From NCBI GenBank assembly GCA_042571405.1, contig JBHPHU010000005.1:1-61706 (forward strand): DNA of 61,706 nucleotides, in the 5' to 3' direction. Positions within the stretch are counted from its first letter, which is position 1. The number at the start of each line of letters is the position of its first letter. A program made the translations under genes and the position numbers. Origin of the DNA: Candidatus Omnitrophota bacterium. Its GTDB lineage: Bacteria; Omnitrophota; Gorgyraeia; Gorgyraeales; Gorgyraeaceae. Shown here in pieces: positions 1-61,706 of this stretch. Below the pieces are notes generated by a model. It did no database searches. It was given only the letters and a program-made list of their open reading frames with translations, and was not told the origin of the DNA.

Positions 1-13
1 AAGGAGAGAAATC

Positions 14-781
14 ATGAAGAATAAATTAGAAGGAGATATTTATTTTACACCAAAACAGGCCGCGGAGTATTTTAATCTGAGCTTGTCGACTATCAAAAAT
101 TACATCTATGCGGGTAAACTGCATACGCTTAGAACGCCGGGAGGCCATCATAGGATCAATAAGTCAACGCTTCTGGCCGCGCTGGGCAGTGAGTCTAAGC
201 CTAAAAATATGGACGAGAAACATTCTCTGCCTTTATTTATGTGCGATACAATACTTAATTTACTCAAGGTCCTTGGCCCCGCAGGAGAGACTATCAGCGC
301 CCACTGCAGGAATGTGGCAAAGCTTTCATCTAAGGTCGCGGAAAAAATAGGCATGAGTTCCCGTGATGTGTGGAGAATAAAATTAGCGGCCCTTGTGCAT
401 GATGTGGGCTCGATTAATGTAGGAAGGGATATACTGTTGAAGAAAGGACCGCTTACCACGCAGGAATACAATGAAGTAAAAAAACATCCTACCATCGGCC
501 ATCTGATACTTAATTCAATAGATGAACTTAGTGATATTTCTGATATTGTTGCTCAACATCATGAGAGGATAGATGGCTCTGGTTATCCGAGCGGCTTAAA
601 AGGAGAAGACATACACAAAGGCGCCCGTATAATCTCAGTCGCGGAGGCATATGATTCCATGATCTCAAAAAATTACTATAAAACTCCTGTTTCAAAAGAG
701 CAGGCCATAGCTGAACTTATAAAGCATAAGGGCACGCAGTTTGATAAGGATATCGTAGAGGCCTTTGCCGAGATCATATGA
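14..781 (+). CDS. Excisionase-type (HTH_17/MerR-like) DNA-binding domain fused to an HD-GYP domain
   Basis: N-terminal YFTPKQAAEYFNLSLSTIKNYIYAGKL..RTPGGHHRI; HDVG and HHERIDGSGYP motifs; AAGGAG RBS upstream. Confidence 0.85.
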   Translation: MKNKLEGDIYFTPKQAAEYFNLSLSTIKNYIYAGKLHTLRTPGGHHRINKSTLLAALGSESKPKNMDEKHSLPLFMCDTILNLLKVLGPAGETISAHCRNVAKLSSKVAEKIGMSSRDVWRIKLAALVHDVGSINVGRDILLKKGPLTTQEYNEVKKHPTIGHLILNSIDELSDISDIVAQHHERIDGSGYPSGLKGEDIHKGARIISVAEAYDSMISKNYYKTPVSKEQAIAELIKHKGTQFDKDIVEAFAEII

Positions 782-3288
782 TAAAACTTTTCCTGATCCT
801 AATCCTGATATTAGCGCCTATAGCCAGAGGAGGAACCCGTATATGGGCATTTGCGCCTATACAGATCTTTACACTGGCCGCGCTCCTGTATTCTGTATTC
901 AAGATGAGCGTAAATAGAGAGATCAGGATCAAGAGGACCCCTTTGGATATTCCCATAGTATTATTCTTACTTATTTTTATAGCGTCATGGTTTAATTCCA
1001 GCTATGCCCATGCTTCAATAATGGAATTCATAAAACTCTTTACCCTGGCTTCGATTTTTTACCTGACCGTTAATTTTGTAAATACAAAAGAGGACATAAA
1101 GAAAGTATTAAACTCGGTTTTGATCGCGGCGACAGCCATTGCCTTATTCGGTATATTACAATATATAGGGGCTATAGGTAGGTCCTGGTGGGCCAAGGAA
1201 ACTTTTTTATCAGCCACCTATGTTAATCATAACCATTTTGCAGGGCTATTGGAGCTGACCATACCCCTTTCAATAGGCATGTTTTTGTCAGAAAAGACAT
1301 TTGGAAAAAAGTCTTTATATCTATACTCGATCTTGATCCTTTGCTCTGCATTTTTACTTTCTATGTCAAGGGGAGGATGGCTGTCTTTATCTATCGCCAT
1401 GTTTTTTATGATCATGTGTATTTCAATGAGCGGAAGATTGCGGTTTACGAAAAAAACAGGCATCGCTATCCTATTTCTAATCATAGTTGTCGGTGTGTTT
1501 GCGATAAAGGCAGCTGATAAAAATCTTTTAGCTGACAGGGTATCCAGCTATGGGGACTTGGATTTTTCAGGAAGGCTTGGTATCTGGAAGGGTTCCTTAA
1601 GCATGATAAAAGATAACTGGCTTTTAGGAACAGGGCCCGGCACATTTATATATAGTTTTCCGAAATACAGGCTGGCAGGCATGAATATGCTTGTTAATTA
1701 CGCGCACAATGATTATCTTCATGTCTTATCTGATCTGGGCATATTCGCTTTAGCTATCATGGCCTTCATAATTTTTACAATATTAAAAAAGGCCGTCAAG
1801 ACATATAGAGTGGCAAAGTCATCTTTTAAGATGTGGATTTCTCTTGCCCTCGGGACAGGTATCTTGAGCATTGCCATACACGGTATAGGGGATTTTAATT
1901 TTTACATACCGGCAAATGCTATTTTATTTACCGTATTTTCCGCATTTGTCTTTAATCTGTCTTCCAGAAAAGAGAAAGAGGCAGAGCCTTTGGTTATAAA
2001 ATACGGCGTTGCTCTCAGGTTAGTGTTGACAGCGCTTGTTGCCTTGATAATTTTTATAAGCGGTTCTCTTGCGGCAGATATGTGCAGGATAGGTTCTCAA
2101 AAGGCCCTATCCAACAATAGATCGGAACAGGCAGAAAAGATGATGTTTCTCGCGACAAAGATATATCCTTTAAATCATAAATATTATTATGAACTCGCTA
2201 AGATTTATGATAGGAACGCTGATACAAAAAGGTCAGAGGGATCCTACAAGCGTTCAGTAGCGTTAAATCCACTGGACGCATGGTCGTGGATAGGCCTGGC
2301 TGATAATTATTACAGGCGCCACAGGGTTTCAGTATCAAGCGGGGATGCTATTGGCCTGGCGGATTTAGCATATAGAAAGGCGCTGGAATTAGACCCGTTA
2401 AATTCGTATTATATCAAGAAATTCGCTAAGTTTTTGATAGAGACAGGTGAGACTAAGCTTTCAAGCAATCTGTATAAAAAGGCATCTTATGCTGAGTCTA
2501 AGTCTGAGACGCTTTCGAAGAATCCGGCCATGTTCGCGGACGGAGAGTCTTATCAGGAAAAAGCAGACCTTTCATTTTTCGCGCAGGATATAAATAAGGC
2601 CCTTGTGTTTTACGAGATGGCAGAACATCTTCTTGAAGATAGCGACAAGGCAAAACTGGGCCAGGTGAGATGCTATCTAAAGATGTCTTTACCCAGAGAG
2701 GCATTTGATAAATTCAAAGAATTGACACGAGCGGCAGGTTATAAGTCTGTATTATTCGCTTCACTGGGCGATTACTATTTAAGAAAAGGATTCAAGCGTA
2801 CGGCAAGAAGATTTTCAGAGAGATCTATCGCGCTGGATCCAAAGAATCCAGAAGGTTATCAGCTCAGATACAAGGTGTTAGAGCAGTTTAATGATGTATC
2901 CACGATACTTGATTTTAATAATACGCCTGCTTTGTTGGAGCTGGAGTCAAATAGGCTCGAAATAGTCTTTGATCTTAAGAAGACCTTTGCTTCCAGTGGA
3001 TGTTTGCGATTGAATATGGTATTACCGGCAGGGATATATGAGTATACTGTAAGGGCAAGAGGAATGCAGGCTCTTGACATATGGCCTCATATGGCGGTGA
3101 GGGTAAATGGCAAAAGTTCAATAGATACTCATGTCGATGATATATATTGGCAGGATTATGCCGGGATCCTTGTAGTGGATTACCCGGTAAATAGATTCGA
3201 GATCGTGTTTGACAATGATTATTATGATGAAGCCACTGCGCAAGACCGTAATCTTTACGTGCAGAGCGTAATATTAAAAAAGTTATAA
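778..3288 (+). CDS. O-antigen ligase-like membrane protein with TPR repeats and a C-terminal carbohydrate-binding-like domain
   Basis: Multiple TM helices with TYVNHNHFAG, SRGG, GTGPGTF and AHNDYL Wzy_C-type motifs; TPR helices ending ALNP/ELDP/ALDP; C-terminal FDND...DRNLYV. Confidence 0.8.
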   Translation: MIKLFLILILILAPIARGGTRIWAFAPIQIFTLAALLYSVFKMSVNREIRIKRTPLDIPIVLFLLIFIASWFNSSYAHASIMEFIKLFTLASIFYLTVNFVNTKEDIKKVLNSVLIAATAIALFGILQYIGAIGRSWWAKETFLSATYVNHNHFAGLLELTIPLSIGMFLSEKTFGKKSLYLYSILILCSAFLLSMSRGGWLSLSIAMFFMIMCISMSGRLRFTKKTGIAILFLIIVVGVFAIKAADKNLLADRVSSYGDLDFSGRLGIWKGSLSMIKDNWLLGTGPGTFIYSFPKYRLAGMNMLVNYAHNDYLHVLSDLGIFALAIMAFIIFTILKKAVKTYRVAKSSFKMWISLALGTGILSIAIHGIGDFNFYIPANAILFTVFSAFVFNLSSRKEKEAEPLVIKYGVALRLVLTALVALIIFISGSLAADMCRIGSQKALSNNRSEQAEKMMFLATKIYPLNHKYYYELAKIYDRNADTKRSEGSYKRSVALNPLDAWSWIGLADNYYRRHRVSVSSGDAIGLADLAYRKALELDPLNSYYIKKFAKFLIETGETKLSSNLYKKASYAESKSETLSKNPAMFADGESYQEKADLSFFAQDINKALVFYEMAEHLLEDSDKAKLGQVRCYLKMSLPREAFDKFKELTRAAGYKSVLFASLGDYYLRKGFKRTARRFSERSIALDPKNPEGYQLRYKVLEQFNDVSTILDFNNTPALLELESNRLEIVFDLKKTFASSGCLRLNMVLPAGIYEYTVRARGMQALDIWPHMAVRVNGKSSIDTHVDDIYWQDYAGILVVDYPVNRFEIVFDNDYYDEATAQDRNLYVQSVILKKL

Positions 3289-3298
3289 AAGGGACCTT

Positions 3299-4678
3299 AT
3301 GAGTTTATCAGCCTTATTTACGCCGGAGACAATAATTTTATTGGGAATAGCGTTTATAGGCGTAGTATCTCTTTTTCTCGTAGTCAATAAGGATTTTGCC
3401 TTGGGTATATATCTATGGTTTTTGCTGGACCTGTTTTGTAAACATCAGAAACTGGATTTTTCAGGCTCTATACTGCCTGATATTTCGATAGAGAGGATGA
3501 TGTTTCTGTTTTTGCTGTGTATTTTCTTTATAGAGCTTTTTTCAGGAAAGCGTAAGCTGTTGCATTTTACCGGGGTCGAATATTCCATGATTTTATTTTG
3601 CGCGTTCGCCGTAATTTCCATGATATGGACAGGCTCTATTATCAAGGAAGGCGGCAGGCTGGGCATAGGAAGCTTTTTGAGCGGTTATATATTCCCGTTT
3701 TCCATGTTTTTTATAAGCAAGAGCGTATACGATAATGCAGAAAAAAGGGAAGGCTTTATAAAGTTTATTATGCTGATAGGGCTGTATATGGTGTGCACGG
3801 CATTTTTAGAACATTTTCATATCAACAGACTAATCTGGCCCAGGTATATATTGGACCCTTCTTTTGGGATACACTTTGAAAGGGCAAGAGGCCCATTTGT
3901 CCAGGCAGCGGTCAATGGCACGGTGCTGGGTTTTATACTTGTCAGCTCATTTTACTTCCTGATTTTTCGTGACAATAAAAGAGATTTATGGAGGATCTGT
4001 TCGCGGGTTCTGCTTATAGCGTCTCCTATCGCTGTATTTTTTACGTATACAAGGGCCGCGTGGTTAGGCGCGCTGGCAGGTTTTTCACTGATCCTTTTAT
4101 TTATTCTTAAGCAGGGGAAAAAGATATCCACTGCGATCGTAATTATCTTATGCATAGGTATTTTTATAGGACTGGGTTTTTTTCTTGACGATAGCGTAGT
4201 CTCTCTTTCGTCCGAGAGGGCTTTTGATGAGAGCCCTGTTCACGACAGATTAAACTTGTATATAGCTATGATAAATATGTTCAAAGAGCACCCTGTATTC
4301 GGAGTCGGTTTTGGTAAATTTACAGAATTTTCAAAGAATTATTTTAAGAACGTAGACGGCATACATTTTCAGGCAGTAGGGTTGAGCGGGCATGATAGTT
4401 TCGCGGGCGTGTTAGCGGAGATGGGAGTTTTGGGTTTTTCATTAATAGCCTCTATATATCTTCTGATCCTGCGCAACAGCATCAGATTGTATAAAAATTT
4501 AAAGAATGACGCGAAGGATGTGGGACTAGTGGTGGTTTTTTGGGCATTTATGCTTGTTTTTATAGTCAATTCGATCTTTATAGAGATGAAATTTTTTGAA
4601 TTCGTAAGCAGTATGTTTTTTGTATTTGCAGGGATTATATGTGCATGGGAGAAGAGTTATGCAGCCTCGCGAGCTTGA
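3299..4678 (+). CDS. O-antigen ligase/polymerase (Wzy-like)
   Basis: About 12 TM segments; RARGPF, TRAAW, HPVFGVGFG and GHD motifs. Confidence 0.8.
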   Translation: MSLSALFTPETIILLGIAFIGVVSLFLVVNKDFALGIYLWFLLDLFCKHQKLDFSGSILPDISIERMMFLFLLCIFFIELFSGKRKLLHFTGVEYSMILFCAFAVISMIWTGSIIKEGGRLGIGSFLSGYIFPFSMFFISKSVYDNAEKREGFIKFIMLIGLYMVCTAFLEHFHINRLIWPRYILDPSFGIHFERARGPFVQAAVNGTVLGFILVSSFYFLIFRDNKRDLWRICSRVLLIASPIAVFFTYTRAAWLGALAGFSLILLFILKQGKKISTAIVIILCIGIFIGLGFFLDDSVVSLSSERAFDESPVHDRLNLYIAMINMFKEHPVFGVGFGKFTEFSKNYFKNVDGIHFQAVGLSGHDSFAGVLAEMGVLGFSLIASIYLLILRNSIRLYKNLKNDAKDVGLVVVFWAFMLVFIVNSIFIEMKFFEFVSSMFFVFAGIICAWEKSYAASRA

Positions 4679-6152
4679 CAGAAAAAATGTTATAAGGGAT
4701 ACGTCTTTCTTTTCAGGGAGCGTCTATGTCTCTCAGGCGATGTTCTTTATACGCGGATTTTTGAACGCGAAGATATTAGGCCCTGAACTTTATGGAGTGT
4801 GGTCTTTCCTGAATATAGTCCTGCGATATAGCGTATTCGCGCATCTAGGCGCCTTTAATGCCATGGCCAGGGAGATACCGTATGAAAACGGCAAGCGCTC
4901 AAATAAAGGCATGGATAAGGTCAGGAATGTGGTTTTCACATTCTCGCTTTGTACTATCTCAATATTTGCGCTTGGAGTAATAATAGCGGCGGTCTTATTG
5001 TGGAAGAAACTTCTTATATATGAGGCAGTGGGTCTTATAGTGATAGCTGTTCTTGCCATTTCAATGGCATTATATGAATTTTTCCAGACCTCTTTGATAG
5101 GGATAAGAAGGTTTGTGTTGATAAGCAAGGCGAATGTGATGTTTTCGATTCTAAGCGTATTGCTTACATTGCTTTTTGTCCCGAGGCTTAAGATATACGG
5201 AGTGTATATCGTCGCGCTGGCAATACCTATATTGACCGTTGTATATCTTTATGTGAAGGAAGATTTTAAGGTGAAGTTATGCTTAGATTTCAAAGAGCTA
5301 TACAGGCTTCTTAAGATAGGATTCCCAATAATGTCCAGCTGTTTTTTACAAGGCACTATTACGAATGTCGCCGGTATAATGACGCTCAGCTTTTTAGGAA
5401 AGACTAATATGGGCTATTATTCTGTGGCAGCCCTTGCGGGTAATTTCCTTATGTATTTTCCCATGAGCATACACCGTTCTTTCGAACCGCATATTTACCA
5501 GCGCTACGGAGAGACCCATGATATAAACTCGCTAAAAAAGTATCTCTTTAAGCCGATGCTGGTCATGTCAATTTTATTTCCGGTGGTGCTCGCGTTTTAC
5601 TATACAGGCGTGTCATTTTTTATACGGCATTTTCTGTCGAAGTATAGCGCGGCTATTTACCCTTTTTCCGTAATATTGATAGCAAGGTTTTTTCTCGCGT
5701 TTTCGCCGACGTCTATCGCGCTTATAACGGTTTTGAACAAACAGAGGTTTCTTGTGCCGGTATATTTATCCGGGATAGCTGTTGTATTTGTTTCGACCCT
5801 TGTATTTATAAATCAGGGTTTTGGCATCTTAGCCATCGCGTTAGGACTTTTATTAGCCTTTTTCTTTATAGGCACCGTTACATTTATATATACCATAAAG
5901 CAATACGTAAAAAGCCCGCTTGTATGCCTGGGCTATCTAGTGAGCCTGTCTATCCCGCTTGTATACATGGCTGCGGTAATAGTTTTTAATAAGATAATGA
6001 TACCTGTTTCACCGGAGATCCTTCCGGACATATTTGTTCTTGCCAAGAGACTTTTGATAGTGACAGGTTTTTCTATACCTTTAATATATATCGCGCACAG
6101 GAAGACAGGGATATTGCGTGATATAGCCGGGATCATAAGGAGAAAAAGATGA
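4659..6152 (+). CDS. wzx: Oligosaccharide flippase (Wzx family)
   Basis: AKILGPELYG motif and 12-14 TM helices; ATG 4659 with GGAGA RBS preferred over TTG 4620. Confidence 0.8.
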   Translation: MQPRELDRKNVIRDTSFFSGSVYVSQAMFFIRGFLNAKILGPELYGVWSFLNIVLRYSVFAHLGAFNAMAREIPYENGKRSNKGMDKVRNVVFTFSLCTISIFALGVIIAAVLLWKKLLIYEAVGLIVIAVLAISMALYEFFQTSLIGIRRFVLISKANVMFSILSVLLTLLFVPRLKIYGVYIVALAIPILTVVYLYVKEDFKVKLCLDFKELYRLLKIGFPIMSSCFLQGTITNVAGIMTLSFLGKTNMGYYSVAALAGNFLMYFPMSIHRSFEPHIYQRYGETHDINSLKKYLFKPMLVMSILFPVVLAFYYTGVSFFIRHFLSKYSAAIYPFSVILIARFFLAFSPTSIALITVLNKQRFLVPVYLSGIAVVFVSTLVFINQGFGILAIALGLLLAFFFIGTVTFIYTIKQYVKSPLVCLGYLVSLSIPLVYMAAVIVFNKIMIPVSPEILPDIFVLAKRLLIVTGFSIPLIYIAHRKTGILRDIAGIIRRKR

Positions 6153-7300
6153 AATTAGCAATAATAGGCCCATACCCGCTGGATAATAATACCGATAACA
6201 TGCATGGCGGGGTCCAGGCAGTGGCAGTGAATTTACTAAAAGGACTTTTGAGATTCAATGACCTTGATATACATGTGCTTACTGTTAGCCATGCCATAGA
6301 TAAGGACAGGGATTTTAGATCCAATGGTTTTACCATGCATGCCGTAGCCGCGGACAATAGATTCGGGAATATCACGTTTTACTCAAAAGCAAGAAAGAGG
6401 ATTTGCAGAAAGATAGATGACATAAGGCCTGACCTGATACATTCGCATATGCTTGGATATCATACGCTGGCAGCATTAGAAAGCGGACATACAAAGGTGC
6501 TTGTGAGCACTCATGGCATAACTGAAGGCAATTGGGGAGTGTCCTGCACGCTTATGGATAAAATGAGGCGATATCTTCAAGACTGCATACACGAGAAATG
6601 TCTAAAGAGGGCTGAAAACATTATAGTAAATAGCAGGTTTTCAGAGGATTTCCTGAAGAGTTATAAGATCAGAAATATTTACAGGTTAAACAATCCGATC
6701 TCTGATGCATTCTTTAATATAGACACGGATAAGGAAGAAGAAAACAGGATTTTATTTGTAGGGAATATCTCTGAGGCAAAAGGTGTAGCCACGCTTATGG
6801 AGGCAGTAAGGATCTTAAAGGATTCATTTAAAAATATAAAGGTTATGGTAGCAGGGCCTATGAGTGATAGTAATTTTTATGAGAAATTAAGAGGTTTTAT
6901 AAAGGAGAATGATCTGGTCGAAGCAGTTCATTTTTTGGGCCATCTAAATGAGAATAAACTGATAGAGGAGTACATAAAGGCTTCTATATTTGTTTTTCCT
7001 TCACAGCAGGATATAGCCCCGCTCGCGCTTTTACAGGCAATGGCCTGTGGTAAGGCCGTAGTTACTACAAGGGTGGGAGGCATACCTTATATCGTGGATG
7101 ATGGTGTGGACGGATTTTTGGTAAACAACAAAGACCCTAAAGCCCTGGCAGGCAGGGTGGCGGTATTATTAAGAGATAAGTCTTTACGCAAGGATTTAGG
7201 AGATAACGCGAAAAAAAAGATCTCAGGGAATTACAAGATAGATTCTGTGACAGAGGAGCTTTACGGGATATATAGAAAGGTTACCTCTTCCACCTCGTAG
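6149..7300 (+). CDS. Glycosyltransferase family 4
   Basis: ILFVGNISEAKG and FVFPS..D.APLALLQAMACG GT-B motifs; the stop codon lies in a palindrome. Confidence 0.85.
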   Translation: MKLAIIGPYPLDNNTDNMHGGVQAVAVNLLKGLLRFNDLDIHVLTVSHAIDKDRDFRSNGFTMHAVAADNRFGNITFYSKARKRICRKIDDIRPDLIHSHMLGYHTLAALESGHTKVLVSTHGITEGNWGVSCTLMDKMRRYLQDCIHEKCLKRAENIIVNSRFSEDFLKSYKIRNIYRLNNPISDAFFNIDTDKEEENRILFVGNISEAKGVATLMEAVRILKDSFKNIKVMVAGPMSDSNFYEKLRGFIKENDLVEAVHFLGHLNENKLIEEYIKASIFVFPSQQDIAPLALLQAMACGKAVVTTRVGGIPYIVDDGVDGFLVNNKDPKALAGRVAVLLRDKSLRKDLGDNAKKKISGNYKIDSVTEELYGIYRKVTSSTS

Positions 7301-7311
7301 GTGGAAGAGGT
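7283..7311. repeat. Palindrome family A, one unit (13-bp stem, CGT loop)
   Basis: ACCTCTTCCACCT-CGT-AGGTGGAAGAGGT; contains the TAG stop of the upstream gene. Confidence 0.85.
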
Positions 7312-7320
7312 CCAAAGGTT

Positions 7321-8517
7321 ATGTTAAATATAAAACAAATTTCTAATTATAGAGAGTTCGAAGGCTGCAAAGGCATATGGAATGATTTGCTGGAGAAAAG
7401 CAATGTAGACAATGTCTTTATGACTTACGAGTGGGTCGATACATATATAAAGCATTTCTGCTCTTCTCAGAGATTATTGATACTGAATGTCTTTGAAGGC
7501 GACAGATTAATAGGGATAGCGCCTCTAATGATAAGAAAATCTAAATACCTTGGTTTACCTGTTAGGGTTGTTTCTTTTGTGGGCGCGGGAGTATCAGACA
7601 GGATGGATTTTATACTGACAGGCGATAAAGAAAAGGCCATATATCTGGTATTAGATTATCTGATGGGGATCAAGTCAGAATGGGATCTTATAGACCTTGA
7701 GGAGATCTCGGAAGATAGTCCTAGCGCAGGGATCATCGGAAAATGGCTGCGGGAAAAGAATGTCTTGAGTTTTTCAGGACCCCAAAAGAGATCATTTTTT
7801 ATACAGTTTGATGGTAATAGGCGATTGCTTATTGACAAATTTTCCGGAAAGCTCAACAAAAAACTGGTGAAGCTAAACAATAAGAACATCAAAATGGACA
7901 TGGACCCGCCAAAAAGCGCGGCGAGGCCTGCGCAAAATATGTCTTCTGGGCAGATTTTGCTTGGCTTTAAAAGATACAGGGTAAGACCCAGTGAGGCGGA
8001 AGGGCTTTTTTCAGATATATGCGATGTAGAGAGCCGCAGCTGGCAGGGAAAAGAGCAGAAGGGCATTTTTTCAAAAAAACCCAGCAGGGATTTTCACAAG
8101 GAGATATTTGATAGATTTTCAAAGAATGGACAGCTGGATATTTCGATTCTTATATCAGAAAAAAAGCCAATAGCTTATATCTATAACTACCTGTATGGTG
8201 GACGTTCCTATAATTACAATATTGCCTTTGACGATGTACACAAGGATCTTTCTGTTGGAACCATGCTTATGTTCTGGATGCTGAAAGATTCTGCCGCGGG
8301 TGATATTTTAGAGTTTGATTTTATAAGGGGCGAAGAGCCATGGAAGAAGAGATTGACGGATTCTTTTAAGCTCCATGATCGCGTTAGGATCTTTAAAGGC
8401 AGTTTTTATTCCAGGTACCTATATATATTACAGTCAAAGATTATGCCTTATTTTAGAAAGAAAAGCATGCTTCGCAAGATGTGGATAAATATTAAGGAGA
8501 GACTGGGATGGCGTTAA
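7321..8517 (+). CDS. GNAT family acetyltransferase (CelD/BcsL-like)
   Basis: FMTYEW, LIGIAPL, SVGTML and FDFIRGEEPWK motifs typical of EPS-linked Acetyltransf_6 proteins. Confidence 0.8.
   Translation: MLNIKQISNYREFEGCKGIWNDLLEKSNVDNVFMTYEWVDTYIKHFCSSQRLLILNVFEGDRLIGIAPLMIRKSKYLGLPVRVVSFVGAGVSDRMDFILTGDKEKAIYLVLDYLMGIKSEWDLIDLEEISEDSPSAGIIGKWLREKNVLSFSGPQKRSFFIQFDGNRRLLIDKFSGKLNKKLVKLNNKNIKMDMDPPKSAARPAQNMSSGQILLGFKRYRVRPSEAEGLFSDICDVESRSWQGKEQKGIFSKKPSRDFHKEIFDRFSKNGQLDISILISEKKPIAYIYNYLYGGRSYNYNIAFDDVHKDLSVGTMLMFWMLKDSAAGDILEFDFIRGEEPWKKRLTDSFKLHDRVRIFKGSFYSRYLYILQSKIMPYFRKKSMLRKMWINIKERLGWR
7901..7961 (+). repeat. Double-hairpin element family C, diverged in-frame copy
   Basis: 35 of the first 38 nt match 52281-52318, followed by GATTTTGCT at the same spacing; encodes DPPKSAARPAQNMSSGQILL. 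Confidence 0.85.
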
Positions 8518-9524
8518 GAGGATCTTTTAGGAATATGGCAAAGGATTTATATTGCCGGTTGGGCATACCAGGGTCTTTATTGCGCCTGGCAGGTTTTTCA
8601 AAGCAGCCAAGACTTTTTATATTTACATATCACAGGGTGAGTGGAGTTTCAGAAAATAGCCCGTATCTTGCCGTGCCAAGCGATGCATTTGAAAAGCACA
8701 TGAGCTTTATAAAGGATAATTTTAAATTAGTGTCTCTTTCGGAAGGTGTAGAAATTTTGTCTAAAGATACCTCAGGCGGCATGTATGCTGCCATAACTTT
8801 TGATGATGGCTATATGGATAATTATGTTCACGCATTCCCTATACTAAAGAAACATAGAGTGCCTGCCACTATCTTTCTTACCACTGATTTTATCGGCAAG
8901 GAGAATCTTTTCTGGTGGGACAGGGTTTTTAATGTAGTATCGTTGACTGAGCATGACACCATCAATGTTAGTCTGGATTCTAATGTTCTTGAATTTCGAT
9001 TAAATGGCCAGGATAGAGAAGAGGTAACAGATAACATAAATGAGATTCTATTAGAAAGAAAAGAGTCTGAGATAGAATTTCTTGTCCAGGGGTTAGAAGC
9101 AAGATACCTTAACGATAAAGATCTAAAGCCTTGTTCTATGCTTGGCTGGGATGAGGCCAGGAAGATGTGCGGTGGGCTTATAAATTTCGGGTCACATACA
9201 AAGACGCATCGAAATCTCTGTTTATTGAATGATGTCGAGGCGCTCGAAGAACTGACAGGCTCGAAAAAGAAGATAGAACAGGAATTGGGCGTAGAGGTTA
9301 ATGAATTCTGTTATCCTTACGGATTGTTAGATAAGAGGATTAAGGATCTTACCTGCCAGGCTGGTTTCGAATACGCGAGGACTGCATCGCAGGGATCCAA
9401 TAGCAGGGGTACAGACAGGTTTTTATTGAATTATATCGGAGTAGGGTCTCTTTTAAGGACAGATTTTCTCGCGGCTCGGGTTTCATCGAATTTGTTTAAG
9501 ACCGGAAAAGGAGTCATAGCATGA
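8508..9524 (+). CDS. Polysaccharide deacetylase (CE4)
   Basis: YHRV, ITFDDGY, FGSHTKTH and FCYPYG motifs. Confidence 0.9.
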   Translation: MALRGSFRNMAKDLYCRLGIPGSLLRLAGFSKQPRLFIFTYHRVSGVSENSPYLAVPSDAFEKHMSFIKDNFKLVSLSEGVEILSKDTSGGMYAAITFDDGYMDNYVHAFPILKKHRVPATIFLTTDFIGKENLFWWDRVFNVVSLTEHDTINVSLDSNVLEFRLNGQDREEVTDNINEILLERKESEIEFLVQGLEARYLNDKDLKPCSMLGWDEARKMCGGLINFGSHTKTHRNLCLLNDVEALEELTGSKKKIEQELGVEVNEFCYPYGLLDKRIKDLTCQAGFEYARTASQGSNSRGTDRFLLNYIGVGSLLRTDFLAARVSSNLFKTGKGVIA

Positions 9525-10909
9525 ATATCTTTACCACTGGATTTTACATAAATAGCCCAATATGGATGCAGGAGTGCATGCTTTCTCTGCGCGGTCTTAA
9601 GTTTAGATTGCTAAGGCAAGGCAAAATGTTTCGCAGGTTGGTATCTGAGCTGGAAAAGAGCCAGTACTATTCGGAGCAGGAGCTGAGGAGTCTGCAGAAT
9701 GAAAAGTTCAGGATCATCATAAAGCATTCATATGAAAACGTCCCGTATTACAGGAGACTTTTTAAGAAACTTAATCTGACGCCGGAGGATTTTAAGGATG
9801 CGTCTGATATCTCCAAGCTTCCCCTGATCAGTAAGTCTGATGTAAAGGGGGATCCAGAGGATTTTCTGGCGAAAAACACAAATAAACTTTTCATGAGGAC
9901 TGTTTTTACGAGCGGGTCAACAGGGTCACCTTTAAAGATCTTTAGAGACATGCATTTGATAAATTTTGAAAATGCCATACTCGCCAGGCAATACAGGTGG
10001 GCAGGATTTAATCCCGGGGATAAAAAAGTAATCATACGTTCCAGCCCAATAGTACCTGCGGGTGTAAAAAAACCGCCTTTCTGGAGGCGTGATGTTTTTC
10101 AGAATAGTTTATGCGCCTCATCATACCATCTTTCAAAAGAGAATATAGATTCTTACGCAAGAGAGATCTTAAGATACAGCTCGGATGCCCTGGAGACAGT
10201 GCCGTCGCAGGCTTATATACTGGCCAAGCTCGCTTTTCTTAAAGGCGCGGAGCTGAATTTTAAACACATATTTACCTCTTCAGAGGTGCTTATGCCTGAA
10301 AAGAAAGTATTTATAGAAAAGCAGTTCAAGGGCAGGGTGTTTGATCATTATGGGACAGCTGAACGTGTTTCTGCTATAGGCATGTGCGAAAAAGGGACTT
10401 ATCACGTGTATTCTGACTATTCCATAACAGAGTTTTTGCCTGTTCCTGGCAGAAAAGGCCAATTCGAGATAGTAGGAAGCACTCTAAACAGTTTTGCGAT
10501 GCCGCTTTTTAGATACAAGACAGGGGATATTGTGACGATGCCTTCCGCTAAAACATGTTCCTGCGGAAGAAATTTTCCGATCATTGGATCAATAGAAGGC
10601 AGAAATACAGACCAGTTTTTCATAACAAAGGACGGCCGCATGATATCACTTTTTTGCTCAATTTTTTCAACGGATCTGAAGGATGTTATTGAGGCGCAGT
10701 TTATCCAGGAAGACCTGGATAAACTTAAAGTAAAACTGGTAGCCGGCGATAGATACGACTCGTCAGACGAAGCTTTAATAAAAACTAATATCAAAAACTA
10801 TCTTGGAAAAAATGTAATAGTAGATATAGAAAAAGTCGATTCTGTGCCAAGGACAAACGGAGGAAAATTCAAACAGTTTATATCAAAGATAAAAGAAAAG
10901 GAGTTTTGA
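9521..10909 (+). CDS. Phenylacetate-CoA ligase-like (CapK family) adenylate-forming enzyme
   Basis: TSGSTGSP, YGTAE, PLFRYKTGD and GKFK motifs. Confidence 0.85.
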   Translation: MNIFTTGFYINSPIWMQECMLSLRGLKFRLLRQGKMFRRLVSELEKSQYYSEQELRSLQNEKFRIIIKHSYENVPYYRRLFKKLNLTPEDFKDASDISKLPLISKSDVKGDPEDFLAKNTNKLFMRTVFTSGSTGSPLKIFRDMHLINFENAILARQYRWAGFNPGDKKVIIRSSPIVPAGVKKPPFWRRDVFQNSLCASSYHLSKENIDSYAREILRYSSDALETVPSQAYILAKLAFLKGAELNFKHIFTSSEVLMPEKKVFIEKQFKGRVFDHYGTAERVSAIGMCEKGTYHVYSDYSITEFLPVPGRKGQFEIVGSTLNSFAMPLFRYKTGDIVTMPSAKTCSCGRNFPIIGSIEGRNTDQFFITKDGRMISLFCSIFSTDLKDVIEAQFIQEDLDKLKVKLVAGDRYDSSDEALIKTNIKNYLGKNVIVDIEKVDSVPRTNGGKFKQFISKIKEKEF

Positions 10910-10910
10910 G

Positions 10911-11990
10911 ATGAAAAAGTTAAATTCCGATCATGAGGCGCTGTTTTACGAGAAGCTGTCGAATAACAGGGTCCAGTGCGGCTTGTGCCCGAGAAGATGT
11001 TTGATAGACGAAGGCGGGAAAGGATTCTGCAAGGTCAGGATGAATAAAAAAGGTACGCTTTACGCCATTAGTTATGGGCGCGCAGTGCATATAGCAGAGG
11101 AGGTCATGGAGACCGAGGCGGTTTTTCATCTTGAGCCCGGAAGCCGCATACTTTCTCTCGGGAATGTAGGCTGTAATCTCTCGTGCCTGTATTGTCAAAA
11201 TTGGAGATTTTCCCAGATAGAACATCTGGATGAAAATGTAATTTTTAGCTATACGCCTGAGCAGGTAGTGAAAACCGCGCTGGAAAAGGGCATCAAGGTG
11301 CTTTCATGGACATATAACGACCCTGTTGTATGGTTTGAATTTGTCATGGATACAGCCAGGCTGGCCAGGAAACACGGCATTAGCAACCTTTTTAAGTCAG
11401 CCATGTTCATAAATCCGGAGCCCCTTGAGAAGTTGATGGATGTGATAGATATTTTTAGTGTTTCAGTAAAAAGTCTGGACCCAAAATTTTACAGAGAGTT
11501 TACCGGGGGCTGGATGGATCCGGTGCTTAGCGCCGTGAAACAGATTTTTAATGCAGGCAGGCATCACATAGAAATAAGCAATCTTGTAGTCACCGGCGCA
11601 AATGACAGTGAAAAGGATTATCTGGAATTTATTAATTGGGTCAAGAAAGACCTTTCCGTGGACATCCCGCTTCATTTTGTGCGTTTTCACCCAAATTATA
11701 AATATACGCACGTGACCCGCCCTTCTATAGAGACTCTTGAGAAGGCGGAAAAATTAGCAAAGGCTGCCGGCATAAAACACTGTTATCTCGGCAATGTATT
11801 TATGCACGAAGACGCTAATACATACTGCAGTAATTGCAAGAACTTACTCGTTGAAAGAAGGGGATTGAACTCAGACGCGGTTGGCTTAAAGGTTTCAAAT
11901 AGTGGTTATATATGCAGTAAATGTAAGTCTGGTACGCCGATAAAGAGGCTAAATGTAAAGGAGGGTACTCATGGGATCGCTAAGGCATAA
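10911..11990 (+). CDS. AmmeMemoRadiSAM-type (AmrS-like) radical SAM enzyme
   Basis: VQCGLCPRRC..G.CKVR N-terminal motif, GCNLSCLYCQNW, TYNDP, PLHFVRFHP and C-terminal CxxC...CxxC. Confidence 0.85.
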   Translation: MKKLNSDHEALFYEKLSNNRVQCGLCPRRCLIDEGGKGFCKVRMNKKGTLYAISYGRAVHIAEEVMETEAVFHLEPGSRILSLGNVGCNLSCLYCQNWRFSQIEHLDENVIFSYTPEQVVKTALEKGIKVLSWTYNDPVVWFEFVMDTARLARKHGISNLFKSAMFINPEPLEKLMDVIDIFSVSVKSLDPKFYREFTGGWMDPVLSAVKQIFNAGRHHIEISNLVVTGANDSEKDYLEFINWVKKDLSVDIPLHFVRFHPNYKYTHVTRPSIETLEKAEKLAKAAGIKHCYLGNVFMHEDANTYCSNCKNLLVERRGLNSDAVGLKVSNSGYICSKCKSGTPIKRLNVKEGTHGIAKA

Positions 11991-12294
11991 ATGGGGCAAG
12001 GATGTATGGTTGTTGCATCTTGAAGCGGACAACAATAACGGAGGCGTTAAATCCATTGTCTATTCTCATGTTACTTATAATGGCAATGGCGGTTTAAATG
12101 GGCCCAAAACCACTGTCTCTGTAAAATCAGGCGAGAGCCGCAGACTGATAGTATCCAAAAACAGCATTGATGAAGTGGGAGTGGATATCGGGTTTGAAAA
12201 AGGGCTTAAAGTAAAGGTCTTCAGGCTTCAGGACAGGGCTTATCTGCCCGGGAATTCTGATATAGTCTTTTCAAGCGAGGGCACATTAAATTGA
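11971..12294 (+). CDS. Hypothetical protein, translationally coupled to the radical SAM gene
   Basis: GGAGG RBS; overlaps both neighbours; beta-rich; ends DRAYLP. Confidence 0.6.
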   Translation: MGSLRHKWGKDVWLLHLEADNNNGGVKSIVYSHVTYNGNGGLNGPKTTVSVKSGESRRLIVSKNSIDEVGVDIGFEKGLKVKVFRLQDRAYLPGNSDIVFSSEGTLN

Positions 12295-14528
12295 AAAAAA
12301 TAACTTTTCTTAATTCAACTTTGAATATTGGCGGGGCTGAAAAGCTAGGCTATGAGATAGCGCAAGGTCTTGATAAGACCAGATTTAGCGTTAAATCAAT
12401 TTGTCTTTATGGGCCGGGTGTTATTGGAGAAAGGCTTGTCTCAGAAGGCATGGTTCTTACACATAGCCTCATGCGCAACAAATACGATTTTTTAGCTATT
12501 TTTAGATTAATAAAGATACTGAGGAAAGAAAAGATAGACGTGCTGCATCTTGAGAGTTCGCCATTGGTTTTATTTTTGGGATTCATATGCGGCAGGATAG
12601 CCAGGATTCCGCGTATTTCTACAACGATCCATACCATGAGAAAACCAGAAGCGTGGAAGAGATATAAATCAGGCATTATAAATAAATTGATATTGCGCAG
12701 GTTAGACAGAATAAGCGTGCCTTCAAAGATTAAATACGATTCCCTTATAAAAGAGTATGGACTTGACCAGAAAAAGCTCGAGCTGATCCAAAACGGCATA
12801 GATATAAAGAAGTTTGACAGGCTGAAAAAGGCCAATGGGTTAAAAAAGGAATTAGGCATCTCGCGCGATAAGAAGATCATAGGTATGGTAGGAAGATTAG
12901 TGAATGAAAAGGCGCATGATGTTTTTCTAAAAGCAGCGGGGTATATTATCGAATCCGAGCCGGATGTAAAATTTTTGATCATAGGAGACGGCAAAGAAAA
13001 GAAGGAACTGAAGGCGTTAGCGGATAACCTGGGCATTTCAAAAGACGTGATATTTTTTGGCAAAGGTACGCAGGATATCCCGGGACTTATTTCTATATTT
13101 GACGTAGCAGTGCTTTCCTCAAGAATGGAATTGTTTCCCCTGGTGTTATTGGAATACATGGCGGCATCCAAACCTATAGTAGCGACAAGGGTAGGCGGAA
13201 ATCCTGAGATCATCACGCATGGCGAGTCAGGGATCATTGTGCCGCCTGAGGATCCAAAGGCCCTTGCGGAGAATGTCATCGCGCTATTAAAGGACAAGGA
13301 CAGGGGCCGCAATATGGCAGCTCTCGCGAGAAAGAGGGTTAAGCAGGAATTTTCTCTGGAGAAGATGATAGAGAGAATGGAGAGATTTTTCCTGAATCCT
13401 TTGCCGGGACCTTTTAAAACTCACATAATCATGGCAGGCCCAGGCCTTTCAGTGAAAGGCGGGATATCATCTTTTGCGAAAAATTATCTGAGCTCACAAT
13501 CGCCGGAAGGCTTGAGAATAACATATCACGCGACAACAATAGACGGCAGTAAAGCGCTCAAGATCTTTTTCTTTGTAAAAAGCCTTTTGACGTTTGTCGC
13601 TAAATTAGTTTTTGACAGGACCATAAAGATAATCCATATCTGCAGCGCCTCAAGAGGCAGTTTTTACAGAAAAGCTATCATATTGATCTTATCCAAGCTT
13701 TTTAAGAAGGCTACTGTATTTCATATACATGGCGGAGGTTTTCATTTGTTCCACAACAGGGGGACTGCCCTAAGAAGATTTTTCGTAAGAAAGATATTGG
13801 CTGTAACTGATTCCATAATAGTCTTGTCAGAGTCATGTCGTTTAGATATTGAAGGGATCACAGAGAATAGAAATATAAAGGTGATACCTAATCCCATAGA
13901 CACATCTGATTTTGTGTCGATCAGAGGCAGTAGAGATCATTCCAATCTGAATGTTTTTACCGCAGGCAGGCTTTACTGGCTCAAAGGCACATATGACATA
14001 TTGGACATAATTCCGCGCGTCTTAAAAGAGGTGCCTGGCGTGAAGTTTTGCTTTGCGGGAGATGGGGACGTGGAAAAGGTCAGGCAGATCGTCAGGGATA
14101 AGGGAATAGAAAAGAACGTATTTTTGCCAGGCTGGCTTGATAAGGATGGATTAGTAAAGAGGCTTCAAGACTCCAGTATATTTTTACTGCCTTCATATAC
14201 CGAAGGGCTTCCCGTGGCTATGCTTGAGGCAATGGCCTCAGGGTTGCCTGTAGTTTCTACAAGAGTAGGCGGTATACCTGAGCTGGTAGAGGATGGCGTG
14301 AATGGATTTTTAGTAGAACCCGGGGAAAAGCAAAAACTGGGGGATAAGATCATAGAGTTACTAAAGGACGCGGATCTAAGGGATAAGATGAGTAAGAATA
14401 ATACGGATAAGATAGATTCACTGTTCAGATTGGACCGTATAGTAGGTAAATTCTACGAAGAATACGACCGCTTGATCAAGCACTTGGTGGGGGGGGGGCC
14501 CCCCGCCACCAAGTGCTTCACCAGGTAA
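12291..14528 (+). CDS. Tandem double GT4 glycosyltransferase
   Basis: Two complete GT-B units: GGAEK...ELFPLVLLEYMA and GGISS...EGLPVAMLEAMASG. Confidence 0.85.
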   Translation: MKKITFLNSTLNIGGAEKLGYEIAQGLDKTRFSVKSICLYGPGVIGERLVSEGMVLTHSLMRNKYDFLAIFRLIKILRKEKIDVLHLESSPLVLFLGFICGRIARIPRISTTIHTMRKPEAWKRYKSGIINKLILRRLDRISVPSKIKYDSLIKEYGLDQKKLELIQNGIDIKKFDRLKKANGLKKELGISRDKKIIGMVGRLVNEKAHDVFLKAAGYIIESEPDVKFLIIGDGKEKKELKALADNLGISKDVIFFGKGTQDIPGLISIFDVAVLSSRMELFPLVLLEYMAASKPIVATRVGGNPEIITHGESGIIVPPEDPKALAENVIALLKDKDRGRNMAALARKRVKQEFSLEKMIERMERFFLNPLPGPFKTHIIMAGPGLSVKGGISSFAKNYLSSQSPEGLRITYHATTIDGSKALKIFFFVKSLLTFVAKLVFDRTIKIIHICSASRGSFYRKAIILILSKLFKKATVFHIHGGGFHLFHNRGTALRRFFVRKILAVTDSIIVLSESCRLDIEGITENRNIKVIPNPIDTSDFVSIRGSRDHSNLNVFTAGRLYWLKGTYDILDIIPRVLKEVPGVKFCFAGDGDVEKVRQIVRDKGIEKNVFLPGWLDKDGLVKRLQDSSIFLLPSYTEGLPVAMLEAMASGLPVVSTRVGGIPELVEDGVNGFLVEPGEKQKLGDKIIELLKDADLRDKMSKNNTDKIDSLFRLDRIVGKFYEEYDRLIKHLVGGGPPATKCFTR
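14478..14518. repeat. 41-bp near-perfect palindrome with a G10/C6 centre
   Basis: AAGCACTTGGTGG ... CCACCAAGTGCTT arms; encodes KHLVGGGPPATKC at the GT C-terminus. Confidence 0.85.
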
Positions 14529-14529
14529 G

Positions 14530-16491
14530 TTGGGATGGTATGTTAAGAGGTTGTCGTGTATGTCTATTCCTGAGGTTATTCACAGGATAGGCAGGATGAT
14601 ACAGGTTGAGGTAAAGAGGTCTTCTGGAGTTAAGGTAAATTTAGACAGGCTTTTGAAGAAGGAGATTACGCCGCGCATATTTTATTTTGAATACGATAAG
14701 GCGGTAATGGAATTTTCAAGGCTTTTCCCTGACAGATTAAAGGATATTGTCAGAGAAGCTGATAAGATTTGCGCTCATAAGTTTAAGATATTTAATTTAG
14801 ATTGGGATGCCGGTAAGGACATAGATTGGCATAAAGATATTTTTACAGGCAAAACATGGCCTTTGGCCTACCATGCGGATATAGATTTTAGAAATGACCA
14901 TGATTCCAAGGAGATACGGTTTATATGGGAATTAAACAGGCACCAGCATCTTGTAACATTGGCCAAGGCATATTTTTTGACAAAGGATGAAAAATATAAA
15001 AAAGAGGCAAAGGACCAGATCTTTTCATGGATAAGGCAGAACCCTCCCTATAAAGGAGTTAACTGGACAAGCGCGCTTGAGTCGAGTTTGAGATTGATAT
15101 CATGGTCCTGGGTTTGTAAGTTTATAGAGCCGGGGGGAGGCAGGTATAAATTTTTTAAATCAGTATATCAACAGGCTGAATTTATAGAGCATAATCTTTC
15201 TAAATATTCATCTGCGAATAATCATCTGATAGGCGAGGCGTGCGGCTTAATAATTACAGCGTTAAGTTTTCCGGAATTTAAGGATTCTGACAGGTGGCTG
15301 GATAAAGGTAAATCTATATTGTTCAGGGAGATACTGGGGCAAGTGCATACTGATGGAGTCGCAAAGGAACAGGCGTTTCATTATCAGGGATTTATTATGG
15401 AATTTTTTACGCTCGCAGTACAGCTCCTGATAAGAAACAATATAGAAATCCCCAAGGAGGTCATGGACAGGTTTTTTTCTATGTCGGAATTTGTGATGAA
15501 TATCATTGATTCTAAAGGCAAGGTACCTCTTGTTGGAGATTCTGACGATGGAAGGGCTGTAAGATTGTCCAGTAGCGAGGACTTCAGCCTGTTTAAATCC
15601 ATTTTGACCAGCGCTTGTATTTTATCTCAGAGGGGTGATTTCAAAAACAAGGGCAGTGCTTTTGGCGAAGAGCATTTTTGGATTTTCGGGGTCAATGGGC
15701 ATAAGGTTTACAGGTCTGTCAGGGTGAAAAAGCCAAAACTGCGTTCAAGACTTTTTGAAAAAGGCGGCTATGCTGTTTTTAGAAATGGCAGAGACGAAGT
15801 TCTTTTGATGGATTGCGGAGAACTGGGTTACAGGTCAATAGCGGCTCATGGCCATGCGGATCTTTTGAGTGTGACGCTGGTTGCCAGCGGCGCAGAGCTC
15901 TTAGTGGATCCTGGAACTTATTTATATCATACGGGAGGCGCGTGGAGGGACTATTTTAGGGGCACAAGGGCCCATAATACAGTTACGCTGGACGATAATA
16001 ATCAGTCAGAGATAACAGGCCCTTTTATGTGGGGCAGAAGGCCTTTACCCAGAATAGAGAAGTGGAAAAGTTCCGAAAACGTGGATTATATATCCGCCGC
16101 GTATAAAAATTCCAAGATCGGACACAGAAGGACCATTTGTTTTGACAAAAAGAAAGGGCTCTGGCGCATAGAGGATTTTTTGAATACATCCGGGCAGAGC
16201 GCGGTAAAGCAGTATTTTCACTTGCATCCGGCAGCAAAGATCAGGCTATTGAATTCCCATGTGATCGAGGTAGAGAATCAAGGGGTATATTTGTACATAA
16301 CATTGGATAGCAGTTTGACAGTTGATATAAAAAAGGGCAGGTTGGATCCTATTCTGGGCTGGAGCTCGGATATATTCGGCACGAAAGTAGAGAGCCCGAC
16401 GCTTGTCAATACAGCTGTTATAAACAGCTCTGGAAAATTCACAACGCTTTTGCGCGTCTCAAATAGAAAGTTATCGAGGGCAGAAATATGA
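14530..16491 (+). CDS. Heparinase II/III-family (alginate-lyase-like) protein
   Basis: WELNRHQHL, NNHLIGE, HGHADLLS, DPGTY and RAHNTV motifs; start uncertain (TTG 14530 or ATG 14560). Confidence 0.85.
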   Translation: MGWYVKRLSCMSIPEVIHRIGRMIQVEVKRSSGVKVNLDRLLKKEITPRIFYFEYDKAVMEFSRLFPDRLKDIVREADKICAHKFKIFNLDWDAGKDIDWHKDIFTGKTWPLAYHADIDFRNDHDSKEIRFIWELNRHQHLVTLAKAYFLTKDEKYKKEAKDQIFSWIRQNPPYKGVNWTSALESSLRLISWSWVCKFIEPGGGRYKFFKSVYQQAEFIEHNLSKYSSANNHLIGEACGLIITALSFPEFKDSDRWLDKGKSILFREILGQVHTDGVAKEQAFHYQGFIMEFFTLAVQLLIRNNIEIPKEVMDRFFSMSEFVMNIIDSKGKVPLVGDSDDGRAVRLSSSEDFSLFKSILTSACILSQRGDFKNKGSAFGEEHFWIFGVNGHKVYRSVRVKKPKLRSRLFEKGGYAVFRNGRDEVLLMDCGELGYRSIAAHGHADLLSVTLVASGAELLVDPGTYLYHTGGAWRDYFRGTRAHNTVTLDDNNQSEITGPFMWGRRPLPRIEKWKSSENVDYISAAYKNSKIGHRRTICFDKKKGLWRIEDFLNTSGQSAVKQYFHLHPAAKIRLLNSHVIEVENQGVYLYITLDSSLTVDIKKGRLDPILGWSSDIFGTKVESPTLVNTAVINSSGKFTTLLRVSNRKLSRAEI

Positions 16492-17762
16492 AGAAAAAAA
16501 AGACTTTAAGCGTATTTGGGCTTGGATATGTAGGCGTGGTCACGGCAGCTTGTCTGGCCGAACAGGGTTATCGTATCATAGGAGTTGATGTCAGCAGGAA
16601 AAAGCTGGACCTTATAAACAAAGGCAAGAGCCCTATTGTTGAGAAAGGCATTGACGGCCTTGTATCTAAGACAGTTAAGGCAAAGAGGTTTTGCGTAACT
16701 GACTCCGCGATGTACGCGGTATCAAATAGCGAAGTTTCAATAGTGTGCGTTGGCACTCCTTCTATGGAAAACGGCGCAATAGAACTTTCGCATCTTAAAA
16801 ATGTCTCAAGAGAGATAGGATATGCCCTAAAGGGACTGCGAAGATATCATATAGTAGTCATAAGAAGCACTATGATGCCGGGCACAACAGAAGAGGTCGT
16901 TATTCCTATTATAGAAAAGGCCTCGTCTAAAAAGGCGTTTAAGGATTTTGGCGTGCTGGTCAATCCTGAATTCATGAGAGAGGGCAATTCCATAGAGGAT
17001 TTTTATGCTCCGGCAAAGGTGATAATAGGGAGCAGGAAAAAGCAGGATGAGAAAATCATGCGCTTGATCTATGATTTTGTTAAAGCGCCTGTTATCTCAA
17101 CAGATTTCAGGACAGCGGAATTTTCAAAATATCTGGACAATGTTTTTCACGGTCTAAAGATCGTATTTGCTAATGAGATCGGGGCTTTTTCCGAGAGATT
17201 CGGCCTGGATGGAAAAAAGGCCATGGAGATACTGTGCATGGATAAAAAGTCAAATATATCAGGCAGGTATCTTCAGCCCGGGTTTGCCTTTGGAGGATCG
17301 TGTCTTCCAAAGGATCTAAAGGCAGTCTTGCATAAGACAAAGACAGGGGAACTGGATCTACCGCTTCTGGAATCTATCATGAGGAGCAATGGCTTGACTA
17401 TCAAGAGGGCATTCGAGGGGATTAAAAAGACAGGCAAGAAAAAGGTCGCGATGCTGGGCCTGAGCTTTAAACCCGGGACAGATGATCTAAGAGAGAGTCA
17501 GATGGTCAGATTGGCGGAGCTTTTAATAGGCAAGGGCTATAAGTTGAAGATATACGATAAAAATGTATCTCTTGCGGCATTGATGGGCGCAAACAAGGCT
17601 TACATAGAAAATGAGATACCGCACATAGCATCACTTTTATGTGGATCCATTGACGAGGTAATAAGGACTTCAGAGGTGATCGTGGTAGGGCATTCCGCGA
17701 AGGAGTTCAGGAAAGCCATAAAGAAAATAAAAAAGAACCAGGTTTTAATAGACCTAACATAA
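16488..17762 (+). CDS. Nucleotide-sugar 6-dehydrogenase, GDP-mannose dehydrogenase (AlgD)-like
   Basis: GLGYVG, NPEFMREG, PGFAFGGSCLPKD and FKPGTDDLRES motifs. Confidence 0.85.
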   Translation: MKKKKTLSVFGLGYVGVVTAACLAEQGYRIIGVDVSRKKLDLINKGKSPIVEKGIDGLVSKTVKAKRFCVTDSAMYAVSNSEVSIVCVGTPSMENGAIELSHLKNVSREIGYALKGLRRYHIVVIRSTMMPGTTEEVVIPIIEKASSKKAFKDFGVLVNPEFMREGNSIEDFYAPAKVIIGSRKKQDEKIMRLIYDFVKAPVISTDFRTAEFSKYLDNVFHGLKIVFANEIGAFSERFGLDGKKAMEILCMDKKSNISGRYLQPGFAFGGSCLPKDLKAVLHKTKTGELDLPLLESIMRSNGLTIKRAFEGIKKTGKKKVAMLGLSFKPGTDDLRESQMVRLAELLIGKGYKLKIYDKNVSLAALMGANKAYIENEIPHIASLLCGSIDEVIRTSEVIVVGHSAKEFRKAIKKIKKNQVLIDLT

Positions 17763-17764
17763 TT

Positions 17765-17819
17765 ACCTCTCCGACCTCGTAGGTCGACCTACGAGGTCGA
17801 CCTACGAGGTCGGAGAGGT
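17765..17819. repeat. Palindrome family A, three 13-bp units (55 bp, 26-bp stem)
   Basis: ACCTCTCC-GACCTCGTAGGTC-GACCTACGAGGTC-GACCTACGAGGTC-GGAGAGGT. Confidence 0.9.
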
Positions 17820-17830
17820 GAAAGAGGGAT

Positions 17831-19255
17831 ATGAAGACAAAGGTCGCGATTTATAAACAGCATAGTTTGCGTTATTCAAACAGGCCGCCGTATTCTCCGC
17901 CGGCAATATTTCCGGAATACCCTTTTGAAGATAAGAGGGTTGACGCAGAGAATGAGGCATATTTTTCGTTAAGGGAGTTATTTAAGATGTTAGATCTTGA
18001 TTCTGAGAATTTTGGAAAAAAGCACTGGAATCCTCTTTCTTTTCTCGTGTCGCCGGGTCAAACAGTGCTTTTGAAGCCAAACCTCATGAGACACTTTGCT
18101 GACAAGGGAGCTACGAATAAGTTGATCACGCATGGCTCTATAATCAGGGCAATCGCGGATTATGTATATATTGCCTTAAAGGGCAAAGGAAGGATTATTA
18201 TTGCTGATGGCCCTATGGACGAGGGAGATTTCGGAAAGATTCGCAGGATCGCGGGCCTGGATAAGATAGAAAGATTCTATAGTGAAAGCGCTGATTTTGA
18301 TATCGAGGTATATGACTTGAGACAGGAACAGGTATTCAAGAAAGGCAATGAGATTATCCGCAGGATAAAACTACCCGGTGATCCTGCAGGCTATACGGCT
18401 GTTGACTTGTCCAAAGAGAGCAAGTTTAAAAACGATTCGCTGGACTATACGACGTTCAAGGGAAGCGAATGCATAAGTTCTATTATGAATGCCCACCACA
18501 ATGATAAGAAGAACGAATATCTTATATCCAATACATTGCTCAATGCAGATGTGGTAATCAACATTCCCAAGCTCAAGACACATAACAAGGCCGGAGTTAC
18601 ACTGGCTCTTAAAAATATGGTAGGCATTACAGGAGATAGAAATTGGCTACCGCATTTTAAATACGTTTCATCAAAATCTCCCTGTACGGACGCGTTGTCC
18701 GGACACCGCGTCCGTACAGGTTATGGACAGCTTACGAAGTTGACCAATAAAGGGGTTATGAAATATCTCAAGGATAAGATAAAAGAAGTGAGAGGCCTAA
18801 GGGATTCTGATATAAAAAAGGGCAACTGGTATGGAAATGATATTATCTGGAGGACGATCTTAGATCTATTACAAATAGTTATGTATGCGGATAAAAAAGG
18901 CAAGGTCCGTGAAAAAGCACAGCGCAAGAGTTTTTTTATTGTGGACGGCATAGTCGGAGGAGAAGGAGATGGCCCTATGAATCCTGATCCAAAGCCGTGC
19001 GGTGTTTTAATCGCTGGTTTTGACGGTCCATGCGTAGATATGGCAGCAGCCAGGCTTATGGGATTCGATCCTATGCGCATCCCGCAATTAAAAAACTCTT
19101 CAAGCAATGATAGCAATAACGTGTACAAGGACATAAAGGCTGTATCTAATTTACGCGATTGGAATGGATTTTTATCTCAGTTTAAAGGCAGGTGCCTGGG
19201 TTTTAAGCCATTTTATGGATGGAGGCATCATATAGAGGTAAGAGATGGCGAGTAA
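17831..19255 (+). CDS. DUF362 domain protein
   Basis: VLLKPN, INIPKLKTH..AGVTLALKNMVG and DGIVGGEGDGP motifs. Confidence 0.85.
   Translation: MKTKVAIYKQHSLRYSNRPPYSPPAIFPEYPFEDKRVDAENEAYFSLRELFKMLDLDSENFGKKHWNPLSFLVSPGQTVLLKPNLMRHFADKGATNKLITHGSIIRAIADYVYIALKGKGRIIIADGPMDEGDFGKIRRIAGLDKIERFYSESADFDIEVYDLRQEQVFKKGNEIIRRIKLPGDPAGYTAVDLSKESKFKNDSLDYTTFKGSECISSIMNAHHNDKKNEYLISNTLLNADVVINIPKLKTHNKAGVTLALKNMVGITGDRNWLPHFKYVSSKSPCTDALSGHRVRTGYGQLTKLTNKGVMKYLKDKIKEVRGLRDSDIKKGNWYGNDIIWRTILDLLQIVMYADKKGKVREKAQRKSFFIVDGIVGGEGDGPMNPDPKPCGVLIAGFDGPCVDMAAARLMGFDPMRIPQLKNSSSNDSNNVYKDIKAVSNLRDWNGFLSQFKGRCLGFKPFYGWRHHIEVRDGE
18681..18720. repeat. Palindrome family B, variant copy, in frame in the DUF362 gene
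   Basis: CCTGTACGGACGCGTTGTCCGGACACCGCGTCCGTACAGG with one mismatched pair. Confidence 0.9.
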
Positions 19256-20429
19256 AAGCGTTTTAATAATAGTAGAGAATCTATCCGTACCTTTTGACAG
19301 GCGCGTGTGGCTGGAAGCAAGGGCGTTAAAAGAGGACGGGCATGGCGTCAGTGTTATTTGCCCCAGGGCCAAAGAAGATAAAGGCTTTGAAATACTCGAA
19401 GGCATAAATATATACAGGTATAAGCCTGCCCCGGATACAAAGGGATTTTTAAGCTACGTGTTCGAATTTTCGTATTGTTTTGCCATGACATTTTTATTGA
19501 GCGCATGGATAGCCGTCAGGCATGGCTTTGACATAATCCACGCGTGCAATCCGCCGGATACATTTTTTGTAATAGGACTGTTTTATAAGTTATTTGGAAA
19601 GAAGTTCTATTTTGACCAGCATGATCTTTGCCCTGAGGTATATCTTGCGAAATACGGCATAAATAAAAAGGATTTTCTTTATAAGGCCCTTCTTATGCTG
19701 GAATTCCTGACGTATAAAACAGCGGATAAGGTCATTGTTACGAATAATTCTTACAGGCAGCTAGCTATAGCGAGGGGAAAGCTGAATCCTGAAAAGGTAG
19801 TCGTGGTCAGGACATCTCCTGAATTAGAAAGATTTAAAAAGACTCCTTCTGACGCGGCGCTTCGCCGCGGAAAAAAATTTCTTGTTTCTTATCTTGGCGT
19901 CATGGCCCCCCAGGATGGCGTGGATTATCTTTTGGTCGCTATACACATCATTGTAAATAAGTATAAACGCGACGATATAATGTTTACTTTAATAGGGAGC
20001 GGAGATTCTATCAAGGATTTAAAGAATCTGAAAGAGGAGTTAGAGCTTGATAACGCTGTTTTGTTTACCGGCAGGATCCCCGACGAAGAACTTTTTAAGT
20101 ATTTGTCTACTTCTGATGTATGTGTCGCGCCGGATCCAAAAAGCCCTTTAAATGATAAATCTACCATGAATAAGATCCTGGAATATATGGCAATGGAAAG
20201 GCCAATAGTTTCTTTTGATTTAAAGGAATCCAGGTATTCAGCCGGTGATGCCGCGTTATATGCCAGGCCGAATAATATTGAAGAGTTTGCCAAAAATATT
20301 ATCGAACTGGTAGATGATGCGCGGCGCAGAGAGAAGATGGGAAGGGCCGGTTATGAGCGTCTCAAGGGTGAACTTTCATGGGAATATAACAAGAAAAGGT
20401 TAATAGATGCGTATAGAGGATCTATCTAA
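19245..20429 (+). CDS. Glycosyltransferase family 4
   Basis: ENLSVPFDRRVW, HACNPPD, DQHDLCPE and STMNKILEYMA motifs. Confidence 0.9.
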   Translation: MASKSVLIIVENLSVPFDRRVWLEARALKEDGHGVSVICPRAKEDKGFEILEGINIYRYKPAPDTKGFLSYVFEFSYCFAMTFLLSAWIAVRHGFDIIHACNPPDTFFVIGLFYKLFGKKFYFDQHDLCPEVYLAKYGINKKDFLYKALLMLEFLTYKTADKVIVTNNSYRQLAIARGKLNPEKVVVVRTSPELERFKKTPSDAALRRGKKFLVSYLGVMAPQDGVDYLLVAIHIIVNKYKRDDIMFTLIGSGDSIKDLKNLKEELELDNAVLFTGRIPDEELFKYLSTSDVCVAPDPKSPLNDKSTMNKILEYMAMERPIVSFDLKESRYSAGDAALYARPNNIEEFAKNIIELVDDARRREKMGRAGYERLKGELSWEYNKKRLIDAYRGSI

Positions 20430-22491
20430 GAAAATAATAGCAGGCGCGCTTTTGGCATCGTTCGCGTTTTTTCCTGTGGACCTGTTCAAGGGAAAAGAAG
20501 AGGATTGGTTCCCTTTCCATATCCCATGGAATTACTGCGAAGACTCCAGGCTGGATTTTAGTTTCCTGCTGGACTCGCCCGCAGGGAAACATGGTTTTTT
20601 AACGGTAAAGGACGGACATTTTTATTTCGAAGACGGGAAAAGGGCGAGATTCTGGGGGGTAAATATACATTCTGACACGGCGTGTTTTCCTACGCGTAAA
20701 CAGGCGGAGGATGTCTCAAAGAGGCTTGCCCAGCTGGGCTGTAACATAGTGAGGATGCATTTTCTCGACAATGAAGAGCCGCATGGGGTAATAGAATCGC
20801 ATCGCAATGACTCGCAGCATCTTTCAGGGTCGCAGATGGATAGGCTGGATTATTTCATTTATCAATTGAAGCGGAACGGCATATATGTATGTTTTGACGT
20901 ATTGGGTCTAGGGGTCAGGGCATTCAAGAAAGATGACATGCTGCCTGAATTAAAAGGTATGCCTAGGGGCGCGAGAGGGATCTCGTTTTTCAATAAACGC
21001 ATTATAGAATTGAGCAAACAATTTGCGTTTGATTTTTTGAGCCATGTAAATCCGTACACAGGAGTTAATTATCTGGACGATCCGGCAATTGCCTTTGTAG
21101 AGATGACCAATGAGAATTCTCTCTTTTTTAAAAGCTGCAGGGATTTTCCGGCTTACTACGAGAATGAGATAGAGGGTTTATGGAAAAAATGGCTTGCTGG
21201 TAAGGACAGGGACGGAGACAGCAAAGTGGGCTATTGGGGCGATGACAGGGAATTTTTATATGAACTTACGGATCAATATCAGAGGGATATGCATGAGTAT
21301 CTTCGCTCCATAGGTGTGAAGGTCCCAATAGGGGCTTCGAATTTACCATACGACAATCTGATGCTACTGGCGGATACTCGCATGGATTTTTCCGATATTC
21401 ACGTGTACTGGGATCTATGTGATTCCATGGATAAGATACACAACAGGTCCCTTGTGAAACAGAGCCATACAAATCCCAGGACAATAGTCAATACAATAGG
21501 CATAGCAAAGGTCGCTAAAAAACCCCTGGTATCTACTGAATGGGGAAGTAATTGGCCCAATGAATGGAGATCGGTCGATATGCTGAGCACAGCGTCTTAT
21601 GCGGCTTTGAACGATTGGGACGCATTGTTTTTATATTCCTATAATGGCGGTTATGTCTCTAACTGGGATAATCTTGAAAACAGGCTTTATTTTGGCACGG
21701 TAGTGTTTAATGATCCGGCAAAGATGGGGCTTTTTTCATTGACCGCGCTTATGTTCTTAAGGAACGACATACAAAAATCGTCAAAGGTGTATACGGTGCG
21801 TTATCCCGTAGAGCTGCTATTTAAGATGGATGATGAGTGGGCCGATAGATCAAGATTGGCAGGCGCGGCGTATACAGCCAGAGTTGAAAAAATATTTTAC
21901 AAAAATAATGAAGGCGGCCCAGAGGCTGAAGTCGACTATCCCGATTTTAAGGAGTTGTCGAGCAAGGACGGGAAGGTAGTTTCCGACACGGGCCAGATTA
22001 TCAGGGATTTCAAAAAAGGCGTTTTTATGCTAAAAGCTCCGAGGGTATTTTCTTTTTCAGGATTTTTGTCAGGGGAGCGAGATGAGGGGTTTCAGGGCGT
22101 AAGATTTTCTACAGATGAGGATTTCGCAACTTTTACGGTTATTTCCATGGATGATAAAGATATATCTGTATCCAAGCGGCTTTTACTGGCTGTAGTCGGA
22201 CGCGCTCAAAACAAAGACCAGAAACTCGCTCCGCATATCACTAAACGTCCGGACGATCTTCGCAGGGACGTATATATATTAAATAAGGGGAAAAAGCCGA
22301 TAATAATAGAAGATATAGCAGGGAATATTTTTATGGAAAAGACCAGGAAAGATAAAGGATTAATGGTGTTTTCTCTGGATGAGAAGGGGCGCAGGAAAGA
22401 AGCTGTTCCTGTCAAGATTGAGCGCGGCGGCTATAGCTTTGATATCTCTGGCGCTTACCAGACTATTTATTATGAAATCATAAGGATGTAA
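20407..22491 (+). CDS. Putative glycoside hydrolase (GH-A clan-like TIM barrel), probably exported
   Basis: PAGKHGF, RFWGVN, G.NIVRMH, HVNPYTG...DPAIA..E.TNEN and PLVSTEW motifs. Confidence 0.65.
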   Translation: MRIEDLSKKIIAGALLASFAFFPVDLFKGKEEDWFPFHIPWNYCEDSRLDFSFLLDSPAGKHGFLTVKDGHFYFEDGKRARFWGVNIHSDTACFPTRKQAEDVSKRLAQLGCNIVRMHFLDNEEPHGVIESHRNDSQHLSGSQMDRLDYFIYQLKRNGIYVCFDVLGLGVRAFKKDDMLPELKGMPRGARGISFFNKRIIELSKQFAFDFLSHVNPYTGVNYLDDPAIAFVEMTNENSLFFKSCRDFPAYYENEIEGLWKKWLAGKDRDGDSKVGYWGDDREFLYELTDQYQRDMHEYLRSIGVKVPIGASNLPYDNLMLLADTRMDFSDIHVYWDLCDSMDKIHNRSLVKQSHTNPRTIVNTIGIAKVAKKPLVSTEWGSNWPNEWRSVDMLSTASYAALNDWDALFLYSYNGGYVSNWDNLENRLYFGTVVFNDPAKMGLFSLTALMFLRNDIQKSSKVYTVRYPVELLFKMDDEWADRSRLAGAAYTARVEKIFYKNNEGGPEAEVDYPDFKELSSKDGKVVSDTGQIIRDFKKGVFMLKAPRVFSFSGFLSGERDEGFQGVRFSTDEDFATFTVISMDDKDISVSKRLLLAVVGRAQNKDQKLAPHITKRPDDLRRDVYILNKGKKPIIIEDIAGNIFMEKTRKDKGLMVFSLDEKGRRKEAVPVKIERGGYSFDISGAYQTIYYEIIRM

Positions 22492-22493
22492 CT

Positions 22494-23906
22494 ATGTTAA
22501 GGGAGAAGGATCAACTTTTTAGAAGATTATTAATGCTGTCAGATGCGGCCATGATCTGTGTCTCATTTTTTGTCGCTTATGTATTTAGACAGAATATAGA
22601 GATACTGGGGCAACTCTATTCTCTGTCTAAATATTTTAACATATTGGCCCTGGTCTTGTTTTCATGGATAATCGCATTGCGTTACACAGGTCTTTATGAA
22701 TCGTTAAGGAGAGAGAATCTATTCGGGATAACGCGCCGTATAATAAAAAGCGCTTTTTTTGTCATGGTAGTATCTATAGGCGCGATATTTATATTTAAGA
22801 TGGAATTCATAAGCAGGACCTTTATATTGGCCCTGCTTTTTGTGACGAGTTTATTTTTGGTATTCGAGAGATGGTTCGTGGCATCCTGCTTGAGAACTTT
22901 CAGGAAGAAAGGTTATAACTTTAGAAATATTTTGGTAGTGGGCACAGGGCCCAGGGCGGAGAATTTTATAGGACTTGTTCACAAGCATGATGAATGGGGC
23001 CTTAGGATTATCGGCATAATAGACGCTGAAAAAAAGATGCTGGGAAAGACTATAGCCGGGGAAAAGGTGATAGGGCTTCTAAAGGATATACCAAAGATAC
23101 TTATTGAGAACGTAGTGGATGAGGCAATGTTTATAATACCCAGGAAGTGGATACCTTTTATAGAAGAGAGTCTTTTGGCCTGCGAGGTGCAGGGCGTTAA
23201 GACAAATCTTGCCGCTGATTTTTTTAATATGAAGATATCGAGCTGGAGCTCCGGAGAGGTCGGAGGCGTGCCTACTCTGGGGTTTAACACAACAGTTGGC
23301 GAAGAATGGCAATTGTTAGTTAAGAGGTTATCTGATATACTATTATCGTTAGCAGGCATAGTGATTACCCTGCCTATTTTGATAGGAACGGGCATCGCTA
23401 TAAAGATTCTTTCGCGGGGCCCCGCGATATTTAAACAAACAAGAAGCGGCCTCAATGGCAGGCGGTTTGTGATGTATAAATTCAGGACCATGGTGGAAGG
23501 CGCGGAGAATGGGTTAGACAAACTTCGCACCCATAATGAAATGGACGGGCCTGTATTTAAGATGAACAGGGATCCGAGGGTTACTGGATTCGGAAAGTTT
23601 TTACGCAGGAGCAGTATAGATGAATTGCCGCAGCTTTTTAATGTGCTGAAGGGCGAGATGTCTATAGTAGGGCCGAGACCGCCTATACCATCAGAAGTGG
23701 AGAATTACCAGATTTGGCAGAGGAGACGTCTTAGCATGAAGCCAGGGCTTACTTGCTTATGGCAGATAAATGGACGCAATAATGTAGACTTTGAGGAATG
23801 GATGAAGCTGGATTTAAAATATATAGATAATTGGTCATTGGCGTTGGATCTAAAGATTTTGTTAAAAACAGTACCCGCTGTCCTGTTTTCAATAGGCGCG
23901 AGGTAA
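22494..23906 (+). CDS. Polyprenyl-phosphate sugar phosphotransferase (priming GT, WcaJ/CpsE-like)
   Basis: Four N-terminal TMs, a CoA-binding-like domain, and KFRTM, DPRVT, DELPQL, GPRP and PGLT motifs. Confidence 0.92.
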   Translation: MLREKDQLFRRLLMLSDAAMICVSFFVAYVFRQNIEILGQLYSLSKYFNILALVLFSWIIALRYTGLYESLRRENLFGITRRIIKSAFFVMVVSIGAIFIFKMEFISRTFILALLFVTSLFLVFERWFVASCLRTFRKKGYNFRNILVVGTGPRAENFIGLVHKHDEWGLRIIGIIDAEKKMLGKTIAGEKVIGLLKDIPKILIENVVDEAMFIIPRKWIPFIEESLLACEVQGVKTNLAADFFNMKISSWSSGEVGGVPTLGFNTTVGEEWQLLVKRLSDILLSLAGIVITLPILIGTGIAIKILSRGPAIFKQTRSGLNGRRFVMYKFRTMVEGAENGLDKLRTHNEMDGPVFKMNRDPRVTGFGKFLRRSSIDELPQLFNVLKGEMSIVGPRPPIPSEVENYQIWQRRRLSMKPGLTCLWQINGRNNVDFEEWMKLDLKYIDNWSLALDLKILLKTVPAVLFSIGAR

Positions 23907-23917
23907 CGGAGGTCTGT

Positions 23918-24481
23918 ATGGGAAGGATATTTTCAATAGTTTTGGTTCTTTGTTTTATCTTATCAGGTTGTTCAAGCCTTCTTAGCGAAGGGGATAAGCG
24001 TGTAGTCGCGCAGGTAGATAAATACAAGATGAACGTAGAGGATCTGAAATATGAATTAGAAAACATCCCTCATGATGAAACGGAGTGGCTAAATACAAAA
24101 AAAGGCAGGATGGAATATATAGACAGATTGCTGGAAAAAGAGATGCTTCTCCAGGAGGCGCAGCGCCAGGGCCTGGACAGGAAAAAGGATTTTATGAAGA
24201 GCATTGAGAGTCATTGGGAGCAGGCGCTTTTAAGGCTTTTGCTTGAGAAAAAGAGCAAGGAGATCTCAAGCCTGATCCATGTCTATGATAATGAGATAGA
24301 GGAATATTACAGGGAAAGCGGCGAGGATTTGCCTCTTTCAAAGGTTCGAGGTGATATAAAAAGGGCTATTAGGCAAGGAAAAGAAACAGAGGCAATGATG
24401 ATATGGATAAAGAAATTGAGAGGAAAAACATATATAAAGATAAACGATAAACTTCTGGAAGAGGTGTTATCCAGCAGATAA
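23918..24481 (+). CDS. Lipoprotein with a SurA N-terminal-like chaperone domain and no PPIase domain
   Basis: GGAGG RBS, lipobox LSGC, VVAQVD, LLQEAQRQGLD and YDNEIEEYY. Confidence 0.7.
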   Translation: MGRIFSIVLVLCFILSGCSSLLSEGDKRVVAQVDKYKMNVEDLKYELENIPHDETEWLNTKKGRMEYIDRLLEKEMLLQEAQRQGLDRKKDFMKSIESHWEQALLRLLLEKKSKEISSLIHVYDNEIEEYYRESGEDLPLSKVRGDIKRAIRQGKETEAMMIWIKKLRGKTYIKINDKLLEEVLSSR

Positions 24482-24493
24482 AAGGAGGGTGTC

Positions 24494-25093
24494 ATGGCGA
24501 AATATAAGCGCAGGCATTATTTTATAAACAAGGGCTTTCAGTCAGAGTTTATATTGAAATTTTGTATATTGGTAGCAGTCGGGTGCGTGCTATTTGGGGT
24601 AATTTTATACGCATTTTCCAGTCATACGCTTACTACGTCTTTCGAAAATTCAAGGCTGGTAGTAAAGAGCACAGCTGATTATATACTGCCTGGTTTGCTA
24701 TTTGGAGGGCTTATAGTGGGCTTACTCTTGGCAATAGCGGCAAGTATCGTAGTACTTTTCATGACACATCGGCTGGCAGGACCCATGTACAGGTTTGAAA
24801 AATATGCTCAGAAGATCGGGAATGGCGAACTAGCGCCTGATTTGAGGATAAGGGAGAAAGACCAGTTTCAGAGCCTTGTCAGCGCTTTTAACAATATGAC
24901 CCAGGGCCTTAGTGTCGGGCTTTTAAAGGTGGTCGGTGTTTCAGAAAAACTGGACAATTTGATCGAAGAACTTACAGACAGCTCAAACAAGGAGCTATTG
25001 TTGAAAGAGGACATAAAGAAGATAGTTTCTGAATTAAAGAAGGATAAAAAGGATCTCAATAAAGCGCTTTCGTATTTCAAGATAAGTCATTAA
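24494..25093 (+). CDS. Two-TM HAMP-domain membrane protein
   Basis: RRHYFI...FQ N-terminus, two TMs, THRLAGP...IREKDQF...FNNM HAMP and a coiled coil. Confidence 0.75.
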   Translation: MAKYKRRHYFINKGFQSEFILKFCILVAVGCVLFGVILYAFSSHTLTTSFENSRLVVKSTADYILPGLLFGGLIVGLLLAIAASIVVLFMTHRLAGPMYRFEKYAQKIGNGELAPDLRIREKDQFQSLVSAFNNMTQGLSVGLLKVVGVSEKLDNLIEELTDSSNKELLLKEDIKKIVSELKKDKKDLNKALSYFKISH

Positions 25094-25110
25094 TTTACCC
25101 AAGGGCTGAT

Positions 25111-25671
25111 ATGAAAATTAAAATAGGTATTATTTTAATTATCGCATGTTTCGCGCTTAATGCCGCGGATTTTGCTTATTCGCAAGAGAAGGAATGGAAT
25201 ATATTTTCGACTAGATTTTGCGATGTATTCTATGAAAAGGATGTAAATTTAAAATTAGTGAACAGGCGTATTAATCTCAGGTTTTCTGATTTTTACAACC
25301 CCCGCAGTTACAGGGAAAAAGCAGATCTATCAATGGAGGAGGTCCTGTCTGACAAATTTGATGCCGTGTTTATGAAAGTAGAAGAAATACTAGATATGTT
25401 TCCTTCCAAGGTACACGTAGCTATCCATATTTACAAGACAAAACATGGCTTGAATGAGGCATACGAAGGCATATTTGGTCAATCAAATACAGCAGAGTCG
25501 TTTTATGTTTACAAGACCAACACCATTTACACCACAGAACGCGCAATAAGGGAAGGCCTTCTCGCCCACGAGATGGCCCATTGCATAGTAGACCACTACT
25601 TTGTAATTTTACCGCCTAGAAAAGTCCAGGAAATGCTCGCGGTTTACGCAGACATTCATCTAAAAGATTAG
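25111..25671 (+). CDS. Exported protein with HEXXH (zincin-like) motif
   Basis: Signal peptide ending AYS; LAHEMAH followed by QEMLA. Confidence 0.65.
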   Translation: MKIKIGIILIIACFALNAADFAYSQEKEWNIFSTRFCDVFYEKDVNLKLVNRRINLRFSDFYNPRSYREKADLSMEEVLSDKFDAVFMKVEEILDMFPSKVHVAIHIYKTKHGLNEAYEGIFGQSNTAESFYVYKTNTIYTTERAIREGLLAHEMAHCIVDHYFVILPPRKVQEMLAVYADIHLKD

Positions 25672-25682
25672 TAAGATTTTAC

Positions 25683-25711
25683 TTGCAAAAACACCGGATA
25701 TATGTTATACT
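25683..25711 (+). promoter_or_regulatory. Sigma70-type promoter
   Basis: TTGCAA-17 bp-TATACT with an extended -10 TGn. Confidence 0.6.
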
Positions 25712-25785
25712 TATATAAGCATTTAAAAAGTATTAAGGTTTCCTTTTGGCAGTGTCAGAAGTGTAATCTTAATCAGGGGGGATAT

Positions 25786-27222
25786 ATGAGAAAGATAGTA
25801 TCTATAATAATAGTATTTAGCATGCTAACGATTGCCTCTGCGATGGCTAAACAAGATGCAGATGTGTGCCGGGTTAGATGCAGGGTTGATGAGGGAGTTA
25901 TATGCCTTGAGAGAGACCCTTGCGCGCCTGATAATGAGTATTTATTGGAGGCTGCAAAGAATTGCAGGGAGGAAGCTATTGCTAAGTATATGCCTATTAC
26001 GAAGTTGTTATTCGTGGACATCCTGTCACAGGTCATACGGCTGGACAAGGAATTTGCCCAGAATGTAGACAGGCTGAGCGATGAAGAGAGGTATATCTTA
26101 AAGGCAGAGCTCTTGAAGAATAAAGGCATAGATATATTTGCCGGTACCAAACCTTTGTCTCCTCTTACAAGAGAAGAGATGGCCCTGGTATTAAAGAATA
26201 TAACCGTAGAAAAATATTTGGGGCTTTCAAGCGGCCTGCCAAACCAGATGTTTGATCTAAAGAACGATGAGTTTATCGTGTATGACGTTGAAGTATATGT
26301 GGACGAAGGAAAAGGTTTTGAGCTATGGGAAAGAAAAAAGACGTTTGAGAAAAGTGAATCCAATGCAAAACAATATGTCGCAAAGCTTGATTCCTGTGAT
26401 GACGCAATGGCGGCATTCGGCGATAATGAAAAAGGTAAGATCCCTGAAGCAGGTTCGAGAATAAAAGTAGTGTATAAGTTCTTTGGCAGGGATGACGAGA
26501 TGGTGACAGAGTGCGAGGTAGCAATGCTTATGTCTGATCCGGATGTGGCAAGGGCATTAAAAGATAAATACAATCCTTCAAGGATGCTTACAAAAGCAAA
26601 TTTTGTAGACCTTCTTATAAAGATAAGGCATATAGAGAACAATCTGCCAAGGAATTATGTCGTACTTACGGAAAACGAGATATATAGACTTCAGACTGAG
26701 ACACTCAAGAAGTATGGCATTGATATATTTGTGGGCACTGACCCGAGTGAGTTATTGACTCGCGAGGAGCTGGCCAGGGTCTTGTACGATTCTCCTGTGC
26801 AAGAGATTGTCGGTATAAGTAATGGCAGTCAGGGCCAGAGTTTTGAGCTCAAGAATGCCGGTTTTGTCATATATGATTTACATGCTTATGTAGATGAAGG
26901 ATCCGGGTATGAAGAGTGGTACAAGAAAGAGACTTTTTTAGAGAGCGCTTTGCTGGACAAGGATTATGTAGTCAAGCTCGACTCAGGAAATTACGCGAGC
27001 GTTTATTTCGGAGACAATAAAAAAGGCAAGATCCCGACAGCAAGTTCTCCTATAAAGGTGACTTATAGGCTCTATGCCCCTGTCGCAATGGTTACAGAAG
27101 ATGATATTATCTGCGTGTTGGGCAGGATAGTGCCTGTAGCCGAGACATATATTCCACCTATGCCTCCACCTGAATTTCCGCCGCCTACCGACGGATATGA
27201 TGATCCTGCTTCGCACTTATGA
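25786..27222 (+). CDS. Exported protein with two 197-aa repeats (SLH-like plus baseplate-like module) and a Pro-rich tail
   Basis: Signal peptide from ATG 25786 (GGGGG RBS); repeat period 591 bp (FGDN codons at 26416 and 27007). Confidence 0.75.
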   Translation: MRKIVSIIIVFSMLTIASAMAKQDADVCRVRCRVDEGVICLERDPCAPDNEYLLEAAKNCREEAIAKYMPITKLLFVDILSQVIRLDKEFAQNVDRLSDEERYILKAELLKNKGIDIFAGTKPLSPLTREEMALVLKNITVEKYLGLSSGLPNQMFDLKNDEFIVYDVEVYVDEGKGFELWERKKTFEKSESNAKQYVAKLDSCDDAMAAFGDNEKGKIPEAGSRIKVVYKFFGRDDEMVTECEVAMLMSDPDVARALKDKYNPSRMLTKANFVDLLIKIRHIENNLPRNYVVLTENEIYRLQTETLKKYGIDIFVGTDPSELLTREELARVLYDSPVQEIVGISNGSQGQSFELKNAGFVIYDLHAYVDEGSGYEEWYKKETFLESALLDKDYVVKLDSGNYASVYFGDNKKGKIPTASSPIKVTYRLYAPVAMVTEDDIICVLGRIVPVAETYIPPMPPPEFPPPTDGYDDPASHL

Positions 27223-28184
27223 AGAGAGCGTGGTTGATTCAGAATATTTGCATATCCTTTTTGAGCTTGGCGATCTTTTTTTCGCTGGGTGAGATTATCA
27301 CAAGGAAGGTCGTTGGTTCCCCGTTATTGACAAAGCCGGATAATATTTTGTTCTGGAGATACAAAAAGGGCCAGACCGGCTGCCAGAAACTGTATTCACC
27401 TATTTCAAAAGTCGACAGTAATGGTTTTCGTTGTTCAGGCATGGAATATGACCCTGCTTTACCGTCAATCTATGTAGGAGGGGATTCCTATGCCTGGGGA
27501 GAAGGCGTTCTGGATACGGAGACGTTTGCGGCCAGCCTGCAGGGTTTACTGGATGCGCGCGGCATGCACTATAATGTACTTAACGGAGGTGTACCCGGCT
27601 ATGGCATCGAACAGATTATTCGCAGGATGGAAATAGAGAGCGAACAATATAATTGTAAATATGCTATATTTCTATGGGTAGAAGAAGACATAAACAGGTT
27701 GAGGGATGTTTCTCCTGAAAGAAAGAAAAGATTTCTCAGGGATTACAGGCTACGTTCGATGTTTCGTTACTCCGCTTTTTTAAAGATGATAAAAGAGCGA
27801 GTGTTCGATAAGTTCCTGCAGAAAGATATAGGCTTTGGTTATTATGGTGATGAAAATCTGGAATACGCAAAGACTCATTCATTTGATGAAAAGATCAAAA
27901 GTTTGACCCCTGAAATAATTAATAATGTCCGTTTTCTTAATGATAGAGGGGTAGTTCCGATCTGGGCGTTTATGACCGTGCCTTCCGGAGAATTTAAAAA
28001 CTATCTTAGCTCACTGGCTGATAGTCTTTCTGTGGAGCTGATCGATCCTGAGATGGTCTACAGAAGTCATTTTCAAGGATTAAAGAACATGGCTACCGAA
28101 CACAGCGGACATTTTAAACCTGAAGTCTATAGATTGCTGGCCGGAGAGATTTTTGACAGGGTATTTCAGGGGAGCGACCAATGA
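27219..28184 (+). CDS. SGNH/GDSL hydrolase-fold protein, membrane anchored
   Basis: N-terminal TM; GDSYAWG, NGGVPGYG and C-terminal GH. Confidence 0.75.
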   Translation: MKRAWLIQNICISFLSLAIFFSLGEIITRKVVGSPLLTKPDNILFWRYKKGQTGCQKLYSPISKVDSNGFRCSGMEYDPALPSIYVGGDSYAWGEGVLDTETFAASLQGLLDARGMHYNVLNGGVPGYGIEQIIRRMEIESEQYNCKYAIFLWVEEDINRLRDVSPERKKRFLRDYRLRSMFRYSAFLKMIKERVFDKFLQKDIGFGYYGDENLEYAKTHSFDEKIKSLTPEIINNVRFLNDRGVVPIWAFMTVPSGEFKNYLSSLADSLSVELIDPEMVYRSHFQGLKNMATEHSGHFKPEVYRLLAGEIFDRVFQGSDQ

Positions 28185-29032
28185 CTTTTTGTGAAAGATA
28201 TTTTCTAGGCTTTGCGAAAAGATTTATTCTGAAACACGCGCTGTTGAAAAGGGCATGCCTTTTTTTCATAGTTCAAAAACCCATAACAAGGCTTCTAAAA
28301 CCCCCATTTACAAGAACCTCAAAGATAATTGCCATAGACATCACTTATGTTTGCAATTTAAAATGCAATAATTGCGTACGTTCCTGCAAGCAGGCCCCAA
28401 CCAGTCAGCGCATGAGCGTCGAACAAATAAAAAAGTTTATCAAAGAGAGCATTGAAAATAATAGCAGATGGGAACAAATACGGCTTATGGGAGGCGAGCC
28501 CACATTGCATCCTGATCTACTTAAGATCGCGCAGTTATTGTTGGAATATAAGAAAAAGCATTCTCCTGAGGCCGTGATAGAAGTTGTTACTAACGGCCAT
28601 GGCAAGACAGTAAATAATATCTTATCTAAACTCCCAAATGACATCCAGATCTCTAATTCAGCAAAAGATTCTCCTGTACAGGATAAATTCCTAGCTTTTA
28701 ATGTAGCCCCGCGGGACCTTAAGCATTATAGATTTGCTGATTATTCAGTGGGCTGCAGGGGCATGACCGTGAGTGGCATGGGCCTGACTCCATACGGTTA
28801 TTATTCCTGCGCAGTATCCGGCGGTATTGATAGGATTTTTGGTTTTAATATTGGAAGAAAAACATTGCCAGCGCCTGACGATTCTATGAAGGACCAGAGA
28901 GAGACGCTCTGCCAATATTGCGGGAGATTCAGAGGTATGGGCGGATGGGTGAAAGAAGAGGTCATGTCTCCTACCTGGAAAAATGCCTACGCCAAATATA
29001 AGTTGCAAAAACCAGCCTTATCTTTATACTAA
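28181..29032 (+). CDS. Radical SAM protein
   Basis: CNLKCNNC, GGEPTLHP, VTNG and C-terminal CQYC. Confidence 0.85.
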   Translation: MTFCERYFLGFAKRFILKHALLKRACLFFIVQKPITRLLKPPFTRTSKIIAIDITYVCNLKCNNCVRSCKQAPTSQRMSVEQIKKFIKESIENNSRWEQIRLMGGEPTLHPDLLKIAQLLLEYKKKHSPEAVIEVVTNGHGKTVNNILSKLPNDIQISNSAKDSPVQDKFLAFNVAPRDLKHYRFADYSVGCRGMTVSGMGLTPYGYYSCAVSGGIDRIFGFNIGRKTLPAPDDSMKDQRETLCQYCGRFRGMGGWVKEEVMSPTWKNAYAKYKLQKPALSLY

Positions 29033-29050
29033 TATAATAGAGGTTAAGTC

Positions 29051-30268
29051 ATGAAAAATTCGATAAAGTTTTTGCCATTATTGATCCTTTATATCTTCAT
29101 TGTATTGATGGCTTCAAGTGACAGCTTTCAATATGACGAGGGGCGTTATGTATTGTTCACGCAAAACCTTTCCCAGGGTTTTTATTCTGATTCAAGCGAT
29201 ATGAATCTTTGGAATGGCCCAGGCTACCCGATTGTTTTACTGCCTTTCGCGCTTTTAAAATTACCCTGGTTAGCGGCTAAACTGTTAAATGCCATATTTT
29301 TATTTGGCGCAGTGGTCTATTTTTATCGTGCATTATGTTTTTATATCGCAAAACGCCCTGCTTTATGTTTTTCGTATCTTCTGGGTTTGTACCTGCCTTT
29401 TCTTAGGTATGTTCATGTACTGTTGACGGAAGTGTTTGCGATTTTTCTGATATCCGGTTTTTTATTTCACTTTTGCAGGATCTATAATGATGACGGTAAA
29501 AATAAGTGGATCTCGATTATAGCAGCGGCTTTTTATTTAGGCTACCTGGCCCTGACCAAGGTATTTTTTGGATATGTGATATTGGCCATGATAGCAGCGG
29601 CTTTGTTTTTGTATGTCTTGAAAAGGTCCGCTAAATTAAAAAAGACTTTGTTGGTTTGTTTATTTGCGCTTATTTTTTGCTCACCATATTTATATTATAC
29701 GCAGTCTTTGACAGGCAGAGTGTTTTACTGGGCCAATTCCGGCGGGAGTTCGCTGTATTGGATGAGCACTCCATATGATAATGAATTAGGCGATTGGCAT
29801 GACTATACTCGCGTGGCTAATGATCCCAGGCTGGCAAAAAATCATCTGGATTTTCTTAATAATATAGCGCATCTTAATTATGTTGAGATGGATGATGCGT
29901 TCAAAAAGAAGGCAATCTATAATATAAAACATTATCCCGTTAAGTTTTTTAAGAATTGGATAGCCAATATCGGCCGCATGTTATTTTCTTACCCGTTTTC
30001 CTATACGCCTCAGAAGCTGTCGACCTTTTTTTATCTTATACCGAATATGTTTATAGTGGTCCTTTCCTTTTTGTGCGCCTATCAAGGCTGGCGTAAGCGG
30101 AGCCAAATACCATATGAGATAGGTGCCTTACTTTTATTCGCACTTATTACATTTGGCGGCAGCAGCCTATTAAGCGCTTACGCCAGGCAGTTTGCTGTTA
30201 TTGTTCCCATCCTCGCGCTCTGGATGTCTTTTATCATGACGCGGCACTATTCCATTCTTGAACTATAA
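29051..30268 (+). CDS. Integral membrane glycosyltransferase (GT-C/ArnT-PMT-like)
   Basis: DE after TM1, PGYP, LTE and many TM helices. Confidence 0.65.
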   Translation: MKNSIKFLPLLILYIFIVLMASSDSFQYDEGRYVLFTQNLSQGFYSDSSDMNLWNGPGYPIVLLPFALLKLPWLAAKLLNAIFLFGAVVYFYRALCFYIAKRPALCFSYLLGLYLPFLRYVHVLLTEVFAIFLISGFLFHFCRIYNDDGKNKWISIIAAAFYLGYLALTKVFFGYVILAMIAAALFLYVLKRSAKLKKTLLVCLFALIFCSPYLYYTQSLTGRVFYWANSGGSSLYWMSTPYDNELGDWHDYTRVANDPRLAKNHLDFLNNIAHLNYVEMDDAFKKKAIYNIKHYPVKFFKNWIANIGRMLFSYPFSYTPQKLSTFFYLIPNMFIVVLSFLCAYQGWRKRSQIPYEIGALLLFALITFGGSSLLSAYARQFAVIVPILALWMSFIMTRHYSILEL

Positions 30269-30286
30269 TAGACAGTGTGATACAAT
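30258..30286 (+). promoter_or_regulatory. Sigma70-type promoter, probably giving a leaderless mRNA
   Basis: TTGAAC-17 bp-TACAAT with TGn; ATG 30293 lies 6 nt after the -10 and has no SD. Confidence 0.5.
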
Positions 30287-30292
30287 CTCTCT

Positions 30293-32938
30293 ATGCGGAT
30301 AAGCAGAAAGATTGGGTTGAGTTTTTTTATAACATTTCTTCTTGTCATAGTTCTCGGTGTACTTTCTATATATAGTTTAAAGCATACATATAGAGGCTTG
30401 AGTCAGGTCTTTGCAAGGGATCTGCCTGCGTCCAGGACTACTTACCAGATAGCCATTTCAATGGAGAGACTCTTCTCCGAACTCAATAATTTTCTCATAA
30501 CAGGTAACGAGAACTTCAAGATAAGTTATGAAAAGGCTCATGAAGAAATAGCCCGGGATATATCAGCTCTTGCAAGATTTATATCTGAAGAGGAAGAGAC
30601 AGGGCTTTTTGAGGAGACAGAGAGTTTAATAGCTGAGATAGACGGAACTGCGCGGGATATATTTAAAAACAGAAAAGATATGGAGGCTTTATACAAGGAC
30701 CTCAGGGCAATAGAGACGGAATTTACAAAGAAACTGGACAGCCTTTTTGATTTTGAAGAAAATAAGATGCGGGATGAGAAGGATTTTTTATTGGTCCGGA
30801 CGCAGTATCTACCTGCCTCAGATCTTATAGCGGAAGCTCGCTTGAGGTTTTCAAAAGCATTCTCAGATCTTAATGAAGTAGATTTTTTAATCCTGGAAAA
30901 ATCTTTAAGGGATTACAAAAATTATTACGGGTATTCTCTTTCCGATAAAGAACGCAGCCTTGCAACTGAACTTATAGAGTTCTCCGGCAAAATAAAATTG
31001 ATTGGCGGCTCAATAGTTGATCTTAAGGCCAAAACAGGGAGTTATGTAGATTTATTTCTGGCTAAAGGCAAGGATTTTACAGAGACGCTGGATAAAATAA
31101 TATCGCTTAAGAAAAGCGGAATTTCTTCAAAACTGGGAGCAGGCGCCGCGCTTACAGAGGATATACCAGCCATACATAATATCTCCAAGATTGAAAAGGA
31201 CATGGCAGAGTCATGGAGGACAAGCAGCAGATATATATTGACTGGCGATGAGACATATATGGCCCGCTATCGTCAGTTAAGACTGAATATAGAGAAAGCC
31301 CTTAAGGATTATGGCCGTCATGCGCGGCTTAGGGGTACGGAAAAATTTTTCGATGATATCCTGGAATCAGACAGCGCTATTTTAAAGCGCATAGATTCTG
31401 GCGTGACATTGTTTAACAAGAAACAGAGCAGCCTTTCAGAGCTTTTGTCTATAGGTTCAGAGATCGAAAACAAGATCAATGGGCTCCTGGCGCAAAAGGA
31501 TTCTTTGATAAAAGAGGCAAAGGATCCGCAGGATATCCTGGAGGAACTTATGCCCGCGAGGTGGATGTTAATGCGTCTCAAGGATGAGTTTGCGAGCGCG
31601 TCCAGGCTCATTATGGATTACTTGAGTGAACAGGAGCTAAAGTACAAGGATCAGTATTCAGAATCGTATTTTGATATGAAAAAATACATGAATAGATACA
31701 GGAACCTTGCCGGGGGGCTTGTTGATTCTGTGTTCGTAAAAGAGATAGGACTCCAGCTGGATAGTTTTAATAGCGCTGTCTTAGGTGTTATTGATAGTCA
31801 CGACAGCCTTATGAAGGAACGCGGATGGACCCTCATAGAATTACAAAGTGATTTAAAGAGTCGCTTAGGCAAGGCAGTGGAGGCGGAGATCAGTCAGATC
31901 GAAAAGAATAAAAAAGACCTTGCGAATAGAATGAGGACTATCAATATCGTGATTTTTATCATAATAGGCGTGGTAGCTTTTATAGCAGTATTCGTTATTT
32001 TTTATACCATGAGTTCCATAACAAATCCTATTCAGGCGCTTTACAACGGCGCCGGCATAATAGGTAAGGGCAATCTGGATCACAGATTGGACATAAAAAC
32101 AGGGGATGAGATACAGGATCTTGCGGAAGGGTTTAATAATATGGCAGGGGAGTTAAAAGAGCTTTACACAAATCTCGAGAACAAGGTAAAGGAAAGGACT
32201 GCGCAGCTGGCAGAGGCAAATGACGCATTGGCATTAAAAAATAAAGAGCTGGATGATTTTACATATATTGTCTCGCATGATCTAAAGGAGCCATTGCGCG
32301 GGGTAAAGGCATTCACGAAACTATTAAAGGAAGAATACTCAGAGAAAATCAATAAAGAAGGAAAAGAATATTTAGAGACTATATCTGAATCCAGCAGCAG
32401 GATGACAGGGCTCATAGAGGATCTTTTGAATCTTTCGCGCATAGGGAGGATTAAGAACATAGAACCTGATATTGATTTCAATGAGCTGCTTTCGGATGTA
32501 AAAAAGAATCTGCAGTATTCCCTTGAGGAGAAAAAAGTGGAGCTGAAGATTCCGGAGAATTTGCCAAAGGTCGCATGCGATAAGATAAGGATCTCAGAGG
32601 TATTTTCAAATCTTATCTCAAACGCGGTTAAGTATTGTAAAAAGGGCGTTAAGCCTGTTGTTGAGGTTGGATTTTCAAGCAAAGTCGGTCATTACGAATT
32701 TTATGTAAAGGATAATGGTATTGGCATAGACAAGGCGTATCATGATAGGGTATTTCAGATATTCCAGCGGCTTCACGCAAAAGGCGAATACGAAGGAACA
32801 GGCGCAGGCCTTACTATCGTTAAAAAGATAGTAGAGAATCACGGCGGCAAGATCTGGGTCGAGTCAGAGTCAGGTAAAGGAAGTACATTTTATTTTACAA
32901 TAGCCAAGAAAACAAAAAAACAATCTTTGATCTTGTAA
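30293..32938 (+). CDS. Sensor histidine kinase with a long helical periplasmic region, HAMP, HisKA and HATPase
   Basis: Two TMs, HAMP (DEIQDLAEGFN), SHDLKEPLR, NLISNAVKY, DNGIG and GTGAGL. Confidence 0.92.
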   Translation: MRISRKIGLSFFITFLLVIVLGVLSIYSLKHTYRGLSQVFARDLPASRTTYQIAISMERLFSELNNFLITGNENFKISYEKAHEEIARDISALARFISEEEETGLFEETESLIAEIDGTARDIFKNRKDMEALYKDLRAIETEFTKKLDSLFDFEENKMRDEKDFLLVRTQYLPASDLIAEARLRFSKAFSDLNEVDFLILEKSLRDYKNYYGYSLSDKERSLATELIEFSGKIKLIGGSIVDLKAKTGSYVDLFLAKGKDFTETLDKIISLKKSGISSKLGAGAALTEDIPAIHNISKIEKDMAESWRTSSRYILTGDETYMARYRQLRLNIEKALKDYGRHARLRGTEKFFDDILESDSAILKRIDSGVTLFNKKQSSLSELLSIGSEIENKINGLLAQKDSLIKEAKDPQDILEELMPARWMLMRLKDEFASASRLIMDYLSEQELKYKDQYSESYFDMKKYMNRYRNLAGGLVDSVFVKEIGLQLDSFNSAVLGVIDSHDSLMKERGWTLIELQSDLKSRLGKAVEAEISQIEKNKKDLANRMRTINIVIFIIIGVVAFIAVFVIFYTMSSITNPIQALYNGAGIIGKGNLDHRLDIKTGDEIQDLAEGFNNMAGELKELYTNLENKVKERTAQLAEANDALALKNKELDDFTYIVSHDLKEPLRGVKAFTKLLKEEYSEKINKEGKEYLETISESSSRMTGLIEDLLNLSRIGRIKNIEPDIDFNELLSDVKKNLQYSLEEKKVELKIPENLPKVACDKIRISEVFSNLISNAVKYCKKGVKPVVEVGFSSKVGHYEFYVKDNGIGIDKAYHDRVFQIFQRLHAKGEYEGTGAGLTIVKKIVENHGGKIWVESESGKGSTFYFTIAKKTKKQSLIL

Positions 32939-32962
32939 TTGGTAACACATGGAGATAGTTAT

Positions 32963-34111
32963 ATGACTAAAGAAAAACTCAGAGTCTTAATGGTAGAGGA
33001 TAATCCCACAGACGCGCTTATTGTAAAGAAGAAACTTCAGAAGGACAGCGCATTTGATTACGAGGCCACGCATGTTGCCTCAGGAGAGGACGCGCTTTTG
33101 AATCTGGAAAAGTCATCTTACGACATAATGCTATTGGATTACAACCTTCCCAAGAAAAGCGGTCTTGAGACTCTAAAAGAGGTTAAATCAAGAGGCGTGA
33201 AAATACCTATTGTCATGATAACCGGGCAGGGTGACGAGGCAGTCGCGGTAATGCTTATTAAAGAGGGCGCGTTTGATTATCTGCCAAAGAGAGAGGGGTA
33301 TGAAGATTCAATACCCCTTATGATCCGCAAGACTATTGCTGAATTCAGGGCAAGAGAAGATAGCGAGCGGTTTCAAAAAGAGATCGCTTTAAAAAAAGAT
33401 GAACTTGAGAAGACAAATTCTCAACTTAAAGACCTGGACAGGATGAAGTCGGACTTTGTGTCAAATGTGGTGCATGAATTAAGGACGCCGCTTACTCTGA
33501 TAAAAGGCAATCTGGATAATATAGAGAAAGGTTTTGCCGGAGAGGTTCAGCCAAAGCAGAAGGAGATCATAGGAGATGTGTTCAGGATAGTAAACAGGCT
33601 CGCGAGGCTTGTGACTGATCTGCTGGATCTATCTAAGATAGAATCAGGAAAGATGGATCTAAACAAAGAAGACTTAGATGTCGTGAAGCTCGCAGAAGAT
33701 GTGCTTAAGGGGTTTGACAGCATTGCCGACAAAAAGAAAGTGGGTATAAAGAGGGAATTTTCAAAAGAATCTATTTGTGTCAGCGCAGACCAGGATAAAT
33801 TGACTCAGGTTTTTGTGAATCTTGTTGGAAATGCCTTGAAATTTACGGATAAGGGCCAGGTCATCGTAAGGATTACCGAGCTGCAGGATGAGGTCCAGGT
33901 GGAGGTCCAGGATACCGGGCCAGGTATGGCCAAGGAACAATGCGAAAAGATTTTTGATAAATTCGTAAGGGTTATCGCGGAAAGAAAAGAAGGCACAGGT
34001 CTTGGCCTTCCAATAGCAAAAGACATAGTAGGGCTTCACAAAGGCCGCATGAGAGTAGAGAGCGCTCCAGGTAAAGGTTCAACCTTTATCTTCAACCTGC
34101 CAAAAAAATGA
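32963..34111 (+). CDS. Hybrid receiver-histidine kinase
   Basis: VED...LLDYNLP...ITG..YLPK receiver; HELRTPL, NALKF, DTGPG and GTGLGL; ATG 32963 with GGAG RBS. Confidence 0.9.
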   Translation: MTKEKLRVLMVEDNPTDALIVKKKLQKDSAFDYEATHVASGEDALLNLEKSSYDIMLLDYNLPKKSGLETLKEVKSRGVKIPIVMITGQGDEAVAVMLIKEGAFDYLPKREGYEDSIPLMIRKTIAEFRAREDSERFQKEIALKKDELEKTNSQLKDLDRMKSDFVSNVVHELRTPLTLIKGNLDNIEKGFAGEVQPKQKEIIGDVFRIVNRLARLVTDLLDLSKIESGKMDLNKEDLDVVKLAEDVLKGFDSIADKKKVGIKREFSKESICVSADQDKLTQVFVNLVGNALKFTDKGQVIVRITELQDEVQVEVQDTGPGMAKEQCEKIFDKFVRVIAERKEGTGLGLPIAKDIVGLHKGRMRVESAPGKGSTFIFNLPKK

Positions 34112-35229
34112 AACAGAGTCTTTTAATACTAAACGCATCTTTATCAGGATCAAATAGATTTCTGTTCGAATCCCTGAAGAAGTACGGGTGGCATCTGATC
34201 GTCAAAGATGTCCCTGTTCCAGCAAGATATAAATTAATGAGTCTCTTGAAGACCTTTAATTTTAATAAGTCTAAATGGGGCAATGCGTATCGCGACTACT
34301 TAGGGCGGTATATAATATCGCCTGGTGTTTTTCGCGAAAGGAGCAAGATTTGCGAAAAATATTTATCTGATCATAATCGTGAGTATGATTTAGTTCTACA
34401 GATCGGGTCTTTATTTGCGCCTAGCCTCAAGCCAATAAATAAAAAGTACGTCATCTTCTCTGACTATACAACAAGGCTTGCTGAAAGACATTTTCCAGAA
34501 TGGGTGCCTTTATCTTCAAAGAGTCAGAGTGATGAATTGCTTGAATTACAAAAAGCTCTTTATCAGGGAGCCGCTACGGTTTTTACGACCAGTGACAATA
34601 CTCGTAAATCCATGATCAGCGATTATGGCGTAAAAGAAGAGAGACTGATGACTGTAGGTTATGGACTGCCTTTTGGCGCGTTTCCCGGCATGGAGAAAAA
34701 GACATATGACGGAAAGACCATACTTTTTATAGGCAATAATTTTAAAAGAAAAGGCGGCTTTACATTATTAGAGGCCTTTAAGAATATAAAGAAAAAAGTA
34801 AAAGACGCGCGTCTTATTATAATAGGCCCAAACCAGGTTTTGGCAGAGGTAGCAGGCGTTGAATGGAAAGGTCATATAAAAGACAGGGGCGTGATCAGGG
34901 ATTTTCTTGTTAAGTCTTCGATATTCGTTATGCCGTCTTTTTGTGAACCATTTGGCCTGGTTTTTTTAGAGGCTATGTCCTGCAGACTTCCTTGTATAGG
35001 CCCTAAAGTAGACGCTATACCAGAGGTAATAGAAGATGGAAAGACAGGGTTTTTGGTTAGTCCAGGGGATATCAATGATTTAGCGCGCAAGATATTGATT
35101 CTTTTAGAGGATAAAAAATTGATGGAGAGTATAGGTGAGAATGGAGCTAAAAGGGTAAAAGAGCGTTTTACATGGGATATAGTAGCAAAAAAGATACATA
35201 ATTCTATAATGGAGGCAAAATATGTCTAA
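34108..35229 (+). CDS. Glycosyltransferase family 4
   Basis: ILFIG..F.RKGG and PSFCEPFGLVFLEAM motifs. Confidence 0.88.
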   Translation: MKQSLLILNASLSGSNRFLFESLKKYGWHLIVKDVPVPARYKLMSLLKTFNFNKSKWGNAYRDYLGRYIISPGVFRERSKICEKYLSDHNREYDLVLQIGSLFAPSLKPINKKYVIFSDYTTRLAERHFPEWVPLSSKSQSDELLELQKALYQGAATVFTTSDNTRKSMISDYGVKEERLMTVGYGLPFGAFPGMEKKTYDGKTILFIGNNFKRKGGFTLLEAFKNIKKKVKDARLIIIGPNQVLAEVAGVEWKGHIKDRGVIRDFLVKSSIFVMPSFCEPFGLVFLEAMSCRLPCIGPKVDAIPEVIEDGKTGFLVSPGDINDLARKILILLEDKKLMESIGENGAKRVKERFTWDIVAKKIHNSIMEAKYV

Positions 35230-35386
35230 CACGACCAAGATCGAACTGAAATTCCGCAAACTTCCCAATGACCCAAATATGTTCGAGTTCACAGTAAGCT
35301 CGCCATTATTGCGTTCGCAATTCTGCGTACCCAGAGCCATAATCAACCAGCTCCGCGTAGACCTGGAAAAGGCCCTTACGCATTAG
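35222..35386 (+). CDS. Small hypothetical protein (54 aa, not in the ORF track)
   Basis: GGAGG RBS at 35211; MSNTTKIELKFRKLPNDPNMFEFTVSSPLLRSQFCVPRAIINQLRVDLEKALTH*; overlaps the upstream stop. Confidence 0.55.
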   Translation: MSNTTKIELKFRKLPNDPNMFEFTVSSPLLRSQFCVPRAIINQLRVDLEKALTH

Positions 35387-35421
35387 TAGGGGACCCTTAA
35401 GGGTCCCCTACATTGTGGATA
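35384..35421 (+). repeat. 38-bp direct repeat copy 1, containing a perfect 26-bp GTAG-ended palindrome
   Basis: TAGTAGGGGACCCTTAAGGGTCCCCTACATTGTGGATA, identical to 43541-43578. Confidence 0.92.
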
Positions 35422-35473
35422 GCTTAATAGTGGCCCAGGTTTAAACCAAGACTACTGCTTTTTTAGTCATTTT

Positions 35474-37039
35474 TTATAACCCGTATTTTAGTCTTGGCAT
35501 TAATTTTAGGGCTGCGTCTTTTACTAATTTTATATCTAATAGTTGTATCCAATGCCTATTGTCAGGAGGGAGGGAGGCTATATAGTTATTAATGTCTCCG
35601 GAGGCCAGCCTAAAAAGTATGTCTTTTTCAGAATCATATACATTAATGTAATCACCTATCGCTATTTTTAGATCGTATTTTGTATCTATCAAAAACCCGT
35701 TCATATATCTGTGTCTTTTGTTTAAAGTCCCCGCGAAAATATCTTTATTCAGAGCCAGCTTAAATACAGGGTCTACTACCCAGTCTTCAGAAAAAAATTC
35801 TATATGCCCGATCGGGCCGTATTTACTGTATTGATTGCCGGACACATAAATAACCTTGTTGTCTTGGTATTCATTGAGATCCTGGTTGTTTTTTATGTTT
35901 GTTATAATTCTCTGCTGATGCGCGTTCCAGGTTTTCCAGTGGCCTGAAATGCCCAGGATCGTAAAGATTATCAGCGCGAAGACCAGGGTCTTTATTTTTT
36001 TTGACGCAGGCATTAACACAATAAGGTACGTAAATAGTAATGACCCATAGATAGTAGTTCTATTGCCAAGATTAAAGGCCAACTGTGGATAACGGCCGGT
36101 AACAGCAAACATCAAGAAAGAAGAAAATACCAGGACCATAAGACTTATAATGAGTTTTTTACCCATTCGACCTCGTAGGTCGACCTCGTAGGTCGACCTA
36201 CGAGGTCGAATGGGGTCTAATTTATAAAAAATTACTACAAGGGTAAGGCCTATTGTTAATGATATCAATGATATCTGAGAGAAAGAATAATATATTTTTA
36301 GCCACATCGAAGGTCCGCACATGGAGTCTATAAAGGTTAGGACTTGTAATATAAATTGCTTGATCACGATAGAGACGCTTATTTCTTCGATTATTCTGGG
36401 ACTGCCCATGCGAAACAGTATATTTATAGGGATGAAATACAGCGCATAAATAATGTTAGGAATAATTATAACAGCGCCTTTTTTAAATTCCTTATTTAAC
36501 GCGAATAAAACGAATAGCCCTAGTGCGATCGGGGGAGTGCCGTAAGATAGAAACGAGGCGATCAAGGCTGATAAAAAGGCCGGGATCAGTTTATTGCGAT
36601 GCGCCAAATAAAAAGCGAATAGATACAGGCAAAATGATATGCTGATGTATTGTATCATGAATGAATATACCGTAGAGTCATGTGAAGGAAAGAAGATAAA
36701 CAAAAAAGATGCCCAGAGGGCAGTGTATCTATTTAGAAAGATGTTAAAAAATCCGATCACTAAACAAAAAGATAAAATAGTGTAAAAGATTTTCAGGATA
36801 TTAACAAGGAGTGGATTGTCTATTCGAAACCAATAATACCATATGTAATGGCTAAAATGTTCTATTGGCGTCTCAATAAAATAGCCGTCGGGAATAAGCA
36901 CATCCTTGATATCTTTATTCTCGAGTTTAACCATTACGGCAAAATCATCCGCGCTAAGCCCCGTATTTATCAAAAGATAAGCTATCAGAATAAGACATGA
37001 AAGAAGCAGTAGATTTTCGACCTTAAAGACTTTTTTCAT
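35474..37039 (-). CDS. Polytopic membrane protein, GT-C-like sugar transferase
   Basis: ADD after TM1, about 11 TMs and a soluble C-terminal domain; last gene of an amino-sugar cassette. Confidence 0.55.
   Translation of the reverse strand: MKKVFKVENLLLLSCLILIAYLLINTGLSADDFAVMVKLENKDIKDVLIPDGYFIETPIEHFSHYIWYYWFRIDNPLLVNILKIFYTILSFCLVIGFFNIFLNRYTALWASFLFIFFPSHDSTVYSFMIQYISISFCLYLFAFYLAHRNKLIPAFLSALIASFLSYGTPPIALGLFVLFALNKEFKKGAVIIIPNIIYALYFIPINILFRMGSPRIIEEISVSIVIKQFILQVLTFIDSMCGPSMWLKIYYSFSQISLISLTIGLTLVVIFYKLDPIRPRRSTYEVDLRGRMGKKLIISLMVLVFSSFLMFAVTGRYPQLAFNLGNRTTIYGSLLFTYLIVLMPASKKIKTLVFALIIFTILGISGHWKTWNAHQQRIITNIKNNQDLNEYQDNKVIYVSGNQYSKYGPIGHIEFFSEDWVVDPVFKLALNKDIFAGTLNKRHRYMNGFLIDTKYDLKIAIGDYINVYDSEKDILFRLASGDINNYIASLPPDNRHWIQLLDIKLVKDAALKLMPRLKYGL
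36162..36214. repeat. Palindrome family A, three units, in frame in the membrane-protein gene
   Basis: The 39-bp core is the exact reverse complement of 17773-17811; encodes RPRRSTYEVDLRGR. Confidence 0.9.
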
Positions 37040-38565
37040 AAATTTTTTTGATGAACGCGATCAAACCATTTTAGTTTGGAGGCATGCATCTTTAAACTGA
37101 CGTGTAAAAAACGACAGCTTAAATATGCGATAACAGCCATAAAATGCCATATTGTCCTGGGCGAAAGATACCATCTTTTGGATAGCTTTATAACATTGCC
37201 TCCGGCAAAAGAGTTTTTGATCGCCCTTCTGATCCCCTTGAAGGACAGATAAAATGAGAGGTTGGCAAGCATCGTGTCAAATATCAATTCGTAAGTATCG
37301 TTGTTTTTTGGCACATAGGGCAGATCGTTACTTTCCCACATGTATTGGACCGCGAAATTTTCCCAATCTTTTTTTATAAAGAGTTCATTTTTTTTGCAAA
37401 GCATTTTAAAAACAGGAGTCCCGGGGTACGGCGTAAGGATATTGTAACGCACGCTTGATAATGGCAGGGAATGAACAGTCTTTATGGTATCCCGGCGGTT
37501 TTTTCTGGTCTCATCAGGTAGTCCGAAGATTATAGTAGTGGCAACCGCAATTCCTTTTCTATCAGTCTTTTTGATCGCTTCTATCACCTGATTTACGGTT
37601 TCTCCTTTATTGATAGAACTCATCAATGACTCGCAGCCTGTTTCCAGGCCAAAGGCGATCATTTTAAAGTTTGCAGCTTTTGCCTTGTCCAGGATTTCAT
37701 CATTTATATTATCAGCGCGCATTGAACCGTGAAAGTTCACGTCTTCGGGCAATTTTGCTTCTATGATAGCGTCTAATAATTTCAGGAAACGGGAGGGATT
37801 ACCCGCGATATTATCGTCCAGCATCCAGATCGTTTTCTGATTGTATTTATGGACCAGAAGTTTTATCTCAGAGATAATCCTTTCAACGCTAAAGTATCTA
37901 TACTGCTTTCCTGAGACACTGCGGGATGAGCAGAATATGCAGTTATAAGGACATCCTCTTGAAGTCAGGAGACTTCCGAAAGAGGGGTATCTTTCATAAT
38001 TTTCTTCAAACAGGTGATACGGAAAAGGCGGTATAGCATCTAGATCTATGATCATAGGCCTATCAGGATTATGCGCTATAGAGCCATTTTTCCTTAAAGA
38101 AATCCCCGCTATTTTACTATAATCCTTCTGGTCAGATATTGCGCTTACTAACTCAGCGAATGTTTCTTCGCCTTCTTTTCTTACAACGATATCAACGCCT
38201 TCGCAGCGCAATGCCTCTTCAGGCATTACAGTCGGATGTATGCCGCCCAGCACAACAACTGCTTTTGGATCGATTTTTTTGATCTTCTTTGCGAGCAGAT
38301 ATGCCCGTTTTGAACTTATGGTCAGTACGCTTAGCCCGATGATCCTTGGCGGTTGCAAAGATAAAATAAGTTGTTCCAGTTCTTTATCGTGAATAAAATT
38401 TAACTGTTCGTCGATGATGCGTATAGGCGTTACGCCTTTAGAGGTCAAATAGCCGGCAAGAGATCCCAGGCTTGTCGGGAAGGTGGTATTTATAATGGAA
38501 TTGATTATCTTGCGTTGCGAGGAAGGATTGATAGCTGGATTTATGAGCAGGACCTTTTCATGCAT
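37036..38565 (-). CDS. B12-binding radical SAM protein (class B methyltransferase-like)
   Basis: GGIHPT, EGEET, SRGCPYNCIFC, GLETG and PYPGT motifs. Confidence 0.9.
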   Translation of the reverse strand: MHEKVLLINPAINPSSQRKIINSIINTTFPTSLGSLAGYLTSKGVTPIRIIDEQLNFIHDKELEQLILSLQPPRIIGLSVLTISSKRAYLLAKKIKKIDPKAVVVLGGIHPTVMPEEALRCEGVDIVVRKEGEETFAELVSAISDQKDYSKIAGISLRKNGSIAHNPDRPMIIDLDAIPPFPYHLFEENYERYPSFGSLLTSRGCPYNCIFCSSRSVSGKQYRYFSVERIISEIKLLVHKYNQKTIWMLDDNIAGNPSRFLKLLDAIIEAKLPEDVNFHGSMRADNINDEILDKAKAANFKMIAFGLETGCESLMSSINKGETVNQVIEAIKKTDRKGIAVATTIIFGLPDETRKNRRDTIKTVHSLPLSSVRYNILTPYPGTPVFKMLCKKNELFIKKDWENFAVQYMWESNDLPYVPKNNDTYELIFDTMLANLSFYLSFKGIRRAIKNSFAGGNVIKLSKRWYLSPRTIWHFMAVIAYLSCRFLHVSLKMHASKLKWFDRVHQKNL

Positions 38566-38566
38566 A

Positions 38567-39514
38567 TTACGATCTTTTTTCTATATAAAATAACGGGCGT
38601 TTGCGTGATTCGTCTAAATTACGCCAGAGATATTCCCCTATTATGCCAAGCATTATCATTTGGATGCCCCCTAGAACTAATACCACCAGCATTACGAGCG
38701 ACCAGCTTTCTATAGGACTATTTGTAATTACTTTCAGCGCTATATATAAAATACCTGAAGCCAAGATAAATAATCCTGTGATACACATTAAGATCAATGG
38801 TGATCCTGAAAAACCTATTAACCAGTCTTTTGCAAGGCCTATGTGAGTTTTGAAACTCCATTTTGATTTGCCGGACATTCGAGTACGGCGTTCATATTCT
38901 ACAGAGTCCTGGCTGAAACCAAGCCATGTTATAAGACCTAACAGTGAAGTGTTGCGCTCCGTACACTCATTGAGCGCGTTTACAGCAGTTTTATCCAATA
39001 AACAGAAATCAGCTTTGGATATATCGATATTGGTTTTACCCGTACCTCCTAACCATGCCAGGATTTTATAGAAGAGTTCAGCTTTTTTTCTGGTATTGAA
39101 TGGTTCGTTATGCCTGTCTTTTCGAACCGCCCAGACTACTTTAGCGCCATTGCGCCATTTTTTTAACATATCCTCGAGGCAGGCTGGGTTATCCTGGCCA
39201 TCAGCAGAGATATATAGCACTATGTTGCCGGCAGCTTCTTTTATACCGGCGCGTAATGCAATATGACTGCCGGATCGCTTGCTTAATCTCAGACATTTTA
39301 CCCTCGAGTCGTGCATTCCTTGAACAACGTCAAATAAATCGTCAGAGGAGTGGTCATCCACCACAATGATTTCAAAGCTGTCCTGTACAGATGCGGTGTC
39401 TAGACACCGCATCTGTACAGGGTCCAAGTTTTCTAATGTTGTAAAGAGTTCATTGATAGTAGTTTTGATATTTTTGGCTTCATTGTAAGCGGGGATTACT
39501 ATAGATATATTCAT
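38567..39514 (-). CDS. GT2 polyprenyl-phosphate glycosyltransferase (GtrB/ArnC-like)
   Basis: IVIPAYNE, VDDHSSD, ADGQD, two C-terminal TMs and GIIGEY...RPLF. Confidence 0.88.
   Translation of the reverse strand: MNISIVIPAYNEAKNIKTTINELFTTLENLDPVQMRCLDTASVQDSFEIIVVDDHSSDDLFDVVQGMHDSRVKCLRLSKRSGSHIALRAGIKEAAGNIVLYISADGQDNPACLEDMLKKWRNGAKVVWAVRKDRHNEPFNTRKKAELFYKILAWLGGTGKTNIDISKADFCLLDKTAVNALNECTERNTSLLGLITWLGFSQDSVEYERRTRMSGKSKWSFKTHIGLAKDWLIGFSGSPLILMCITGLFILASGILYIALKVITNSPIESWSLVMLVVLVLGGIQMIMLGIIGEYLWRNLDESRKRPLFYIEKRS
39382..39421. repeat. Palindrome family B, perfect 40 bp, in frame in the GT2 gene
   Basis: CCTGTACAGATGCGGTGTCTAGACACCGCATCTGTACAGG; encodes DPVQMRCLDTASVQ. Confidence 0.95.
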
Positions 39515-39515
39515 A

Positions 39516-40169
39516 TTATATTGCCTTTCGCATTACTTTCGCTGGATTACCTGCCGCGATCACGCCTTCTTCGATATTAGAGATAACATTTGAGCCTAGC
39601 CCTACCAGGCTCTTTTTTCCAATGGTGATATTTTCGCGTATTTTTACGCCTGAGCCGATATAAGATTCAGGAGCGATAGTGACATTTCCTGAAACTGTTA
39701 CATTGGAACCAATACAGCAGTAATCGCCTATCACGCTATCATGTGAGATAACAGTATTCGGTAATATTATGCAGTGTTTACCTATCTTTACGCCGCAGCT
39801 TATCACGACATTGGGCATCAAGATTGTATTGTGCCCAATCGTTGAGTCGTTAGATACCGTAACAGTAGGGTGGATGATTGTTGCGAAGCTGGAATCCGCT
39901 ATATCTAAACTTTCAATGATATCCTTGCGTTTTAAATAACTATCAGGATTGCCTGGGGCCGCAAGAATCTGAGCGTCCGGGAATTTTTTAAGGATTTCTC
40001 TGCCGCCCAAGACTTTTATTCCAGAGCAGTCTTTTCCCCATGTTAAAGGGTTGTCATCAATAAAACCCATGATCTTCCATTGTTCTTCAATTCTGTTGAT
40101 AGCCAGAATGGAGAGGAGGGATTCTCTTGTGTTGCCGCCAAAAGGAAATAGGATAATTTTCTTTAACAT
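39516..40169 (-). CDS. Sugar acetyltransferase (NeuD/PglD family, hexapeptide repeats)
   Basis: GFIDD, IIHP, SHD, left-handed beta-helix repeats and GNPAK. Confidence 0.88.
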   Translation of the reverse strand: MLKKIILFPFGGNTRESLLSILAINRIEEQWKIMGFIDDNPLTWGKDCSGIKVLGGREILKKFPDAQILAAPGNPDSYLKRKDIIESLDIADSSFATIIHPTVTVSNDSTIGHNTILMPNVVISCGVKIGKHCIILPNTVISHDSVIGDYCCIGSNVTVSGNVTIAPESYIGSGVKIRENITIGKKSLVGLGSNVISNIEEGVIAAGNPAKVMRKAI

Positions 40170-40182
40170 AGGAAATTATATT

Positions 40183-40247
40183 GATCCGCCAAAAAGCATG
40201 GCGAGATCTGCGCAAAATCTAGCCTTCGGCTGGATTTTGCTCGACAT
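40183..40247 (+). repeat. Double-hairpin element family C
   Basis: 62/65 nt identical to 52283-52347; supplies the last codons and TAG of the aminotransferase gene on the - strand. Confidence 0.92.
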
Positions 40248-41388
40248 TTTTTATTACATCTATAATTTTTTCAACCTGCTCGTATTTAATTTCATAAAAG
40301 AGAGGCAGAAGGATAACTGTATCTCTGGCTAATTCAGAATTATGCAGTGTTATATTAGAGGCATAAGCTGGTTCCTGATGGATATTCATAATACCTCTGC
40401 GCGTTGAAATACCAGCATCCAGTAAATACTGCATGAGCTTATCACGTTTCATGGGAGAATTGTCCAGCAGTCTTGCAGGATAACTTTGCCAATTGGTCCT
40501 GCAGTAGAGCGGCTCATGAGGTAATTTCAACCAGCTGACATCTTTTAATCCCTCAGCGTAAAGATTAGCCAACTCTTTTCGTTTAGACAGGATCTCAGGT
40601 AACCTCTTTAACTGCACAATACCTATCGCCGCCTGTATGTCAGACATGCGGTAATTATAACCTGGCGTAATATACTCTTCAAATATGACCTTTTTCGCGC
40701 TATGTCTTAATAAGTCTGATATATTCATGCCGTGATGTCTGAGCAGGCGAATTTTTTTATCATAGTCGGGATTATTAGTAGTGATCATTCCGCCTTCACC
40801 TGTAGTAATTACTTTGCGTGGATGAAAACTGAAGCATGCAATGTCACCATGCGGTCTGCCGATTTTTTCCAATGTTTTTTTGTTGTCTATCGAGATCTCG
40901 CTGCCAGCCGCGCATGCGGCGTCTTCAATAACAGGGAGGTTGAATTTACACGCAAGGGCTAAAATGGGTTTTAGATCGCAAGGCATTCCCATTTGATGGA
41001 CAGGCATTATTGCGGCTACATTGCGAGTTCCGCAGTTCTCACGCAGGCATTTTTCAAGAGAAGCAGGGGACATGTTAAAGGTATCGATATCTATGTCAAC
41101 AAAAACTGGTTCTGCATTGCAATGCCTTATGCTGTTGGCTGTTGCGATGAAAGAATGGCTTACTGTTATTACGGCATCTCCTGGCTTTACTCCAGCGGCA
41201 ATAAGCGCTAAATGTAACGCAGATGTACAGCTGGAAACAGCGCAGGCATACTTTGAACCAACATAGGACGCAAAGGTCTCTTCAAATTCTTTAACCTTTG
41301 GCCCCTGAGTCACCCAGGCGGAAAGTATTGTTTCTCTTGCGGCAGCAGCTTCTTCTTCTCCAAGAAATGGTTTAGCGAAATCTATCAT
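40219..41388 (-). CDS. DegT/DnrJ/EryC1/StrS sugar aminotransferase
   Basis: SSCTSALH, IEDAACA, FSFHPRKVITTGEGG and GYNYRMSD motifs. Confidence 0.93.
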   Translation of the reverse strand: MIDFAKPFLGEEEAAAARETILSAWVTQGPKVKEFEETFASYVGSKYACAVSSCTSALHLALIAAGVKPGDAVITVSHSFIATANSIRHCNAEPVFVDIDIDTFNMSPASLEKCLRENCGTRNVAAIMPVHQMGMPCDLKPILALACKFNLPVIEDAACAAGSEISIDNKKTLEKIGRPHGDIACFSFHPRKVITTGEGGMITTNNPDYDKKIRLLRHHGMNISDLLRHSAKKVIFEEYITPGYNYRMSDIQAAIGIVQLKRLPEILSKRKELANLYAEGLKDVSWLKLPHEPLYCRTNWQSYPARLLDNSPMKRDKLMQYLLDAGISTRRGIMNIHQEPAYASNITLHNSELARDTVILLPLFYEIKYEQVEKIIDVIKNVEQNPAEG

Positions 41389-41407
41389 AGGGTGTTTCCA
41401 ATGTTTG

Positions 41408-42448
41408 TTATTCCCAATTAATGCCTTTTTCTTGCCCGAGTAATACTAGAGGTGGCTCCGGCCTTGATTTAAACCACTCGATTGTTTTAATAAGCCCTTG
41501 TTCAAATGAAACCTCAGGCTGCCACTCTGTTATCTTTCTGAACGCGCTTGTATCCGCAAATAAACGCAGCACATCCCCGGGTCTATTTTTAACATGGTTT
41601 ATGCCCTGTACAGATGCGGTGTCTAGACACCGCATCTGTACAGGGTCTTGGGCATTGATTATATTTAAAATCATTTCTGCTACTTGTTTGATCGAGATTT
41701 CAAAGTCGCTTCCCATATTAAGCGTAAGTCCGATCGCTTCATCGTGTTTTGCCGCTTTGATAAAGCCATTTGCAGTATCTTCTACGAAAGTATAGTCACG
41801 CGTTTGAGAGCCATCTCCAAAAATAATAATAGGTTCTTTGTTGAGGGACCTGACAATAGACTTAGGTATTATTTCTCCCGCATCTCCTTCATGATGCGAT
41901 CGCGGCCCATAAACGTTAAAAGGCCGCATAACTACGGTTTTCAGTCCATAGGTTTTGTGATATGCGCGCGTGTATGCTTCACCTGCCAGTTTGCTTGCCC
42001 CGTATACAGTAGAGGGGTGGGTCGGGTGTGATTCTGACATGGGGACATAATGCGCAGTTCCGTAGACCTCAGAAGAAGAGGAGTGGATGAATTTTTTAAC
42101 TCCAGCCTTGAGAGCCTCTTGTAAGACCATAAGGGTTCCTTCGGCATTAACGCAATGGCTCTCAAAGGGATGTTTGATCGAATGGCGGACCCCCAGGCAC
42201 GCAAGGTGAAAAACAATATCTATATCTTTCATGGCCTTGATTATCTCAGGCGACTCAGTAATACTCCCTAAAATAAATTCAAAGCAGTTGTTGTTTCTAT
42301 GATGGTCTAAATTTCCAAGTTTACCATTACGCAGGTTGTCAATAACACGGACATAACAACCTTCTTTGACCAGAGTGTCTACTAAATGTGAACCAATAAA
42401 GCCAGCGCCGCCAGTAACTAAAACTTTTTTACCTGATAGCTCCATCAT
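41408..42448 (-). CDS. NAD-dependent sugar epimerase/dehydratase (extended SDR)
   Basis: TGGAGFIG, SSSEVYG, YGASK, RPFNVYGP and GDGSQTRD motifs. Confidence 0.92.
   Translation of the reverse strand: MMELSGKKVLVTGGAGFIGSHLVDTLVKEGCYVRVIDNLRNGKLGNLDHHRNNNCFEFILGSITESPEIIKAMKDIDIVFHLACLGVRHSIKHPFESHCVNAEGTLMVLQEALKAGVKKFIHSSSSEVYGTAHYVPMSESHPTHPSTVYGASKLAGEAYTRAYHKTYGLKTVVMRPFNVYGPRSHHEGDAGEIIPKSIVRSLNKEPIIIFGDGSQTRDYTFVEDTANGFIKAAKHDEAIGLTLNMGSDFEISIKQVAEMILNIINAQDPVQMRCLDTASVQGINHVKNRPGDVLRLFADTSAFRKITEWQPEVSFEQGLIKTIEWFKSRPEPPLVLLGQEKGINWE
41604..41645. repeat. Palindrome family B, perfect 42 bp, in frame in the epimerase gene
   Basis: 41605-41647 is identical to 39382-39424; encodes DPVQMRCLDTASVQ. 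Confidence 0.95.
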
Positions 42449-43449
42449 AGTTTAACCAAAGCGCCTTTATTCTTTAATGATTTATCCACTGCTTCTAGTA
42501 TTCTTACTATTCTTAGGCCGGCATGGCCGTCATTGATCGGGATTTTGTTATTCAAGATGCAGTCCATGAAATATTCTGATTCGGATTTCAGAGCCTCTGC
42601 AGTGTCTATGCGCGGTGACCACATATCCCCGGAACGATATTCGACAAGTAGGTCGTATATTCCTTCCGTACTTTCAATCTTTACGCCCTTGTCATATACC
42701 TTGATTTTTTCATCTGTCTCCAGATCATTCCAGACCAGCATTTGCTTATCTCCGCCAATCATGGTAGTCCTGATCTTGACCGGCGATAGCCAATTTATGT
42801 TAAAATGAGCTATCATGTTGCTGTTAAAATGGGCTGTAATGTATGCGATATTTTCCAAGCCTCGGCTAAAATGTCCTGCGCCGATAGCTGATATAGCAGC
42901 AGGCTTTTCTTTTAAGACGTAATCCATTATGGATAGGTCGTGAGGGGCAAGATCCCAGATCACATTTATATCATGCTGAAAAAGCCCCATATTTATCCTG
43001 GTAGAATCATAGTAATATAGGTCGCCCAATATATTCTTATCTACCAGTTCCTTGATTTTTCTGACAGCGCCGGTAAAGAGGAAGGTGTGGTCGACCATGA
43101 TCTTTAGGTTGTTTTTATCAGCCAATTCTATTAGTTGTTCCGCCTCATTTGTAGTTGATGTGAATGGCTTTTCTACAAAAATATGTTTTCCGTTTTCAAG
43201 CGCTTCTTTAGCTAATGCAAAATGGGTGGAGACCGGCGTAACAATAGCTACGACATCAATATCTTTAGATTTTGTTACATCACTATGATTGGTAGAAGTT
43301 TTTAGATAAGGATAAGCCTCTTTGGATCGTTCTAAGGCCTTAGGGCTAACATCGCAGACCGAAACAACCTTTACGTCTTTGATAGAGCTAAAGTTACGAA
43401 CAATATTCGGTCCCCAGTAGCCATAGCCTAATATACCAACATTGAGCAT
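42445..43449 (-). CDS. Gfo/Idh/MocA oxidoreductase (sugar dehydrogenase)
   Basis: GYGYWGPN, HIFVEKP and WDLAPHD; ATG 43449 with GGAAAGG RBS. Confidence 0.9.
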   Translation of the reverse strand: MLNVGILGYGYWGPNIVRNFSSIKDVKVVSVCDVSPKALERSKEAYPYLKTSTNHSDVTKSKDIDVVAIVTPVSTHFALAKEALENGKHIFVEKPFTSTTNEAEQLIELADKNNLKIMVDHTFLFTGAVRKIKELVDKNILGDLYYYDSTRINMGLFQHDINVIWDLAPHDLSIMDYVLKEKPAAISAIGAGHFSRGLENIAYITAHFNSNMIAHFNINWLSPVKIRTTMIGGDKQMLVWNDLETDEKIKVYDKGVKIESTEGIYDLLVEYRSGDMWSPRIDTAEALKSESEYFMDCILNNKIPINDGHAGLRIVRILEAVDKSLKNKGALVKL

Positions 43450-43479
43450 AATATTACCTTTCCAAATTGTTCTCAACCC

Positions 43480-43508
43480 ATTTTATCGGAAACCCTTAGA
43501 ATAATCAA
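43480..43508 (-). promoter_or_regulatory. Sigma70-type promoter of the - strand cassette
   Basis: TTGATT-17 bp-TAAAAT on the - strand, about 30 nt upstream of ATG 43449. Confidence 0.55.
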
Positions 43509-43540
43509 CTAAATTAGTAATCTATGCTATTACGGCTTAG

Positions 43541-43578
43541 TAGTAGGGGACCCTTAAGGGTCCCCTACATTGTGGATA
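43541..43578 (+). repeat. 38-bp direct repeat copy 2
   Basis: Identical to 35384-35421; 12 bp from the comM stop; runs into TGTGGATAA (43571-43579). Confidence 0.92.
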
Positions 43579-43590
43579 ACTGTTTTATGT

Positions 43591-45111
43591 CTATGTTTTA
43601 TCTAGGCTTCTTAGTTGTATAGCCTCAGAGACGTGATTTGCTTCAATATGGGGTTTGTCTTCCAGGTCAGCTATGGTTCTTGAGATTTTCAGGATCTTGT
43701 CGTAGCATCTTGCGCTGAAGCCTAGTTCTGTTATTGCTTGTTTGAGGAGATTTTGTGAAGTTTCGTCTAGTTTGCAGTATGTTCTTATAAGCTTATGAGA
43801 CATTTGGGAATTTGCGAAGATGCCATGAGCTTTAAATCTACAGAGTTGTATTTTTCTTGCGGCTTCAACTCTTTCTTTTATTGCTTCTGACTTTTCGCTA
43901 CAGGTCTCGTCTGAGAGTTCTTTATATCTGAGAGGAGGGACCTCTATATGAATATCGATCCTGTCCAAGAGCGGTCCTGAGATCCTTGACATATATTTCT
44001 GTATTCTTGGAGACGCGCAAATACATTCTTTTTTAGGGTCAGTCAGAAAACCGCACGGGCATGGGTTCATCGAAGCTACAAGAGTAAACTTGGATGGGAA
44101 TTTCATTGTAGCGCTTACCCTGGAGATAGTTACATAGCCGTCTTCAAGAGGCTGTCGCAGTGCTTCCAGGACATTCCTGTGAAATTCAGGCAGTTCGTCC
44201 ATGAAAAGCACGCCGTTATGCGCCAGGCTCACTTCGCCTGGCTTTGGCGCGCTCCCACCGCCTACAAGTGACGAATCAGAGGAGGTGTGATGCGGCGTTC
44301 TGAAGGGCCTTGTGTTTATCATAGCCTTTTTTGTTGGGACAAGGCCGCATATGCTGTATATTTTTGTAGTCTCGATAGCTTCTTCAAGCGTCATATCAGG
44401 CATGATCGTGGGCAGTCTTTTAGCGAGCATTGTCTTACCGCTGCCAGGAGGCCCTATCATGATTATATTGTGACCTCCTGCTGCGGCGATCTCCATGGCC
44501 CTCTTTGCGTAGACCTGGCCTTTTACGTCTGAGAAATCAACTTCATAGTCATGTTTTTTATTTAGATGAGTCTGCGCGGTATAAGGTAAGGGAGAAAGAG
44601 AATTTCTGTCTTTTATGAAATTGCATACGTTATTGAGCTTGTCTACGGGATAGACTTCCAGGCCTTCCACTACACTGGCTTCATATGCGTTTTCTTCAGG
44701 CAGGATCAGTTTTTTATGTGAGTTTTTCAAAGAAATCGCAATAGGCAGGACCCCCTTTACGGGTCTTATCCTGCCGTTCAGGGCAAGCTCTCCTAGAAAT
44801 ACAAAATCCTTTATGTCCTTATAAGCTATCTGTTCGGATGCAACAAGTACGCCTATTGCTATAGGAAGGTCAAAGCACGGACCTTCTTTTTTTATGTTGC
44901 ATGGCGCGAGATTTACCGTTATCTTTTTAGAAGGGTAAATGAAATGGCTGTTTTTTATGGCTGAGCGCACCCTGTCCCTGGATTCACGTATAGCAGTATC
45001 AGGAAGACCTACAATAGTCACTTGTGGCAGCCCGCTAGCTATATCTACTTCAACCTCGATTTCCTTTGCTTCAATTCCAATAGTGGTTGCTGAAAACACC
45101 TTTGATAACAT
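43591..45111 (-). CDS. comM: ComM/YifB Mg-chelatase-like AAA+ ATPase
   Basis: [37 protein letters not shown] and NPCPCG motifs. Confidence 0.95.
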
Positions 45112-45201
45112 AATAAATACCCCCCTTTACATAATAAGACACATTATCTTGCCCCTTTTCTTTCAATTTTTTCAAGAATATCAGATTTTATGCTGGTCCC
45201 C

Positions 45202-45230
45202 TTGACAATCCCTATATCGTAATGTATACT
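45202..45230 (+). promoter_or_regulatory. Near-consensus sigma70 promoter
   Basis: TTGACA-17 bp-TATACT; AGGAGG at 45247. Confidence 0.75.
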
Positions 45231-45265
45231 TCATTATAAATTAGACAGGAGGATTATACTTTATT

Positions 45266-46129
45266 ATGAAGAAACTTTGTATTTTATATTCTTTATTGAT
45301 TACAGCAATATTTGCTGGTAACAGTGGGGTTATCTTTGCTGCAACTGTGGGTAACTCTATGGATCTTGATCTTCCTAAGACTTCTGCTGTATTGCGACAG
45401 CAGGTTATAGACCAGACCCTTAATGAATGTGAACAAAAGGTGAAGATAAAGTCAGCATTGGACCTGGAGTTTCTCTTTGATAAAGATCTGGAGTCAAGCG
45501 CTGAGATAGGAAAAGCTGAATTAAAAGGCCAGTGGTATATGGCAAAATTGGCTGTGACTGTTTTTGATAAAGTAGAGCCATATGTCAAGATAGGTACTTC
45601 AAATCTAGAGGTAAAATGGAAATTGAATGAAGGGGAAAATATAGAAGTGGATGCTGATCAGGGTCTTGCCTGGGGTTTTGGTTTAAAAGGAGTCATATGG
45701 GACTTTGATGAATGGGGTGTTCGCTTGACAGGTGATACTCAATATAGGGTCACAGAACCTTCTGACATAGAATCTATTATGTTTAGGGGTGACAGCATAA
45801 GTGATCCCGGAGCAGATTTTAAAGTGGAAGAATGGCAGCTTTCACTCGCGTTGAGTAAGAAGTTCGAGCTGCCGCTTAAAATGCAGAGTTTCTACATAGT
45901 GCCTTATACGGGTCTGACTATTTGTGATTCTCTTGTCGACGTGAAATTTAGAGACCCTGGTTACCTTGCTGAACAGTATTCGATTTATGATGCCAACAAT
46001 AAGTCTAATGTTGGTTTTTTTCTTGGATGTGACATTATGCCGACTTTGACGAGCTCATTTATCTATAGCATGGAGCTTAGGCTTATTGATGAGACATCAT
46101 TGACGCTTGGCGGCGCTATGAAATTTTAA
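45266..46129 (+). CDS. Outer-membrane beta-barrel, chlamydial MOMP-like
   Basis: Signal peptide, amphipathic strands, EWQLSLALS..PYTG..ELRLIDE and terminal Phe. Confidence 0.7.
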   Translation: MKKLCILYSLLITAIFAGNSGVIFAATVGNSMDLDLPKTSAVLRQQVIDQTLNECEQKVKIKSALDLEFLFDKDLESSAEIGKAELKGQWYMAKLAVTVFDKVEPYVKIGTSNLEVKWKLNEGENIEVDADQGLAWGFGLKGVIWDFDEWGVRLTGDTQYRVTEPSDIESIMFRGDSISDPGADFKVEEWQLSLALSKKFELPLKMQSFYIVPYTGLTICDSLVDVKFRDPGYLAEQYSIYDANNKSNVGFFLGCDIMPTLTSSFIYSMELRLIDETSLTLGGAMKF

Positions 46130-46147
46130 AATGAAAGAGGTTAAAAG

Positions 46148-46996
46148 ATGAAAAAAATAATACTAATTTCATTTTTCATAATCTATAGCGCTTCATTTGC
46201 GTTGGCAGCAACAGTAGGCGGCCCTGAGATAAATGTTCCGGAGCAGTCTCTGTTTTTAAAGGACCAGGCAATAAAAAATGCCCTTGATAGATTTGATAAG
46301 GAGATGAATATAAAGACGGGTTTGGATATGGAGTTTGTTACCAACAGAGATATCTCATCGTGCCCTACGGATGTTTCCAGCGCTGAGATGGATGGTTTTA
46401 ATTTTATGTTTAAGCTAGCCAATAATTACAAAAATATCCTCGAGCCTTATATAAAGATAGGCACATCCGTTATTGATGTTGAATGGACTCAGTATGGCGG
46501 CGCGGATATCAAGGTGGAGTCAGATATTGGTTTTGTCTGGAACCTGGGTATGAAGGCAAAGTTATGGAAGCTTGAGAATTGCGGCATTGATTTTACAGCG
46601 GACTTACAATACAGGCACACTGGACTGGATTTCTCTAAGGCAAAGTTAGGCGGGTCAACAGCAGCAGCAGCTCGTAAAAACGAGCATTTTACAATAGATG
46701 AGTGGCAGACAGCCTTATTAGCCAGTAAAAAACTTATTTTACCTCTAGGCGCAAATGACCATTATGTTATTCCATATGGCGGCCTGACATATTTAAGATC
46801 GGATATAGATGTTAGTTTCACACAATCTAACACAGGAGTAACTTATTCTTTATATAACGCAGAGAATGAAAATGACTTTGGTGTTGTGCTTGGCTGTGAT
46901 ATAATGCCGTTCTATTTGAGCTACTATCTTTTGAACTTTGAGCTCAGACTTTTGAATGAAACTGCTTTTACTTTTGGCGGCACAATGAAGTTCTAA
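46148..46996 (+). CDS. Outer-membrane beta-barrel, tandem paralog of the upstream gene
   Basis: ATVG start, EPYIKIGTS, EWQTALLAS..PYGG..ELRLLNE and terminal MKF. Confidence 0.7.
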   Translation: MKKIILISFFIIYSASFALAATVGGPEINVPEQSLFLKDQAIKNALDRFDKEMNIKTGLDMEFVTNRDISSCPTDVSSAEMDGFNFMFKLANNYKNILEPYIKIGTSVIDVEWTQYGGADIKVESDIGFVWNLGMKAKLWKLENCGIDFTADLQYRHTGLDFSKAKLGGSTAAAARKNEHFTIDEWQTALLASKKLILPLGANDHYVIPYGGLTYLRSDIDVSFTQSNTGVTYSLYNAENENDFGVVLGCDIMPFYLSYYLLNFELRLLNETAFTFGGTMKF

Positions 46997-47017
46997 GCGG
47001 CATCCCAATCTTTTTCC

Positions 47018-47047
47018 TTGCCATAGTTCCTATCTATTATATATAAT
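47018..47047 (+). promoter_or_regulatory. Sigma70-type promoter
   Basis: TTGCCA-18 bp-TATAAT; AGGAGG RBS before GTG 47071. Confidence 0.55.
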
Positions 47048-47070
47048 GTTATACAACTCAGGAGGGTAGC

Positions 47071-47517
47071 GTGGATTTCTTTGTGGACTTAGGAAAGAAT
47101 CAGATGTTTTTGACTGCTTCGCTGGCATGGCTTTTAGCGCAGACTATAAAGGTGGCTATCGGTGTGATACGCGAGAAGAAGTTTAACTTCAGGTGGTTCG
47201 TGGGGGCAGGGGGTATGCCGAGTTCTCATGCCGCTACTGTGGCAGCGCTTGCCTCTTCTGTTGGATTTACTTTTGGTTTTTCGTCGGCATTTTTTGCGTT
47301 CGCGTTTTTCATAGCGCTTATCATAATGTTTGATGCTCAGGGCGTGCGGCGGCAAAGCGGACAGCAGGCAGAGATACTCAATAAGATCATAGAGGATATT
47401 TACTTACAGAAAGGCGTTAAGCAAGATCGCCTTATAGCATTCTTAGGTCATACACCTATACAGGTATTCATAGGCGCTACTCTGGGCATTCTTGTGGCGG
47501 TTTTTTGTTATCGTTAG
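47071..47517 (+). CDS. Divergent PAP2 family protein (DUF212/YuiD)
   Basis: AQ.IK, GGMPSSH, DAQGVRR..G.QA and LGHTP motifs. Confidence 0.92.
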   Translation: MDFFVDLGKNQMFLTASLAWLLAQTIKVAIGVIREKKFNFRWFVGAGGMPSSHAATVAALASSVGFTFGFSSAFFAFAFFIALIIMFDAQGVRRQSGQQAEILNKIIEDIYLQKGVKQDRLIAFLGHTPIQVFIGATLGILVAVFCYR

Positions 47518-47530
47518 AAAGGAGTTAATA

Positions 47531-48436
47531 GTGAATAATAAGCTTGTTGGCGCAGGTGTTGGTTTGGCCTTGATATTGATATTGATAGTTATTGTATTCA
47601 GTCCGAAGAATCAGGCTAAGATAGAGAAGTTGTCAGATCCTAGACCTGCAAAGGAGTTGATTACAAAGGATAACCCGGATGAGGTAGAGAAAAAGATAGC
47701 TGAGCTAGCGGGTAAAGATTCCAATTCAGCTGAGACAGGTAAGATTTATTTTGATCTCGCAAAAGCTTACGAAAAAAAAGGAGAGGTTGTTAAAGCAAGG
47801 GACGCATACCAGCTGATATTGAGCAAGCACCAGAATGTCGACAATATTCTTCAGGTTCAGGAAAGACTGGGCGCGCTTAATATGGAGATACTTTTCTCGC
47901 CTATTATTACGGATACTGATGTGCTCTATCAGGTCGAGCCGGGCGATAACCTTACAAAGATAGCAAAGAAATTCAAGACAACAATTGAACTTATAAAGGC
48001 TTCAAATTCACTAAAAAATAATACTATATTGGCCCATTCAAGGCTAAAGGTGTCGACTGCGAGATATAAGATCTTGATAGACAAATCTCAGAATCTTTTA
48101 ACTATTTTTTCCGGAGACGAAGATATAGTAAAGGTCTACCCTGTTTCAACAGGAAAAGATGGATGCACGCCAGTAGGAACTTTTACCATAGTAAACAGGA
48201 TGGAAGACCCTGTCTGGTACAAAGAGGGCGCTATGGTGCCTGCCGAGAGCCCTGAAAACATTCTTGGTTCGCGCTGGCTCGGGCTTTCTGAAAAAGGTTA
48301 TGGTATTCACGGGACGGTAGATCCAGGCAGTTTGGGGCAACAGGCTACGCAGGGATGCGTAAGGATGCTTAATGCCGACGTGGAGGAGCTATACAAGATT
48401 ATTCCGGTCGGGACACAGGTTACGATAGTAGAGTGA
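47531..48436 (+). CDS. L,D-transpeptidase with TM anchor, TPR and LysM domains
   Basis: YQVEPGDNLTKIAKKF LysM; YGIHGT...QGCVRM catalytic motif; GTG 47531 with AGGAG RBS. Confidence 0.9.
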   Translation: MNNKLVGAGVGLALILILIVIVFSPKNQAKIEKLSDPRPAKELITKDNPDEVEKKIAELAGKDSNSAETGKIYFDLAKAYEKKGEVVKARDAYQLILSKHQNVDNILQVQERLGALNMEILFSPIITDTDVLYQVEPGDNLTKIAKKFKTTIELIKASNSLKNNTILAHSRLKVSTARYKILIDKSQNLLTIFSGDEDIVKVYPVSTGKDGCTPVGTFTIVNRMEDPVWYKEGAMVPAESPENILGSRWLGLSEKGYGIHGTVDPGSLGQQATQGCVRMLNADVEELYKIIPVGTQVTIVE

Positions 48437-48444
48437 GATAGATT

Positions 48445-49398
48445 ATGGCAGGTGGATTGGATTTTGAAAAACCCATATTGGAACTGGAGCTAAAGATAGC
48501 GGAGCTAAAGTCTCTTGCGTCAGATGGCAGCATAAATCTTTCCGCGGAAATAAAGACGCTTGAAGCAAGGCTCGAGAAGGTCAAGAAAGATATCTTCAGC
48601 TCTCTTACGTCCTGGCAGAAAATACAGATTGCCAGGCATCCGAAAAGGCCGTATACCACTGACTATATCAGCATGATAATGGTGGATTTTGTTGAGCTGC
48701 ATGGCGATCGCATGTTTCAGGATGACAAGGCCATGATCGGAGGTTTCGCCAAGATAGATGGAGAAAAAGTCATGGTGATCGGACATCAAAAGGGCAGGGA
48801 CACAAAAGAGAATCTCATGAGGAATTTTGGCAGCGCTCATCCTGAGGGTTATCGCAAAGCAATGAGACTGATGAGGCTTGCTGAAAAGTTTAACACGCCT
48901 ATCGTGACCTTTATTGACACGCCCGGCGCATATCCTGGTATAGGCGCTGAAGAGCGGGGTCAGGCAAATTCCATTGCGCACAATCTGATGGATATGATAT
49001 CTCTAAAGGTACCTGTGATAGTGACAGTTATAGGAGAGGGTGGTTCAGGTGGCGCGCTTGGCATAGGTATAGGCGATAGGGTTTATGTTATGGAGAATGC
49101 GTATTATTCTGTGATATCTCCTGAGGGGTGCGCCGCAATTTTATGGAAAGACAGATTAAAGGCGCCTGAGGCAGCAGAGGTCTTAAAGCTTACCGCAAAG
49201 GATCTGATAGGACTTGAGATCATTGACGGAGAAATAGAAGAGCCCTTAGGGGGCGCGCATAGGGATCCTGAGAAGACTGCTCAGGCATTAAAAAAATGCA
49301 TAAAAAAGGCATTAAAGGAACTCAAGTCAGTCCCTGTAGATAAATTATTAGAGAAACGTTACGAGAAATTCAGAAACATGGGTAGTGTAAAAACTTAA
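48445..49398 (+). CDS. accA: Acetyl-CoA carboxylase carboxyltransferase alpha subunit
   Basis: [30 protein letters not shown] and GEGGSGGA motifs. Confidence 0.97.
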
Positions 49399-49403
49399 CT
49401 TGG

Positions 49404-49491
49404 GCCGGAGTGGCGGAATTGGCTGACGCGCACGACTCAAAATCGTGTGAGGCGACCCCTCGTGTGGGTTCGACTCCCACCTCCGGCACCA
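49404..49491 (+). tRNA. tRNA-Leu(CAA)
   Basis: GCCGGAG/CTCCGGC acceptor stem, CACGA-CTCAAAA-TCGTG anticodon arm, long variable arm, TTCGACT loop and encoded CCA. Confidence 0.96.
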
Positions 49492-49567
49492 TGAACCACT
49501 CGCTAAGAATACAAGTTAAGTGATATCTTCGCTCGGGTTCATGGCAGGCCATTAGACACCGGGGCGT

Positions 49568-49618
49568 GCCCCGTTCCAAATTGCCCGATTTTAAGAATGG
49601 GGCAATTTGGAATGGGGC
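49568..49618. repeat. 19-bp inverted repeat overlapping the tRNA-Ala 5' end
   Basis: GCCCCGTTCCAAATTGCCC / GGGCAATTTGGAATGGGGC with one G-U pair. Confidence 0.8.
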
Positions 49619-49687
49619 TGTAGTGAAGCGGGATCACACGACAATGGCATTGTCGCATCACGGGTTCGATTCCCGTCAGCTCCACCA
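49614..49687 (+). tRNA. tRNA-Ala(GGC)
   Basis: GGGGCTG/CAGCTCC acceptor with G3:U70, CGACA-ATGGCAT-TGTCG arm (A32/U38), TTCGATT loop and encoded CCA. Confidence 0.95.
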
Positions 49688-49778
49688 CCCTACGTTCACA
49701 TGGGGCTATTCTTCGTAGCATACTTCGGGTGGCGAGCCACCTTTAGTCTTCGAAGCATGTTACAGGTGTAATAAGCTT

Positions 49779-52274
49779 ATGAGCGAATTTTATCCTTTTA
49801 AGAAAATCGAGAAGAAGTGGCAGAAGGCATGGGAGAGGCAGGGGCTTTTTAAGATGGACCCCGAGTCTTCCAAGGATAAGTATTATTGCCTGATGATGTT
49901 TCCGTATCCGTCTGCCTCATTGCATGTAGGACATGGCAGGAACTATATTATAGGAGATGTTGTAGCGCGTTACAAGATCATGCATAAGCTTAATGTCCTG
50001 GCGCCAATGGGCTGGGACGCGTTTGGTCTTCCCGCAGAAAATGCTGCTATAAAAAGCGGCATCCACCCCAAGATTTCTACATTAAATAATATAAAGACAA
50101 TGAAGAAACAGCTCAATGCCTGGGGCGTGGGGTATGACTGGGATAGAGAGATCGCTTCATGTATGCCTGATTATTACAAATGGACACAGTGGATATTTTT
50201 AGAGCTCTATAAAAAGGGCCTTGCCTATAAGAAAAAAGCTCAGGTCAATTGGTGCCCCTCTTGTCAGACAGTGCTTGCAAATGAGCAGGTAGTGGATGGC
50301 GCGTGCGAAAGGTGTTCCGCTGAAGTTGAGCTGCGTAGTCTCGAACAATGGTTTTTCAAGATAACTGATTACGCGCAGAGGCTTCTGGATGATTTGAGTC
50401 TGTTAAAGGATTGGCCGGAGCGGGTAAGGATCATGCAGAAGAACTGGATCGGCAGGAGCGAGGGCGTTGAGATAGATTTTAAGCTCGCAGATGATGGTCA
50501 AGGCGAAACCTCCGCCAGCTTAGCTGGCGGAGGTTTCGCCTTGACGTGTTTTACCACCAGGGTGGATACAATCTATGGCGCTACATATATGGTGCTTGCC
50601 GCGGAACATCCAATGGTTGAGGAGCTTATAAAAGGTTCTGATAAAGAAAATGATATAAAAAAATTCATCGCAGACGTTAAAAAGGAAAGTTTTACGGACA
50701 GGGTTTCAGCTACTGCTGAGAAAAAAGGCGTATTTACAGGCAGATTTGTCATAAACCCCGTGAATGGTAAAAAGATCCCGCTGTGGATTTCGAATTATGT
50801 GCTGATGGAATATGGTACAGGCGCGGTAATGGCAGTGCCTGCGCATGATGAGAGAGACTTTGAGTTTGCGAAAAAGTATGACTTAGAGATAGTGGTTGTG
50901 ATCGATAATCCAAAAGAGCGCCTTGATGCAAAGAGCATGAAACAGGCTTTTGTAGAAGAAGGGGTTATGGTGAATTCCAGCCAATTCAATGGCCTGCCAA
51001 GTCTTGAGGCAATTGAAAAAATCTCAGATTATATGGAAAAAGAAAAGATAGGAAGAAGAAAGATCCATTATAAACTGCGAGACTGGCTTATCTCCAGGCA
51101 AAGGTATTGGGGCGCGCCCATACCTATGGTGTATTGTGAAAAATGCGGCATACAGCCGGTAGATGAAAAAGATCTTCCGGTTCTTTTGCCTGAAAAGGTT
51201 AAGTTTAAACCTCGTGGTGAATCGCCATTAAAAGATGCGGAGAGTTTTGTCAATACAAAATGCCCTAAATGTAAATCCAAAGCTCGACGAGAAATCGACA
51301 CAATGGATACATTCGTGGATTCTAGCTGGTATTTTCTGAGATTCTTATCTCCAAAAAACAACAAAAATCCTTTTGATAAAGAATTAGTCAATAAGTGGCT
51401 TCCTGTAGATCAATATATCGGAGGCGTGGAACATGCGATTCTGCATTTAATGTATTCAAGATTTATCGTAAAGGTGCTTCATGACTTGGGTCACGTGGGT
51501 TTTAAAGAACCATTCGCCAAACTCTTTACACAGGGGATGATCGTAAAAGACGGCGCAAAGATGTCCAAGTCAAAAGGCAATGTCGTGAGTCCTGACGCGC
51601 TTATAGAGAAATACGGCGCGGACACAGTGAGGTTTTACACATTGTTTATCGGCCCGCCTGAAAAAGACGCGGAGTGGAATGATCGCGGCGTCGAAGGCGC
51701 GTGGAGGTTTCTTAACCGAGTGTGGCGACTTGTGGAACGGGATACGGGGAACGGGATACGGGGAACGGGGGATGGAAATAAAATTTCATCTCTTAAGCGA
51801 AAGACACATTTTACTATTAAAAAAGTTACAGAAGATATAGAAGGCGCTTTTCATTTCAATACAGCATTAAGCGCGATAATGGAATTAGTAAATGAGATTT
51901 ATTCTATCCCGAATCCCGAATCCCGAATCCCGAATCCCGAATTAAAAAAAGCCATAGAAACAGTCGTGATCCTCCTTGCGCCTTTTGTGCCGCATATTGC
52001 TGAGGAGATGTGGGAGATATTAGGGAATAAAAAGAGCGTATTTGAAGCAGACTGGCCGGGATATGACGAGGCTGCGCTTGTTCAGGATAGGATCACCATG
52101 CCGGTTCAGGTAAATGGCAGGGTGCGCTCAAGGATAGAAGTTGGATCAAGCGCGGATGAAGAAGAGATAAAAAAGATTGTCATGGAAGATCCCCTGGTTA
52201 GTAAATGGACCCAAGGCAAACCACCCAAGAAAATTATTGTTGTAAAAGGAAGATTAGTAAATCTCGTGGTATAA
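49779..52274 (+). CDS. leuS: Leucine-tRNA ligase
   Basis: MFPYPS..LHVGH, GTGAVMAVPAHDERD, DWLISRQRYWG and KMSKSKGN motifs. Confidence 0.98.
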   Translation: MSEFYPFKKIEKKWQKAWERQGLFKMDPESSKDKYYCLMMFPYPSASLHVGHGRNYIIGDVVARYKIMHKLNVLAPMGWDAFGLPAENAAIKSGIHPKISTLNNIKTMKKQLNAWGVGYDWDREIASCMPDYYKWTQWIFLELYKKGLAYKKKAQVNWCPSCQTVLANEQVVDGACERCSAEVELRSLEQWFFKITDYAQRLLDDLSLLKDWPERVRIMQKNWIGRSEGVEIDFKLADDGQGETSASLAGGGFALTCFTTRVDTIYGATYMVLAAEHPMVEELIKGSDKENDIKKFIADVKKESFTDRVSATAEKKGVFTGRFVINPVNGKKIPLWISNYVLMEYGTGAVMAVPAHDERDFEFAKKYDLEIVVVIDNPKERLDAKSMKQAFVEEGVMVNSSQFNGLPSLEAIEKISDYMEKEKIGRRKIHYKLRDWLISRQRYWGAPIPMVYCEKCGIQPVDEKDLPVLLPEKVKFKPRGESPLKDAESFVNTKCPKCKSKARREIDTMDTFVDSSWYFLRFLSPKNNKNPFDKELVNKWLPVDQYIGGVEHAILHLMYSRFIVKVLHDLGHVGFKEPFAKLFTQGMIVKDGAKMSKSKGNVVSPDALIEKYGADTVRFYTLFIGPPEKDAEWNDRGVEGAWRFLNRVWRLVERDTGNGIRGTGDGNKISSLKRKTHFTIKKVTEDIEGAFHFNTALSAIMELVNEIYSIPNPESRIPNPELKKAIETVVILLAPFVPHIAEEMWEILGNKKSVFEADWPGYDEAALVQDRITMPVQVNGRVRSRIEVGSSADEEEIKKIVMEDPLVSKWTQGKPPKKIIVVKGRLVNLVV
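50497..50545. repeat. Perfect 24-bp-arm palindrome in frame in leuS
   Basis: GTCAAGGCGAAACCTCCGCCAGCT-T-AGCTGGCGGAGGTTTCGCCTTGAC. Confidence 0.95.
51734..51942. repeat. Pair of mutually complementary 7-bp tandem arrays in leuS
   Basis: (GGAACGG/GATACGG)x5 at 51734-51768 and (ATCCCGA)x5 at 51906-51940. Confidence 0.88.
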
Positions 52275-52280
52275 TGAAAC

Positions 52281-52347
52281 TGGACCCGCCAAAAAGCTTG
52301 GCGAGGTCTGCGCAAAATCTAGCCTTCGGCTGGATTTTGCTCGACAT
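52281..52347 (+). repeat. Double-hairpin element family C, intergenic
   Basis: GACCCGCCA..TGGCGAGGTC plus GCAAAATCTAGCC-TTC-GGCTGGATTTTGC; fills the gap between leuS and the next ATG. Confidence 0.92.
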
Positions 52348-53520
52348 ATGATAAAAAAGATTATTTTTGTTATCATTGTTCTATCGCATTTCGCAGTTAC
52401 TTTCCTGTACGCAGATACTATCCATTTAAAAAACGGTAACAAGGTTTCCGGCATCATTGCTAAAGAGGATGATGACAATGTCCAGATAAAGATAAACATC
52501 GGAGCCATAGTTACATTTTCACAAGAAGACATAAAAAACATAGAAAGAGATTCCGGCGACGCGCACGTTGAAATGAAAAAATCCTGGGAGAATGAAAAGT
52601 CAGAAAGGGAAGTAGCAGACGTTGATACGGAAGCAAAAAAAGAGAAAGGTCTTGTTGAATATGAAGGCAAGTGGATCACGCCCGAGGAAAGAGAAAGACT
52701 CCAGGCAGCAAGTATAGCCGGAGGCGTAAAGAAAGAAGAGAAAAAAAGAAGATTTTCATTTGACGACGATAAAGAAAAAAGGTCTGATTTTGCGACCAAG
52801 CTCTTACGGAAAGGGAAATGGTTTCTTAAAGAGACAGAGCATTTTTCCATATTCTACACAGACCTGGCTCAGGCAAAGATAGTAAGCGACAAGGCAGAAT
52901 ACTATTTTGAGAAGATAGTGTATGACCTGGGTTACGAAGACCGGATAAAGTGGAGGACAAAATGCCAGGTATATATCGTCGAAAGTATTGATCAATGGAA
53001 GAGTTTTTTAAAAAAGATAGGGTTTAATCCGGAGCTGGTAGGGGGCTTTGTCCCAAATTATAAAGAAAGGGAAATGTTTCTATGCGTGCTTTCTGACGGA
53101 TATCTGGCAGTGACGTTCCCGCATGAATTAACGCATCTTATATTCAGGGATATAGCTGATAAGAGCACTATCCCATTATGGCTAAACGAGGGCCTTGCTA
53201 ATTATGAGGCCAGCGTAACCAGTATCTCCAACGACCTTCTCGTAAAATACATAAAAGAAGGGACTCACGTACTGCTAGGCGACTTATTGCGCATTGGCAC
53301 TTATCCTGAAGGAAAAAAGATGCGGGAGCTTTTTTACGCACAGTCAGAGAAACTGGTGGAGTTTCTCATTACTCAGCAGGGCAGAAAAAAATTCAGGAGA
53401 TTTTGCGATCTAATACTAAAGGACCGTTCTTTTAAGGATTCACTTTTTATGGCGTATAAAGGGGATTTTGAGGATCTGGAAGATTTTAATATTAAATTAG
53501 TGGAATATATTGTAAAATGA
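52348..53520 (+). CDS. Exported gluzincin (peptidase MA-like) protein
   Basis: Signal peptide, DTIHLKNG..GII N-domain, GLVEYEGKW and HELTH..PLWLNEGLA. Confidence 0.75.
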   Translation: MIKKIIFVIIVLSHFAVTFLYADTIHLKNGNKVSGIIAKEDDDNVQIKINIGAIVTFSQEDIKNIERDSGDAHVEMKKSWENEKSEREVADVDTEAKKEKGLVEYEGKWITPEERERLQAASIAGGVKKEEKKRRFSFDDDKEKRSDFATKLLRKGKWFLKETEHFSIFYTDLAQAKIVSDKAEYYFEKIVYDLGYEDRIKWRTKCQVYIVESIDQWKSFLKKIGFNPELVGGFVPNYKEREMFLCVLSDGYLAVTFPHELTHLIFRDIADKSTIPLWLNEGLANYEASVTSISNDLLVKYIKEGTHVLLGDLLRIGTYPEGKKMRELFYAQSEKLVEFLITQQGRKKFRRFCDLILKDRSFKDSLFMAYKGDFEDLEDFNIKLVEYIVK

Positions 53521-53539
53521 AGAGAGAGAGGGGGCTAAA

Positions 53540-53896
53540 ATGAGAAGTGTATTATTTGTTATTTTATTTGCAGTAGTCTTATCTGGTTGTGCGGATGTGA
53601 AGACGCCTACCGCGCAGTATGCATTGACCCATCCTCTTAGCACAAAGACGATGGTTCTTTCAGGCACCAGCAAAGAAGAGGTGATCGAGAAGTGGGGTGA
53701 GCCCAGTGACACAATAGACATGGGCTTTGATGACACAGGACTCAAGAGAGAGGCATGGGTATATGAGGCGTGGTTTCCTAATGTACCGATTGATCACAGG
53801 CATTTTTCAAGAAGGAAAAAGATTTATTTCGTAGGAAATCATGTCACGAGCTATGAAGACATAGAAGAGATGGGGGATGCAAATGAAGAAAATTAG
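53540..53896 (+). CDS. Small lipoprotein, SmpA/BamE-like fold
   Basis: Lipobox LSGC; G.SKEEVIEKWGEP...E.WVY. Confidence 0.65.
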   Translation: MRSVLFVILFAVVLSGCADVKTPTAQYALTHPLSTKTMVLSGTSKEEVIEKWGEPSDTIDMGFDDTGLKREAWVYEAWFPNVPIDHRHFSRRKKIYFVGNHVTSYEDIEEMGDANEEN

Positions 53897-54356
53897 AAAG
53901 GTTGCAGCGGTTATAGTTTTTGTCATTTTCTCTTTTTGCAATATTTCCTATTCCGCTGATGATGAAGCCATTAAAGCGGAGACAAAGAAATACATAGAAA
54001 GGGTTAACCCTGTGTTGGCAGATGTGGACACTACTTATAGAAATGTGAGCATGAAAGTATTTCCTCTGAAAAAGGGAGCCAAGAACATGCAGGGTTATAT
54101 AAATGCCCTGAATTCTATTACTCCTCCGGAAGCCATGAAGAAGCAGCATAGAATGATTTTATTGGCTTTTAAGAAATTAAGGATGGCGTATTATCTATTA
54201 TCTGACGGAGACAGGGAAACTTCTCTTCCTCTGGTTAAAAAGGTTAGTGAGCTATTAAGGTTGGCAGTAAAGGATATAAAGGATTTTGTCCAAAGAGAAG
54301 GTCTTGTTAATACCGATAGAGAGACAGAAGATGATAAAGAAAGGAGCGCCAGATGA
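53883..54356 (+). CDS. Exported helical hypothetical protein
   Basis: Signal peptide ending SYS; overlaps both neighbours. Confidence 0.65.
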   Translation: MKKIRKVAAVIVFVIFSFCNISYSADDEAIKAETKKYIERVNPVLADVDTTYRNVSMKVFPLKKGAKNMQGYINALNSITPPEAMKKQHRMILLAFKKLRMAYYLLSDGDRETSLPLVKKVSELLRLAVKDIKDFVQREGLVNTDRETEDDKERSAR

Positions 54357-55015
54357 AATATCTAATTGTAATTATGATTTTATGTTTTATGTCCATGGTC
54401 ATTGACGCCGGGATTTCCTGTAGTGCCGACGATAGGATGTACCAACCTTCTGCTCAGGCCGCTCAACCTCAGCAGCTGTCAACCCAAAAGCCCATAATGC
54501 CGTCAGTCAGTCCTGCCGGCTCATACGGGGCGGCACCTACGCCTTCTCCTAATGTATCAACACCGTCTGTTTCAACTGGTAGGATTGACATGCAATCCCA
54601 ATCTCAAACATCTATGAGTATTCAGCAAACTGCGCAGGGCACATCGCAGCATTCTTACGATTTACAGGCAGCAGGTCCTATATACTTTCCCGGAACTGTT
54701 ATGGGGAATTCTTTTGGAAAGGTAGTAGATATGGGCGTAGGAAAGGATAAGATACCGTGGATAGAACTGGAGGATGGATTGTTTAATGCTGGAAAATTGA
54801 AGATAAAAGTCAAGGATGTTGCGAATACTACAGTAGTAAAAGATGAAATCCTGGCGAGTTTAGACGATATAAAAATAGGCGATACAGCCAATATTATTTT
54901 TAGCCAGGACGGAGAGGACTTGACGGCAAGTTTTATAGGCATTATGACCGAAGACGCCGTGAAGAACCTAAGAGATATGTCCGAAGAAAAAAAAGATAAT
55001 AAGGCTAGTGAGTAG
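54353..55015 (+). CDS. Exported protein with an S/T/P/Q-rich linker and OB-like C-terminal domain
   Basis: Signal peptide, low-complexity region and LDDIKIGD motif. Confidence 0.65.
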   Translation: MKYLIVIMILCFMSMVIDAGISCSADDRMYQPSAQAAQPQQLSTQKPIMPSVSPAGSYGAAPTPSPNVSTPSVSTGRIDMQSQSQTSMSIQQTAQGTSQHSYDLQAAGPIYFPGTVMGNSFGKVVDMGVGKDKIPWIELEDGLFNAGKLKIKVKDVANTTVVKDEILASLDDIKIGDTANIIFSQDGEDLTASFIGIMTEDAVKNLRDMSEEKKDNKASE

Positions 55016-55031
55016 AATTTTTTAATATATC

Positions 55032-55370
55032 GTGCTAGAGATATCAAGATCCGAAAGAAGTCTTATCTTAATATTGCTTCTTGCTGGTCTGCTTTGCGCA
55101 GGCCTTTCTTATTATTTAAAAGTAACTAATAGCTCTTGCCAGTCGGAGATAATCAATATCGAAGAACCTCTATTTTTAATAAATATCAATACAGCCAGCG
55201 CGCTAGAACTTGAGCGTTTACCAGGTATAGGTCCTATCCTGGCAGGGGATATAGTAGCCTATAGGCAAAATACAGGCGGATTCAAAAAAATCACAGAACT
55301 TAAAAACATAAAAGGCATAGGCGATAAGAAGCTTGAGAAGATAAAGGATCATGTAACTATAACTAAATAA
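55032..55370 (+). CDS. comEA: ComEA-like helix-hairpin-helix DNA receptor
   Basis: N-terminal TM; ININTAS..EL..LPGIG...IKGIG.K. Confidence 0.88.
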   Translation: MLEISRSERSLILILLLAGLLCAGLSYYLKVTNSSCQSEIINIEEPLFLININTASALELERLPGIGPILAGDIVAYRQNTGGFKKITELKNIKGIGDKKLEKIKDHVTITK

Positions 55371-55404
55371 AATAACTTTACAACAGGTTGAGGGGGGGCA
55401 AACA

Positions 55405-57249
55405 TTGAAAGCATATGATAAGCAAATGAGCAAGCAGAGAGTAAAAAACATCTTAGAAACTTTAAAGAATGAAGATTTCAGTGGCCAGCTAAAAAGGCTT
55501 TACGGTAAGTCTTATGAAGAAGCGAAGCAGTTAAATTCTTCAAAAATGGCTAAGGTTGGTTTTGAGACTAAAAAAGATGGTTCTAAGGTGAATCGTCTGG
55601 GCTGGAGCATTGAAAATATTAAGTGGCTGCTTGATAATCCCGATAAGATAGCTCAGGTTAAAAAAGATGCTGATATTATAAGGGAGAGAAGCAAATATGT
55701 GATCTTCTGCGGCATGGGAGGTTCTGGCTTGGGCGTGGAGGTGACTAAGACTACATTTGGGGAGAAAGAGGTAAAGATTTATAGTCTCAGGACAACCTCG
55801 CCTGAAGCAATAAAGTATATCCTGGAGGACATAGCAAAAGATGCTGGCAGTCTTGAAGCTGCGCTTGCCCTACTTGACGTCGTAGTTATCAGTAAATCAG
55901 GCACTACAAAAGAAACGGTTTCTCATAAAGAGTTTTTTGAAGGAGTCTTTAATAAATTTCCACAGATTGATATAAAAGAACATATGTGGGTCATAACGGA
56001 TAAAGGTTCGCCCATGGATACAGGTGACTATCCGCAGAGACCGATACAGCTTAATGATAAAGGGGATATAGGAGGCAGATATACTTCGCCTTCTACGTAC
56101 ATATTTCTTCTTCCGCTTGCGCTTGTCGCTCCGGAAAAAGTGGAGAAAATCCTCAGGTTGGCAGTGACCATGAATGAAATCGAAGACATAGAAAAAGATA
56201 TTTATATAACCCTGGGCGCTTATGGTTATCACATGGCTGCTGAATTAGGCAAGGATAAACTGACTGCTATGTTTCCGGAAGAATTGCGGGATGTACCTAT
56301 GTGGGGTGAGCAGCTTCTTGAGGAATCTGATGGGAAAGACGGTAAAGGAATTACTTTATTTTACGGAGAAGATATCTCAATGGCGTCTCTTAAACCTGTT
56401 GAAGAAAATGACAGGGTGTTCTTAAGGTTCAATATAGGCGGCAAGAAGACCAATGATAAATTATGGAAATACCTGGAAGAGAAAGGGTATCCTGTATTTG
56501 AAATAGACGTGGATGGCATAGATTCAATAGGCGGCGTAATGCTTGGTCTTCAGAGAGCCGTGGCCACAGTGGGCTATCTCTGGGATATTTGCTTTGTTGA
56601 CCAGCCGGCAGTGGAAGGATATAAGATTTCTACGAGAGAAGTAATGGACGGGTTAAAACCAAACGAAAAAGTAACAATTCCTAAAGAATGGCATTACATT
56701 TCTTTTAATAAGATCAGGCTATATTATGATCGGCTGATAGAAGCCGGGGTTTTTACGTTAAAAGAGCTAAAGGATGAGGTTAGATTGATTGATTCTGACA
56801 TGGAGGATGCGCCTGCTGTATATGCGTCGATACTTAAAATATTGGTTTCAAAACCTGGATTTGAGGCAAAAGAGCTGGGGTTTTACGGTAGTATGACAAA
56901 AAACATGAAGGCTATCTTGCAAGAGGCAAGGACAAATATTTTTACAAACGGCCTTAATATACCTTCCAAGCTTGGAGAAGGTCCTGACAAGAATCATTCT
57001 TATCACCAGAATATAAAAGACGGGAAAAATATGTGGCTTTCGACATATTTTATGCCCCTTATTATGCAGCAGCCGGATGTGCTGGAGTACGATGATAATC
57101 TGATAAAAGCGCAGACCATAGGTACGACAAATGATCTTGTAAAAGTAAGACGCAAGGCCTTACTTATCGCATTTGATTCAACTACAGAAGAAGCTGCGCC
57201 GGATGTGAATTCATTTTTCAAAGAAGTAGAAAAATATCTGTCAGAATGA
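55405..57249 (+). CDS. pgi: Glucose-6-phosphate isomerase-family protein (double SIS)
   Basis: RLGW, GMGGSGL, SKSGTTKET, ITD.GS, IGGRY, EQLLEESDGK and DQPAVEGYK motifs. Confidence 0.75.
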   Translation: MKAYDKQMSKQRVKNILETLKNEDFSGQLKRLYGKSYEEAKQLNSSKMAKVGFETKKDGSKVNRLGWSIENIKWLLDNPDKIAQVKKDADIIRERSKYVIFCGMGGSGLGVEVTKTTFGEKEVKIYSLRTTSPEAIKYILEDIAKDAGSLEAALALLDVVVISKSGTTKETVSHKEFFEGVFNKFPQIDIKEHMWVITDKGSPMDTGDYPQRPIQLNDKGDIGGRYTSPSTYIFLLPLALVAPEKVEKILRLAVTMNEIEDIEKDIYITLGAYGYHMAAELGKDKLTAMFPEELRDVPMWGEQLLEESDGKDGKGITLFYGEDISMASLKPVEENDRVFLRFNIGGKKTNDKLWKYLEEKGYPVFEIDVDGIDSIGGVMLGLQRAVATVGYLWDICFVDQPAVEGYKISTREVMDGLKPNEKVTIPKEWHYISFNKIRLYYDRLIEAGVFTLKELKDEVRLIDSDMEDAPAVYASILKILVSKPGFEAKELGFYGSMTKNMKAILQEARTNIFTNGLNIPSKLGEGPDKNHSYHQNIKDGKNMWLSTYFMPLIMQQPDVLEYDDNLIKAQTIGTTNDLVKVRRKALLIAFDSTTEEAAPDVNSFFKEVEKYLSE

Positions 57250-57288
57250 GAATAAGAGACGTCTTCACTGTCCTGTAAGAATATATCA

Positions 57289-58797
57289 ATGCATAAAAGA
57301 CCCCTTGCAGTCATTTGTATTTTCTTCATAATAGGGATTGTTTTAGCGAAGTTCCTGCCCGATTTTGTTAAATTTTCTCATATATTTGCAATAACTTTAA
57401 TCTTCATTTCATCGTCTTTACTTCTCAATCTGCCCTACAGTGGGTTGGAGGCAGGAAGAGAGAAAGCAGCGAATGCTCTTTTACTCTTATCAGTTATTTC
57501 CTTTGCCACACTTCTGTATGTAAATTCCAATATTTTTCCGACTAATCATATTAGCCATTTTTTGGGAGAAGAAAAACTCAAAGCCAACATCGCCGGTATC
57601 ATAAAAAGCCCGGCACTGACGCGGAAGCCGTATTATGGCAAGATTAATTCTACGTATATGTTTGAAGTAGAGGCGATAAAGGCTGAAGGCTCTAGGCTCA
57701 AGGCTGGAGGGGAGTGGTTGGGCGTAACTGGTTTATCGCAGATCAGAATACAAACTGAAAAAGATTATCAATATGGCGATAGACTGTTAGTAAGAGGTAC
57801 GATAAGGAGGCCTGCCAGTGATGCTTCTCGACTTCGCTCGAAGAATATTGAAGGGAATAATGTTCGAGCGAAGTCGAGAACATTTAATTATAGGGAATTT
57901 TTAGAAAGACAAAATATATTCGCCCTTATAAATACGAAAGAAAATAATATTACTGTCCTATCTCATGATTACAAATCAAATCCTATCCTGAAATACACAT
58001 ATCTTCTCCGCGAAAAACTTAAAAATCAGATCCTCGAAAAGATGCCTCTTGAAAGCGGCGCATTCCTGAGGGCGATTCTCCTCGGCGATCGCTCTGAACT
58101 CCCAAAACATATTCAAACCTCCTTTAAAAACTCCGGCACAGTACATGTTTTGGCAATAAGTGGACTGCATATTGGGATCATTGCGCTTGTGTTCCTTTAT
58201 CTCTTCAGGCTCTTGAGGTTCAGAAGAGAATTCTCTTATATATTGACTATAATATTTTTGATATTTTTTGCTATACTTACGCTCTCAAGGCCGTCGGTTG
58301 TAAGGGCAGTAGCGATGGCTGCTATTTTTCTTACAGGTATGCTCTTAGGGAAGAAGGTGGATGTGTATAATTCTTTAGGAGCAGCAGCGCTTTTTATATT
58401 GATCAGGAATCCCAAGGATATTTCTAATATCGGATTCCAGCTATCTTTTGCGGCAGTACTTTTTATATTATTCTTTACGCCCAAATTCATGAGGTTTGTG
58501 AAAGAGGGGACTAATTTCTATATAAAAAGATATTTGTATACGCCTTTGGCAGTCTCAATGTCAGCATGGCTAGGCACATTTAGTTTGGTATGGTATTACT
58601 TTAAGATCGTGACGCCTATTGCTATTATTGCCAATCTTTTTATAATCCCTGCCATTTTTGCATTATTGATAGGCGGCTTGGGGTTTCTCTTGTTGGGCTG
58701 GGCGCCATTTATAGGAGATTTTCTGGCAGGCCTTAATGATTTTCTATGCCAGGCGATCTTTTTCCTCGCAAGTTTCTTTGCTAAGCTTGCATTTTAG
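57289..58797 (+). CDS. comEC: ComEC/Rec2 competence channel without a C-terminal metallo-beta-lactamase domain
   Basis: FNYREFL, AILLGDR, HVLAISGLH, PSVVRA and GFQLSF motifs. Confidence 0.9.
   Translation: MHKRPLAVICIFFIIGIVLAKFLPDFVKFSHIFAITLIFISSSLLLNLPYSGLEAGREKAANALLLLSVISFATLLYVNSNIFPTNHISHFLGEEKLKANIAGIIKSPALTRKPYYGKINSTYMFEVEAIKAEGSRLKAGGEWLGVTGLSQIRIQTEKDYQYGDRLLVRGTIRRPASDASRLRSKNIEGNNVRAKSRTFNYREFLERQNIFALINTKENNITVLSHDYKSNPILKYTYLLREKLKNQILEKMPLESGAFLRAILLGDRSELPKHIQTSFKNSGTVHVLAISGLHIGIIALVFLYLFRLLRFRREFSYILTIIFLIFFAILTLSRPSVVRAVAMAAIFLTGMLLGKKVDVYNSLGAAALFILIRNPKDISNIGFQLSFAAVLFILFFTPKFMRFVKEGTNFYIKRYLYTPLAVSMSAWLGTFSLVWYYFKIVTPIAIIANLFIIPAIFALLIGGLGFLLLGWAPFIGDFLAGLNDFLCQAIFFLASFFAKLAF
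57680..57710 (+). repeat. 7-bp tandem array (AGGCTNN)x4 in frame in comEC
   Basis: AGGCTGA AGGCTCT AGGCTCA AGGCTGG AGG; encodes KAEGSRLKAGG. Confidence 0.75.
57825..57880. repeat. Perfect 18-bp inverted repeat with a 20-nt spacer, in frame in comEC
   Basis: TTCTCGACTTCGCTCGAA / TTCGAGCGAAGTCGAGAA. Confidence 0.92.
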
Positions 58798-58800
58798 GCC

Positions 58801-58829
58801 TTGCTTCAAAAATAAAATTATGCTATGAT
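58801..58829 (+). promoter_or_regulatory. Sigma70-type promoter, probably giving a leaderless bamD mRNA
   Basis: TTGCTT-17 bp-TATGAT with TGn; ATG 58837 lies 7 nt downstream and has no SD. Confidence 0.5.
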
Positions 58830-58836
58830 ATGGCAC

Positions 58837-59784
58837 ATGAAGAAACAAGGTATTATAGCTTTAATATTGCTTATATATTATATATCAGCGGCTCCGGCGT
58901 ATGCTTTCTGGGTGTGGACTCCTGAAAGCGGTAAATGGGAGAACCCTAAGTACGCGGCAAAGGATACGCCTGAAGAGCAGATGGAGTATGCCAAGGGTTT
59001 TTATGAGGCCAAGAATTACAAGCTGGCCCTGAGGGAGTTCAAGAAATTGATCAAGTATTATCCGCTAGCCAAAGAAGCGCCATCCGCTCAATATTATATA
59101 GGCCGTATCATGGAAGACCTGGCTAAGCCGTACGCAGCATTCAAGGCGTATCAAAAGGTAATAGACCTTTATCCTTATACAGATTTTGTGGATGAGGTAA
59201 TTGAGAGGGAATTCAAGATAGGCAATATGTTTCTATCAGGTGAGAAGGTGAGTGTCCTGGGACCTTTAAAGATGCCAGCTAAAGATAAGGCAATAGAGAT
59301 ATTCAAGGCAGTGGCTGAGACTTCTCCTTATGGAAAGTATGCAGACCAGGCAGTGTTTAAAACAGGCTTAGCCTATAAAGACATAGCTGATTATGACAGC
59401 GCTATAATGAGCTTCAAAGAAGTCATAGATAAATATCCTGATTCAGAGCTTGTTGATACAGCGAGGTATAAGCTGGCAGAGTGTTCAAAATTATTGTCGT
59501 TGAAACCTGATTATGATCAGACACCTACTATAGCTGCCAGGGAGGAATTCGAGGAGTTCATAGAAAAGCACCCTGATAGTGAGATATCAGAAGATGCCAA
59601 GGAGATAGTTATTAAACTTAAGGATAGAGAGGCAGAGAATGCGTATAAGGTAGCAGAATTTTATGAGTCAAGGCGCATGAATGAGAGCGCAGTTATATAT
59701 TATGAGGACATAATCAGGAATTATCCAGGCACACAATGGGCCAAAAAAGCTCAGGAGCGACTAGGTGAAATCAAAAAGAAGTAG
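58837..59784 (+). CDS. bamD: BamD-like TPR outer-membrane assembly factor
   Basis: Signal peptide, TPRs ending YP.S/YP.T and YDQT.T..A..EF..F...HPDS; adjacent to lptE. Confidence 0.75.
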   Translation: MKKQGIIALILLIYYISAAPAYAFWVWTPESGKWENPKYAAKDTPEEQMEYAKGFYEAKNYKLALREFKKLIKYYPLAKEAPSAQYYIGRIMEDLAKPYAAFKAYQKVIDLYPYTDFVDEVIEREFKIGNMFLSGEKVSVLGPLKMPAKDKAIEIFKAVAETSPYGKYADQAVFKTGLAYKDIADYDSAIMSFKEVIDKYPDSELVDTARYKLAECSKLLSLKPDYDQTPTIAAREEFEEFIEKHPDSEISEDAKEIVIKLKDREAENAYKVAEFYESRRMNESAVIYYEDIIRNYPGTQWAKKAQERLGEIKKK

Positions 59785-60331
59785 TTTGCGACTATCCGCT
59801 ATCCGCTATCCACTATCCGCTATAATGTGCGTTATAATATTATCCGGTTGTGGTTATACTACAGGTGTTGTTCTTCCCAATAACATAAAAACAATCCAGG
59901 TCGCTATATTCAAAAACAAGATTGACATAACAAAAGAAGTGAGCGCAAAAGATAAATATGAGGTTTACAGGCCAAATCTCGAGGTGGATCTAAGGGACGC
60001 GATAATAGAGAGGGTTTTTCTGGATGGTAATTTAAAGGTAGCCTCAGGGAGCATTGCCAATGCTATTCTCTCAGGCGAGATCACGCAATACAGAAAGGAT
60101 CCTTTAAGATATCAAAATGAAGAGGTGCGTGAATACAGGATAAGCCTGGTATGTGATTTTAAATTATTAGATTCCGGAAACGGAGAGGTGTTAATAGAAG
60201 AAGACGGCATTACAGGAGATACGACCTATTTCACCACTGGTACGCTTCAGAAGAGCGAGACATCTGCCTTAACCAATGCAATGCAGGATCTTGCCAGAAG
60301 AATAGTTAATAGAATAGTTGAGAGCTGGTAA
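59765..60331 (+). CDS. lptE: LPS assembly lipoprotein LptE
   Basis: Lipobox LSGCGY, LP..IKTI and DLARRIV; upstream of holA. Confidence 0.8.
   Translation: MKSKRSSLRLSAIRYPLSAIMCVIILSGCGYTTGVVLPNNIKTIQVAIFKNKIDITKEVSAKDKYEVYRPNLEVDLRDAIIERVFLDGNLKVASGSIANAILSGEITQYRKDPLRYQNEEVREYRISLVCDFKLLDSGNGEVLIEEDGITGDTTYFTTGTLQKSETSALTNAMQDLARRIVNRIVESW
59792..59822 (+). repeat. 7-bp tandem array (CTATCCG)x4 in the lptE signal peptide
   Basis: CTATCCG CTATCCG CTATCCA CTATCCG CTA; encodes LSAIRYPLSA. Confidence 0.85.
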
Positions 60332-60342
60332 TAACAATATAA

Positions 60343-60450
60343 TTCCAAATGTCAAATGACAAAATCCAAATGAATAATTTAAATCCAAATAATTAAATTA
60401 TTTGTCATTGGGTGATTCATTTGTCATTTGGGATTTGTCATTTGGGATTT
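60343..60450. repeat. Inverted pair of 7-bp arrays (NNCAAAT / ATTTGNN) between lptE and holA
   Basis: TCCAAAT GTCAAAT GACAAAA TCCAAAT ... ATTTGTC ATTTGGG ATTTGTC ATTTGGG. Confidence 0.85.
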
Positions 60451-60456
60451 TTTACG

Positions 60457-61416
60457 ATGCCTACCAAAATATTCCCCGTATATCTTTTTCTTGGCGAAGA
60501 GGGTTTTTTAAAGCAAGAGGCGGTTGAGAACCTGAAGTCAACTCTTTTGGACAAAAATACCCAGGACCTTAATTACAATATATTTCATGCCAAGGACAAG
60601 GATTTTAATGTCAGCAGTATGCTTGATAGCCTTGATACCATGCCCTTTTTATCAAAGAGAAGACTAGTGGTATTAAAGGAGGCTGATTCTGTAACCGCAT
60701 CTGTAAAGACATCGATCCTTTCTTATCTGGAGAGCCCAAGAGAAAGTTCTGTTTTTGTTATTGAAAGCGATTTGCCTGTTATAAAGGGCGAGTTTCTTTT
60801 AAAGGCCTCAAAGGCCGCGCACCTGGTCTATCACAGGAAGCTGACAGATCCAGGTATTAATGCCTGGCTTGTTAAAAAGGCAGGCCTTGCTGAAAAAAAG
60901 ATTTCCATAGAGGCTATTAATGCGATAAAAGAAAACCTGCCGAATGATCTCAGGGTGATCTCTTCCAATATGGATAGCATAATTCTCTATGTTGGCAAGA
61001 GACCATTGATAAAAAAACAGGATATTGATAATATTATAGGAGCGAGTCCTTCGCATACAGCCTTTGATCTTATAGATACTATAGGAGAGAAGGATGCTAA
61101 AAAAGCCCTTTGCATATTTTCTACTCTTAAGAGAGACAAAAAAAGGGAGACAGAGCTTTTGGGACTTTTGGCATGGAACGCGAGGATGCTTTTAAGGATA
61201 AAGGAGCTTTTCAAGATCAAGAATAATATGGAGATGCGGCAGGATCTTGGCCTGAGCCCAAGGGCATTTGAGAGGATCCTGCGTCACGCGTCTATGCTGA
61301 AGAAAAAAGAGATCCTTGTGCTGCTGGACGAGATACTCCGTTCAGACCTTGCTATAAAGACAGGCGCTTCTCCTGCGGCAGTAATAGAGAGACTTATAGT
61401 TAAGATGTGCGCCTAG
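60457..61416 (+). CDS. holA: DNA polymerase III delta subunit
   Basis: PVYLFLGEE, TMPFLSKRRLVV, F.LID.I and DLAIKTG motifs; next to lptE and rpsT. Confidence 0.9.
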   Translation: MPTKIFPVYLFLGEEGFLKQEAVENLKSTLLDKNTQDLNYNIFHAKDKDFNVSSMLDSLDTMPFLSKRRLVVLKEADSVTASVKTSILSYLESPRESSVFVIESDLPVIKGEFLLKASKAAHLVYHRKLTDPGINAWLVKKAGLAEKKISIEAINAIKENLPNDLRVISSNMDSIILYVGKRPLIKKQDIDNIIGASPSHTAFDLIDTIGEKDAKKALCIFSTLKRDKKRETELLGLLAWNARMLLRIKELFKIKNNMEMRQDLGLSPRAFERILRHASMLKKKEILVLLDEILRSDLAIKTGASPAAVIERLIVKMCA

Positions 61417-61424
61417 TTTGAAAG

Positions 61425-61685
61425 TTAAGCGGTTTTTAACTTTTTCGAGAGGCGTGATTTTTTGCGCGAGGCAGTGTTCTTATGGATAATGCCTTTTGAA
61501 CTTGCCTTGTCGAGAGTTGAGATAAGGACCTTAAGCTGTTTCTTAGCCTCATCCAGTTTTTTTGCAGACACGAGATCTATGAATTTCTTTGTCTCGGTCT
61601 TTAAAAGAGACTTTATAGACAGATTCCGCGCGGTTCTTCTTTTGGTTACCTTGATACTTTTGTAAGCAGCATGTAGTATTGGCAT
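61425..61685 (-). CDS. rpsT: 30S ribosomal protein S20
   Basis: RN..IKS.LKT and LDKASSKGIIHKNTASRKKSRL; AGGAG RBS. Confidence 0.97.
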   Translation of the reverse strand: MPILHAAYKSIKVTKRRTARNLSIKSLLKTETKKFIDLVSAKKLDEAKKQLKVLISTLDKASSKGIIHKNTASRKKSRLSKKLKTA

Positions 61686-61706
61686 TATTTCTCCTTTTTA
61701 GTGTAA

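Follow-up and report, generated by a model that had tools for sequence, protein, structure and literature searches.

Palindromes and heptamer arrays in the window

The window, that is the whole 61,706-nt stretch of DNA analysed here, corresponds to C5, a contig of a 1.16-Mb MAG from Omnitrophota (G000), and was compared with two congeners, G001 and G002, at 81–86% DNA identity. Within and between its genes, among them those for glycosyltransferases, leucyl-tRNA synthetase (leuS) and ComEC, lie short palindromes of several families and arrays of 7-nt units (Table 1). Every palindrome reported in a first-pass annotation of this DNA was recovered at its position, and seven of them are indeed in frame within intact ORFs (GNAT, DUF362, a 521-aa protein, GT2, epimerase, leuS and comEC); the label "GT-C-like" proposed for the 521-aa protein comes down to a sub-threshold GtrII match (E 0.006). 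Four palindromes had been assigned to gene 3′ ends; the copies at 7283, 14478 and 40183 lie within such ends, and the copy at 17765 begins 3 nt past a stop. Three palindromes had been taken as singletons: no second full copy of the 14478 palindrome was found in the genome, but those at 50497 and 57825 belong to families of five (D) and seven (E) genome copies. Heptamer arrays occupy five loci rather than the four first counted, and the array at 60417–60450 is one arm of the inverted array at 60341–60450.

Table 1 Palindromic elements and heptamer arrays of the window and the state of the same sites in congeners.
Element	Position	Strand	Setting	Same site in congeners
Family A, core CCTCGTAGG	7283..7311	.	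provides the TAG stop codon of glycosyltransferase ORF 6149–7300	~25 nt missing in G001
Family C	7903..7967	+	within GNAT ORF 7321–8517; encodes ~20 residues	precise in-frame insertion, 59–60 nt; empty in G001
41-nt palindrome	14478..14518	.	last 16 codons of glycosyltransferase ORF 12291–14528	different small palindrome, same place, in G001
Family A, 55 nt	17765..17819	.	intergenic; begins 3 nt past stop of ORF 16488–17762	segment 67 nt in window, 9 nt in G001
Family B	18681..18720	.	in frame in DUF362 ORF 17831–19255; peptide PCTDALSGHRVRTG	G001 shorter by 24 nt, without palindrome
GTAG-ended palindrome	35386..35411	.	left border of 8.2-kb minus-strand glycosylation island; within 41-nt direct repeat	missing at left border in G001 and G002
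Family A	36162..36214	.	in frame in 521-aa ORF 35474–37039; peptide PIRPRRSTYEVDLRGRMG	no orthologue of this island ORF in congeners
Family B	39382..39421	.	in frame in GT2 ORF 38567–39514; peptide PVQMRCLDTASVQD	
Family C	40183..40247	+	last 9 codons and stop of minus-strand aminotransferase ORF 40219–41388	
Family B	41604..41645	.	in frame in epimerase/dehydratase ORF 41408–42448; peptide DPVQMRCLDTASVQG	
GTAG-ended palindrome	43543..43568	.	right border of the island	variant GTAG palindrome GTAGGCCGGGTTTAAACCCGGCCTAC in G001 and G002; adjoins RAYT gene in G001
Family D, 49 nt, perfect	50497..50545	.	in frame in leuS editing domain; peptide GQGETSASLAGGGFALT	another hairpin in G001 and G002
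GGGATAC/GGGGAAC array	51734..51770	+	in frame in leuS	empty in G002; other arrays in relatives
ATCCCGA x5.3 array, perfect	51906..51942	+	in frame in leuS; roughly complementary to 51734 array	
Family C	52283..52347	+	between leuS and following gene	segment 71 nt in window, 5 nt in G001
AAGGCTC array	57679..57705	+	in frame in comEC	array of GAACGGT type in G001
Family E	57825..57880	.	in frame in comEC ORF 57289–58797	different palindrome, ~110 nt, in G001
CTATCCG array	59792..59823	+	signal-peptide region of LptE-like ORF 59765–60331	CTTGTCC heptamers in G001, palindrome in G002
110-nt hairpin, arms are inverted heptamer arrays (CCAAATG type)	60341..60450	.	just upstream of DNA polymerase III delta gene	0 nt in G001; missing in G002

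The window copies of family C are 65 nt each and 74–95% alike. Families A, B and C show symmetric arm changes, and the compensatory changes previously described for B and C are visible. Hairpin stability is high (−22 to −54 kcal/mol). Tolerance in protein loops, as suggested at first pass, agrees with alignment gaps relative to solved homologues: the GT2 insert coincides with a 10-residue gap versus 5EKP, the epimerase/dehydratase insert with an 11–12-residue gap versus 6DNT and 7YS8, and the family D element of leuS adds 12 residues compared with 13 of 19 relatives and with 1H3N.

Turnover and intragenic load

At the 14 window sites comparable in the congeners, the same element was kept in no case (0/14); seven sites were empty and seven held a different element. 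Short gaps between collinear blocks of the window and G001 were such elements in all 10 cases, four being specific to the window, five to G001 and one differing in both. Elsewhere, empty-site comparisons revealed a 45-nt in-frame insertion at C22:15789, missing in both congeners, and a 39-nt insertion at C1:13653. The suspected mobility is supported by the empty sites and by the confinement of family B to this genus (present in two of the 61 genomes sampled from the class, with 11 palindromes in G000 and three in G001); multiplication of family B is restricted to this lineage. Direct repeats flanking 63 elements stayed at the level of the random control, and therefore no target-site duplication is seen.

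A genome-wide inverted-repeat scan, as suggested at first pass, showed that the elements recur well beyond the window. Perfect inverted repeats (arm of at least 10, loop of at most 6) number 112 in the genome against 17 in two Markov shuffles combined, and perfect palindromes with arms of at least 12 number 56 against one. Strong palindromes (at least 14 pairs, n = 83) are found deep in ORFs in 27 cases, between genes in 39 and directly at gene ends in 17. About a third of the hairpins lie in frame within genes that remain intact, one of them the gene for the essential leucyl-tRNA synthetase.

One explanation could be that the elements persist chiefly for a cis-acting function, be it in termination, mRNA stabilisation, promoter supply or protein binding, with genic copies as a by-product and mobility as a secondary matter. 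The excess outside ORFs (39/83, compared with an intergenic share of the genome of ~8%), the 17 copies at gene ends and the high hairpin stability agree with this. Likewise, family C ends in TTGAC(A), followed 17 nt later by a −10-like hexamer in 4 of 9 copies, and the GTAG palindromes bracket a polysaccharide island as in Thauera, according to parts of a REP survey (PMC3733652). However, retention at none of the 14 comparable sites is unexpected for conserved signals, no Rfam family matches the elements, and family B is almost wholly intragenic, with 11 of 13 genome copies deep within genes that have real domains. We therefore regard a primarily cis-acting role as unlikely; it would in any case be compatible with mobility.

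In all intragenic copies examined, the reading frame continues through the element and no stop codon occurs, the added lengths (60, 45, 39, 36 and 27 nt) are all multiples of three, and the reading frames of intragenic family B copies are distributed 9:2:0 (n = 11). Judging from these intact frames and the frame bias, the inserts may serve as a peptide source. In yeast mitochondria, short mobile hairpins are subject to translational bypass, and hairpins as stable as those described here could in principle be skipped by the ribosome or removed from RNA or DNA, leaving the proteins unchanged. Open frames, length multiples and frame bias would all be needless if the elements were skipped, so that we consider it very improbable. 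The MAG is fragmented (60 contigs), but nothing speaks for an origin of the palindromes from fold-back during assembly or amplification, which is scarcely conceivable: the same families occur at other sites, with their own transposase genes, in independently assembled relatives, host reading frames are intact, and the leuS insert sites are common to 17 relatives.

RAYT genes and their palindromes

As the first-pass annotation had remarked, the window encodes no mobilising enzyme; six RAYT genes are located elsewhere in the genome. In G000, six Y1_Tnp matches exceed the Pfam cut-off, and all six proteins match NF047646 REP_Tyr_transpos (as sole match for five, as the top of two for C13), with five of the six ORFs missing the curated NCBIfam cut-off. 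In the PDB the C8 protein matched a single entry, TnpA-REP 4ER8, and the alignment brings the HUH and Tyr motifs of the two together.

RAYT genes of this genus are bracketed by the palindromes themselves. Family A lies on both sides of RAYT genes G000:C8 and G002:C107, and family B on both sides of G001:C13, the family B transposase gene being seen in G001 only and not in the ~60%-complete G000 assembly. Family D flanks G001:C28 and G000:C6, the GTAG family flanks G001:C2, G000:C27 has its own palindrome family on both sides, and G002:C20 is flanked by the hairpin present in leuS of G001 and G002. Homologous RAYT loci of other MAGs have co-varying palindromes on both sides in 10 of 19 cases and on one side in four. 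The association of RAYT genes with families A, B, D, GTAG and two others supports the proposed mobilisation in trans and points to a probable action of the transposase on these hairpins; families C and E and the heptamer arrays have no assigned transposase.

It is likely, in our view, that we are dealing with palindromes of the REP/REPIN type, in which every family is tied to a RAYT (a Y1 HUH nuclease) of its own whose gene lies at another place in the genome. To our knowledge, RAYT-driven spread of REPs has not been demonstrated in vivo, even in E. coli. Acting on single-stranded DNA, RAYTs would cut the hairpins, rejoin them and so spread them in trans. Genic copies would persist only where they add a multiple of three nucleotides, are read in an open frame and have landed in a permissive loop or at a gene end. 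Many copies may survive and be translated as 10–20-residue loop inserts because the elements, being palindromes, are open in two or three frames. Resident hairpins would be preferred landing or replacement sites, and the same codon position could therefore hold different families in sister species. Random insertion followed by selection does not predict replacement at seven of 14 sites, so that such targeting of resident hairpins must be assumed.

Overall, this is a REP/RAYT system with an unusually heavy intragenic load, accompanied by a heptamer class. In common with known REP/REPIN and RAYT systems (TnpA-REP; REPtrons), its short palindromes form dispersed families, and each family has one Y1 HUH transposase gene with palindromes of that family around it; further shared features are a GTAG tag (families A and GTAG), several families and RAYTs per genome and no target-site duplication. 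In contrast to these, a third of the strong palindromes and most family B copies are deep in genes rather than intergenic, the GTAG tag is missing from families B, D and E, and at least 10 families share a genome of ~1.2–1.7 Mb. The element type is hence already known, and it is the number of copies inside genes that is unusual. Rickettsia palindromic elements (RPE) also insert in frame into genes that stay functional; the RPE-1 type elements are longer and form Rickettsia families. A transposase for RPEs is not known to us, whereas the genus studied here has cognate RAYT genes.

The phenomenon is also less new than the first-pass annotation implied, as intragenic REPs have been published. Parts of the survey by Di Nocera et al. 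2013 (PMC3733652) describe intragenic GTAG/CGTC REPs in Opitutus terrae, Rickettsia conorii, Thauera and others, some wholly within ORFs of known proteins, tRNA synthetases among them, and encoding ~10–30 residues; GTAG gives stop codons and GTAG repeats flank polysaccharide genes. All these features, from intragenic copies and a tRNA synthetase host to GTAG stops and flanked polysaccharide genes, recur here. Compared with those parts of the survey, whose coverage leaves Omnitrophota outside, our data contain direct empty-site and replacement evidence from congeners and one family whose copies are nearly all intragenic and favour one reading frame.

Heptamer arrays

Arrays of period 7, 14 or 21 number 95 genome-wide (56 of period 7) against eight in a shuffle (none of period 7), and the control periods 6, 8 and 9 yielded 1, 6 and 5 arrays. 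Array length has its mode at 31 nt, and a few recurring unit families often form inverted pairs. Next to the palindromes, the heptamer arrays form another, related class of structured repeats that is poorly understood, and some are inserted as whole hairpins.

Our best guess for the origin of the arrays is slippage and template switching between inverted arms. More broadly, arrays and part of the hot-spot turnover could be made locally, either in this way or by repeated Y1 nicking and rejoining. At two array positions in leuS the unit varies between genera and is repeated near-perfectly in each genome, and in three genera the paired arrays are mutually complementary across a conserved 135-nt coding segment, for which one insertion cannot account. 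The symmetric arm changes of families A, B and C point in the same direction, as do short tandem repeats abutting the ends of inverted-repeat-flanked Y1 genes, with related ends at C9, C38 and C12. On the other hand, the same heptamer units (e.g. the AGGCTCA and GCTTGTG types) occur at many unlinked loci, the inverted array at 60338–60456 is a clean 119-nt insertion missing in both congeners, and strong site-to-site pairing is found in only 3 of 19 leuS genes. Local production appears possible, if doubtful.

Dispersed tandem heptanucleotide arrays are known from cyanobacteria as STRR. In Nostoc, Elhai et al. in 2008 reportedly described small dispersed repeats (SDR), 21–40 nt hairpins nested in heptamer arrays. 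A comparable nesting is seen in leuS of relatives, where a CCC...GGGCAGGC hairpin, of a family with ~8 copies in the G000 genome, sits in the unit NNNAC^AA; the phylum differs and the sequences are unrelated. In excerpts of earlier reports, dispersed "four heptanucleotide repeats" are described in Geobacter metallireducens (PMC2700814) and GGGNATC heptamer arrays in Xanthomonas and Nostoc (PMC4692102). As far as these excerpts extend, they share with our arrays the 7-nt unit, about four units per array, a location within and between genes and an unexplained origin. Unlike the single G-rich consensus given there, the arrays described here have many unrelated units and frequent inverted, hairpin-forming pairs; 40 of 95 lie deep within ORFs, and an essential synthetase carries arrays that are conserved in position and variable in sequence.

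Palindrome families and candidate transposases

The source genome (G000; 1.156 Mb in 60 contigs, about 41% G+C, with the window as contig C5) has a marker-gene completeness of 60%. We compared it with its congeners G001 and G002 and with many genomes of the same family, relatives that are not independent of one another. The window is collinear with contig C2 of G001 (47,334 bases aligned), at 81–90% identity in most blocks. Genes were called crudely as the longest non-overlapping ORFs of at least 90 aa, which gave 1004 ORFs covering 91.8% of bases.

A genome-wide scan placed inverted repeats far above shuffled sequence. Perfect repeats (arm at least 10, loop at most 6) numbered 112, compared with 17 in two Markov shuffles together, and those with arms of at least 12 numbered 56, compared with 1 in two shuffles. 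With two mismatches allowed, we found 239 palindromes and at least ten families, labelled A–J. Every palindrome described in the window by the first-pass annotation was recovered at its position. Among those listed there as singletons, only the one at 14478 has no second copy; the palindrome at 50497 belongs to a family of 5 copies and the one at 57825 to a family of 7. Family A (CCTCGTAGG) and the GTAG family carry a GTAG tag, which families B (GTAC instead), D and E lack. Besides that, the flanks of family H (AGATGATCACAGAT...) are inverted repeats themselves, so that the element spans about 70 nt, more than the scored palindrome; every copy is intergenic. In G001 (C2:54426-54516, opposite window 24466-24482), a GTAG palindrome is nested within a TCATTGCGAG-type palindrome.

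Coordinates and flanks of palindromes, arrays and transposase loci (G000, this genome; G001 and G002, congeners; C-numbers after a genome name, contigs)
Feature	Location	Context
Family A (A1, A2, third copy)	window 7283-7311, 17765-17819, 36162-36214	
Family B (B1 and two further copies)	window 18681-18720, 39382-39421, 41604-41645	
Family C (copies C1, C2, C3)	window 7903-7967, 40183-40247, 52283-52347	
Family C, outside window	G000 C11:1674-1709, C11:7854-7894, C2:15986-16026, C9:31950-32007, C9:15234-15302, C3:52907-52966	
GTAG palindromes (left, right)	window 35386-35411, 43543-43568	
Family D	window 50497-50545	leuS
Family E	window 57825-57880	comEC
Palindrome 14478	window 14478-14518	
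Family H	G000 C15:24921, C30:6137, C24:7252, C4:40403	
Heptamer arrays	window 51734-51770, 51906-51942	leuS
Heptamer array	window 59792-59823	LptE
Inverted-heptamer hairpin	window 60341-60450	
Y1 genes L001-L006	G000 C13, C9, C38, C27, C6, C8	Y1_Tnp matches
Terminal inverted repeats of Y1 genes	G000 C9:35389-35470/36150-36210, C38:1490-1545/2190-2240	GTAG-ended
RAYT gene	G000 C8	identical 42-nt family A palindromes on both sides
RAYT gene	G000 C27	palindromes of its own family on both sides
RAYT gene	G000 C6	gene end is half a family D palindrome (family inserted in leuS)
RAYT gene	G001 C13	family B on both sides
RAYT gene	G002 C107	family A variant on both sides
RAYT gene	G002 C20	bracketed by AAAAAAGCCGAGG...CCTCGGCTTTTTT hairpin, the one in leuS of G001 and G002
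RAYT gene	G001 C28	adjoins family D
RAYT gene	G001 C2	adjoins GTAG palindromes

The window itself encodes no mobilising enzyme, as had been stated. Genome-wide, we identified six Y1 genes. All six matched Pfam Y1_Tnp (PF01797) above cut-off, and the best match of each was NF047646, the NCBIfam model for REP-associated tyrosine transposases (RAYTs). For five it was the sole match and for the sixth it ranked first of two; only one of the six exceeded the cut-off of that model. For the protein on C8, the only solved relative is E. coli TnpA-REP 4ER8 (E 1e-4), with the HUH and YIxxNP tyrosine motifs aligned. Homologues of one transposase occur mostly in Candidatus Omnitrophota MAGs, and Y1_Tnp was detected in 161 of 201 genomes sampled across the phylum. 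At the threshold used, 19 homologous RAYT loci in other MAGs showed palindromes on both sides (10), on one side (4) or on neither (5), and palindrome cores co-vary among such loci (e.g. CAACCTCGTAGGTTG, CAACCGCGTAGGTTG, CCACCTGCCAGGTGG).

The elements resemble REP/REPIN–RAYT systems in their short imperfect palindromes with many dispersed copies, in transposase genes bracketed by these palindromes (the REPtron arrangement) and in the Y1 HUH type of the transposase, with HUH motif and catalytic Tyr. Single-strand transposition by Y1 HUH enzymes leaves no target-site duplication. Such duplications could be rejected here, since the flanking direct repeats of 63 elements match those at 2000 random positions, and their absence fits this type of transposition. 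REPINs have been tied to RAYTs by Bertels and Rainey 2011 in the article text (PMC3116915). Judging from sequence, we consider it likely that the palindromes are REP/REPIN elements spread by cognate RAYTs.

As a side observation, the motif TTGAAAGAAwwT...ATGTGTCTwATAT lies upstream of all six Y1 genes and is probably a shared promoter or operator. The Y1 genes on C9 and C38 are flanked by a terminal inverted repeat, GTAGGGTGTCCCCAAATGGGACGTCC, and not by REPs. Solo ends of this repeat occur at C12:21430 and C12:25069, one of them adjoining a transposase gene fragment, and tandem repeats of 7–14 nt abut its outer end at every end seen on C9, C38 and C12.

Insertion into coding sequence

REPs are defined as extragenic, a location from which the elements of this genome depart: 27 of the 83 strong palindromes (at least 14 pairs) lie more than 30 nt inside ORFs, a further 17 at ORF ends and 39 in intergenic sequence. 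Palindromes are still enriched between genes, though a third are intragenic. The seven window palindromes reported to lie in frame within intact ORFs hold on our ORF calls. Six of the hosts carry Pfam domains (GNAT, DUF362, GT2, epimerase/dehydratase, leucyl-tRNA synthetase, ComEC); the seventh, annotated as GT-C-like, has 521 aa and no more than a sub-threshold match to GtrII. Palindromes also form gene ends, and the TAG of the family A copy at 7283-7311, for example, is the stop of ORF 6149-7300. Rickettsia palindromic elements likewise insert in frame and leave ORFs intact, but they measure about 100–150 bp and belong to RPE sequence families of Rickettsia, whereas the elements here span 26–65 nt in the window and the organism is an Omnitrophota.

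Family B departs from extragenic location in 11 of 13 copies, each lying deep within an ORF. These ORFs range from 293 to over 4000 aa, and radical SAM, GH94, RACo, PMT_2 and deacetylase proteins are among the hosts. Nine of the 11 are read in the frame that would give PVQTRCLPKADNASVQG-type peptides, two in the second frame and none in the third, where a stop is found only in TCTAGA-centred variants. Whether an insertion survives would depend on frame, stops and structural tolerance. Solved structures were used where orthologues of hosts were lacking, and the GT2 insert falls in a 10-residue gap relative to a solved homologue, the epimerase insert in an 11–12-residue gap relative to solved homologues. 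This epimerase, encoded in a glycosylation island, has no close relative in the 25 family genomes searched (best 40% identical). The host region on C14 has no orthologue in the congeners, and for the one on C26 the match in G001 covers just query bases 8-501 and does not reach the element. Within the class, family B occurs in two of 61 genomes sampled, with 11 palindromes here and three in G001, two of which flank a transposase gene; BLAST with the window copies as queries detected no copy in G002. Two family A host proteins were considered as paralogues and rejected, with only 55 residues in common, around the element.

Intragenic REPs are already known, and the degree of the load is new. The article text of Di Nocera et al. 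2013 (PMC3733652) reports intragenic GTAG and CGTC REPs from several species, with the largest numbers in Opitutus terrae and Rickettsia conorii, with tRNA synthetases among the hosts, stop codons supplied by GTAG and exopolysaccharide genes flanked by GTAG repeats. In article texts, supplements aside, we found no direct precedent for intragenic REPINs beyond this study, and nothing on such elements in Omnitrophota. A family almost wholly intragenic with a frame bias, as family B is, is new as well; it has spread as if coding sequence were hardly any barrier. Models of REPIN–RAYT persistence take neutral sites between genes to be in small supply, and a streamlined genome, 92% ORF by crude calls, with a third of its strong hairpins in genes bears on this theory.

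Turnover between congeners

Empty alleles were found in orthologues of the congeners. The family C copy in the GNAT gene is a precise in-frame insertion of 59–60 nt for which G001 is empty; A2 lies in a 67-nt segment compared with 9 nt in G001, copy C3 in 71 nt compared with 5 nt, and at A1 about 25 nt are missing in G001. The 110-nt inverted-heptamer hairpin belongs to a 119-nt insertion that neither congener has. Elsewhere in the genome, a family B copy (C22:15789) is a clean 45-nt in-frame insertion, also absent from both, and a family A copy (contig C1:13653) is absent from G001 (39 nt shorter) and present in G002 with both arms changed in step. Such symmetric arm changes need not mean selection on RNA, and template switching in quasipalindromes would also yield them.

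Repeat elements account for all ten short gaps (<150 nt) between collinear blocks of the window and G001: four occur in this genome alone, five in G001 alone and one differs in both. At none of 14 comparable window sites (the two leuS arrays taken as one) is the same element kept in G001. Seven are empty or plain there (A1, A2, B1, copies C1 and C3, the left GTAG copy and the 119-nt hairpin), and seven hold another element (14478, the leuS palindrome, the leuS arrays, two comEC elements, the LptE array and the right GTAG copy). In comEC, where this genome reads CTGCCCTAC, G001 carries an in-frame GTAG palindrome of 21 nt. A codon position at contig C1:3981 is occupied by family B in this genome, by a family A-type hairpin in G002 and by a different repeat in G001, and at contig C1:17536 family B stands in place of a 15-nt hairpin of both congeners. 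Because one family replaces another at the same site, which is new at fixed codon positions, the comparison suggests that resident hairpins may be targets for incoming elements. REPINs inserted into or beside REPINs are reported in the article text of PMC3116915.

Family C is modular: TTGAC is followed by a conserved head, CCGCCAAAAAGCGTGGCGAGGTC, a variable hairpin with compensated arms and CTTGAC(A). It has no linked transposase. Set against the features of MITEs, it lacks terminal inverted repeats, and direct TTGAC...TTGAC bounds its copies, where the empty GNAT site shows TGGAC once. Since a -10-like hexamer follows 17 nt later in four of nine copies, family C may carry or duplicate a -35 box. 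An Rfam search of the window returned two tRNAs only, and family C had no match.

Direct repeats of 41 nt, each with a GTAG palindrome, bound the 8.2-kb minus-strand glycosylation island (35374-43594), whose genes include GT2, epimerase and aminotransferase. In G001 its place is taken by about 5 kb of different sequence that includes a RAYT gene, and in G002 by only about 240 nt. The GTAG palindrome beside gene 43591-45111 is kept in all three genomes.

Heptamer arrays, leuS and possible cassette exchange

Heptamer arrays, first reported at four loci of the window, are present at five. Genome-wide, TRF (score at least 40) found 56 arrays of period 7, 34 of period 14 and five of period 21, against 1, 6 and 5 of periods 6, 8 and 9; a shuffled genome gave none of period 7 and eight of period 14. 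Heptamer arrays have a modal length of 31 nt and neighbours are mostly in inverted orientation; of 95 arrays, 40 are found deep within ORFs and 35 between genes. A few unit families turn up again at unlinked loci, and predicted peptides such as AQGSRLKA and ATSHKPQATS recur with them. Known dispersed heptanucleotide arrays are alike in their 7-nt unit, about four units and occurrence within and between genes; those of Xanthomonas and Nostoc share one G-rich, G-quadruplex-capable consensus, whereas the units here are many and different (AAATTCG, GCTTGTG, AGGCTCA). The article texts describe dispersed arrays of four heptanucleotides within and between genes of Geobacter metallireducens (PMC2700814) and arrays in Xanthomonas and Nostoc (PMC4692102).

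The leuS gene, with one full-length copy per genome, has three insert sites. Site 1, in the editing domain, holds the perfect 49-nt family D palindrome, which adds 12 residues relative to 13 of 19 relatives and corresponds to a 12-residue gap in T. thermophilus LeuS. Sites 2 and 3 lie on either side of the conserved AFHFNTALSAIMELVNEIY helix, and each has a clear heptamer array in 7 of 19 genomes, with units differing between genomes; G002 has neither (33 and 27 nt at sites 2 and 3), and two relatives from other families of the class have none. A 24–36-nt hairpin, CCC...GGGCAGGC, is nested in the arrays at NNNAC^AA in four relatives (L009, L010, L020, L023); the composite occupies both sites in G001, and this genome has about eight copies of the hairpin family. 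The arrays are complementary and predicted to pair here and in two other genera, which is not general. A conserved long-range RNA stem was rejected: z is -4.7 here, but pairing gains energy in only 3 of 19 relatives. An AlphaFold2 model of LeuS (19 close relatives; mean pLDDT 51, pTM 0.35) was too poor to use, its three inserts appearing as coil with pLDDT <50, like most of the model.

The arrays may arise by insertion of whole units, as the clean 119-nt insertion favours, or they may be generated locally, as favoured by the complementarity of the leuS arrays on the two sides of a conserved coding segment and by tandem repeats abutting Y1 gene ends. Accumulation of 7-bp duplications receives no support from the palindromes, because no target-site duplication was found. 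The tie between hairpins, heptamer arrays and Y1 genes is new, and the origin of such arrays, long noticed yet unexplained, becomes testable through their link to hairpins and Y1 gene ends.

One rather unlikely possibility is that Y1 nucleases, hairpins and heptamer arrays form one system swapping short cassettes at fixed codon positions in intact, even essential, proteins of this Omnitrophota family. Resident hairpins and heptamer arrays would serve as landing pads, giving family-for-family replacement at the same site, and repeated nick-and-rejoin or template switching at element ends would produce the arrays. If true, this would mean targeted, continuing diversification of surface loops and not random insertion followed by selection. 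The genome offers a natural experiment on in-frame insertion tolerated by real enzymes, on mutual targeting of hairpins and on the birth of new loop peptides. In practical terms, the elements break assemblies, shift predicted gene ends and add spurious-looking low-complexity loops to proteins of uncultured bacteria.

Besides that, two larger differences from G001 were seen in the window: gene 29051-30268, which has no Pfam match, is missing there (window 29034-30247; 10 nt in G001), as is a 1.17-kb stretch joining two histidine-kinase genes (32221-33387; 12 nt). At 49404-49780, tRNA genes 49404-49488 and 49614-49684 have a 58-nt palindrome between them, and the 3' part of the second, with downstream sequence, recurs on contigs C1, C35 and C51 and at many G001 loci.

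Follow-up and report, generated by a model that had tools for sequence, protein, structure and literature searches.

A probable REP/REPIN-type hairpin repeat in the DUF362 gene of a Candidatus Omnitrophota bacterium

The palindrome at 18681-18720 and its host gene

The window analysed here, that is the whole 61,706-nt stretch of contig JBHPHU010000005.1, is contig C5 of a genome (G000) whose assembly of 1.156 Mb in 60 contigs is 60% complete and has 40.8% G+C. The palindromic repeat under study, here called family B, and the genes that carry it lie in the window as follows.

17831..19255, plus strand: DUF362 host gene, intact, 474 aa; Pfam PF04015, 102.5 bits
18681..18720: family B hairpin repeat of the CCGG-centre/G8 subtype with a T15.C26 mismatch; covariance model R1, 64.1 bits
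38567..39514, minus strand: family-2 glycosyltransferase gene (Pfam Glycos_transf_2), carrying the 39382 copy read as PVQMRCLDTASVQ
39382..39421: family B copy of the TCTAGA-centre/A8 subtype, perfect palindrome, inside the glycosyltransferase gene
41408..42448, minus strand: NAD-dependent epimerase/dehydratase gene (Pfam), carrying the 41605 copy read as PVQMRCLDTASVQ
41605..41644: family B copy identical to the 39382 copy and likewise a perfect palindrome, inside the epimerase/dehydratase gene

The 40 nt at 18681-18720 read CCTGTACGGACGCGTTGTCC and then GGACACCGCGTCCGTACAGG and form a near-perfect palindrome with a single mismatch. This palindrome is far beyond chance: folded as single-stranded DNA it reached -19.8 kcal/mol on the plus strand (z -7.0) and -22.2 kcal/mol on the minus strand (z -8.0), whereas shuffled versions had a mean folding energy near -7 and none of 200 attained the real value. 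Aligned with the 39382 and 41605 copies, it differed at seven positions. Pair 8/33 was A-T in those copies and G-C at 18681, pair 11/30 went from T-A to C-G, and so did the centre pair 20/21. At position 15 G was replaced by T with the partner at 26 still C, which left the one T.C mismatch. An earlier, sequence-only reading of the window had described three symmetric pair changes, one uncompensated change and a different reading frame. The alignment bore this out in all three respects, the frame giving PCTDALSGHRVRTG in 17831..19255(+) against PVQMRCLDTASVQ on the minus strand.

In the DUF362 protein PCTDALSGHRVRTG corresponds to residues 284-297. The repeat falls there into the length-variable linker that joins two conserved blocks, WLPH and GNW(Y/H)GND. 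A structure model built from a ten-sequence alignment had a mean pLDDT of 65.3, with residues 264-334 below 50, in coil and with no secondary structure at the insert. The model gives weak support for a flexible loop, and the variable linker that holds the insert is probably disordered.

The sequence-only reading had further proposed an alignment of DUF362 orthologues to delimit the insert. The palindrome was missing from the WLPH-GNW linker of all nine other orthologues in the ten-sequence alignment, that of the congener G001 included, but the insert had no clean boundaries: the sequence flanking the repeat on the right could not be aligned with G001, and neither a clean empty site nor a target duplication was definable. 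The linker of G001 is 8 residues shorter, so that the net difference in G000 is +24 nt and not 40 or 42. The 18681 copy has no stop codon in any frame.

Copies of family B and covariation of their stem

A fuzzy search with the arms found 13 two-armed copies of family B on 8 contigs of G000, seven of them 40 nt and six 49 nt long. The longer form is the shorter one with GCC-NNN-GGC at its centre, a 3-bp stem with a 3-nt loop, and leaves the arms unaltered. The congener G001 (97% complete) had three two-armed copies and was the sole one among 40 relatives to have any. A covariance model built from the copies (R1), with the central pairs of its structure opened, recovered the same 13 places in G000 and three in G001, and no match in 24 other relatives. 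When the variable positions were left free, the two-arm pattern was present in two of 401 sampled genomes of the phylum, and family B was not found in the other 399. The same pattern had no match in viral contigs and matched four metagenome loci. Two of these, L089 and L090, were not counted as extra copies because their transposase is 100% identical to that of the G001 locus. L088 was left out of the alignment of 17 rows used below; its positions 219-284 hold a compound 66-nt relative of family B in which the inner arms are repeated. Family B is thus, among what was searched, confined to one genus, and its 13 copies in G000 are a modest number beside classic REPs.

Single arms were scanned for as well. 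In species-representative genomes this gave 74 loci, all single-arm and none two-armed, which is chance level given about 140 estimated chance matches. Four one-arm fuzzy matches in G000 (C2:1538, C5:60691, C8:11045 and C16:22757) had 4 mismatches each, were not recovered by the covariance model and were dropped as chance.

Eleven of the 13 copies in G000 lie inside open frames at least 294 codons long; the other two are outside long ORFs. Pfam families could be given to 8 of the 11 host frames: DUF362, GT2, epimerase, GH94, radical SAM with DUF6873, PMT_2, RACo and polysaccharide deacetylase. The frame read as P/L/F-V-Q/R is used by 9 of the 11 intragenic copies, by the metagenome copy L087 and by the copy on contig C25 of G001, whose host we take to be folylpolyglutamate-synthase-like from its GSKGKGST motif. 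The two remaining intragenic copies, the one in the DUF362 gene and C15:11585, use the PC(T/I)DAL frame. A third frame is used by the compound L088 copy, inside an aminoacyl-tRNA synthetase gene with a KMSKS motif. Two G001 copies beside a transposase gene are non-coding, and four copies in all are outside genes. Even in one same frame the two subtypes encode peptides four residues apart (PVQMRCLDTASVQ and PVRTRCPDNASVQ). Copies in all three frames and outside genes indicate that the peptide is a passenger.

Empty-site evidence covers four of the 11 intragenic copies, with a comparison to PDB structures for one more. Besides the DUF362 site, family B was missing at the sites orthologous to C1:3982, C1:17537 and C22:15789 in the congeners G001 and G002. 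In the epimerase, the two PDB homologues shown as alignments had a gap of 11-12 residues at the encoded peptide. Elsewhere, DNA searches against G001 and G002 matched positions 38.4-42.7 kb of the window only at the palindromes themselves and found no synteny for orthologous sites at C1:38500-45500; the matches to C26 and C15 did not cover the insertion sites, and C14 had no match.

Covariation was assessed on 17 copies (15 distinct), namely the 13 from G000, three from G001 and one from the metagenome contig L087. Standard pairs filled 98.1% of 318 pair cells; four cells at 15/26 were unpaired and two were T.G wobbles. Seven of the 23 stem pairs changed on both sides (columns 2, 6, 7, 8, 11, 15 and 20). 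The covariation score was 0.180 against 0.089 in shuffles, none of 500 shuffles reaching the real score, although the rows are related, and kinship alone can lift sequences above shuffles even where no constraint acts. The number of both-side pairs was reached by one shuffle in 500, and structures slid by 1-3 columns had 0-1 such pairs, whereas the measure 'further pair types' was not above shuffles (287 of 500). Pairs 8/33 and 20/21 were completely linked and defined just two subtypes; since the copies fall into a few subtypes, independent double changes are few.

These results support the view that the stem is preserved as nucleic acid. This was also the proposal of the sequence-only reading, which held the symmetry to be independent of the peptide and looked to a covariance model for confirmation. 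The degree of pairing, the both-side changes, the use of several frames and a covariation beyond both shuffled and slid controls all speak for it. The symmetric changes separate two subtypes of the repeat. The variant at 18681 is no locally evolved oddity. It represents the other of the two standard subtypes of a REP-like repeat, the subtype that in G001 lies 3' of the transposase gene; the G001 copy there differs from it by one base. C1:17537 is its exact reverse complement.

A RAYT-like transposase and the upkeep of the symmetry

In G001, two family B copies 660 nt apart bracket an ORF of 211 aa (L097, 1696..2331). The copy upstream, L097:1636-1675, has the TCTAGA centre and A8, and the copy downstream, L097:2335-2374, the CCGG centre and G8. 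The ORF matched Pfam Y1_Tnp with 29.6 bits, above the cut-off of 23. It also matched the NCBIfam model 'REP-associated tyrosine transposase' (NF047646) with an E value of 6e-14 and 52.1 bits, below the curated cut-off of 80, and aligned to E. coli TnpA-REP (4er8) with an E value of 0.004 over the H-x-H and YI-x-x-NPV motifs. Because one copy of each subtype brackets this HUH/tyrosine (Y1, RAYT-like) transposase gene, family B can be taken for a hairpin repeat of the REP/REPIN type, and a transposase like that of G001 would be the enzyme that moves it. Two short ORFs that overlap each other, 99 and 90 aa long, follow directly after the transposase gene and its 3' hairpin (L097:2392-2956) and by eye resemble an antitoxin-toxin pair.

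The assembled 60% of G000 contained no orthologue of this transposase; the best match there was 59% identical and bracketed by a second, GTAG-bearing palindrome family (family A). Six Y1_Tnp matches were detected in G000, on contigs C13, C9, C38, C27, C6 and C8 (loci L091-L096). At least two of these genes are bracketed by palindrome families other than B, the one on C27 and the one at C8:30758-31405, which sits between family A palindromes at 30698-30739 and 31409-31458. A census of the genome counted 92 hairpins whose stems were at least 15 bp long. Six Y1_Tnp matches together with several palindrome families are a high load for a 1.16-Mb, 60%-complete genome.

We think it quite probable that 18681-18720 is a copy of a genus-restricted hairpin repeat of the REP/REPIN type, partnered with a RAYT-like HUH/Y1 transposase and carried as a passenger in the DUF362 linker. 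The substrates of HUH/Y1 transposases of this kind are hairpins folded from single-stranded DNA, and by analogy the transposase of family B would recognise such a hairpin. Only source copies that keep the stem would then be recognised and copied, so that differences between subtypes would appear on both arms, whatever the peptide encoded. One family B copy would have landed in the variable DUF362 linker in a codon phase unlike that of most other copies. With no stop in any frame and a net length change that is a multiple of three, the insert would have been carried along and translated as a passenger, presumably without harm.

The symmetry may instead have been restored mechanically, by template switching within a quasi-palindrome or by conversion from another copy, with no selection for recognition by a transposase. 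We regard this as possible but rather unlikely. Most copies are indeed perfect palindromes, and the copies of G000 and L087 at the same site of a GH94 gene differ at positions 11, 15 and 30, with 11/30 compensated; three random substitutions yielded a compensated pair in 2.6% of 200000 simulations. The family A palindromes of G000 and G002 at one orthologous site (C1:13653) differ in the same manner, by 7 bases: three pairs are compensated, and the direct-repeat unit next to them carries the same change. Fast symmetrisation, however, should erase the T.C/G.A mismatch at 15/26, which persists in four of the 17 copies; as T15.C26 it recurs at three unrelated loci, C1:3982 included. An asymmetry common to copies at unrelated loci argues that both arms were copied together from a source and disfavours a very fast correction from arm to arm. 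T.G wobbles, too, persist in C1:3982 and C15:11585; these are G.T-type intermediates, and each of the three transitions (8/33, 11/30, 20/21) may have gone by way of one. If a new copy from a source of one subtype overwrote the old one, the resulting pattern would look like that of conversion, and mechanical restoration may act alongside the copying of stem-keeping sources. Both-arm symmetry as such fits selection or intrastrand conversion, which the data do not fully separate.

An RNA element, acting as an mRNA hairpin that slows down translation, makes the transcript more stable or terminates transcription, seems improbable to us. The same stem would form in RNA, and the two G000 copies outside long ORFs lie where, according to Di Nocera 2013 (PMC3733652), REPs elsewhere among bacteria may influence transcripts. 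Nevertheless, 11 of the 13 copies lie in the middle of genes for unrelated enzymes, on either strand of the gene, the two subtypes bracket a transposase gene, and the family is restricted to one genus. Nor did any Rfam family reach its threshold: the sole match, a plant microRNA model, scored 17.1 bits where its gathering score is 200.

Half-sites that change alike would also be expected of a palindromic double-stranded DNA site bound by a dimeric protein. We hold this to be very improbable: seven positions of the stem, that at the centre among them, vary without loss of pairing, and the 49-nt form adds a central stem and loop with the arms unaltered, both of which fit a hairpin better, and no candidate binder was found. 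That selection acts on the peptide as a protein module, with the palindrome only incidental, can be practically dismissed, as the frame common to most intragenic copies is left by the window copy, by C15:11585 and, for a third frame, by L088, four copies are non-coding, the subtypes change four residues in one frame with the stem kept, and orthologues do without the peptide.

Known repeats, site reuse and further palindromes

REP/REPIN-RAYT systems (see also Nunvar 2010, PMC2817692) share several traits with family B. Like the repeats of E. coli TnpA-REP (PDB 4ER8) and the Pseudomonas REPINs (PMC3116915), family B is a short, dispersed palindromic repeat. In G001 its Y1/HUH transposase gene is bracketed by the repeat (a 'REPtron'), and in G000 several repeat families, each with its own transposase, share one genome, as they do in those systems. 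Compensatory changes across the hairpin are described as common in REPINs by Bertels & Rainey 2011 (PMC3116915). There are also differences. A REPIN consists of two imperfect REPs and a spacer, whereas family B has one continuous, mostly perfect stem of 20-23 bp with a loop of 0-3 nt. Its 40-nt form has no loop and can be read as two 20-nt half-sites, the halves not being hairpins themselves. Unlike the GTAG/CGTC superfamilies of REPs, family B bears no terminal GTAG or CGTC tag: its arms start with CCTGTAC, GACG/CGTC occurs only inside the stem and GATG/CATC in some copies, while family A of G000 does carry GTAG. The low copy number (13), the mostly intragenic location and a transposase below the NCBIfam RAYT cut-off set family B further apart.

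'Codogenic' REPs of the GTAG/CGTC type, in frame inside genes of known proteins, where they add short peptide stretches, were described for several species by Di Nocera, De Gregorio & Rocco 2013 (PMC3733652), who argue against functional constraint on the REP-encoded peptides. Family B belongs to another repeat family and another phylum, and is intragenic in 11 of 13 copies whereas most REPs in that account are intergenic. The same article summarises the Rickettsia palindromic elements (RPE), which like family B are palindromic repeats sitting in frame in ORFs whose protein products probably still work; its RPE summary names no partner transposase, whereas the partner gene of family B was identified in the congener. 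The likeness to RPE is one of behaviour only. Elements of the RPE-1 type are longer.

The partner of family B is of the same transposase superfamily (Pfam Y1_Tnp) as the enzymes of IS200/IS605 elements, for instance IS608, a group mentioned in PMC3116915. Unlike these, family B has no transposase gene inside the mobile unit, and its ends and target site are undefinable here. The subterminal hairpins of IS200/IS605 are recognised by TnpA as single-stranded DNA, and an irregularity of the stem tells the two strands apart. By analogy, the T.C/G.A mismatch of family B could play such a strand-distinguishing role.

A literature search for palindromic repeats and transposases in Omnitrophota returned no paper naming the phylum among the 10 best matches listed, which is thin evidence that such repeats have yet to be described there. 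Intragenic REPs and compensatory changes in REPINs have both been published, and the element is of a known kind. It offers a small, clean example of a selfish DNA hairpin that keeps its fold while the encoded protein text drifts, with the partner transposase and both hairpin subtypes identified together. The copies suggest that ordinary enzymes of these uncultured bacteria with small genomes can accommodate 8-17 additional linker residues, and in annotation such inserts should not be taken for domains, frameshifts or RNA genes.

Another observation concerned the choice of sites. Over a 20-kb stretch that is syntenic in G000, G001 and G002 there are three palindrome sites in total, all occupied in G000. 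They compare as follows with the orthologous loci in G001 and G002 (L121-L124) and in L087.

C1:3982-4021: family B in G000; none in G001; family A in G002, with the same right-hand boundary
C1:17537-17576: family B in G000; an 18-nt family-A-like unit in G001 and G002; family B in L087
C1:13653-13711: family A in G000; none in G001, which is 39 nt shorter; family A in G002

No site in this stretch was occupied in G001 or G002 yet empty in G000. The flanks of C1:17537 are 84-89% identical among all four sequences. The pattern fits overwriting by newer copies, or conversion. We tentatively raise the possibility, itself doubtful, that the repeats land non-randomly: a few linker sites would be reused, families would replace each other at the same boundary, and copies at the same site would differ by both-arm changes only. 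In that case the transposases would seek out hairpins already in place and write over them, or copies would often convert one another, and coding linkers would be long-lived docking sites for competing repeat lineages. Site reuse, if general, would be relevant to the way in which REP-type repeats select their sites.

The window contains further palindromes. Those at 17763-17821 and 36162-36214 are family A palindromes of 53-59 nt with CGACCTCGTAGGTCG-type units carrying GTAG. The first of them fills the gap between the stop of a UDP-glucose-dehydrogenase-like ORF (17762) and the start of the DUF362 gene (17831), a classic extragenic REP position. Two identical perfect palindromes of 26 nt starting with GTAGGGGACCC, at 35386-35411 and 43543-43568, belong to a further repeat family. 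At 50497-50545 lies a 49-nt palindrome of the GGCGAAACCTCC family, which has at least seven more copies in the genome, one of them adjoining the Y1 transposase match at G000:C6:22770-23003. Four further hairpins were seen at 14473-14523, 49568-49618, 57825-57880 and 60341-60449. Among these four, one has a G/C run at its centre, one is of the GCCCCGT type and one of the TTCTCGACTTCGCTCGAA type, with more copies on C2, C3 and C25; the fourth is an A+T-rich imperfect inverted repeat with arms of 54 nt.

Follow-up and report, generated by a model that had tools for sequence, protein, structure and literature searches.

The described systems closest to the protein analysed here are the SLH proteins of bacterial cell envelopes and the gp6/gpJ-type wedge proteins of contractile-tail baseplates. 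According to passages of PMC6081394, SLH domains comprise three repeats arranged as a three-pronged spindle, in which a parallel three-helix core carries three lobes, and are defined by TRAE-type motifs with an Arg at the core-helix N-terminus and by a GIIxG loop; in SpaA, the conserved SLH Trp lines the primary groove. This fold is common to the SLH trimers of P. alvei SpaA (6CWC), B. anthracis Sap (3PYW/6BT4) and OmpM/SlpA, and passages of PMC10628300 describe the SLH domains of OmpM as staying periplasmic. The classical SLH ligand, pyruvylated SCWP, is made by a CsaB-family pyruvyl transferase; polyaminated peptidoglycan is the alternative ligand of SLH domains. The gp6/gpJ-type wedges (T4 and KP1 gp6, P1 BplA, Cis11, TIGR02243 proteins and phiKZ) possess the same ~95-aa beta domain, the insertion domain, which is peripheral in baseplates; minimal wedges (Mu gp47, pyocin PA0618 and diffocin) are without it, their alignment starting at profile position ~261.

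A 478-aa protein that joins elements of both systems is encoded on the window, by which we mean the whole analysed stretch of 61,706 nucleotides from a Candidatus Omnitrophota bacterium (contig JBHPHU010000005.1); its features and those of its neighbours are collected in Table 1. A second candidate start in the list of open reading frames, an ATG at 25702 upstream, would encode 506 aa; because MRK/MKK forms the N-terminus in 62 aligned relatives, the start was set at the ATG at 25786, which follows directly upon a GGGGGG run. Relatives at 49-89% identity, full-length or partial, number 70. An n-region, a hydrophobic core and an AxA site were read by eye from the sequence MRKIVSIIIVFSMLTIASAMA, with KQ following the cleavage point; the structure model has a helix at residues 2-23, and the signal region holds no lipobox Cys. 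On this reading the protein is a Sec-type exported one, as an earlier note made from the letters alone had claimed. The mature protein (52 kDa, pI 4.8) is acidic and has eight conserved Cys, and would thus fit an oxidising extracytoplasmic compartment. The Cys of the N-terminal region (C28, C32, C40, C46 and C60) are kept in 60-63 of 63 sequences, and this region is poorly modelled (pLDDT <50 at residues 17-45). The two 197-aa repeats proposed in the same note are real: residues 71-249 align with residues 268-445, which lie 197 aa further on (E 4e-50, with 45% of the 179 aligned residues identical), each of the two units holds a ~95-aa beta domain, and one natural variant (P0070) is without beta module 1. 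The C-terminal tail, in which pLDDT falls below 50 at 450-460 and 476-478, keeps P474 in 60/63 sequences, A475 in 58/63 and H477 in 51/63; in the organism's own genome the protein stands without a paralogue, and a DPA[ST].[IL] end recurs nowhere else.

Table 1. Features of the 478-aa protein gene and its upstream neighbours, in window positions (aa, residues of the 478-aa protein)
Feature	Position	Strand	Basis
Upstream cassette of four genes, conserved	22494..25671	+	family matches, synteny
EPS-type phosphoglycosyl transferase	22494-23906	+	family match
EpsD/SurA_N-like lipoprotein	23921-24481	+	family match
Two-TM HAMP protein	24494-25093	+	upstream cassette
186-aa exported HExxH...E protein	25111-25671	+	motif
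Sigma-70-like promoter (TTGCAA, 17 nt, TG-extended TATACT)	25683..25711	+	consensus scan, conservation
Conserved 5' leader box, TATAAGYATT.AAAAGTATT-like	25714..25735	+	conserved
Gene for 478-aa exported protein	25786..27222, stop included	+	ORF and translation
Signal peptide, aa 1-21, AMA/KQ cleavage site	25786..25848	+	read from sequence; helix 2-23 in model
N-terminal Cys-rich region, aa 22-67 (C28, C32, C40, C46, C60)	25849..25986	+	Cys conservation
Unit 1 SLH-like helices, aa 68-137 (TKLLF core helix, GIDIFAG loop, TREEM core helix)	25987..26196	+	A3 profile, motifs
Beta module 1, aa 138-235, gp6/Cis11-type baseplate insertion domain	26197..26490	+	hhalign, structure, PHROG
Unit 1 closing helices, aa 236-264 (VTECEV core helix and extra helix)	26491..26577	+	model, conservation
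Unit 2 SLH-like helices, aa 265-336 (TKANF, GIDIFVG, TREEL)	26578..26793	+	hhalign, motifs
Beta module 2, aa 337-432, gp6/Cis11-type baseplate insertion domain	26794..27081	+	structure, TIGR02243
Unit 2 closing core helix, aa 433-455 (VTEDDI...AETY)	27082..27150	+	model, conservation
Pro-rich tail, probably disordered, ending DPA[ST]H[IL], aa 456-478	27151..27219	+	pLDDT, conservation

By profile comparison and by modelled structure, the beta module is a true homologue of the insertion domain of gp6/gpJ-type baseplate wedges. An hhalign comparison of the family alignment with 56 Baseplate_J proteins gave 99.7% probability (E 8e-26), and the 478-aa protein matched phrog_1369 'baseplate protein' (E 4.6e-14, best stretch 156-228), phrog_219 'baseplate wedge subunit' (E 4.4e-10) and TIGR02243 (E 9.9e-13, best stretch 341-428), the last with 47.5 bits, far under the cut-off of 155.8 bits because the match is limited to profile positions 354-445 of 659. 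PF04865 (Baseplate_J) was present in 13 of the 15 distant phmmer matches scanned, in 12 of them above the cut-off, and the motifs LG.S.G..Q.F.L, VDEG.G...W and FGD..G.IP...I...Y are common to these wedges and the 478-aa protein. Foldseek ranked the baseplates of P1, the S. coelicolor CIS and KP1 first (E 1.7e-7 to 1.3e-4); for the insertion domain as present in T4 gp6, Cis11 and P1 BplA the range was 1.7e-7 to 3.2e-5. VIA-align superposed beta module 2 on 9ay5_Y (phage P1 BplA; Z 13.3, rmsd 1.8 A, 94 aa), 9gtp_1K (S. coelicolor Cis11; Z 12.1) and 9f4a_AX (gp6 of a T4-like baseplate; Z 10.3), and beta module 1 on 9xqs_A (phiKZ baseplate; Z 10.2, rmsd 2.2 A, 87 aa); all four matches have rmsd values of 1.8-2.2 A, Z then drops to 7.5, and lower-ranking neighbours include tailspike N-terminal domains and pilins at Z 5-7. 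The module corresponds to residues ~167-275 of T4 gp6 and ~288-394 of Cis11. Sequence and structure thus agree with the baseplate-like module that the earlier note had recognised from its motifs. Unlike gp6/gpJ-type wedges, however, the 478-aa protein has neither the N-terminal core-bundle helices nor the Baseplate_J C-terminal part (no match at E<=10 to PF21379, the gp6-like N-terminal helical domain, or to PF04865), carries a signal peptide, holds two copies of the domain in another scaffold, and belongs to a lineage without tail genes. A PDB sequence search with the protein returned chance-level matches only, the family profile found 9ay5_Y alone in the PDB (E 0.049), tblastn against 50,697 phage records gave nothing at 1e-3, and the ESM Atlas yielded nothing usable for the whole protein.

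The helices surrounding the beta modules resemble those of SLH proteins. Motifs that may correspond to the T-R-x-E type of the latter stand at core-helix N-termini: TREE precedes helices 129-136 and 326-334 (R129 kept in 61/63 sequences, R326 in 56/63), core helices 1 and 3 begin after TK.. and TE.., respectively, and a GI[DN]IF.G loop resembling GIIxG occupies the position of that loop (G114 kept in 61/63, G311 in 62/63). The closing part of unit 1 is modelled as helices 242-249 and 252-262 (T241 kept in 62/63, C243 in 63/63) and that of unit 2 as a helix at 438-447 (E438, D439 and D440 kept in 63/63). With the full model, two SLH trimers aligned over 125-130 residues spanning 31-260, 6cwc_A at Z 6.5 and 6bt4_A at Z 6.4, values at which helical proteins compared by VIA-align (Z under ~13) may share merely a common arrangement. 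Unlike SLH proteins, the 478-aa protein gives no significant match to Pfam SLH (PF00395; none at E<=10), nor do 61 of the 63 family members match it, the best E of the two that do being 0.035, below significance; weak Pfam matches to DUF4296 and DUF3475 (E 0.03-0.06) were dismissed as noise. Omnitrophota also differ from SLH-bearing lineages in that no canonical SLH was detectable in the 151 genomes sampled (PF00395, E<=1e-5). The case for SLH membership is therefore weak at the sequence level, and the models support an SLH-fold scaffold at the level of fold and motif: the SLH-like motif that had been claimed is supported to that extent, models matching SLH trimers, and gives no significant Pfam match. 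A further departure from SLH proteins is the layout, with two spindles in tandem and the third lobe helix of each replaced by a beta-sandwich. Since the replaced lobe would carry the conserved Trp, classical SLH ligand binding may be lost, and the classical ligand is in any case unlikely, because no CsaB-type pyruvyl transferase (PF04230) was found in five carrier genomes, four of them at least 91% complete.

The same helical module recurs alone in small exported proteins of other Omnitrophota (P0088, P0097 and the L021-L025 ORFs; 166-196 aa). The profile of their family, A3, matched the unit 1 helices with E 3.9e-14, and hhalign aligned it with the unit 2 helices at 99.1% (E 5.5e-19, 70 columns). 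In a small-relative model whose core exceeds pLDDT 93, the 13 Foldseek rows listed at ranks 1-15 were all SLH trimers (probability 0.80-1.00), at E-values of 0.02-0.5, none of them <=1e-3. VIA-align found three of 48,161 chains at Z>=5, all SLH (Z 9.8, 9.7 and 6.2, again under ~13; the next chain 4.3), the best two over 123 of 164-165 residues. The small relative thus shows the three-pronged spindle, which is weaker in the 478-aa protein, its third lobe being replaced. For P0097, 16 of 30 ESM Atlas feature matches were SLH clusters (score 0.90-0.91), a weak lead given that the 143 shared features lie under the mark of 170. No small relative matched Pfam SLH at E<=10, the TR.E motif is poorly conserved among them, and sub-alignments compared by hhalign, in order to find SLH-like repeats inside the small protein, fell into the expected register without significance (E 0.05, 9e-4 and 0.09). 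They have a ..AE.Y.PP.. tail similar to that of the 478-aa protein, ending in ...DPASPI in P0088, P0097 and L024; in contrast to it they consist of a single unit, with no beta module and no Cys-rich N-terminus. One small relative, P0156, bears a C-terminal extension with weak, non-significant matches to a T9SS sorting tail (E 0.07) and FlgD_ig (E 0.04). In three of five loci from other families their genes occupy the slot of the 478-aa protein gene, after transferase, EpsD-like, HAMP and HExxH genes.

Full-length copies of the 478-aa protein occur in 21 of the 38 genomes of its own family (22 of the 38 being of high quality) and, in a 301-genome sample of the phylum, are confined to that family. 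Reading frames are intact in 19 of the 21 matching genomes, the exceptions being an internal TAA in G309 and a fragment with a TGA in G307. Its gene is unevenly spread among these relatives (4/13 genomes of one genus), which argues that it is not essential. No tail family is among the Pfam families of the window's ORFs, and Baseplate_J, sheath (PF04984) and gp25 (PF04965) were detected neither in the organism's own genome (60% complete) nor in any of the 38 family genomes; for these three families, the claimed absence of tail genes holds. In a tree, the two beta modules form a clade separated from 56 baseplate modules (support 100/98), a separation that indicates a single capture of the beta domain followed by its duplication. 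With an exported cellular protein in a lineage without contractile-tail genes, this part of the earlier note's interpretation, a domesticated baseplate domain, is supported. Literature searches on Omnitrophota baseplates, on Baseplate_J with a signal peptide and on secreted baseplate exaptation turned up no such protein or fusion, and the passages of Seymour et al. 2023 (PMC10066038) that were consulted do not mention the 478-aa protein.

As with SLH proteins, which bear an N-terminal export signal and are encoded beside wall-glycan genes, the 478-aa gene and its conserved upstream cassette sit inside a surface-glycan locus of ~45 kb. All four cassette genes are found in the window's order at 10/19 loci, and the 186-aa gene lies directly upstream of the 478-aa gene at 16 of the 17 loci with enough upstream DNA. 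Searches of Pfam, NCBIfam and PDB sequences matched nothing to the 186-aa product, whose H153, E154, H157, E174 and Y179 do not vary across 19 sequences. A promoter of the 478-aa gene's own, also claimed previously, is supported by conservation, CTTGC[AC]AA...TGgTATAAT being kept in 12/13 orthologous intergenic regions (the exception is L007), although such promoter-like sites show no excess in the region (23 vs 21.7 in shuffles). The leader box adjoins the -10 element in the same 12 of 13 loci, and the organism's own genome holds three sites within 4 mismatches of it, one being 25714..25735. LptE and BamD-like genes within the window make the organism probably a diderm. Since the 478-aa protein is a predicted Sec substrate in which no outer-membrane sorting signal or beta-barrel is visible, it may in such a host remain in the periplasm, like the SLH domains of OmpM.

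The homology of both modules, the order of their origin and the genomic setting are results of the analysis; a ligand, a partner and a compartment (periplasm or cell surface) for the 478-aa protein are inferred. Our preferred explanation, held with moderate confidence, is that it serves as an envelope wall anchor, in which two SLH-fold spindles with captured and duplicated baseplate domains bind wall glycan or modified peptidoglycan. On this view, one Omnitrophota family has an envelope protein outside the cytoplasm whose scaffold consists of two tandem SLH-fold 'three-pronged spindles', descended from a small SLH-fold protein (about 155 aa when mature) that holds the same cassette position in other Omnitrophota. 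In the family's ancestor, a beta-sandwich domain captured from the gp6/Cis11-type baseplate wedge of some contractile tail or CIS would have taken the place of the lobe helix in the third SLH-like repeat, and the whole unit would have been duplicated after this capture. The spindles may anchor non-covalently, via the conserved T-R-E-E and T-K motifs at core-helix N-termini, to a wall-linked glycan or modified peptidoglycan, the polymer probably being a product of the surrounding locus; the two baseplate-derived domains could then lie exposed and offer surfaces on which a partner, protein or glycan, docks, and the conserved Pro-rich C-terminal tail may contact a further partner. A more specific proposal, which we regard as distinctly unlikely, is that the duplicated domain forms a cell-borne 'baseplate socket' and, acting as it does within a baseplate, docks one specific partner, for instance a phage or CIS particle, a fibre-like protein or a surface structure of another cell.

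Other functions can be imagined for such a protein. The SLH-fold scaffold, as in S-layer proteins, would also suit a true surface protein, an S-layer subunit or adhesin that lies beyond the outer membrane, is SLH-anchored, and turns its baseplate domains outward to bind cells or particles. The acidic 52-kDa mature protein, the strong-looking conserved promoter with its near-consensus extended -10, the tailspike domains and pilins among the lower structural neighbours, the weak T9SS and FlgD_ig matches of the P0156 extension, and the host-dependent lifestyles proposed for Omnitrophota in passages of PMC10066038 are in keeping with such a role. We nevertheless think it rather unlikely in an organism that LptE and BamD-like genes indicate to be diderm, for a protein with no visible outer-membrane sorting signal, beta-barrel or lipobox. 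Eight conserved Cys are unusual in S-layer proteins and count against it as well, and the patchy presence in the family speaks against a core coat protein. Alternatively, the scaffold may no longer bind wall polymers, and the 478-aa protein may act as a substrate, inhibitor or adaptor of the HExxH...E neighbour and the HAMP protein in controlling assembly of the locus glycan. The close linkage of the 186-aa gene, directly upstream also of small relatives in 3/5 loci, the five invariant residues of its product, the conserved tail of the 478-aa protein and the absence of CsaB from the carriers argue for this; the peptidase-MA-like nature of the neighbour is, however, read from a motif alone, and the conserved promoter between the two genes points to independent transcription of the 478-aa gene, and we find such a partnership quite improbable.

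Two further possibilities would keep the protein closer to the biology of tails. An anti-phage or anti-CIS decoy, in which the captured domain mimics a baseplate surface and titrates an assembly or receptor-binding partner, draws its sole support from the baseplate origin of the domain and from its peripheral, surface-exposed position in the S. coelicolor CIS (passages of PMC12237407). It is very unlikely: PADLOC found nothing significant for the protein or its neighbours, the locus is one of glycan biosynthesis and no defence island, and an exported protein is unable to meet a cytoplasmic tail assembly. Finally, the profile matches to baseplate families might suggest that the protein is what remains of a prophage tail or eCIS, or still functions within one, an idea so improbable that we rejected it, since it is contradicted by the signal peptide, by the occurrence of the insertion domain alone (with neither PF04865 nor PF21379), by the lack of Baseplate_J, sheath and gp25 across the family, and by a stable chromosomal synteny with mostly intact frames; the phage records searched by tblastn gave no match either.

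Whichever partner the protein engages, a domain so far described only within contractile-tail baseplates has been exapted into a cellular envelope protein, and this constitutes a clean, datable case of exaptation, with one capture, one duplication and one bacterial family. What the gp6/Cis11 insertion domain does within baseplates is only poorly understood, and a soluble, exported version in two copies offers an easy route to its binding partner. The scaffold adds a divergent SLH-fold family, supported by fold and motif, in a phylum where profile searches detect no SLH, and bears on how the envelope is organised and tethered in uncultured, ultra-small diderm bacteria. If the 'baseplate socket' proposal were true, such a structure on ultra-small, possibly host-dependent Omnitrophota would serve attachment or the interception of tails.

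The 478-aa target protein (P0001) carries two captured insertion domains of the type found in the baseplate wedge proteins gp6 and Cis11, each borne by one of two SLH-fold units. By BLASTP, its halves (residues 71-249 vs 268-445) align at 45% identity over 179 residues (E 4e-50) with an offset of 197 residues, and the 197-aa repeat described in the earlier note is therefore real. The protein is exported by a Sec-type route: the N-terminus, MRKIVSIIIVFSMLTIASAMA followed by KQ, displays a basic n-region, a hydrophobic core and AxA, with no lipobox, and as judged from the residues alone it reads as a Sec/SPase-I signal. The mature protein (51.8 kDa, pI 4.8) contains eight cysteines, each kept in 60-63 of the 63 relatives, and an AlphaFold2 model built with the alignment of this family (A1, 63 sequences) has a mean pLDDT of 77.3 and a pTM of 0.65, with values below 50 at N-terminal residues 17-45 and in the tail. 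After a Pro-rich stretch, the target, its relatives P0088 and P0097, and the ORF of locus L024 share a C-terminal end, ...DPA[ST][HP][IL]; P474 of this end is present in 60/63 family members, small relatives of other lineages share such an end, and the lack of a transmembrane segment after it sets it apart from PEP-CTERM and LPXTG signals.

The baseplate-like module recognized in the earlier note was borne out by profile and structure comparisons. No Pfam family matches the target significantly. Among NCBIfam models, TIGR02243 ('putative baseplate assembly protein') aligns with E 9.9e-13, its score (47.5 bits vs a 155.8-bit family cut-off) falling far short because only positions 354-445 of 659 align; PHROGs families annotated as 'baseplate protein' (4.6e-14) and 'baseplate wedge subunit' (4.4e-10) each match two stretches. 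Run exhaustively against 1.84 billion representatives, phmmer returned 220 matches at E<=1e-3, and those outside the target's own family are 470-1000-aa proteins aligned at their residues ~160-260, with PF04865 Baseplate_J in 13 of 15 scanned distant matches (12 above cut-off). In profile-profile comparison, A1 matches an alignment of 56 baseplate proteins (A2) with 99.7% probability (E 8e-26, 133 columns), and A2 in turn matches Streptomyces coelicolor Cis11 (9gtp_1K, 3.8e-63) and T4 gp6 (5hx2_D, 2.9e-28), where the beta module lies at about 288-394 and 167-275, respectively. The minimal wedges Mu gp47, pyocin PA0618 and diffocin TRI-2 align to the A2 profile only from position ~261 onward and therefore lack the beta module, which is thus an accessory insertion domain of baseplate wedge proteins. 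With the target model, the best Foldseek matches in the PDB are to the phage P1 baseplate (1.7e-7, 1.2e-6, 3.2e-5), with the S. coelicolor CIS baseplate at 1.7e-5 and T4-like gp6 at 1.3e-4; among 48,161 chains compared by VIA-align, 9ay5_Y comes first with Z 13.3 over 94 residues (rmsd 1.8 A), then 9gtp_1K (Z 12.1), 9f4a_AX (Z 10.3) and 9xqs_A from the phiKZ baseplate (Z 10.2), and the row after these stands at Z 7.5.

The helical module forms an SLH-fold scaffold. The phmmer search also found exported proteins of 177-271 aa that match the helical module only, and an alignment of 11 of these (A3) matches target residues 265-336 (hhalign 99.1%, E 5.5e-19, 47% identity). For a model of one A3 protein (AlphaFold2, core pLDDT above 93), Foldseek lists 13 matches at ranks 1-15, every one an SLH-domain trimer (SpaA, Sap), with probabilities of 0.80-1.00 and TM scores of 0.40-0.52 at E-values of only 0.02-0.5, none <=1e-3. 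By VIA-align, just 3/48,161 chains reach Z>=5, all of them SLH domains (6cwc_A, Z 9.8; 6bt4_A, Z 9.7; the SLH region of an S-layer cytochrome, Z 6.2; next 4.3), and the full-length target model aligns with 6cwc_A and 6bt4_A over 125-130 residues (Z 6.5 and 6.4). Comparison of secondary structures in the two models indicates that each target unit retains core helix 1 (TK..F), lobe helix 2, the GI[DN]IF.G loop, core helix 2 (TREE) and core helix 3 (VTE..), and these predicted structures show the beta module standing in place of the third repeat's lobe helix. The SLH hallmark motifs, as defined in excerpts of PMC6081394, are partly present; R129, R326, G114 and G311 are conserved in 61, 56, 61 and 62 of 63 sequences. 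Pfam SLH has no match in the target, matches 2/63 relatives (E 0.035) and is found in 0/151 Omnitrophota genomes at 1e-5; the small relatives do not retain the TR.E motif, and the CsaB family, pyruvyl transferases making the classical SLH ligand, is found in 0/5 carrier genomes. These results speak against naming the target an SLH family member; we therefore describe it as SLH-fold, its homology to SLH being no more than probable. The SLH-like motif of the earlier note is supported for the fold, the models matching SLH trimers, and in part for the motifs, but not by a significant Pfam SLH match.

Features of the window discussed here, with the four cassette genes directly upstream of the target
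Feature	Coordinates	Strand	Remarks
Surface-glycan locus	1-45 kb
694-aa protein	20407-22491	+	matches no Pfam or NCBIfam family; synteny shared by several related loci
Cassette gene 1			EPS-type phosphoglycosyl transferase (TIGR03025, 1e-124)
Cassette gene 2			EpsD/SurA_N-like (3.7e-13); LSGC lipobox read from sequence
Cassette gene 3			HAMP membrane protein
Cassette gene 4	25111-25671	+	186-aa exported protein; invariant HEMxH...E..A.Y
Leader box	25714-25735	+	~22 nt, AT-rich, TATAAGTATTATAAAAGTATTT-like; just past -10
Target (P0001)	25786..27222	+	478 aa; only ORF at these coordinates
405-aa protein	29051-30268	+	multi-pass membrane protein in glycan locus; no Pfam or NCBIfam match
tRNA genes	49404-49488, 49614-49684	+	between accA and leuS
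LptE and BamD-like genes	58.8-60.3 kb

The envelope-glycan context of the target is conserved. The surrounding locus encodes two Wzy_C proteins, several GT4s, a GT2, a GNAT, a deacetylase, a heparinase II/III-like protein, UDP-glucose dehydrogenase, a DegT aminotransferase and an epimerase. The four cassette genes precede the target in the same order in 10/19 related loci, and the 186-aa gene adjoins it in 16 of the 17 with enough upstream DNA (L012 being without it), while the downstream genes vary. In 3/5 loci of other families the small SLH-fold protein fills the target's slot, which makes the target an expanded positional orthologue of that small protein. The 186-aa protein, kept beside the target across Omnitrophota classes, has invariant H153, E154, H157, D161, H162, E174, Y179 and H183 (a gluzincin-like motif) and no sequence match in Pfam, NCBIfam or the PDB; it may represent a minimal metallopeptidase family not yet described. 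The earlier note had assigned the target gene its own promoter, and a promoter-like site (TTGCAA-17-TG-TATACT) is present, kept as CTTGC[AC]AA...TGgTATAAT, along with the leader box, in 12/13 orthologous intergenic regions; a GGGGGG run precedes the ATG. The leader box, found in orthologous leaders of L001-L019, is nucleotide-conserved in 12/13 loci although the encoded proteins share just 54-85% identity; it has no Rfam family and may be a regulatory site or leader element.

Full-length copies occur in 21/38 genomes of the window's GTDB family (13/22 of the high-quality ones), patchily, as in 4/13 genomes of one genus. Within a 301-genome phylum sample they are restricted to this family; five genomes of other families carry the small form alone, and the A3 profile detects the family in 13 genomes overall. 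A maximum-likelihood tree of 21 beta1 and 21 beta2 modules (every third A1 row) with 56 baseplate modules, built on few columns and midpoint-rooted, splits beta1+beta2 from all baseplate modules (support 100/98) and recovers clades of beta1 (100/98) and beta2 (97/84). This topology indicates a single capture of the beta domain and a later duplication that preceded diversification of the family; from the distribution we infer transfer from baseplate to cellular protein. A natural variant of 417 aa, P0070, lacks beta1 and the N-terminal cysteines and keeps unit 2 and the tail, so some lineage can do without the first captured domain. One orthologue (G309:C104:10071-11495) has an in-frame TAA, and in another genome the gene is reduced to a TGA-containing fragment of 46 residues (G307:C24:3950-4087); these disrupted copies may be gene decay, which fits the patchy distribution. 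P0156 (271 aa), a metagenomic small-form relative, adds a C-terminal beta region to the SLH-fold; the matches of this region to FlgD_ig (E 0.04) and to Por_Secre_tail, the T9SS sorting tail (E 0.07), are weak and non-significant, a hint of possible outer-membrane passage in part of the family.

The lineage is devoid of contractile-tail genes of the families covered: Baseplate_J, sheath and gp25 are found in 0/38 genomes of the window's family, and the own genome (60% complete) likewise has none of them and no target paralogue. The LptE and BamD-like genes indicate a diderm envelope, in which the target may reside either beneath the outer membrane or at the cell surface; the earlier readings of it as an S-layer protein, adhesin or decoy are hypothetical roles. 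We propose that the SLH-fold spindles would attach the protein to a glycan linked to the wall or to a modified peptidoglycan, and not to the classical pyruvylated SCWP, because CsaB was not found in carriers, and that the beta domains would serve as docking surfaces. Excerpts of PMC10628300 describe OmpM SLH domains that can bind polyaminated peptidoglycan within the periplasm. Neither the target protein nor a beta domain outside baseplates is described among the matches listed by full-text literature searches, and the matching passages of Seymour et al. 2023 (PMC10066038) do not mention the target. We rate the target as an SLH-type anchored envelope protein with a phage-derived passenger, and such a passenger as unprecedented.

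Follow-up and report, generated by a model that had tools for sequence, protein, structure and literature searches.

The window, the whole stretch of 61,706 nt that was analysed from a Candidatus Omnitrophota bacterium, contains two sugar-pathway genes on the minus strand that carry the same short segment. The first gene (38567..39514) encodes a family-2 glycosyltransferase (GT2) of 315 amino acids (Pfam Glycos_transf_2 PF00535, 88 bits) and the second (41408..42448) encodes an extended SDR epimerase/dehydratase of 346 amino acids (Pfam PF01370 and PF16363, Epimerase/GDP_Man_Dehyd, 209 and 221 bits). A 43-nt string, CCTGTACAGATGCGGTGTCTAGACACCGCATCTGTACAGGGTC, is identical at positions 39382-39424 and 41605-41647, and both minus-strand ORFs read it in the host frame as the 14-amino-acid peptide DPVQMRCLDTASVQ (residues 31-44 of GT2 and 268-281 of SDR). 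Coordinates and translation thus confirm the initial annotation, which had reported 43 identical base pairs in the two genes, in the same frame and with the same GAC flank. In a longer 46-nt register (39379-39424 and 41602-41647) a single base mismatch separates the copies. Each copy is built around a perfect palindrome without a spacer, with arms of 20 nt in GT2 (40 nt, 39382-39421) and 21 nt in SDR (41604-41645), and on the coding strand both carry an asymmetric GAC 5' of the palindrome. The predicted DNA hairpins reach -22.3 kcal/mol (z -8.9) for the GT2 copy and -24.4 kcal/mol (z -10.8) for the SDR copy. The window has two occurrences of the 38-nt core, which was not recovered in any of 100 dinucleotide shuffles.

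In both proteins the segment is additional to what the homologues carry. GT2 is 11 amino acids longer than each of 14 homologues (56-63% identity) and SDR is 12 amino acids longer than each of 13 homologues (63-72% identity), none of which contains the segment; the SDR segment is also extra relative to all 11 relatives at 35-40% identity. An AlphaFold2 model of GT2 (mean pLDDT 81.8) places the insert between helix 1 (residues 13-28) and strand 2, FEIIVVDD (residues 47-53), in agreement with the position originally proposed for it, and represents it as a low-confidence loop (pLDDT <50 at residues 37-41). In SDR the insert ends seven residues ahead of the RPGD motif, which likewise bears out its earlier placement just before that motif. 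Judged from the sequences, the DPVQMRCLDTASVQ segment is most likely translated within both enzymes and would have no function of its own there. Removal of the insert at the RNA level was considered and judged unlikely, as it would not yield a frame bias or lengths that are multiples of three.

Close orthologues of GT2 and SDR were absent from two genomes of the same genus (best matches 32% for GT2 and about 40-42% for SDR), and the searched collections contained no near-identical empty allele, the nearest relatives being about 61-63% (GT2) and 70-72% (SDR) identical. Given the absence of close cluster orthologues from the same-genus genomes and the lineage-specific half-site described below, the two insertions probably arose in this lineage. 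No direct repeat was common to the two window copies, the conserved flank was one-sided and exact empty sites were absent. The GAC trinucleotide was rejected as a target duplication since, although it flanks the GT2 copy on either side, it does not do so at the SDR copy.

The genome is a metagenome-assembled bin of 1.16 Mb in 60 contigs (60% complete) and contains 13 full copies of the family to which the window copies belong, distributed over seven contigs. Eleven of the 13 lie inside genes, in ORFs of 292-4140 amino acids. The units are tight inverted doublets that fold as one long hairpin. The family starts with (T)AGACC-CTGTACAG; in six of the 13 copies GACC stands immediately before the core, and four of these six have TAGACC. 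A third family member in the window (18681..18720, plus strand) has variant half-sites, is 96% self-complementary and lies in a DUF362 gene (17831-19255), where it is read in the second frame as SPCTDALSGHRVRTG. Overall, the genome contains 68 perfect palindromes whose arms measure 12 nt or more, compared with 0, 0, 1, 0 and 0 in five genomes simulated under a Markov-1 model. These 68 palindromes represent all families: 19 are located deep in ORFs of at least 200 amino acids, seven near an ORF end and 42 elsewhere. A Pfam family could be assigned to 18 of 22 palindrome-bearing ORFs, and the hosts are unrelated (GT2, SDR, RACo, GH94, radical SAM, DUF362 and others). Within the window, a sister family (GACCTCGTAGGTC type) is represented by a perfect palindrome of 53 nt (36162..36214, minus strand), which is in frame in the gene for a 521-amino-acid membrane protein (35474-37039) and has TTAGAC ahead of it on the coding strand, and a 49-nt perfect palindrome (50497..50545, plus strand) is in frame in the editing domain of a leucyl-tRNA synthetase (LeuRS) gene (49779-52274). 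A further palindrome of the GACCTCGTAGGTC type (55 nt, perfect, 17765..17819, no strand assigned) lies outside long ORFs, the longest frame that spans it being 47 amino acids, and GTAG-headed REPs occur elsewhere in the window (35386-35411 and 43543-43568).

Outside this genome the family is rare. Three copies were found in the same-genus (sister) genome G001, and the other 39 related genomes contained single half-sites with three mismatches, at a level comparable to a reversed-pattern control. A half-site scan of 185,579 species genomes returned five single unpaired matches in unrelated taxa, and a scan of a metagenome collection returned nine single matches and one real locus. Since the species genomes hold single half-site matches only and the metagenomes one true locus, the family is lineage-specific.

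One of the few places where the family occurs elsewhere connects it to a transposase. An ORF of 211 amino acids in G001 (L030, 1541-2176) lies between two family copies (1481-1521 and 2178-2219), matches Pfam Y1_Tnp with 29.6 bits (cut-off 23) and aligns with the E. coli TnpArep structure 4er8 (E 0.004) across the HUH (PTHIHL) and YIHLNP motifs. The identical ORF, together with both palindromes, is present on an independent metagenome contig (L103). The flanked Y1 gene in these two sequences is the REPtron layout of REP/REPIN-RAYT systems, in which the repeats are paired with an IS200-like single-strand Y1 (HUH) transposase (RAYT). The genome under study contains six Y1_Tnp (PF01797) genes, all above the cut-off; two of them (contigs C8 and C27) are each located between two copies of one palindrome belonging to two other families. 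No RAYT gene flanked by the family of the window copies was found in this 60% complete genome, so the link rests on the sister genome.

The explanation favoured here, with a probability of roughly three in four, is that the two identical strings belong to a short hairpin-forming repeat of the REP/REPIN type, which is non-autonomous and has a RAYT as its partner. The family is dispersed, flanks a RAYT gene in the sister genome and is present in some and absent from other orthologues, and the element is a real REP-like repeat that is probably RAYT-mobilised. The earlier proposal of a copied, mobile element is therefore well supported by the 13 genome copies, the flanked Y1 gene in a sister genome and a metagenome contig, and the host homologues and orthologues that lack a copy. 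The RAYT would recognise the folded hairpin on single-stranded DNA and cut beside the conserved head (here ...TAGACC), and the unit would be copied or moved to new sites. Intragenic copies would survive only if they lengthen the gene by a multiple of three, introduce no stop in the host frame and place the peptide in a surface loop or linker that tolerates it. Among the genomes compared, no transposition event, empty allele at the DNA level or target duplication was seen.

Two features of the family and its putative transposase count against the REP/REPIN explanation. The family does not have the GTAG head that is typical of most RAYT-linked REPs, and among 18 relatives of the RAYT from the sister genome (59% identical), perfect palindromes flank the gene on both sides in seven, on one side in four and on neither side in seven. 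Eight of the 18 are titled Omnitrophota or Omnitrophica.

The identity of the two window copies could also have been imposed after insertion. Only these two of the 13 family copies carry the variant half-site on both arms, which makes them each other's closest relatives within the family and fits the recent copying proposed in the initial annotation. They are 2223 bp apart in the same orientation and form the nearest pair in the genome, an arrangement that would also suit two older insertions that had diverged and were then made identical by local gene conversion or ectopic recombination, and short identical palindromes can template one another. However, the identity ends sharply at the element: on one side the flanks diverge immediately, at their first base, and on the other they diverge once GAC has been passed, so that any converted tract would need to coincide precisely with the element. 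Such a course would also presuppose that the family had already inserted at both sites, and homogenisation in place of recent transposition is considered unlikely.

Comparison with orthologous sites bears on how the palindromes are gained. In G001 the RACo orthologue, at 92% identity, has no palindrome copy, with a net difference of 45 nt (+15 amino acids for a unit of 16-17), and the DUF362 orthologue in G001 (82% identical) is 8 amino acids shorter at the palindrome site. The net gain is +11 (GT2) and +12 (SDR) for units of 13-14 amino acids, +9 in GH94 and +5 in the radical-SAM linker, and remains below the length of the element in every case compared. A clean cut-and-paste insertion does not predict such a shortfall, which is a further point against the REP/REPIN explanation. 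At three sites (LeuRS, GH94 and the radical-SAM linker) sister species have a different palindrome at the orthologous position. No orthologue was found in the searched genomes for the polysaccharide deacetylase host (contig C26) or for the membrane protein host at 35474-37039.

These observations would suit palindromes generated in place, by hairpin-primed or template-switch repair at fragile sites that swaps a short stretch of the gene for a palindrome copied from elsewhere: a net gain below the element implies that some native codons were lost, different palindromes would arise at the same site, and palindromes that differ in sequence from each other are mostly still perfect, as expected from template switching across a hairpin. 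Such repair gives no account of the same sequences bracketing transposase genes in several genomes or of the conserved asymmetric head, and it is regarded as improbable. The different palindromes at the three orthologous sites suggest that sites are re-used. A tentative and rather doubtful extension is that these REPINs have adapted to intragenic life in a small, gene-dense genome and that incoming copies favour older hairpins as landing sites and take their place in the same loop, with turnover at fixed "parking sites". Both the different palindromes at the LeuRS, GH94 and radical-SAM sites and the net gain below the element would then follow from new copies replacing older hairpins. The different palindromes at one orthologous site provide a concrete way to test if hairpin repeats target existing hairpins.

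The initial annotation had also described the elements as frame-tolerant, a description that is not supported as stated. The 11 intragenic family copies are split 9:2:0 among the three frames (P ~0.004), and the third frame of the window variant contains a TAG stop at the centre of the palindrome. The elements are thus not frame-neutral, and the frame shared by the GT2 and SDR copies is the expected favoured frame and not a coincidence. As a perfect palindrome, the unit offers the same three possible peptides in either orientation, and the predominant reading is hydrophilic, (D)PVQ..ASVQ. Units also have lengths that are multiples of three, as adding 1 or 4 nt to the cores of 38 and 47 nt yields 39/42 and 48/51 nt. 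Multiple-of-three length, an orientation-independent peptide and one benign hydrophilic frame support the idea of gene-adapted REPINs.

Recurrence of one reading frame might alternatively indicate that the repeat is kept for a benefit to the host, either as a hairpin signal in DNA or RNA (for pausing, mRNA processing or protein binding) or as a shared peptide tag. The palindromes of this genome are very stable as DNA hairpins (-22 to -33 kcal/mol, z -8 to -13), and for REPs elsewhere an effect on mRNA stability is reported in the available text of one study (PMC3733652). The host proteins, however, are unrelated, the peptide occupies a low-confidence loop in the GT2 model and orthologues manage without it, all of which leaves a host function highly improbable. 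An assembly artefact, in which the metagenome assembly had collapsed a repeat or spliced it into the contig at two positions, is barely credible even for a 60-contig, 60% complete bin, since both host reading frames are uninterrupted and match their homologues over the full length, before and after the insert, and the same family is in frame at nine other genes, in another genome and in an independently assembled contig.

As REP/REPIN-type repeats, the palindromes resemble the REPtrons of the Proteobacteria and other phyla in being short, GC-rich and dispersed in lineage-specific families, in the inverted doublets, in the Y1 HUH gene that has a copy of its own repeat on each side and in the presence of several families and several RAYTs per genome. 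They differ in that the doublet is spacer-free and perfect, the head is ...TAGACC rather than GTAG, 11 of 13 family copies are intragenic rather than extragenic and the RAYT reaches only ~30 bits to Pfam Y1_Tnp. With IS200/IS605 elements and their palindrome-associated derivatives they share the transposase fold and a DNA signal that consists of a hairpin and not of terminal inverted repeats. A short conserved flank on a single side and the lack of an apparent target duplication would also fit that group. The mobile unit here is the hairpin alone.

The Rickettsia palindromic elements (RPEs) that Ogata and colleagues described in 2000 are reportedly selfish palindromes located in frame in functional genes of a small genome and translated as extra loops, with RPE-1 units said to be ~100-150 bp, and to our knowledge no transposase has been linked to them. 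Compared by description only, the RPEs and the present elements share in-frame insertion in functional protein genes, and the present units differ in being 42-51 bp and linked to a RAYT. An in-frame "selfish peptide" is here tied directly to a candidate transposase, a link that the classic Rickettsia case lacks. For annotation, peptides of 14-17 amino acids shared by unrelated proteins in such genomes should be treated as repeat-derived and not as motifs.

Intragenic REPs are already in print, and read-through of palindromes is uncommon but described. In the available text of Di Nocera et al. 2013 (PMC3733652), most REPs are intergenic and intragenic GTAG/CGTC REPs are highest in Opitutus terrae and Rickettsia conorii. 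Single REPs, and dimers whose units are tightly spaced (1-2 bp in O. terrae), occur in frame in known proteins, encode ~20-30 amino acids, are sometimes found twice per gene and are also present in tRNA synthetases; the authors read them as neutral inserts in loops and linkers. Omnitrophota are outside the coverage of that study, and neither a frame bias, nor different palindromes at one orthologous site, nor hairpin turnover at fixed intragenic sites was found in the same portion of its text. A literature search returned no paper on such repeats in Omnitrophota or Omnitrophica, and with the present family the known range of intragenic REPs grows to include a phylum of very small cells that has been little studied.

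The same 43 nt occur at two sites in the window (39382-39424 and 41605-41647, by direct comparison). The shared string is a perfect palindrome without spacer (arms 20 nt and 21 nt long) together with three common bases on one side, and its 38-nt core is found twice in the window as against 0 times in 100 dinucleotide shuffles. Each copy falls on the coding strand of a minus-strand ORF, one for a glycosyltransferase (GT2, 38567-39514, 315 aa, Pfam Glycos_transf_2) and the other for an epimerase/dehydratase (SDR, 41408-42448, 346 aa, Pfam Epimerase/GDP_Man_Dehyd), and the two encode one peptide, DPVQMRCLDTASVQ, in one frame. An AlphaFold2 model of GT2 (15 aligned sequences, mean pLDDT 81.8) places the insert (residues 31-44) in the loop between a helix (residues 13-28) and a strand (residues 47-53), where model confidence falls (pLDDT <50 for residues 37-41). 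The SDR segment ends 7 residues upstream of RPGD. The factual parts of the initial annotation, which described an identical peptide at these positions in two unrelated enzymes, all hold. A classical REP with a GTAG head is also present in two identical copies (35383-35421 and 43540-43578) that share a 38-nt string including a tail beyond the hairpin; each copy is located just 3' of a gene end, and the pair flanks the ~8-kb sugar-modification cluster containing GT2 and SDR.

The source genome (1,156,007 bp in 60 contigs, of which the window is C5; estimated 60% complete) contains 68 perfect palindromes (arms ≥12 nt, spacer ≤6 nt). When its contigs were simulated five times with a first-order Markov model, the counts were 0, 0, 1, 0, and 0. 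The 68 palindromes sort into a few sequence families, and the units, folded as single-stranded DNA, reach -22 to -33 kcal/mol (z-scores between -8 and -13 relative to shuffles). The family of the two window copies, here called the PVQ family, has 13 full copies on seven contigs (half-site search with mismatches tolerated), divided into a short class (38-nt core, halves abutting) and a long class (47-nt core, centre GCC-NNN-GGC). Of the 13, no copies other than the two in the window carry their variant on both arms, which makes these two each other's closest relatives. Overall, the repeats of all families are not mainly genic: 19 of the 68 perfect palindromes are located well inside long ORFs and 7 close to an ORF end, and the other 42 are elsewhere.

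Several further repeats were observed. The GACCTCGTAGGTC family (window 17765-17819 and 36162-36214; contig C1, 13656-13708; contig C23, 15038-15092) consists of 53-55-nt palindromes in which each arm is itself a small hairpin, and the peptides encoded by its intragenic copies are nearly identical between unrelated proteins (P.RPRRSTYEVDLRGR.G). The gene for the essential isoprenoid enzyme IspG/GcpE (contig C46, 172-1245) carries two in-frame palindromes of the ACCTGCCCCACTTC family (561-587 and 606-634), 19 nt apart. A thiamine-pyrophosphate enzyme ORF (contig C1, 68724-70820) with an intein (Pfam Intein_splicing, Hint) has a palindrome near its 5' end, and an imperfect (74%) AT-rich inverted repeat with 54-nt arms, built from short CAAAT/ATTTG-like units, lies near the window end (60341-60449).

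Within the PVQ family, 11 of 13 copies are intragenic, in ORFs of 292-4140 aa; taking all families together, 18 of the 22 tested ORFs with a palindrome matched a Pfam family. The elements had been proposed to be frame-tolerant, a view that the intragenic PVQ copies do not support in that form: nine are read as (D)PVQ..ASVQ, two as PCTDA.., and none in the third frame (P ~0.004 for at least nine of 11 copies in any one frame). In the window variant a TAG at the palindrome centre shuts the third frame, which would be shut in all copies if the recurrent TAGACC head belongs to the element. GACC immediately precedes the core in six of the 13 copies (TAGACC in four of these six) and is 5' in the host-gene sense in all five intragenic copies among the six, and a TTAGAC head is found in another family (window 36162-36214). 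The asymmetric GAC flank noted earlier is therefore real and part of a conserved one-sided head.

Comparison with homologues identifies the palindromes in these genes as insertions that are polymorphic for presence and absence. The net gain is 11 aa in GT2 (against 14/14 homologues, 56-63% identity, all with equal loop length) and 12 aa in SDR (against 13/13 homologues, 63-72% identity), where the segment is also extra relative to 11/11 remoter relatives. Net gains of 9 aa in GH94 and 5 aa in a radical-SAM/DUF6873 linker were found against genus orthologues, and of 8 aa in DUF362 and 45 nt in RACo (contig C22) against orthologues in the same-genus genome G001, the RACo orthologue (92% identity) being without the copy. 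Neither of the two same-genus genomes, G001 and G002, has a close counterpart of the GT2/SDR cluster (best 32% and 40%), and scans of species genomes, relatives and metagenomes found the PVQ family in this genus only; both window insertions therefore most likely arose in this lineage.

In 6/6 comparisons the net gain is smaller than the element by one to nine residues. Furthermore, the sister species hold another palindrome at three orthologous sites. The LeuRS gene (49779-52274) carries a 49-nt perfect palindrome (50497-50545) in frame in the editing domain; at precisely these codons G001 and G002 have an unrelated hairpin with 13-nt arms, and no hairpin is present there in three further genera of the family. 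The radical-SAM linker of G002 contains a 38-nt palindrome of a different family, and a single small hairpin of that same family occupies the GH94 site in G001 and G002. Clean insertion explains neither the reduced net gain nor the exchanged palindromes. Repeated use of a site, with an older hairpin displaced by a newer one, would fit the pattern at the orthologous sites.

Six IS200-like Y1 transposase (PF01797) genes, every one above the curated cut-off, were identified in the source genome (L004-L009, on contigs C13, C9, C38, C27, C6, and C8). Those on C8 and C27 each lie between two copies of one palindrome family, the REPtron layout known from REP-associated tyrosine transposases, and none of the six in this 60% complete genome is bracketed by the PVQ family. 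The C27 enzyme (301 aa) has a long C-terminal extension and an AT-richer flanking palindrome family, and inverted imperfect repeats with a GTAGGG head flank the genes on C9 and C38. In G001 (97% complete), two of the three PVQ copies bracket a 211-aa ORF (locus L030, 1541-2176) that scores 29.6 bits against Y1_Tnp (cut-off 23), aligns to the E. coli REP-associated transposase 4er8 (E 0.004) through HUH and YI..NP motifs, and shares 59% identity with the C8 transposase. A metagenome-wide scan returned one true match, a contig with an identical 211-aa ORF and both palindromes, which is an independent assembly of this REPtron. Among 18 relatives of the C8 enzyme from the collection of species genomes, perfect palindromes flank the gene on both sides in seven cases, on one side in four, and on neither in seven, and the palindrome sequence differs with each enzyme. 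Eight of the 18 come from sources named Omnitrophota or Omnitrophica, as do several GT2 and SDR homologues.

The Y1 enzymes of IS200/IS605 and E. coli TnpArep act on hairpins in single-stranded DNA. By analogy, a Y1 enzyme may act on the hairpin folded in single-stranded DNA and so spread it; selection would then purge copies, sparing those with an open frame in tolerant loops. Gene conversion between the two window copies, repair-driven replacement, a host function, and misassembly were considered as rival explanations. Both steps draw on established knowledge of IS200/IS605 and TnpArep (see PMC3479197).

A literature search on such repeats in Omnitrophota found nothing. Elsewhere, REPs inside genes have been reported: sections of Di Nocera et al. 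2013 (PMC3733652) describe tight dimers in Opitutus terrae and RPE elements in Rickettsia conorii, intragenic REPs coding for 20-30 aa with tRNA synthetases among the hosts, and an argument for placement in linkers or loops. The window case is thus a real and clean example of this known phenomenon; two features that may be new are its strong frame bias and the occurrence of unlike palindromes at one orthologous site. The GAC-containing head occupies a position analogous to that of GTAG in classical REPs or of the fixed target in the left flank of IS200/IS605 elements.
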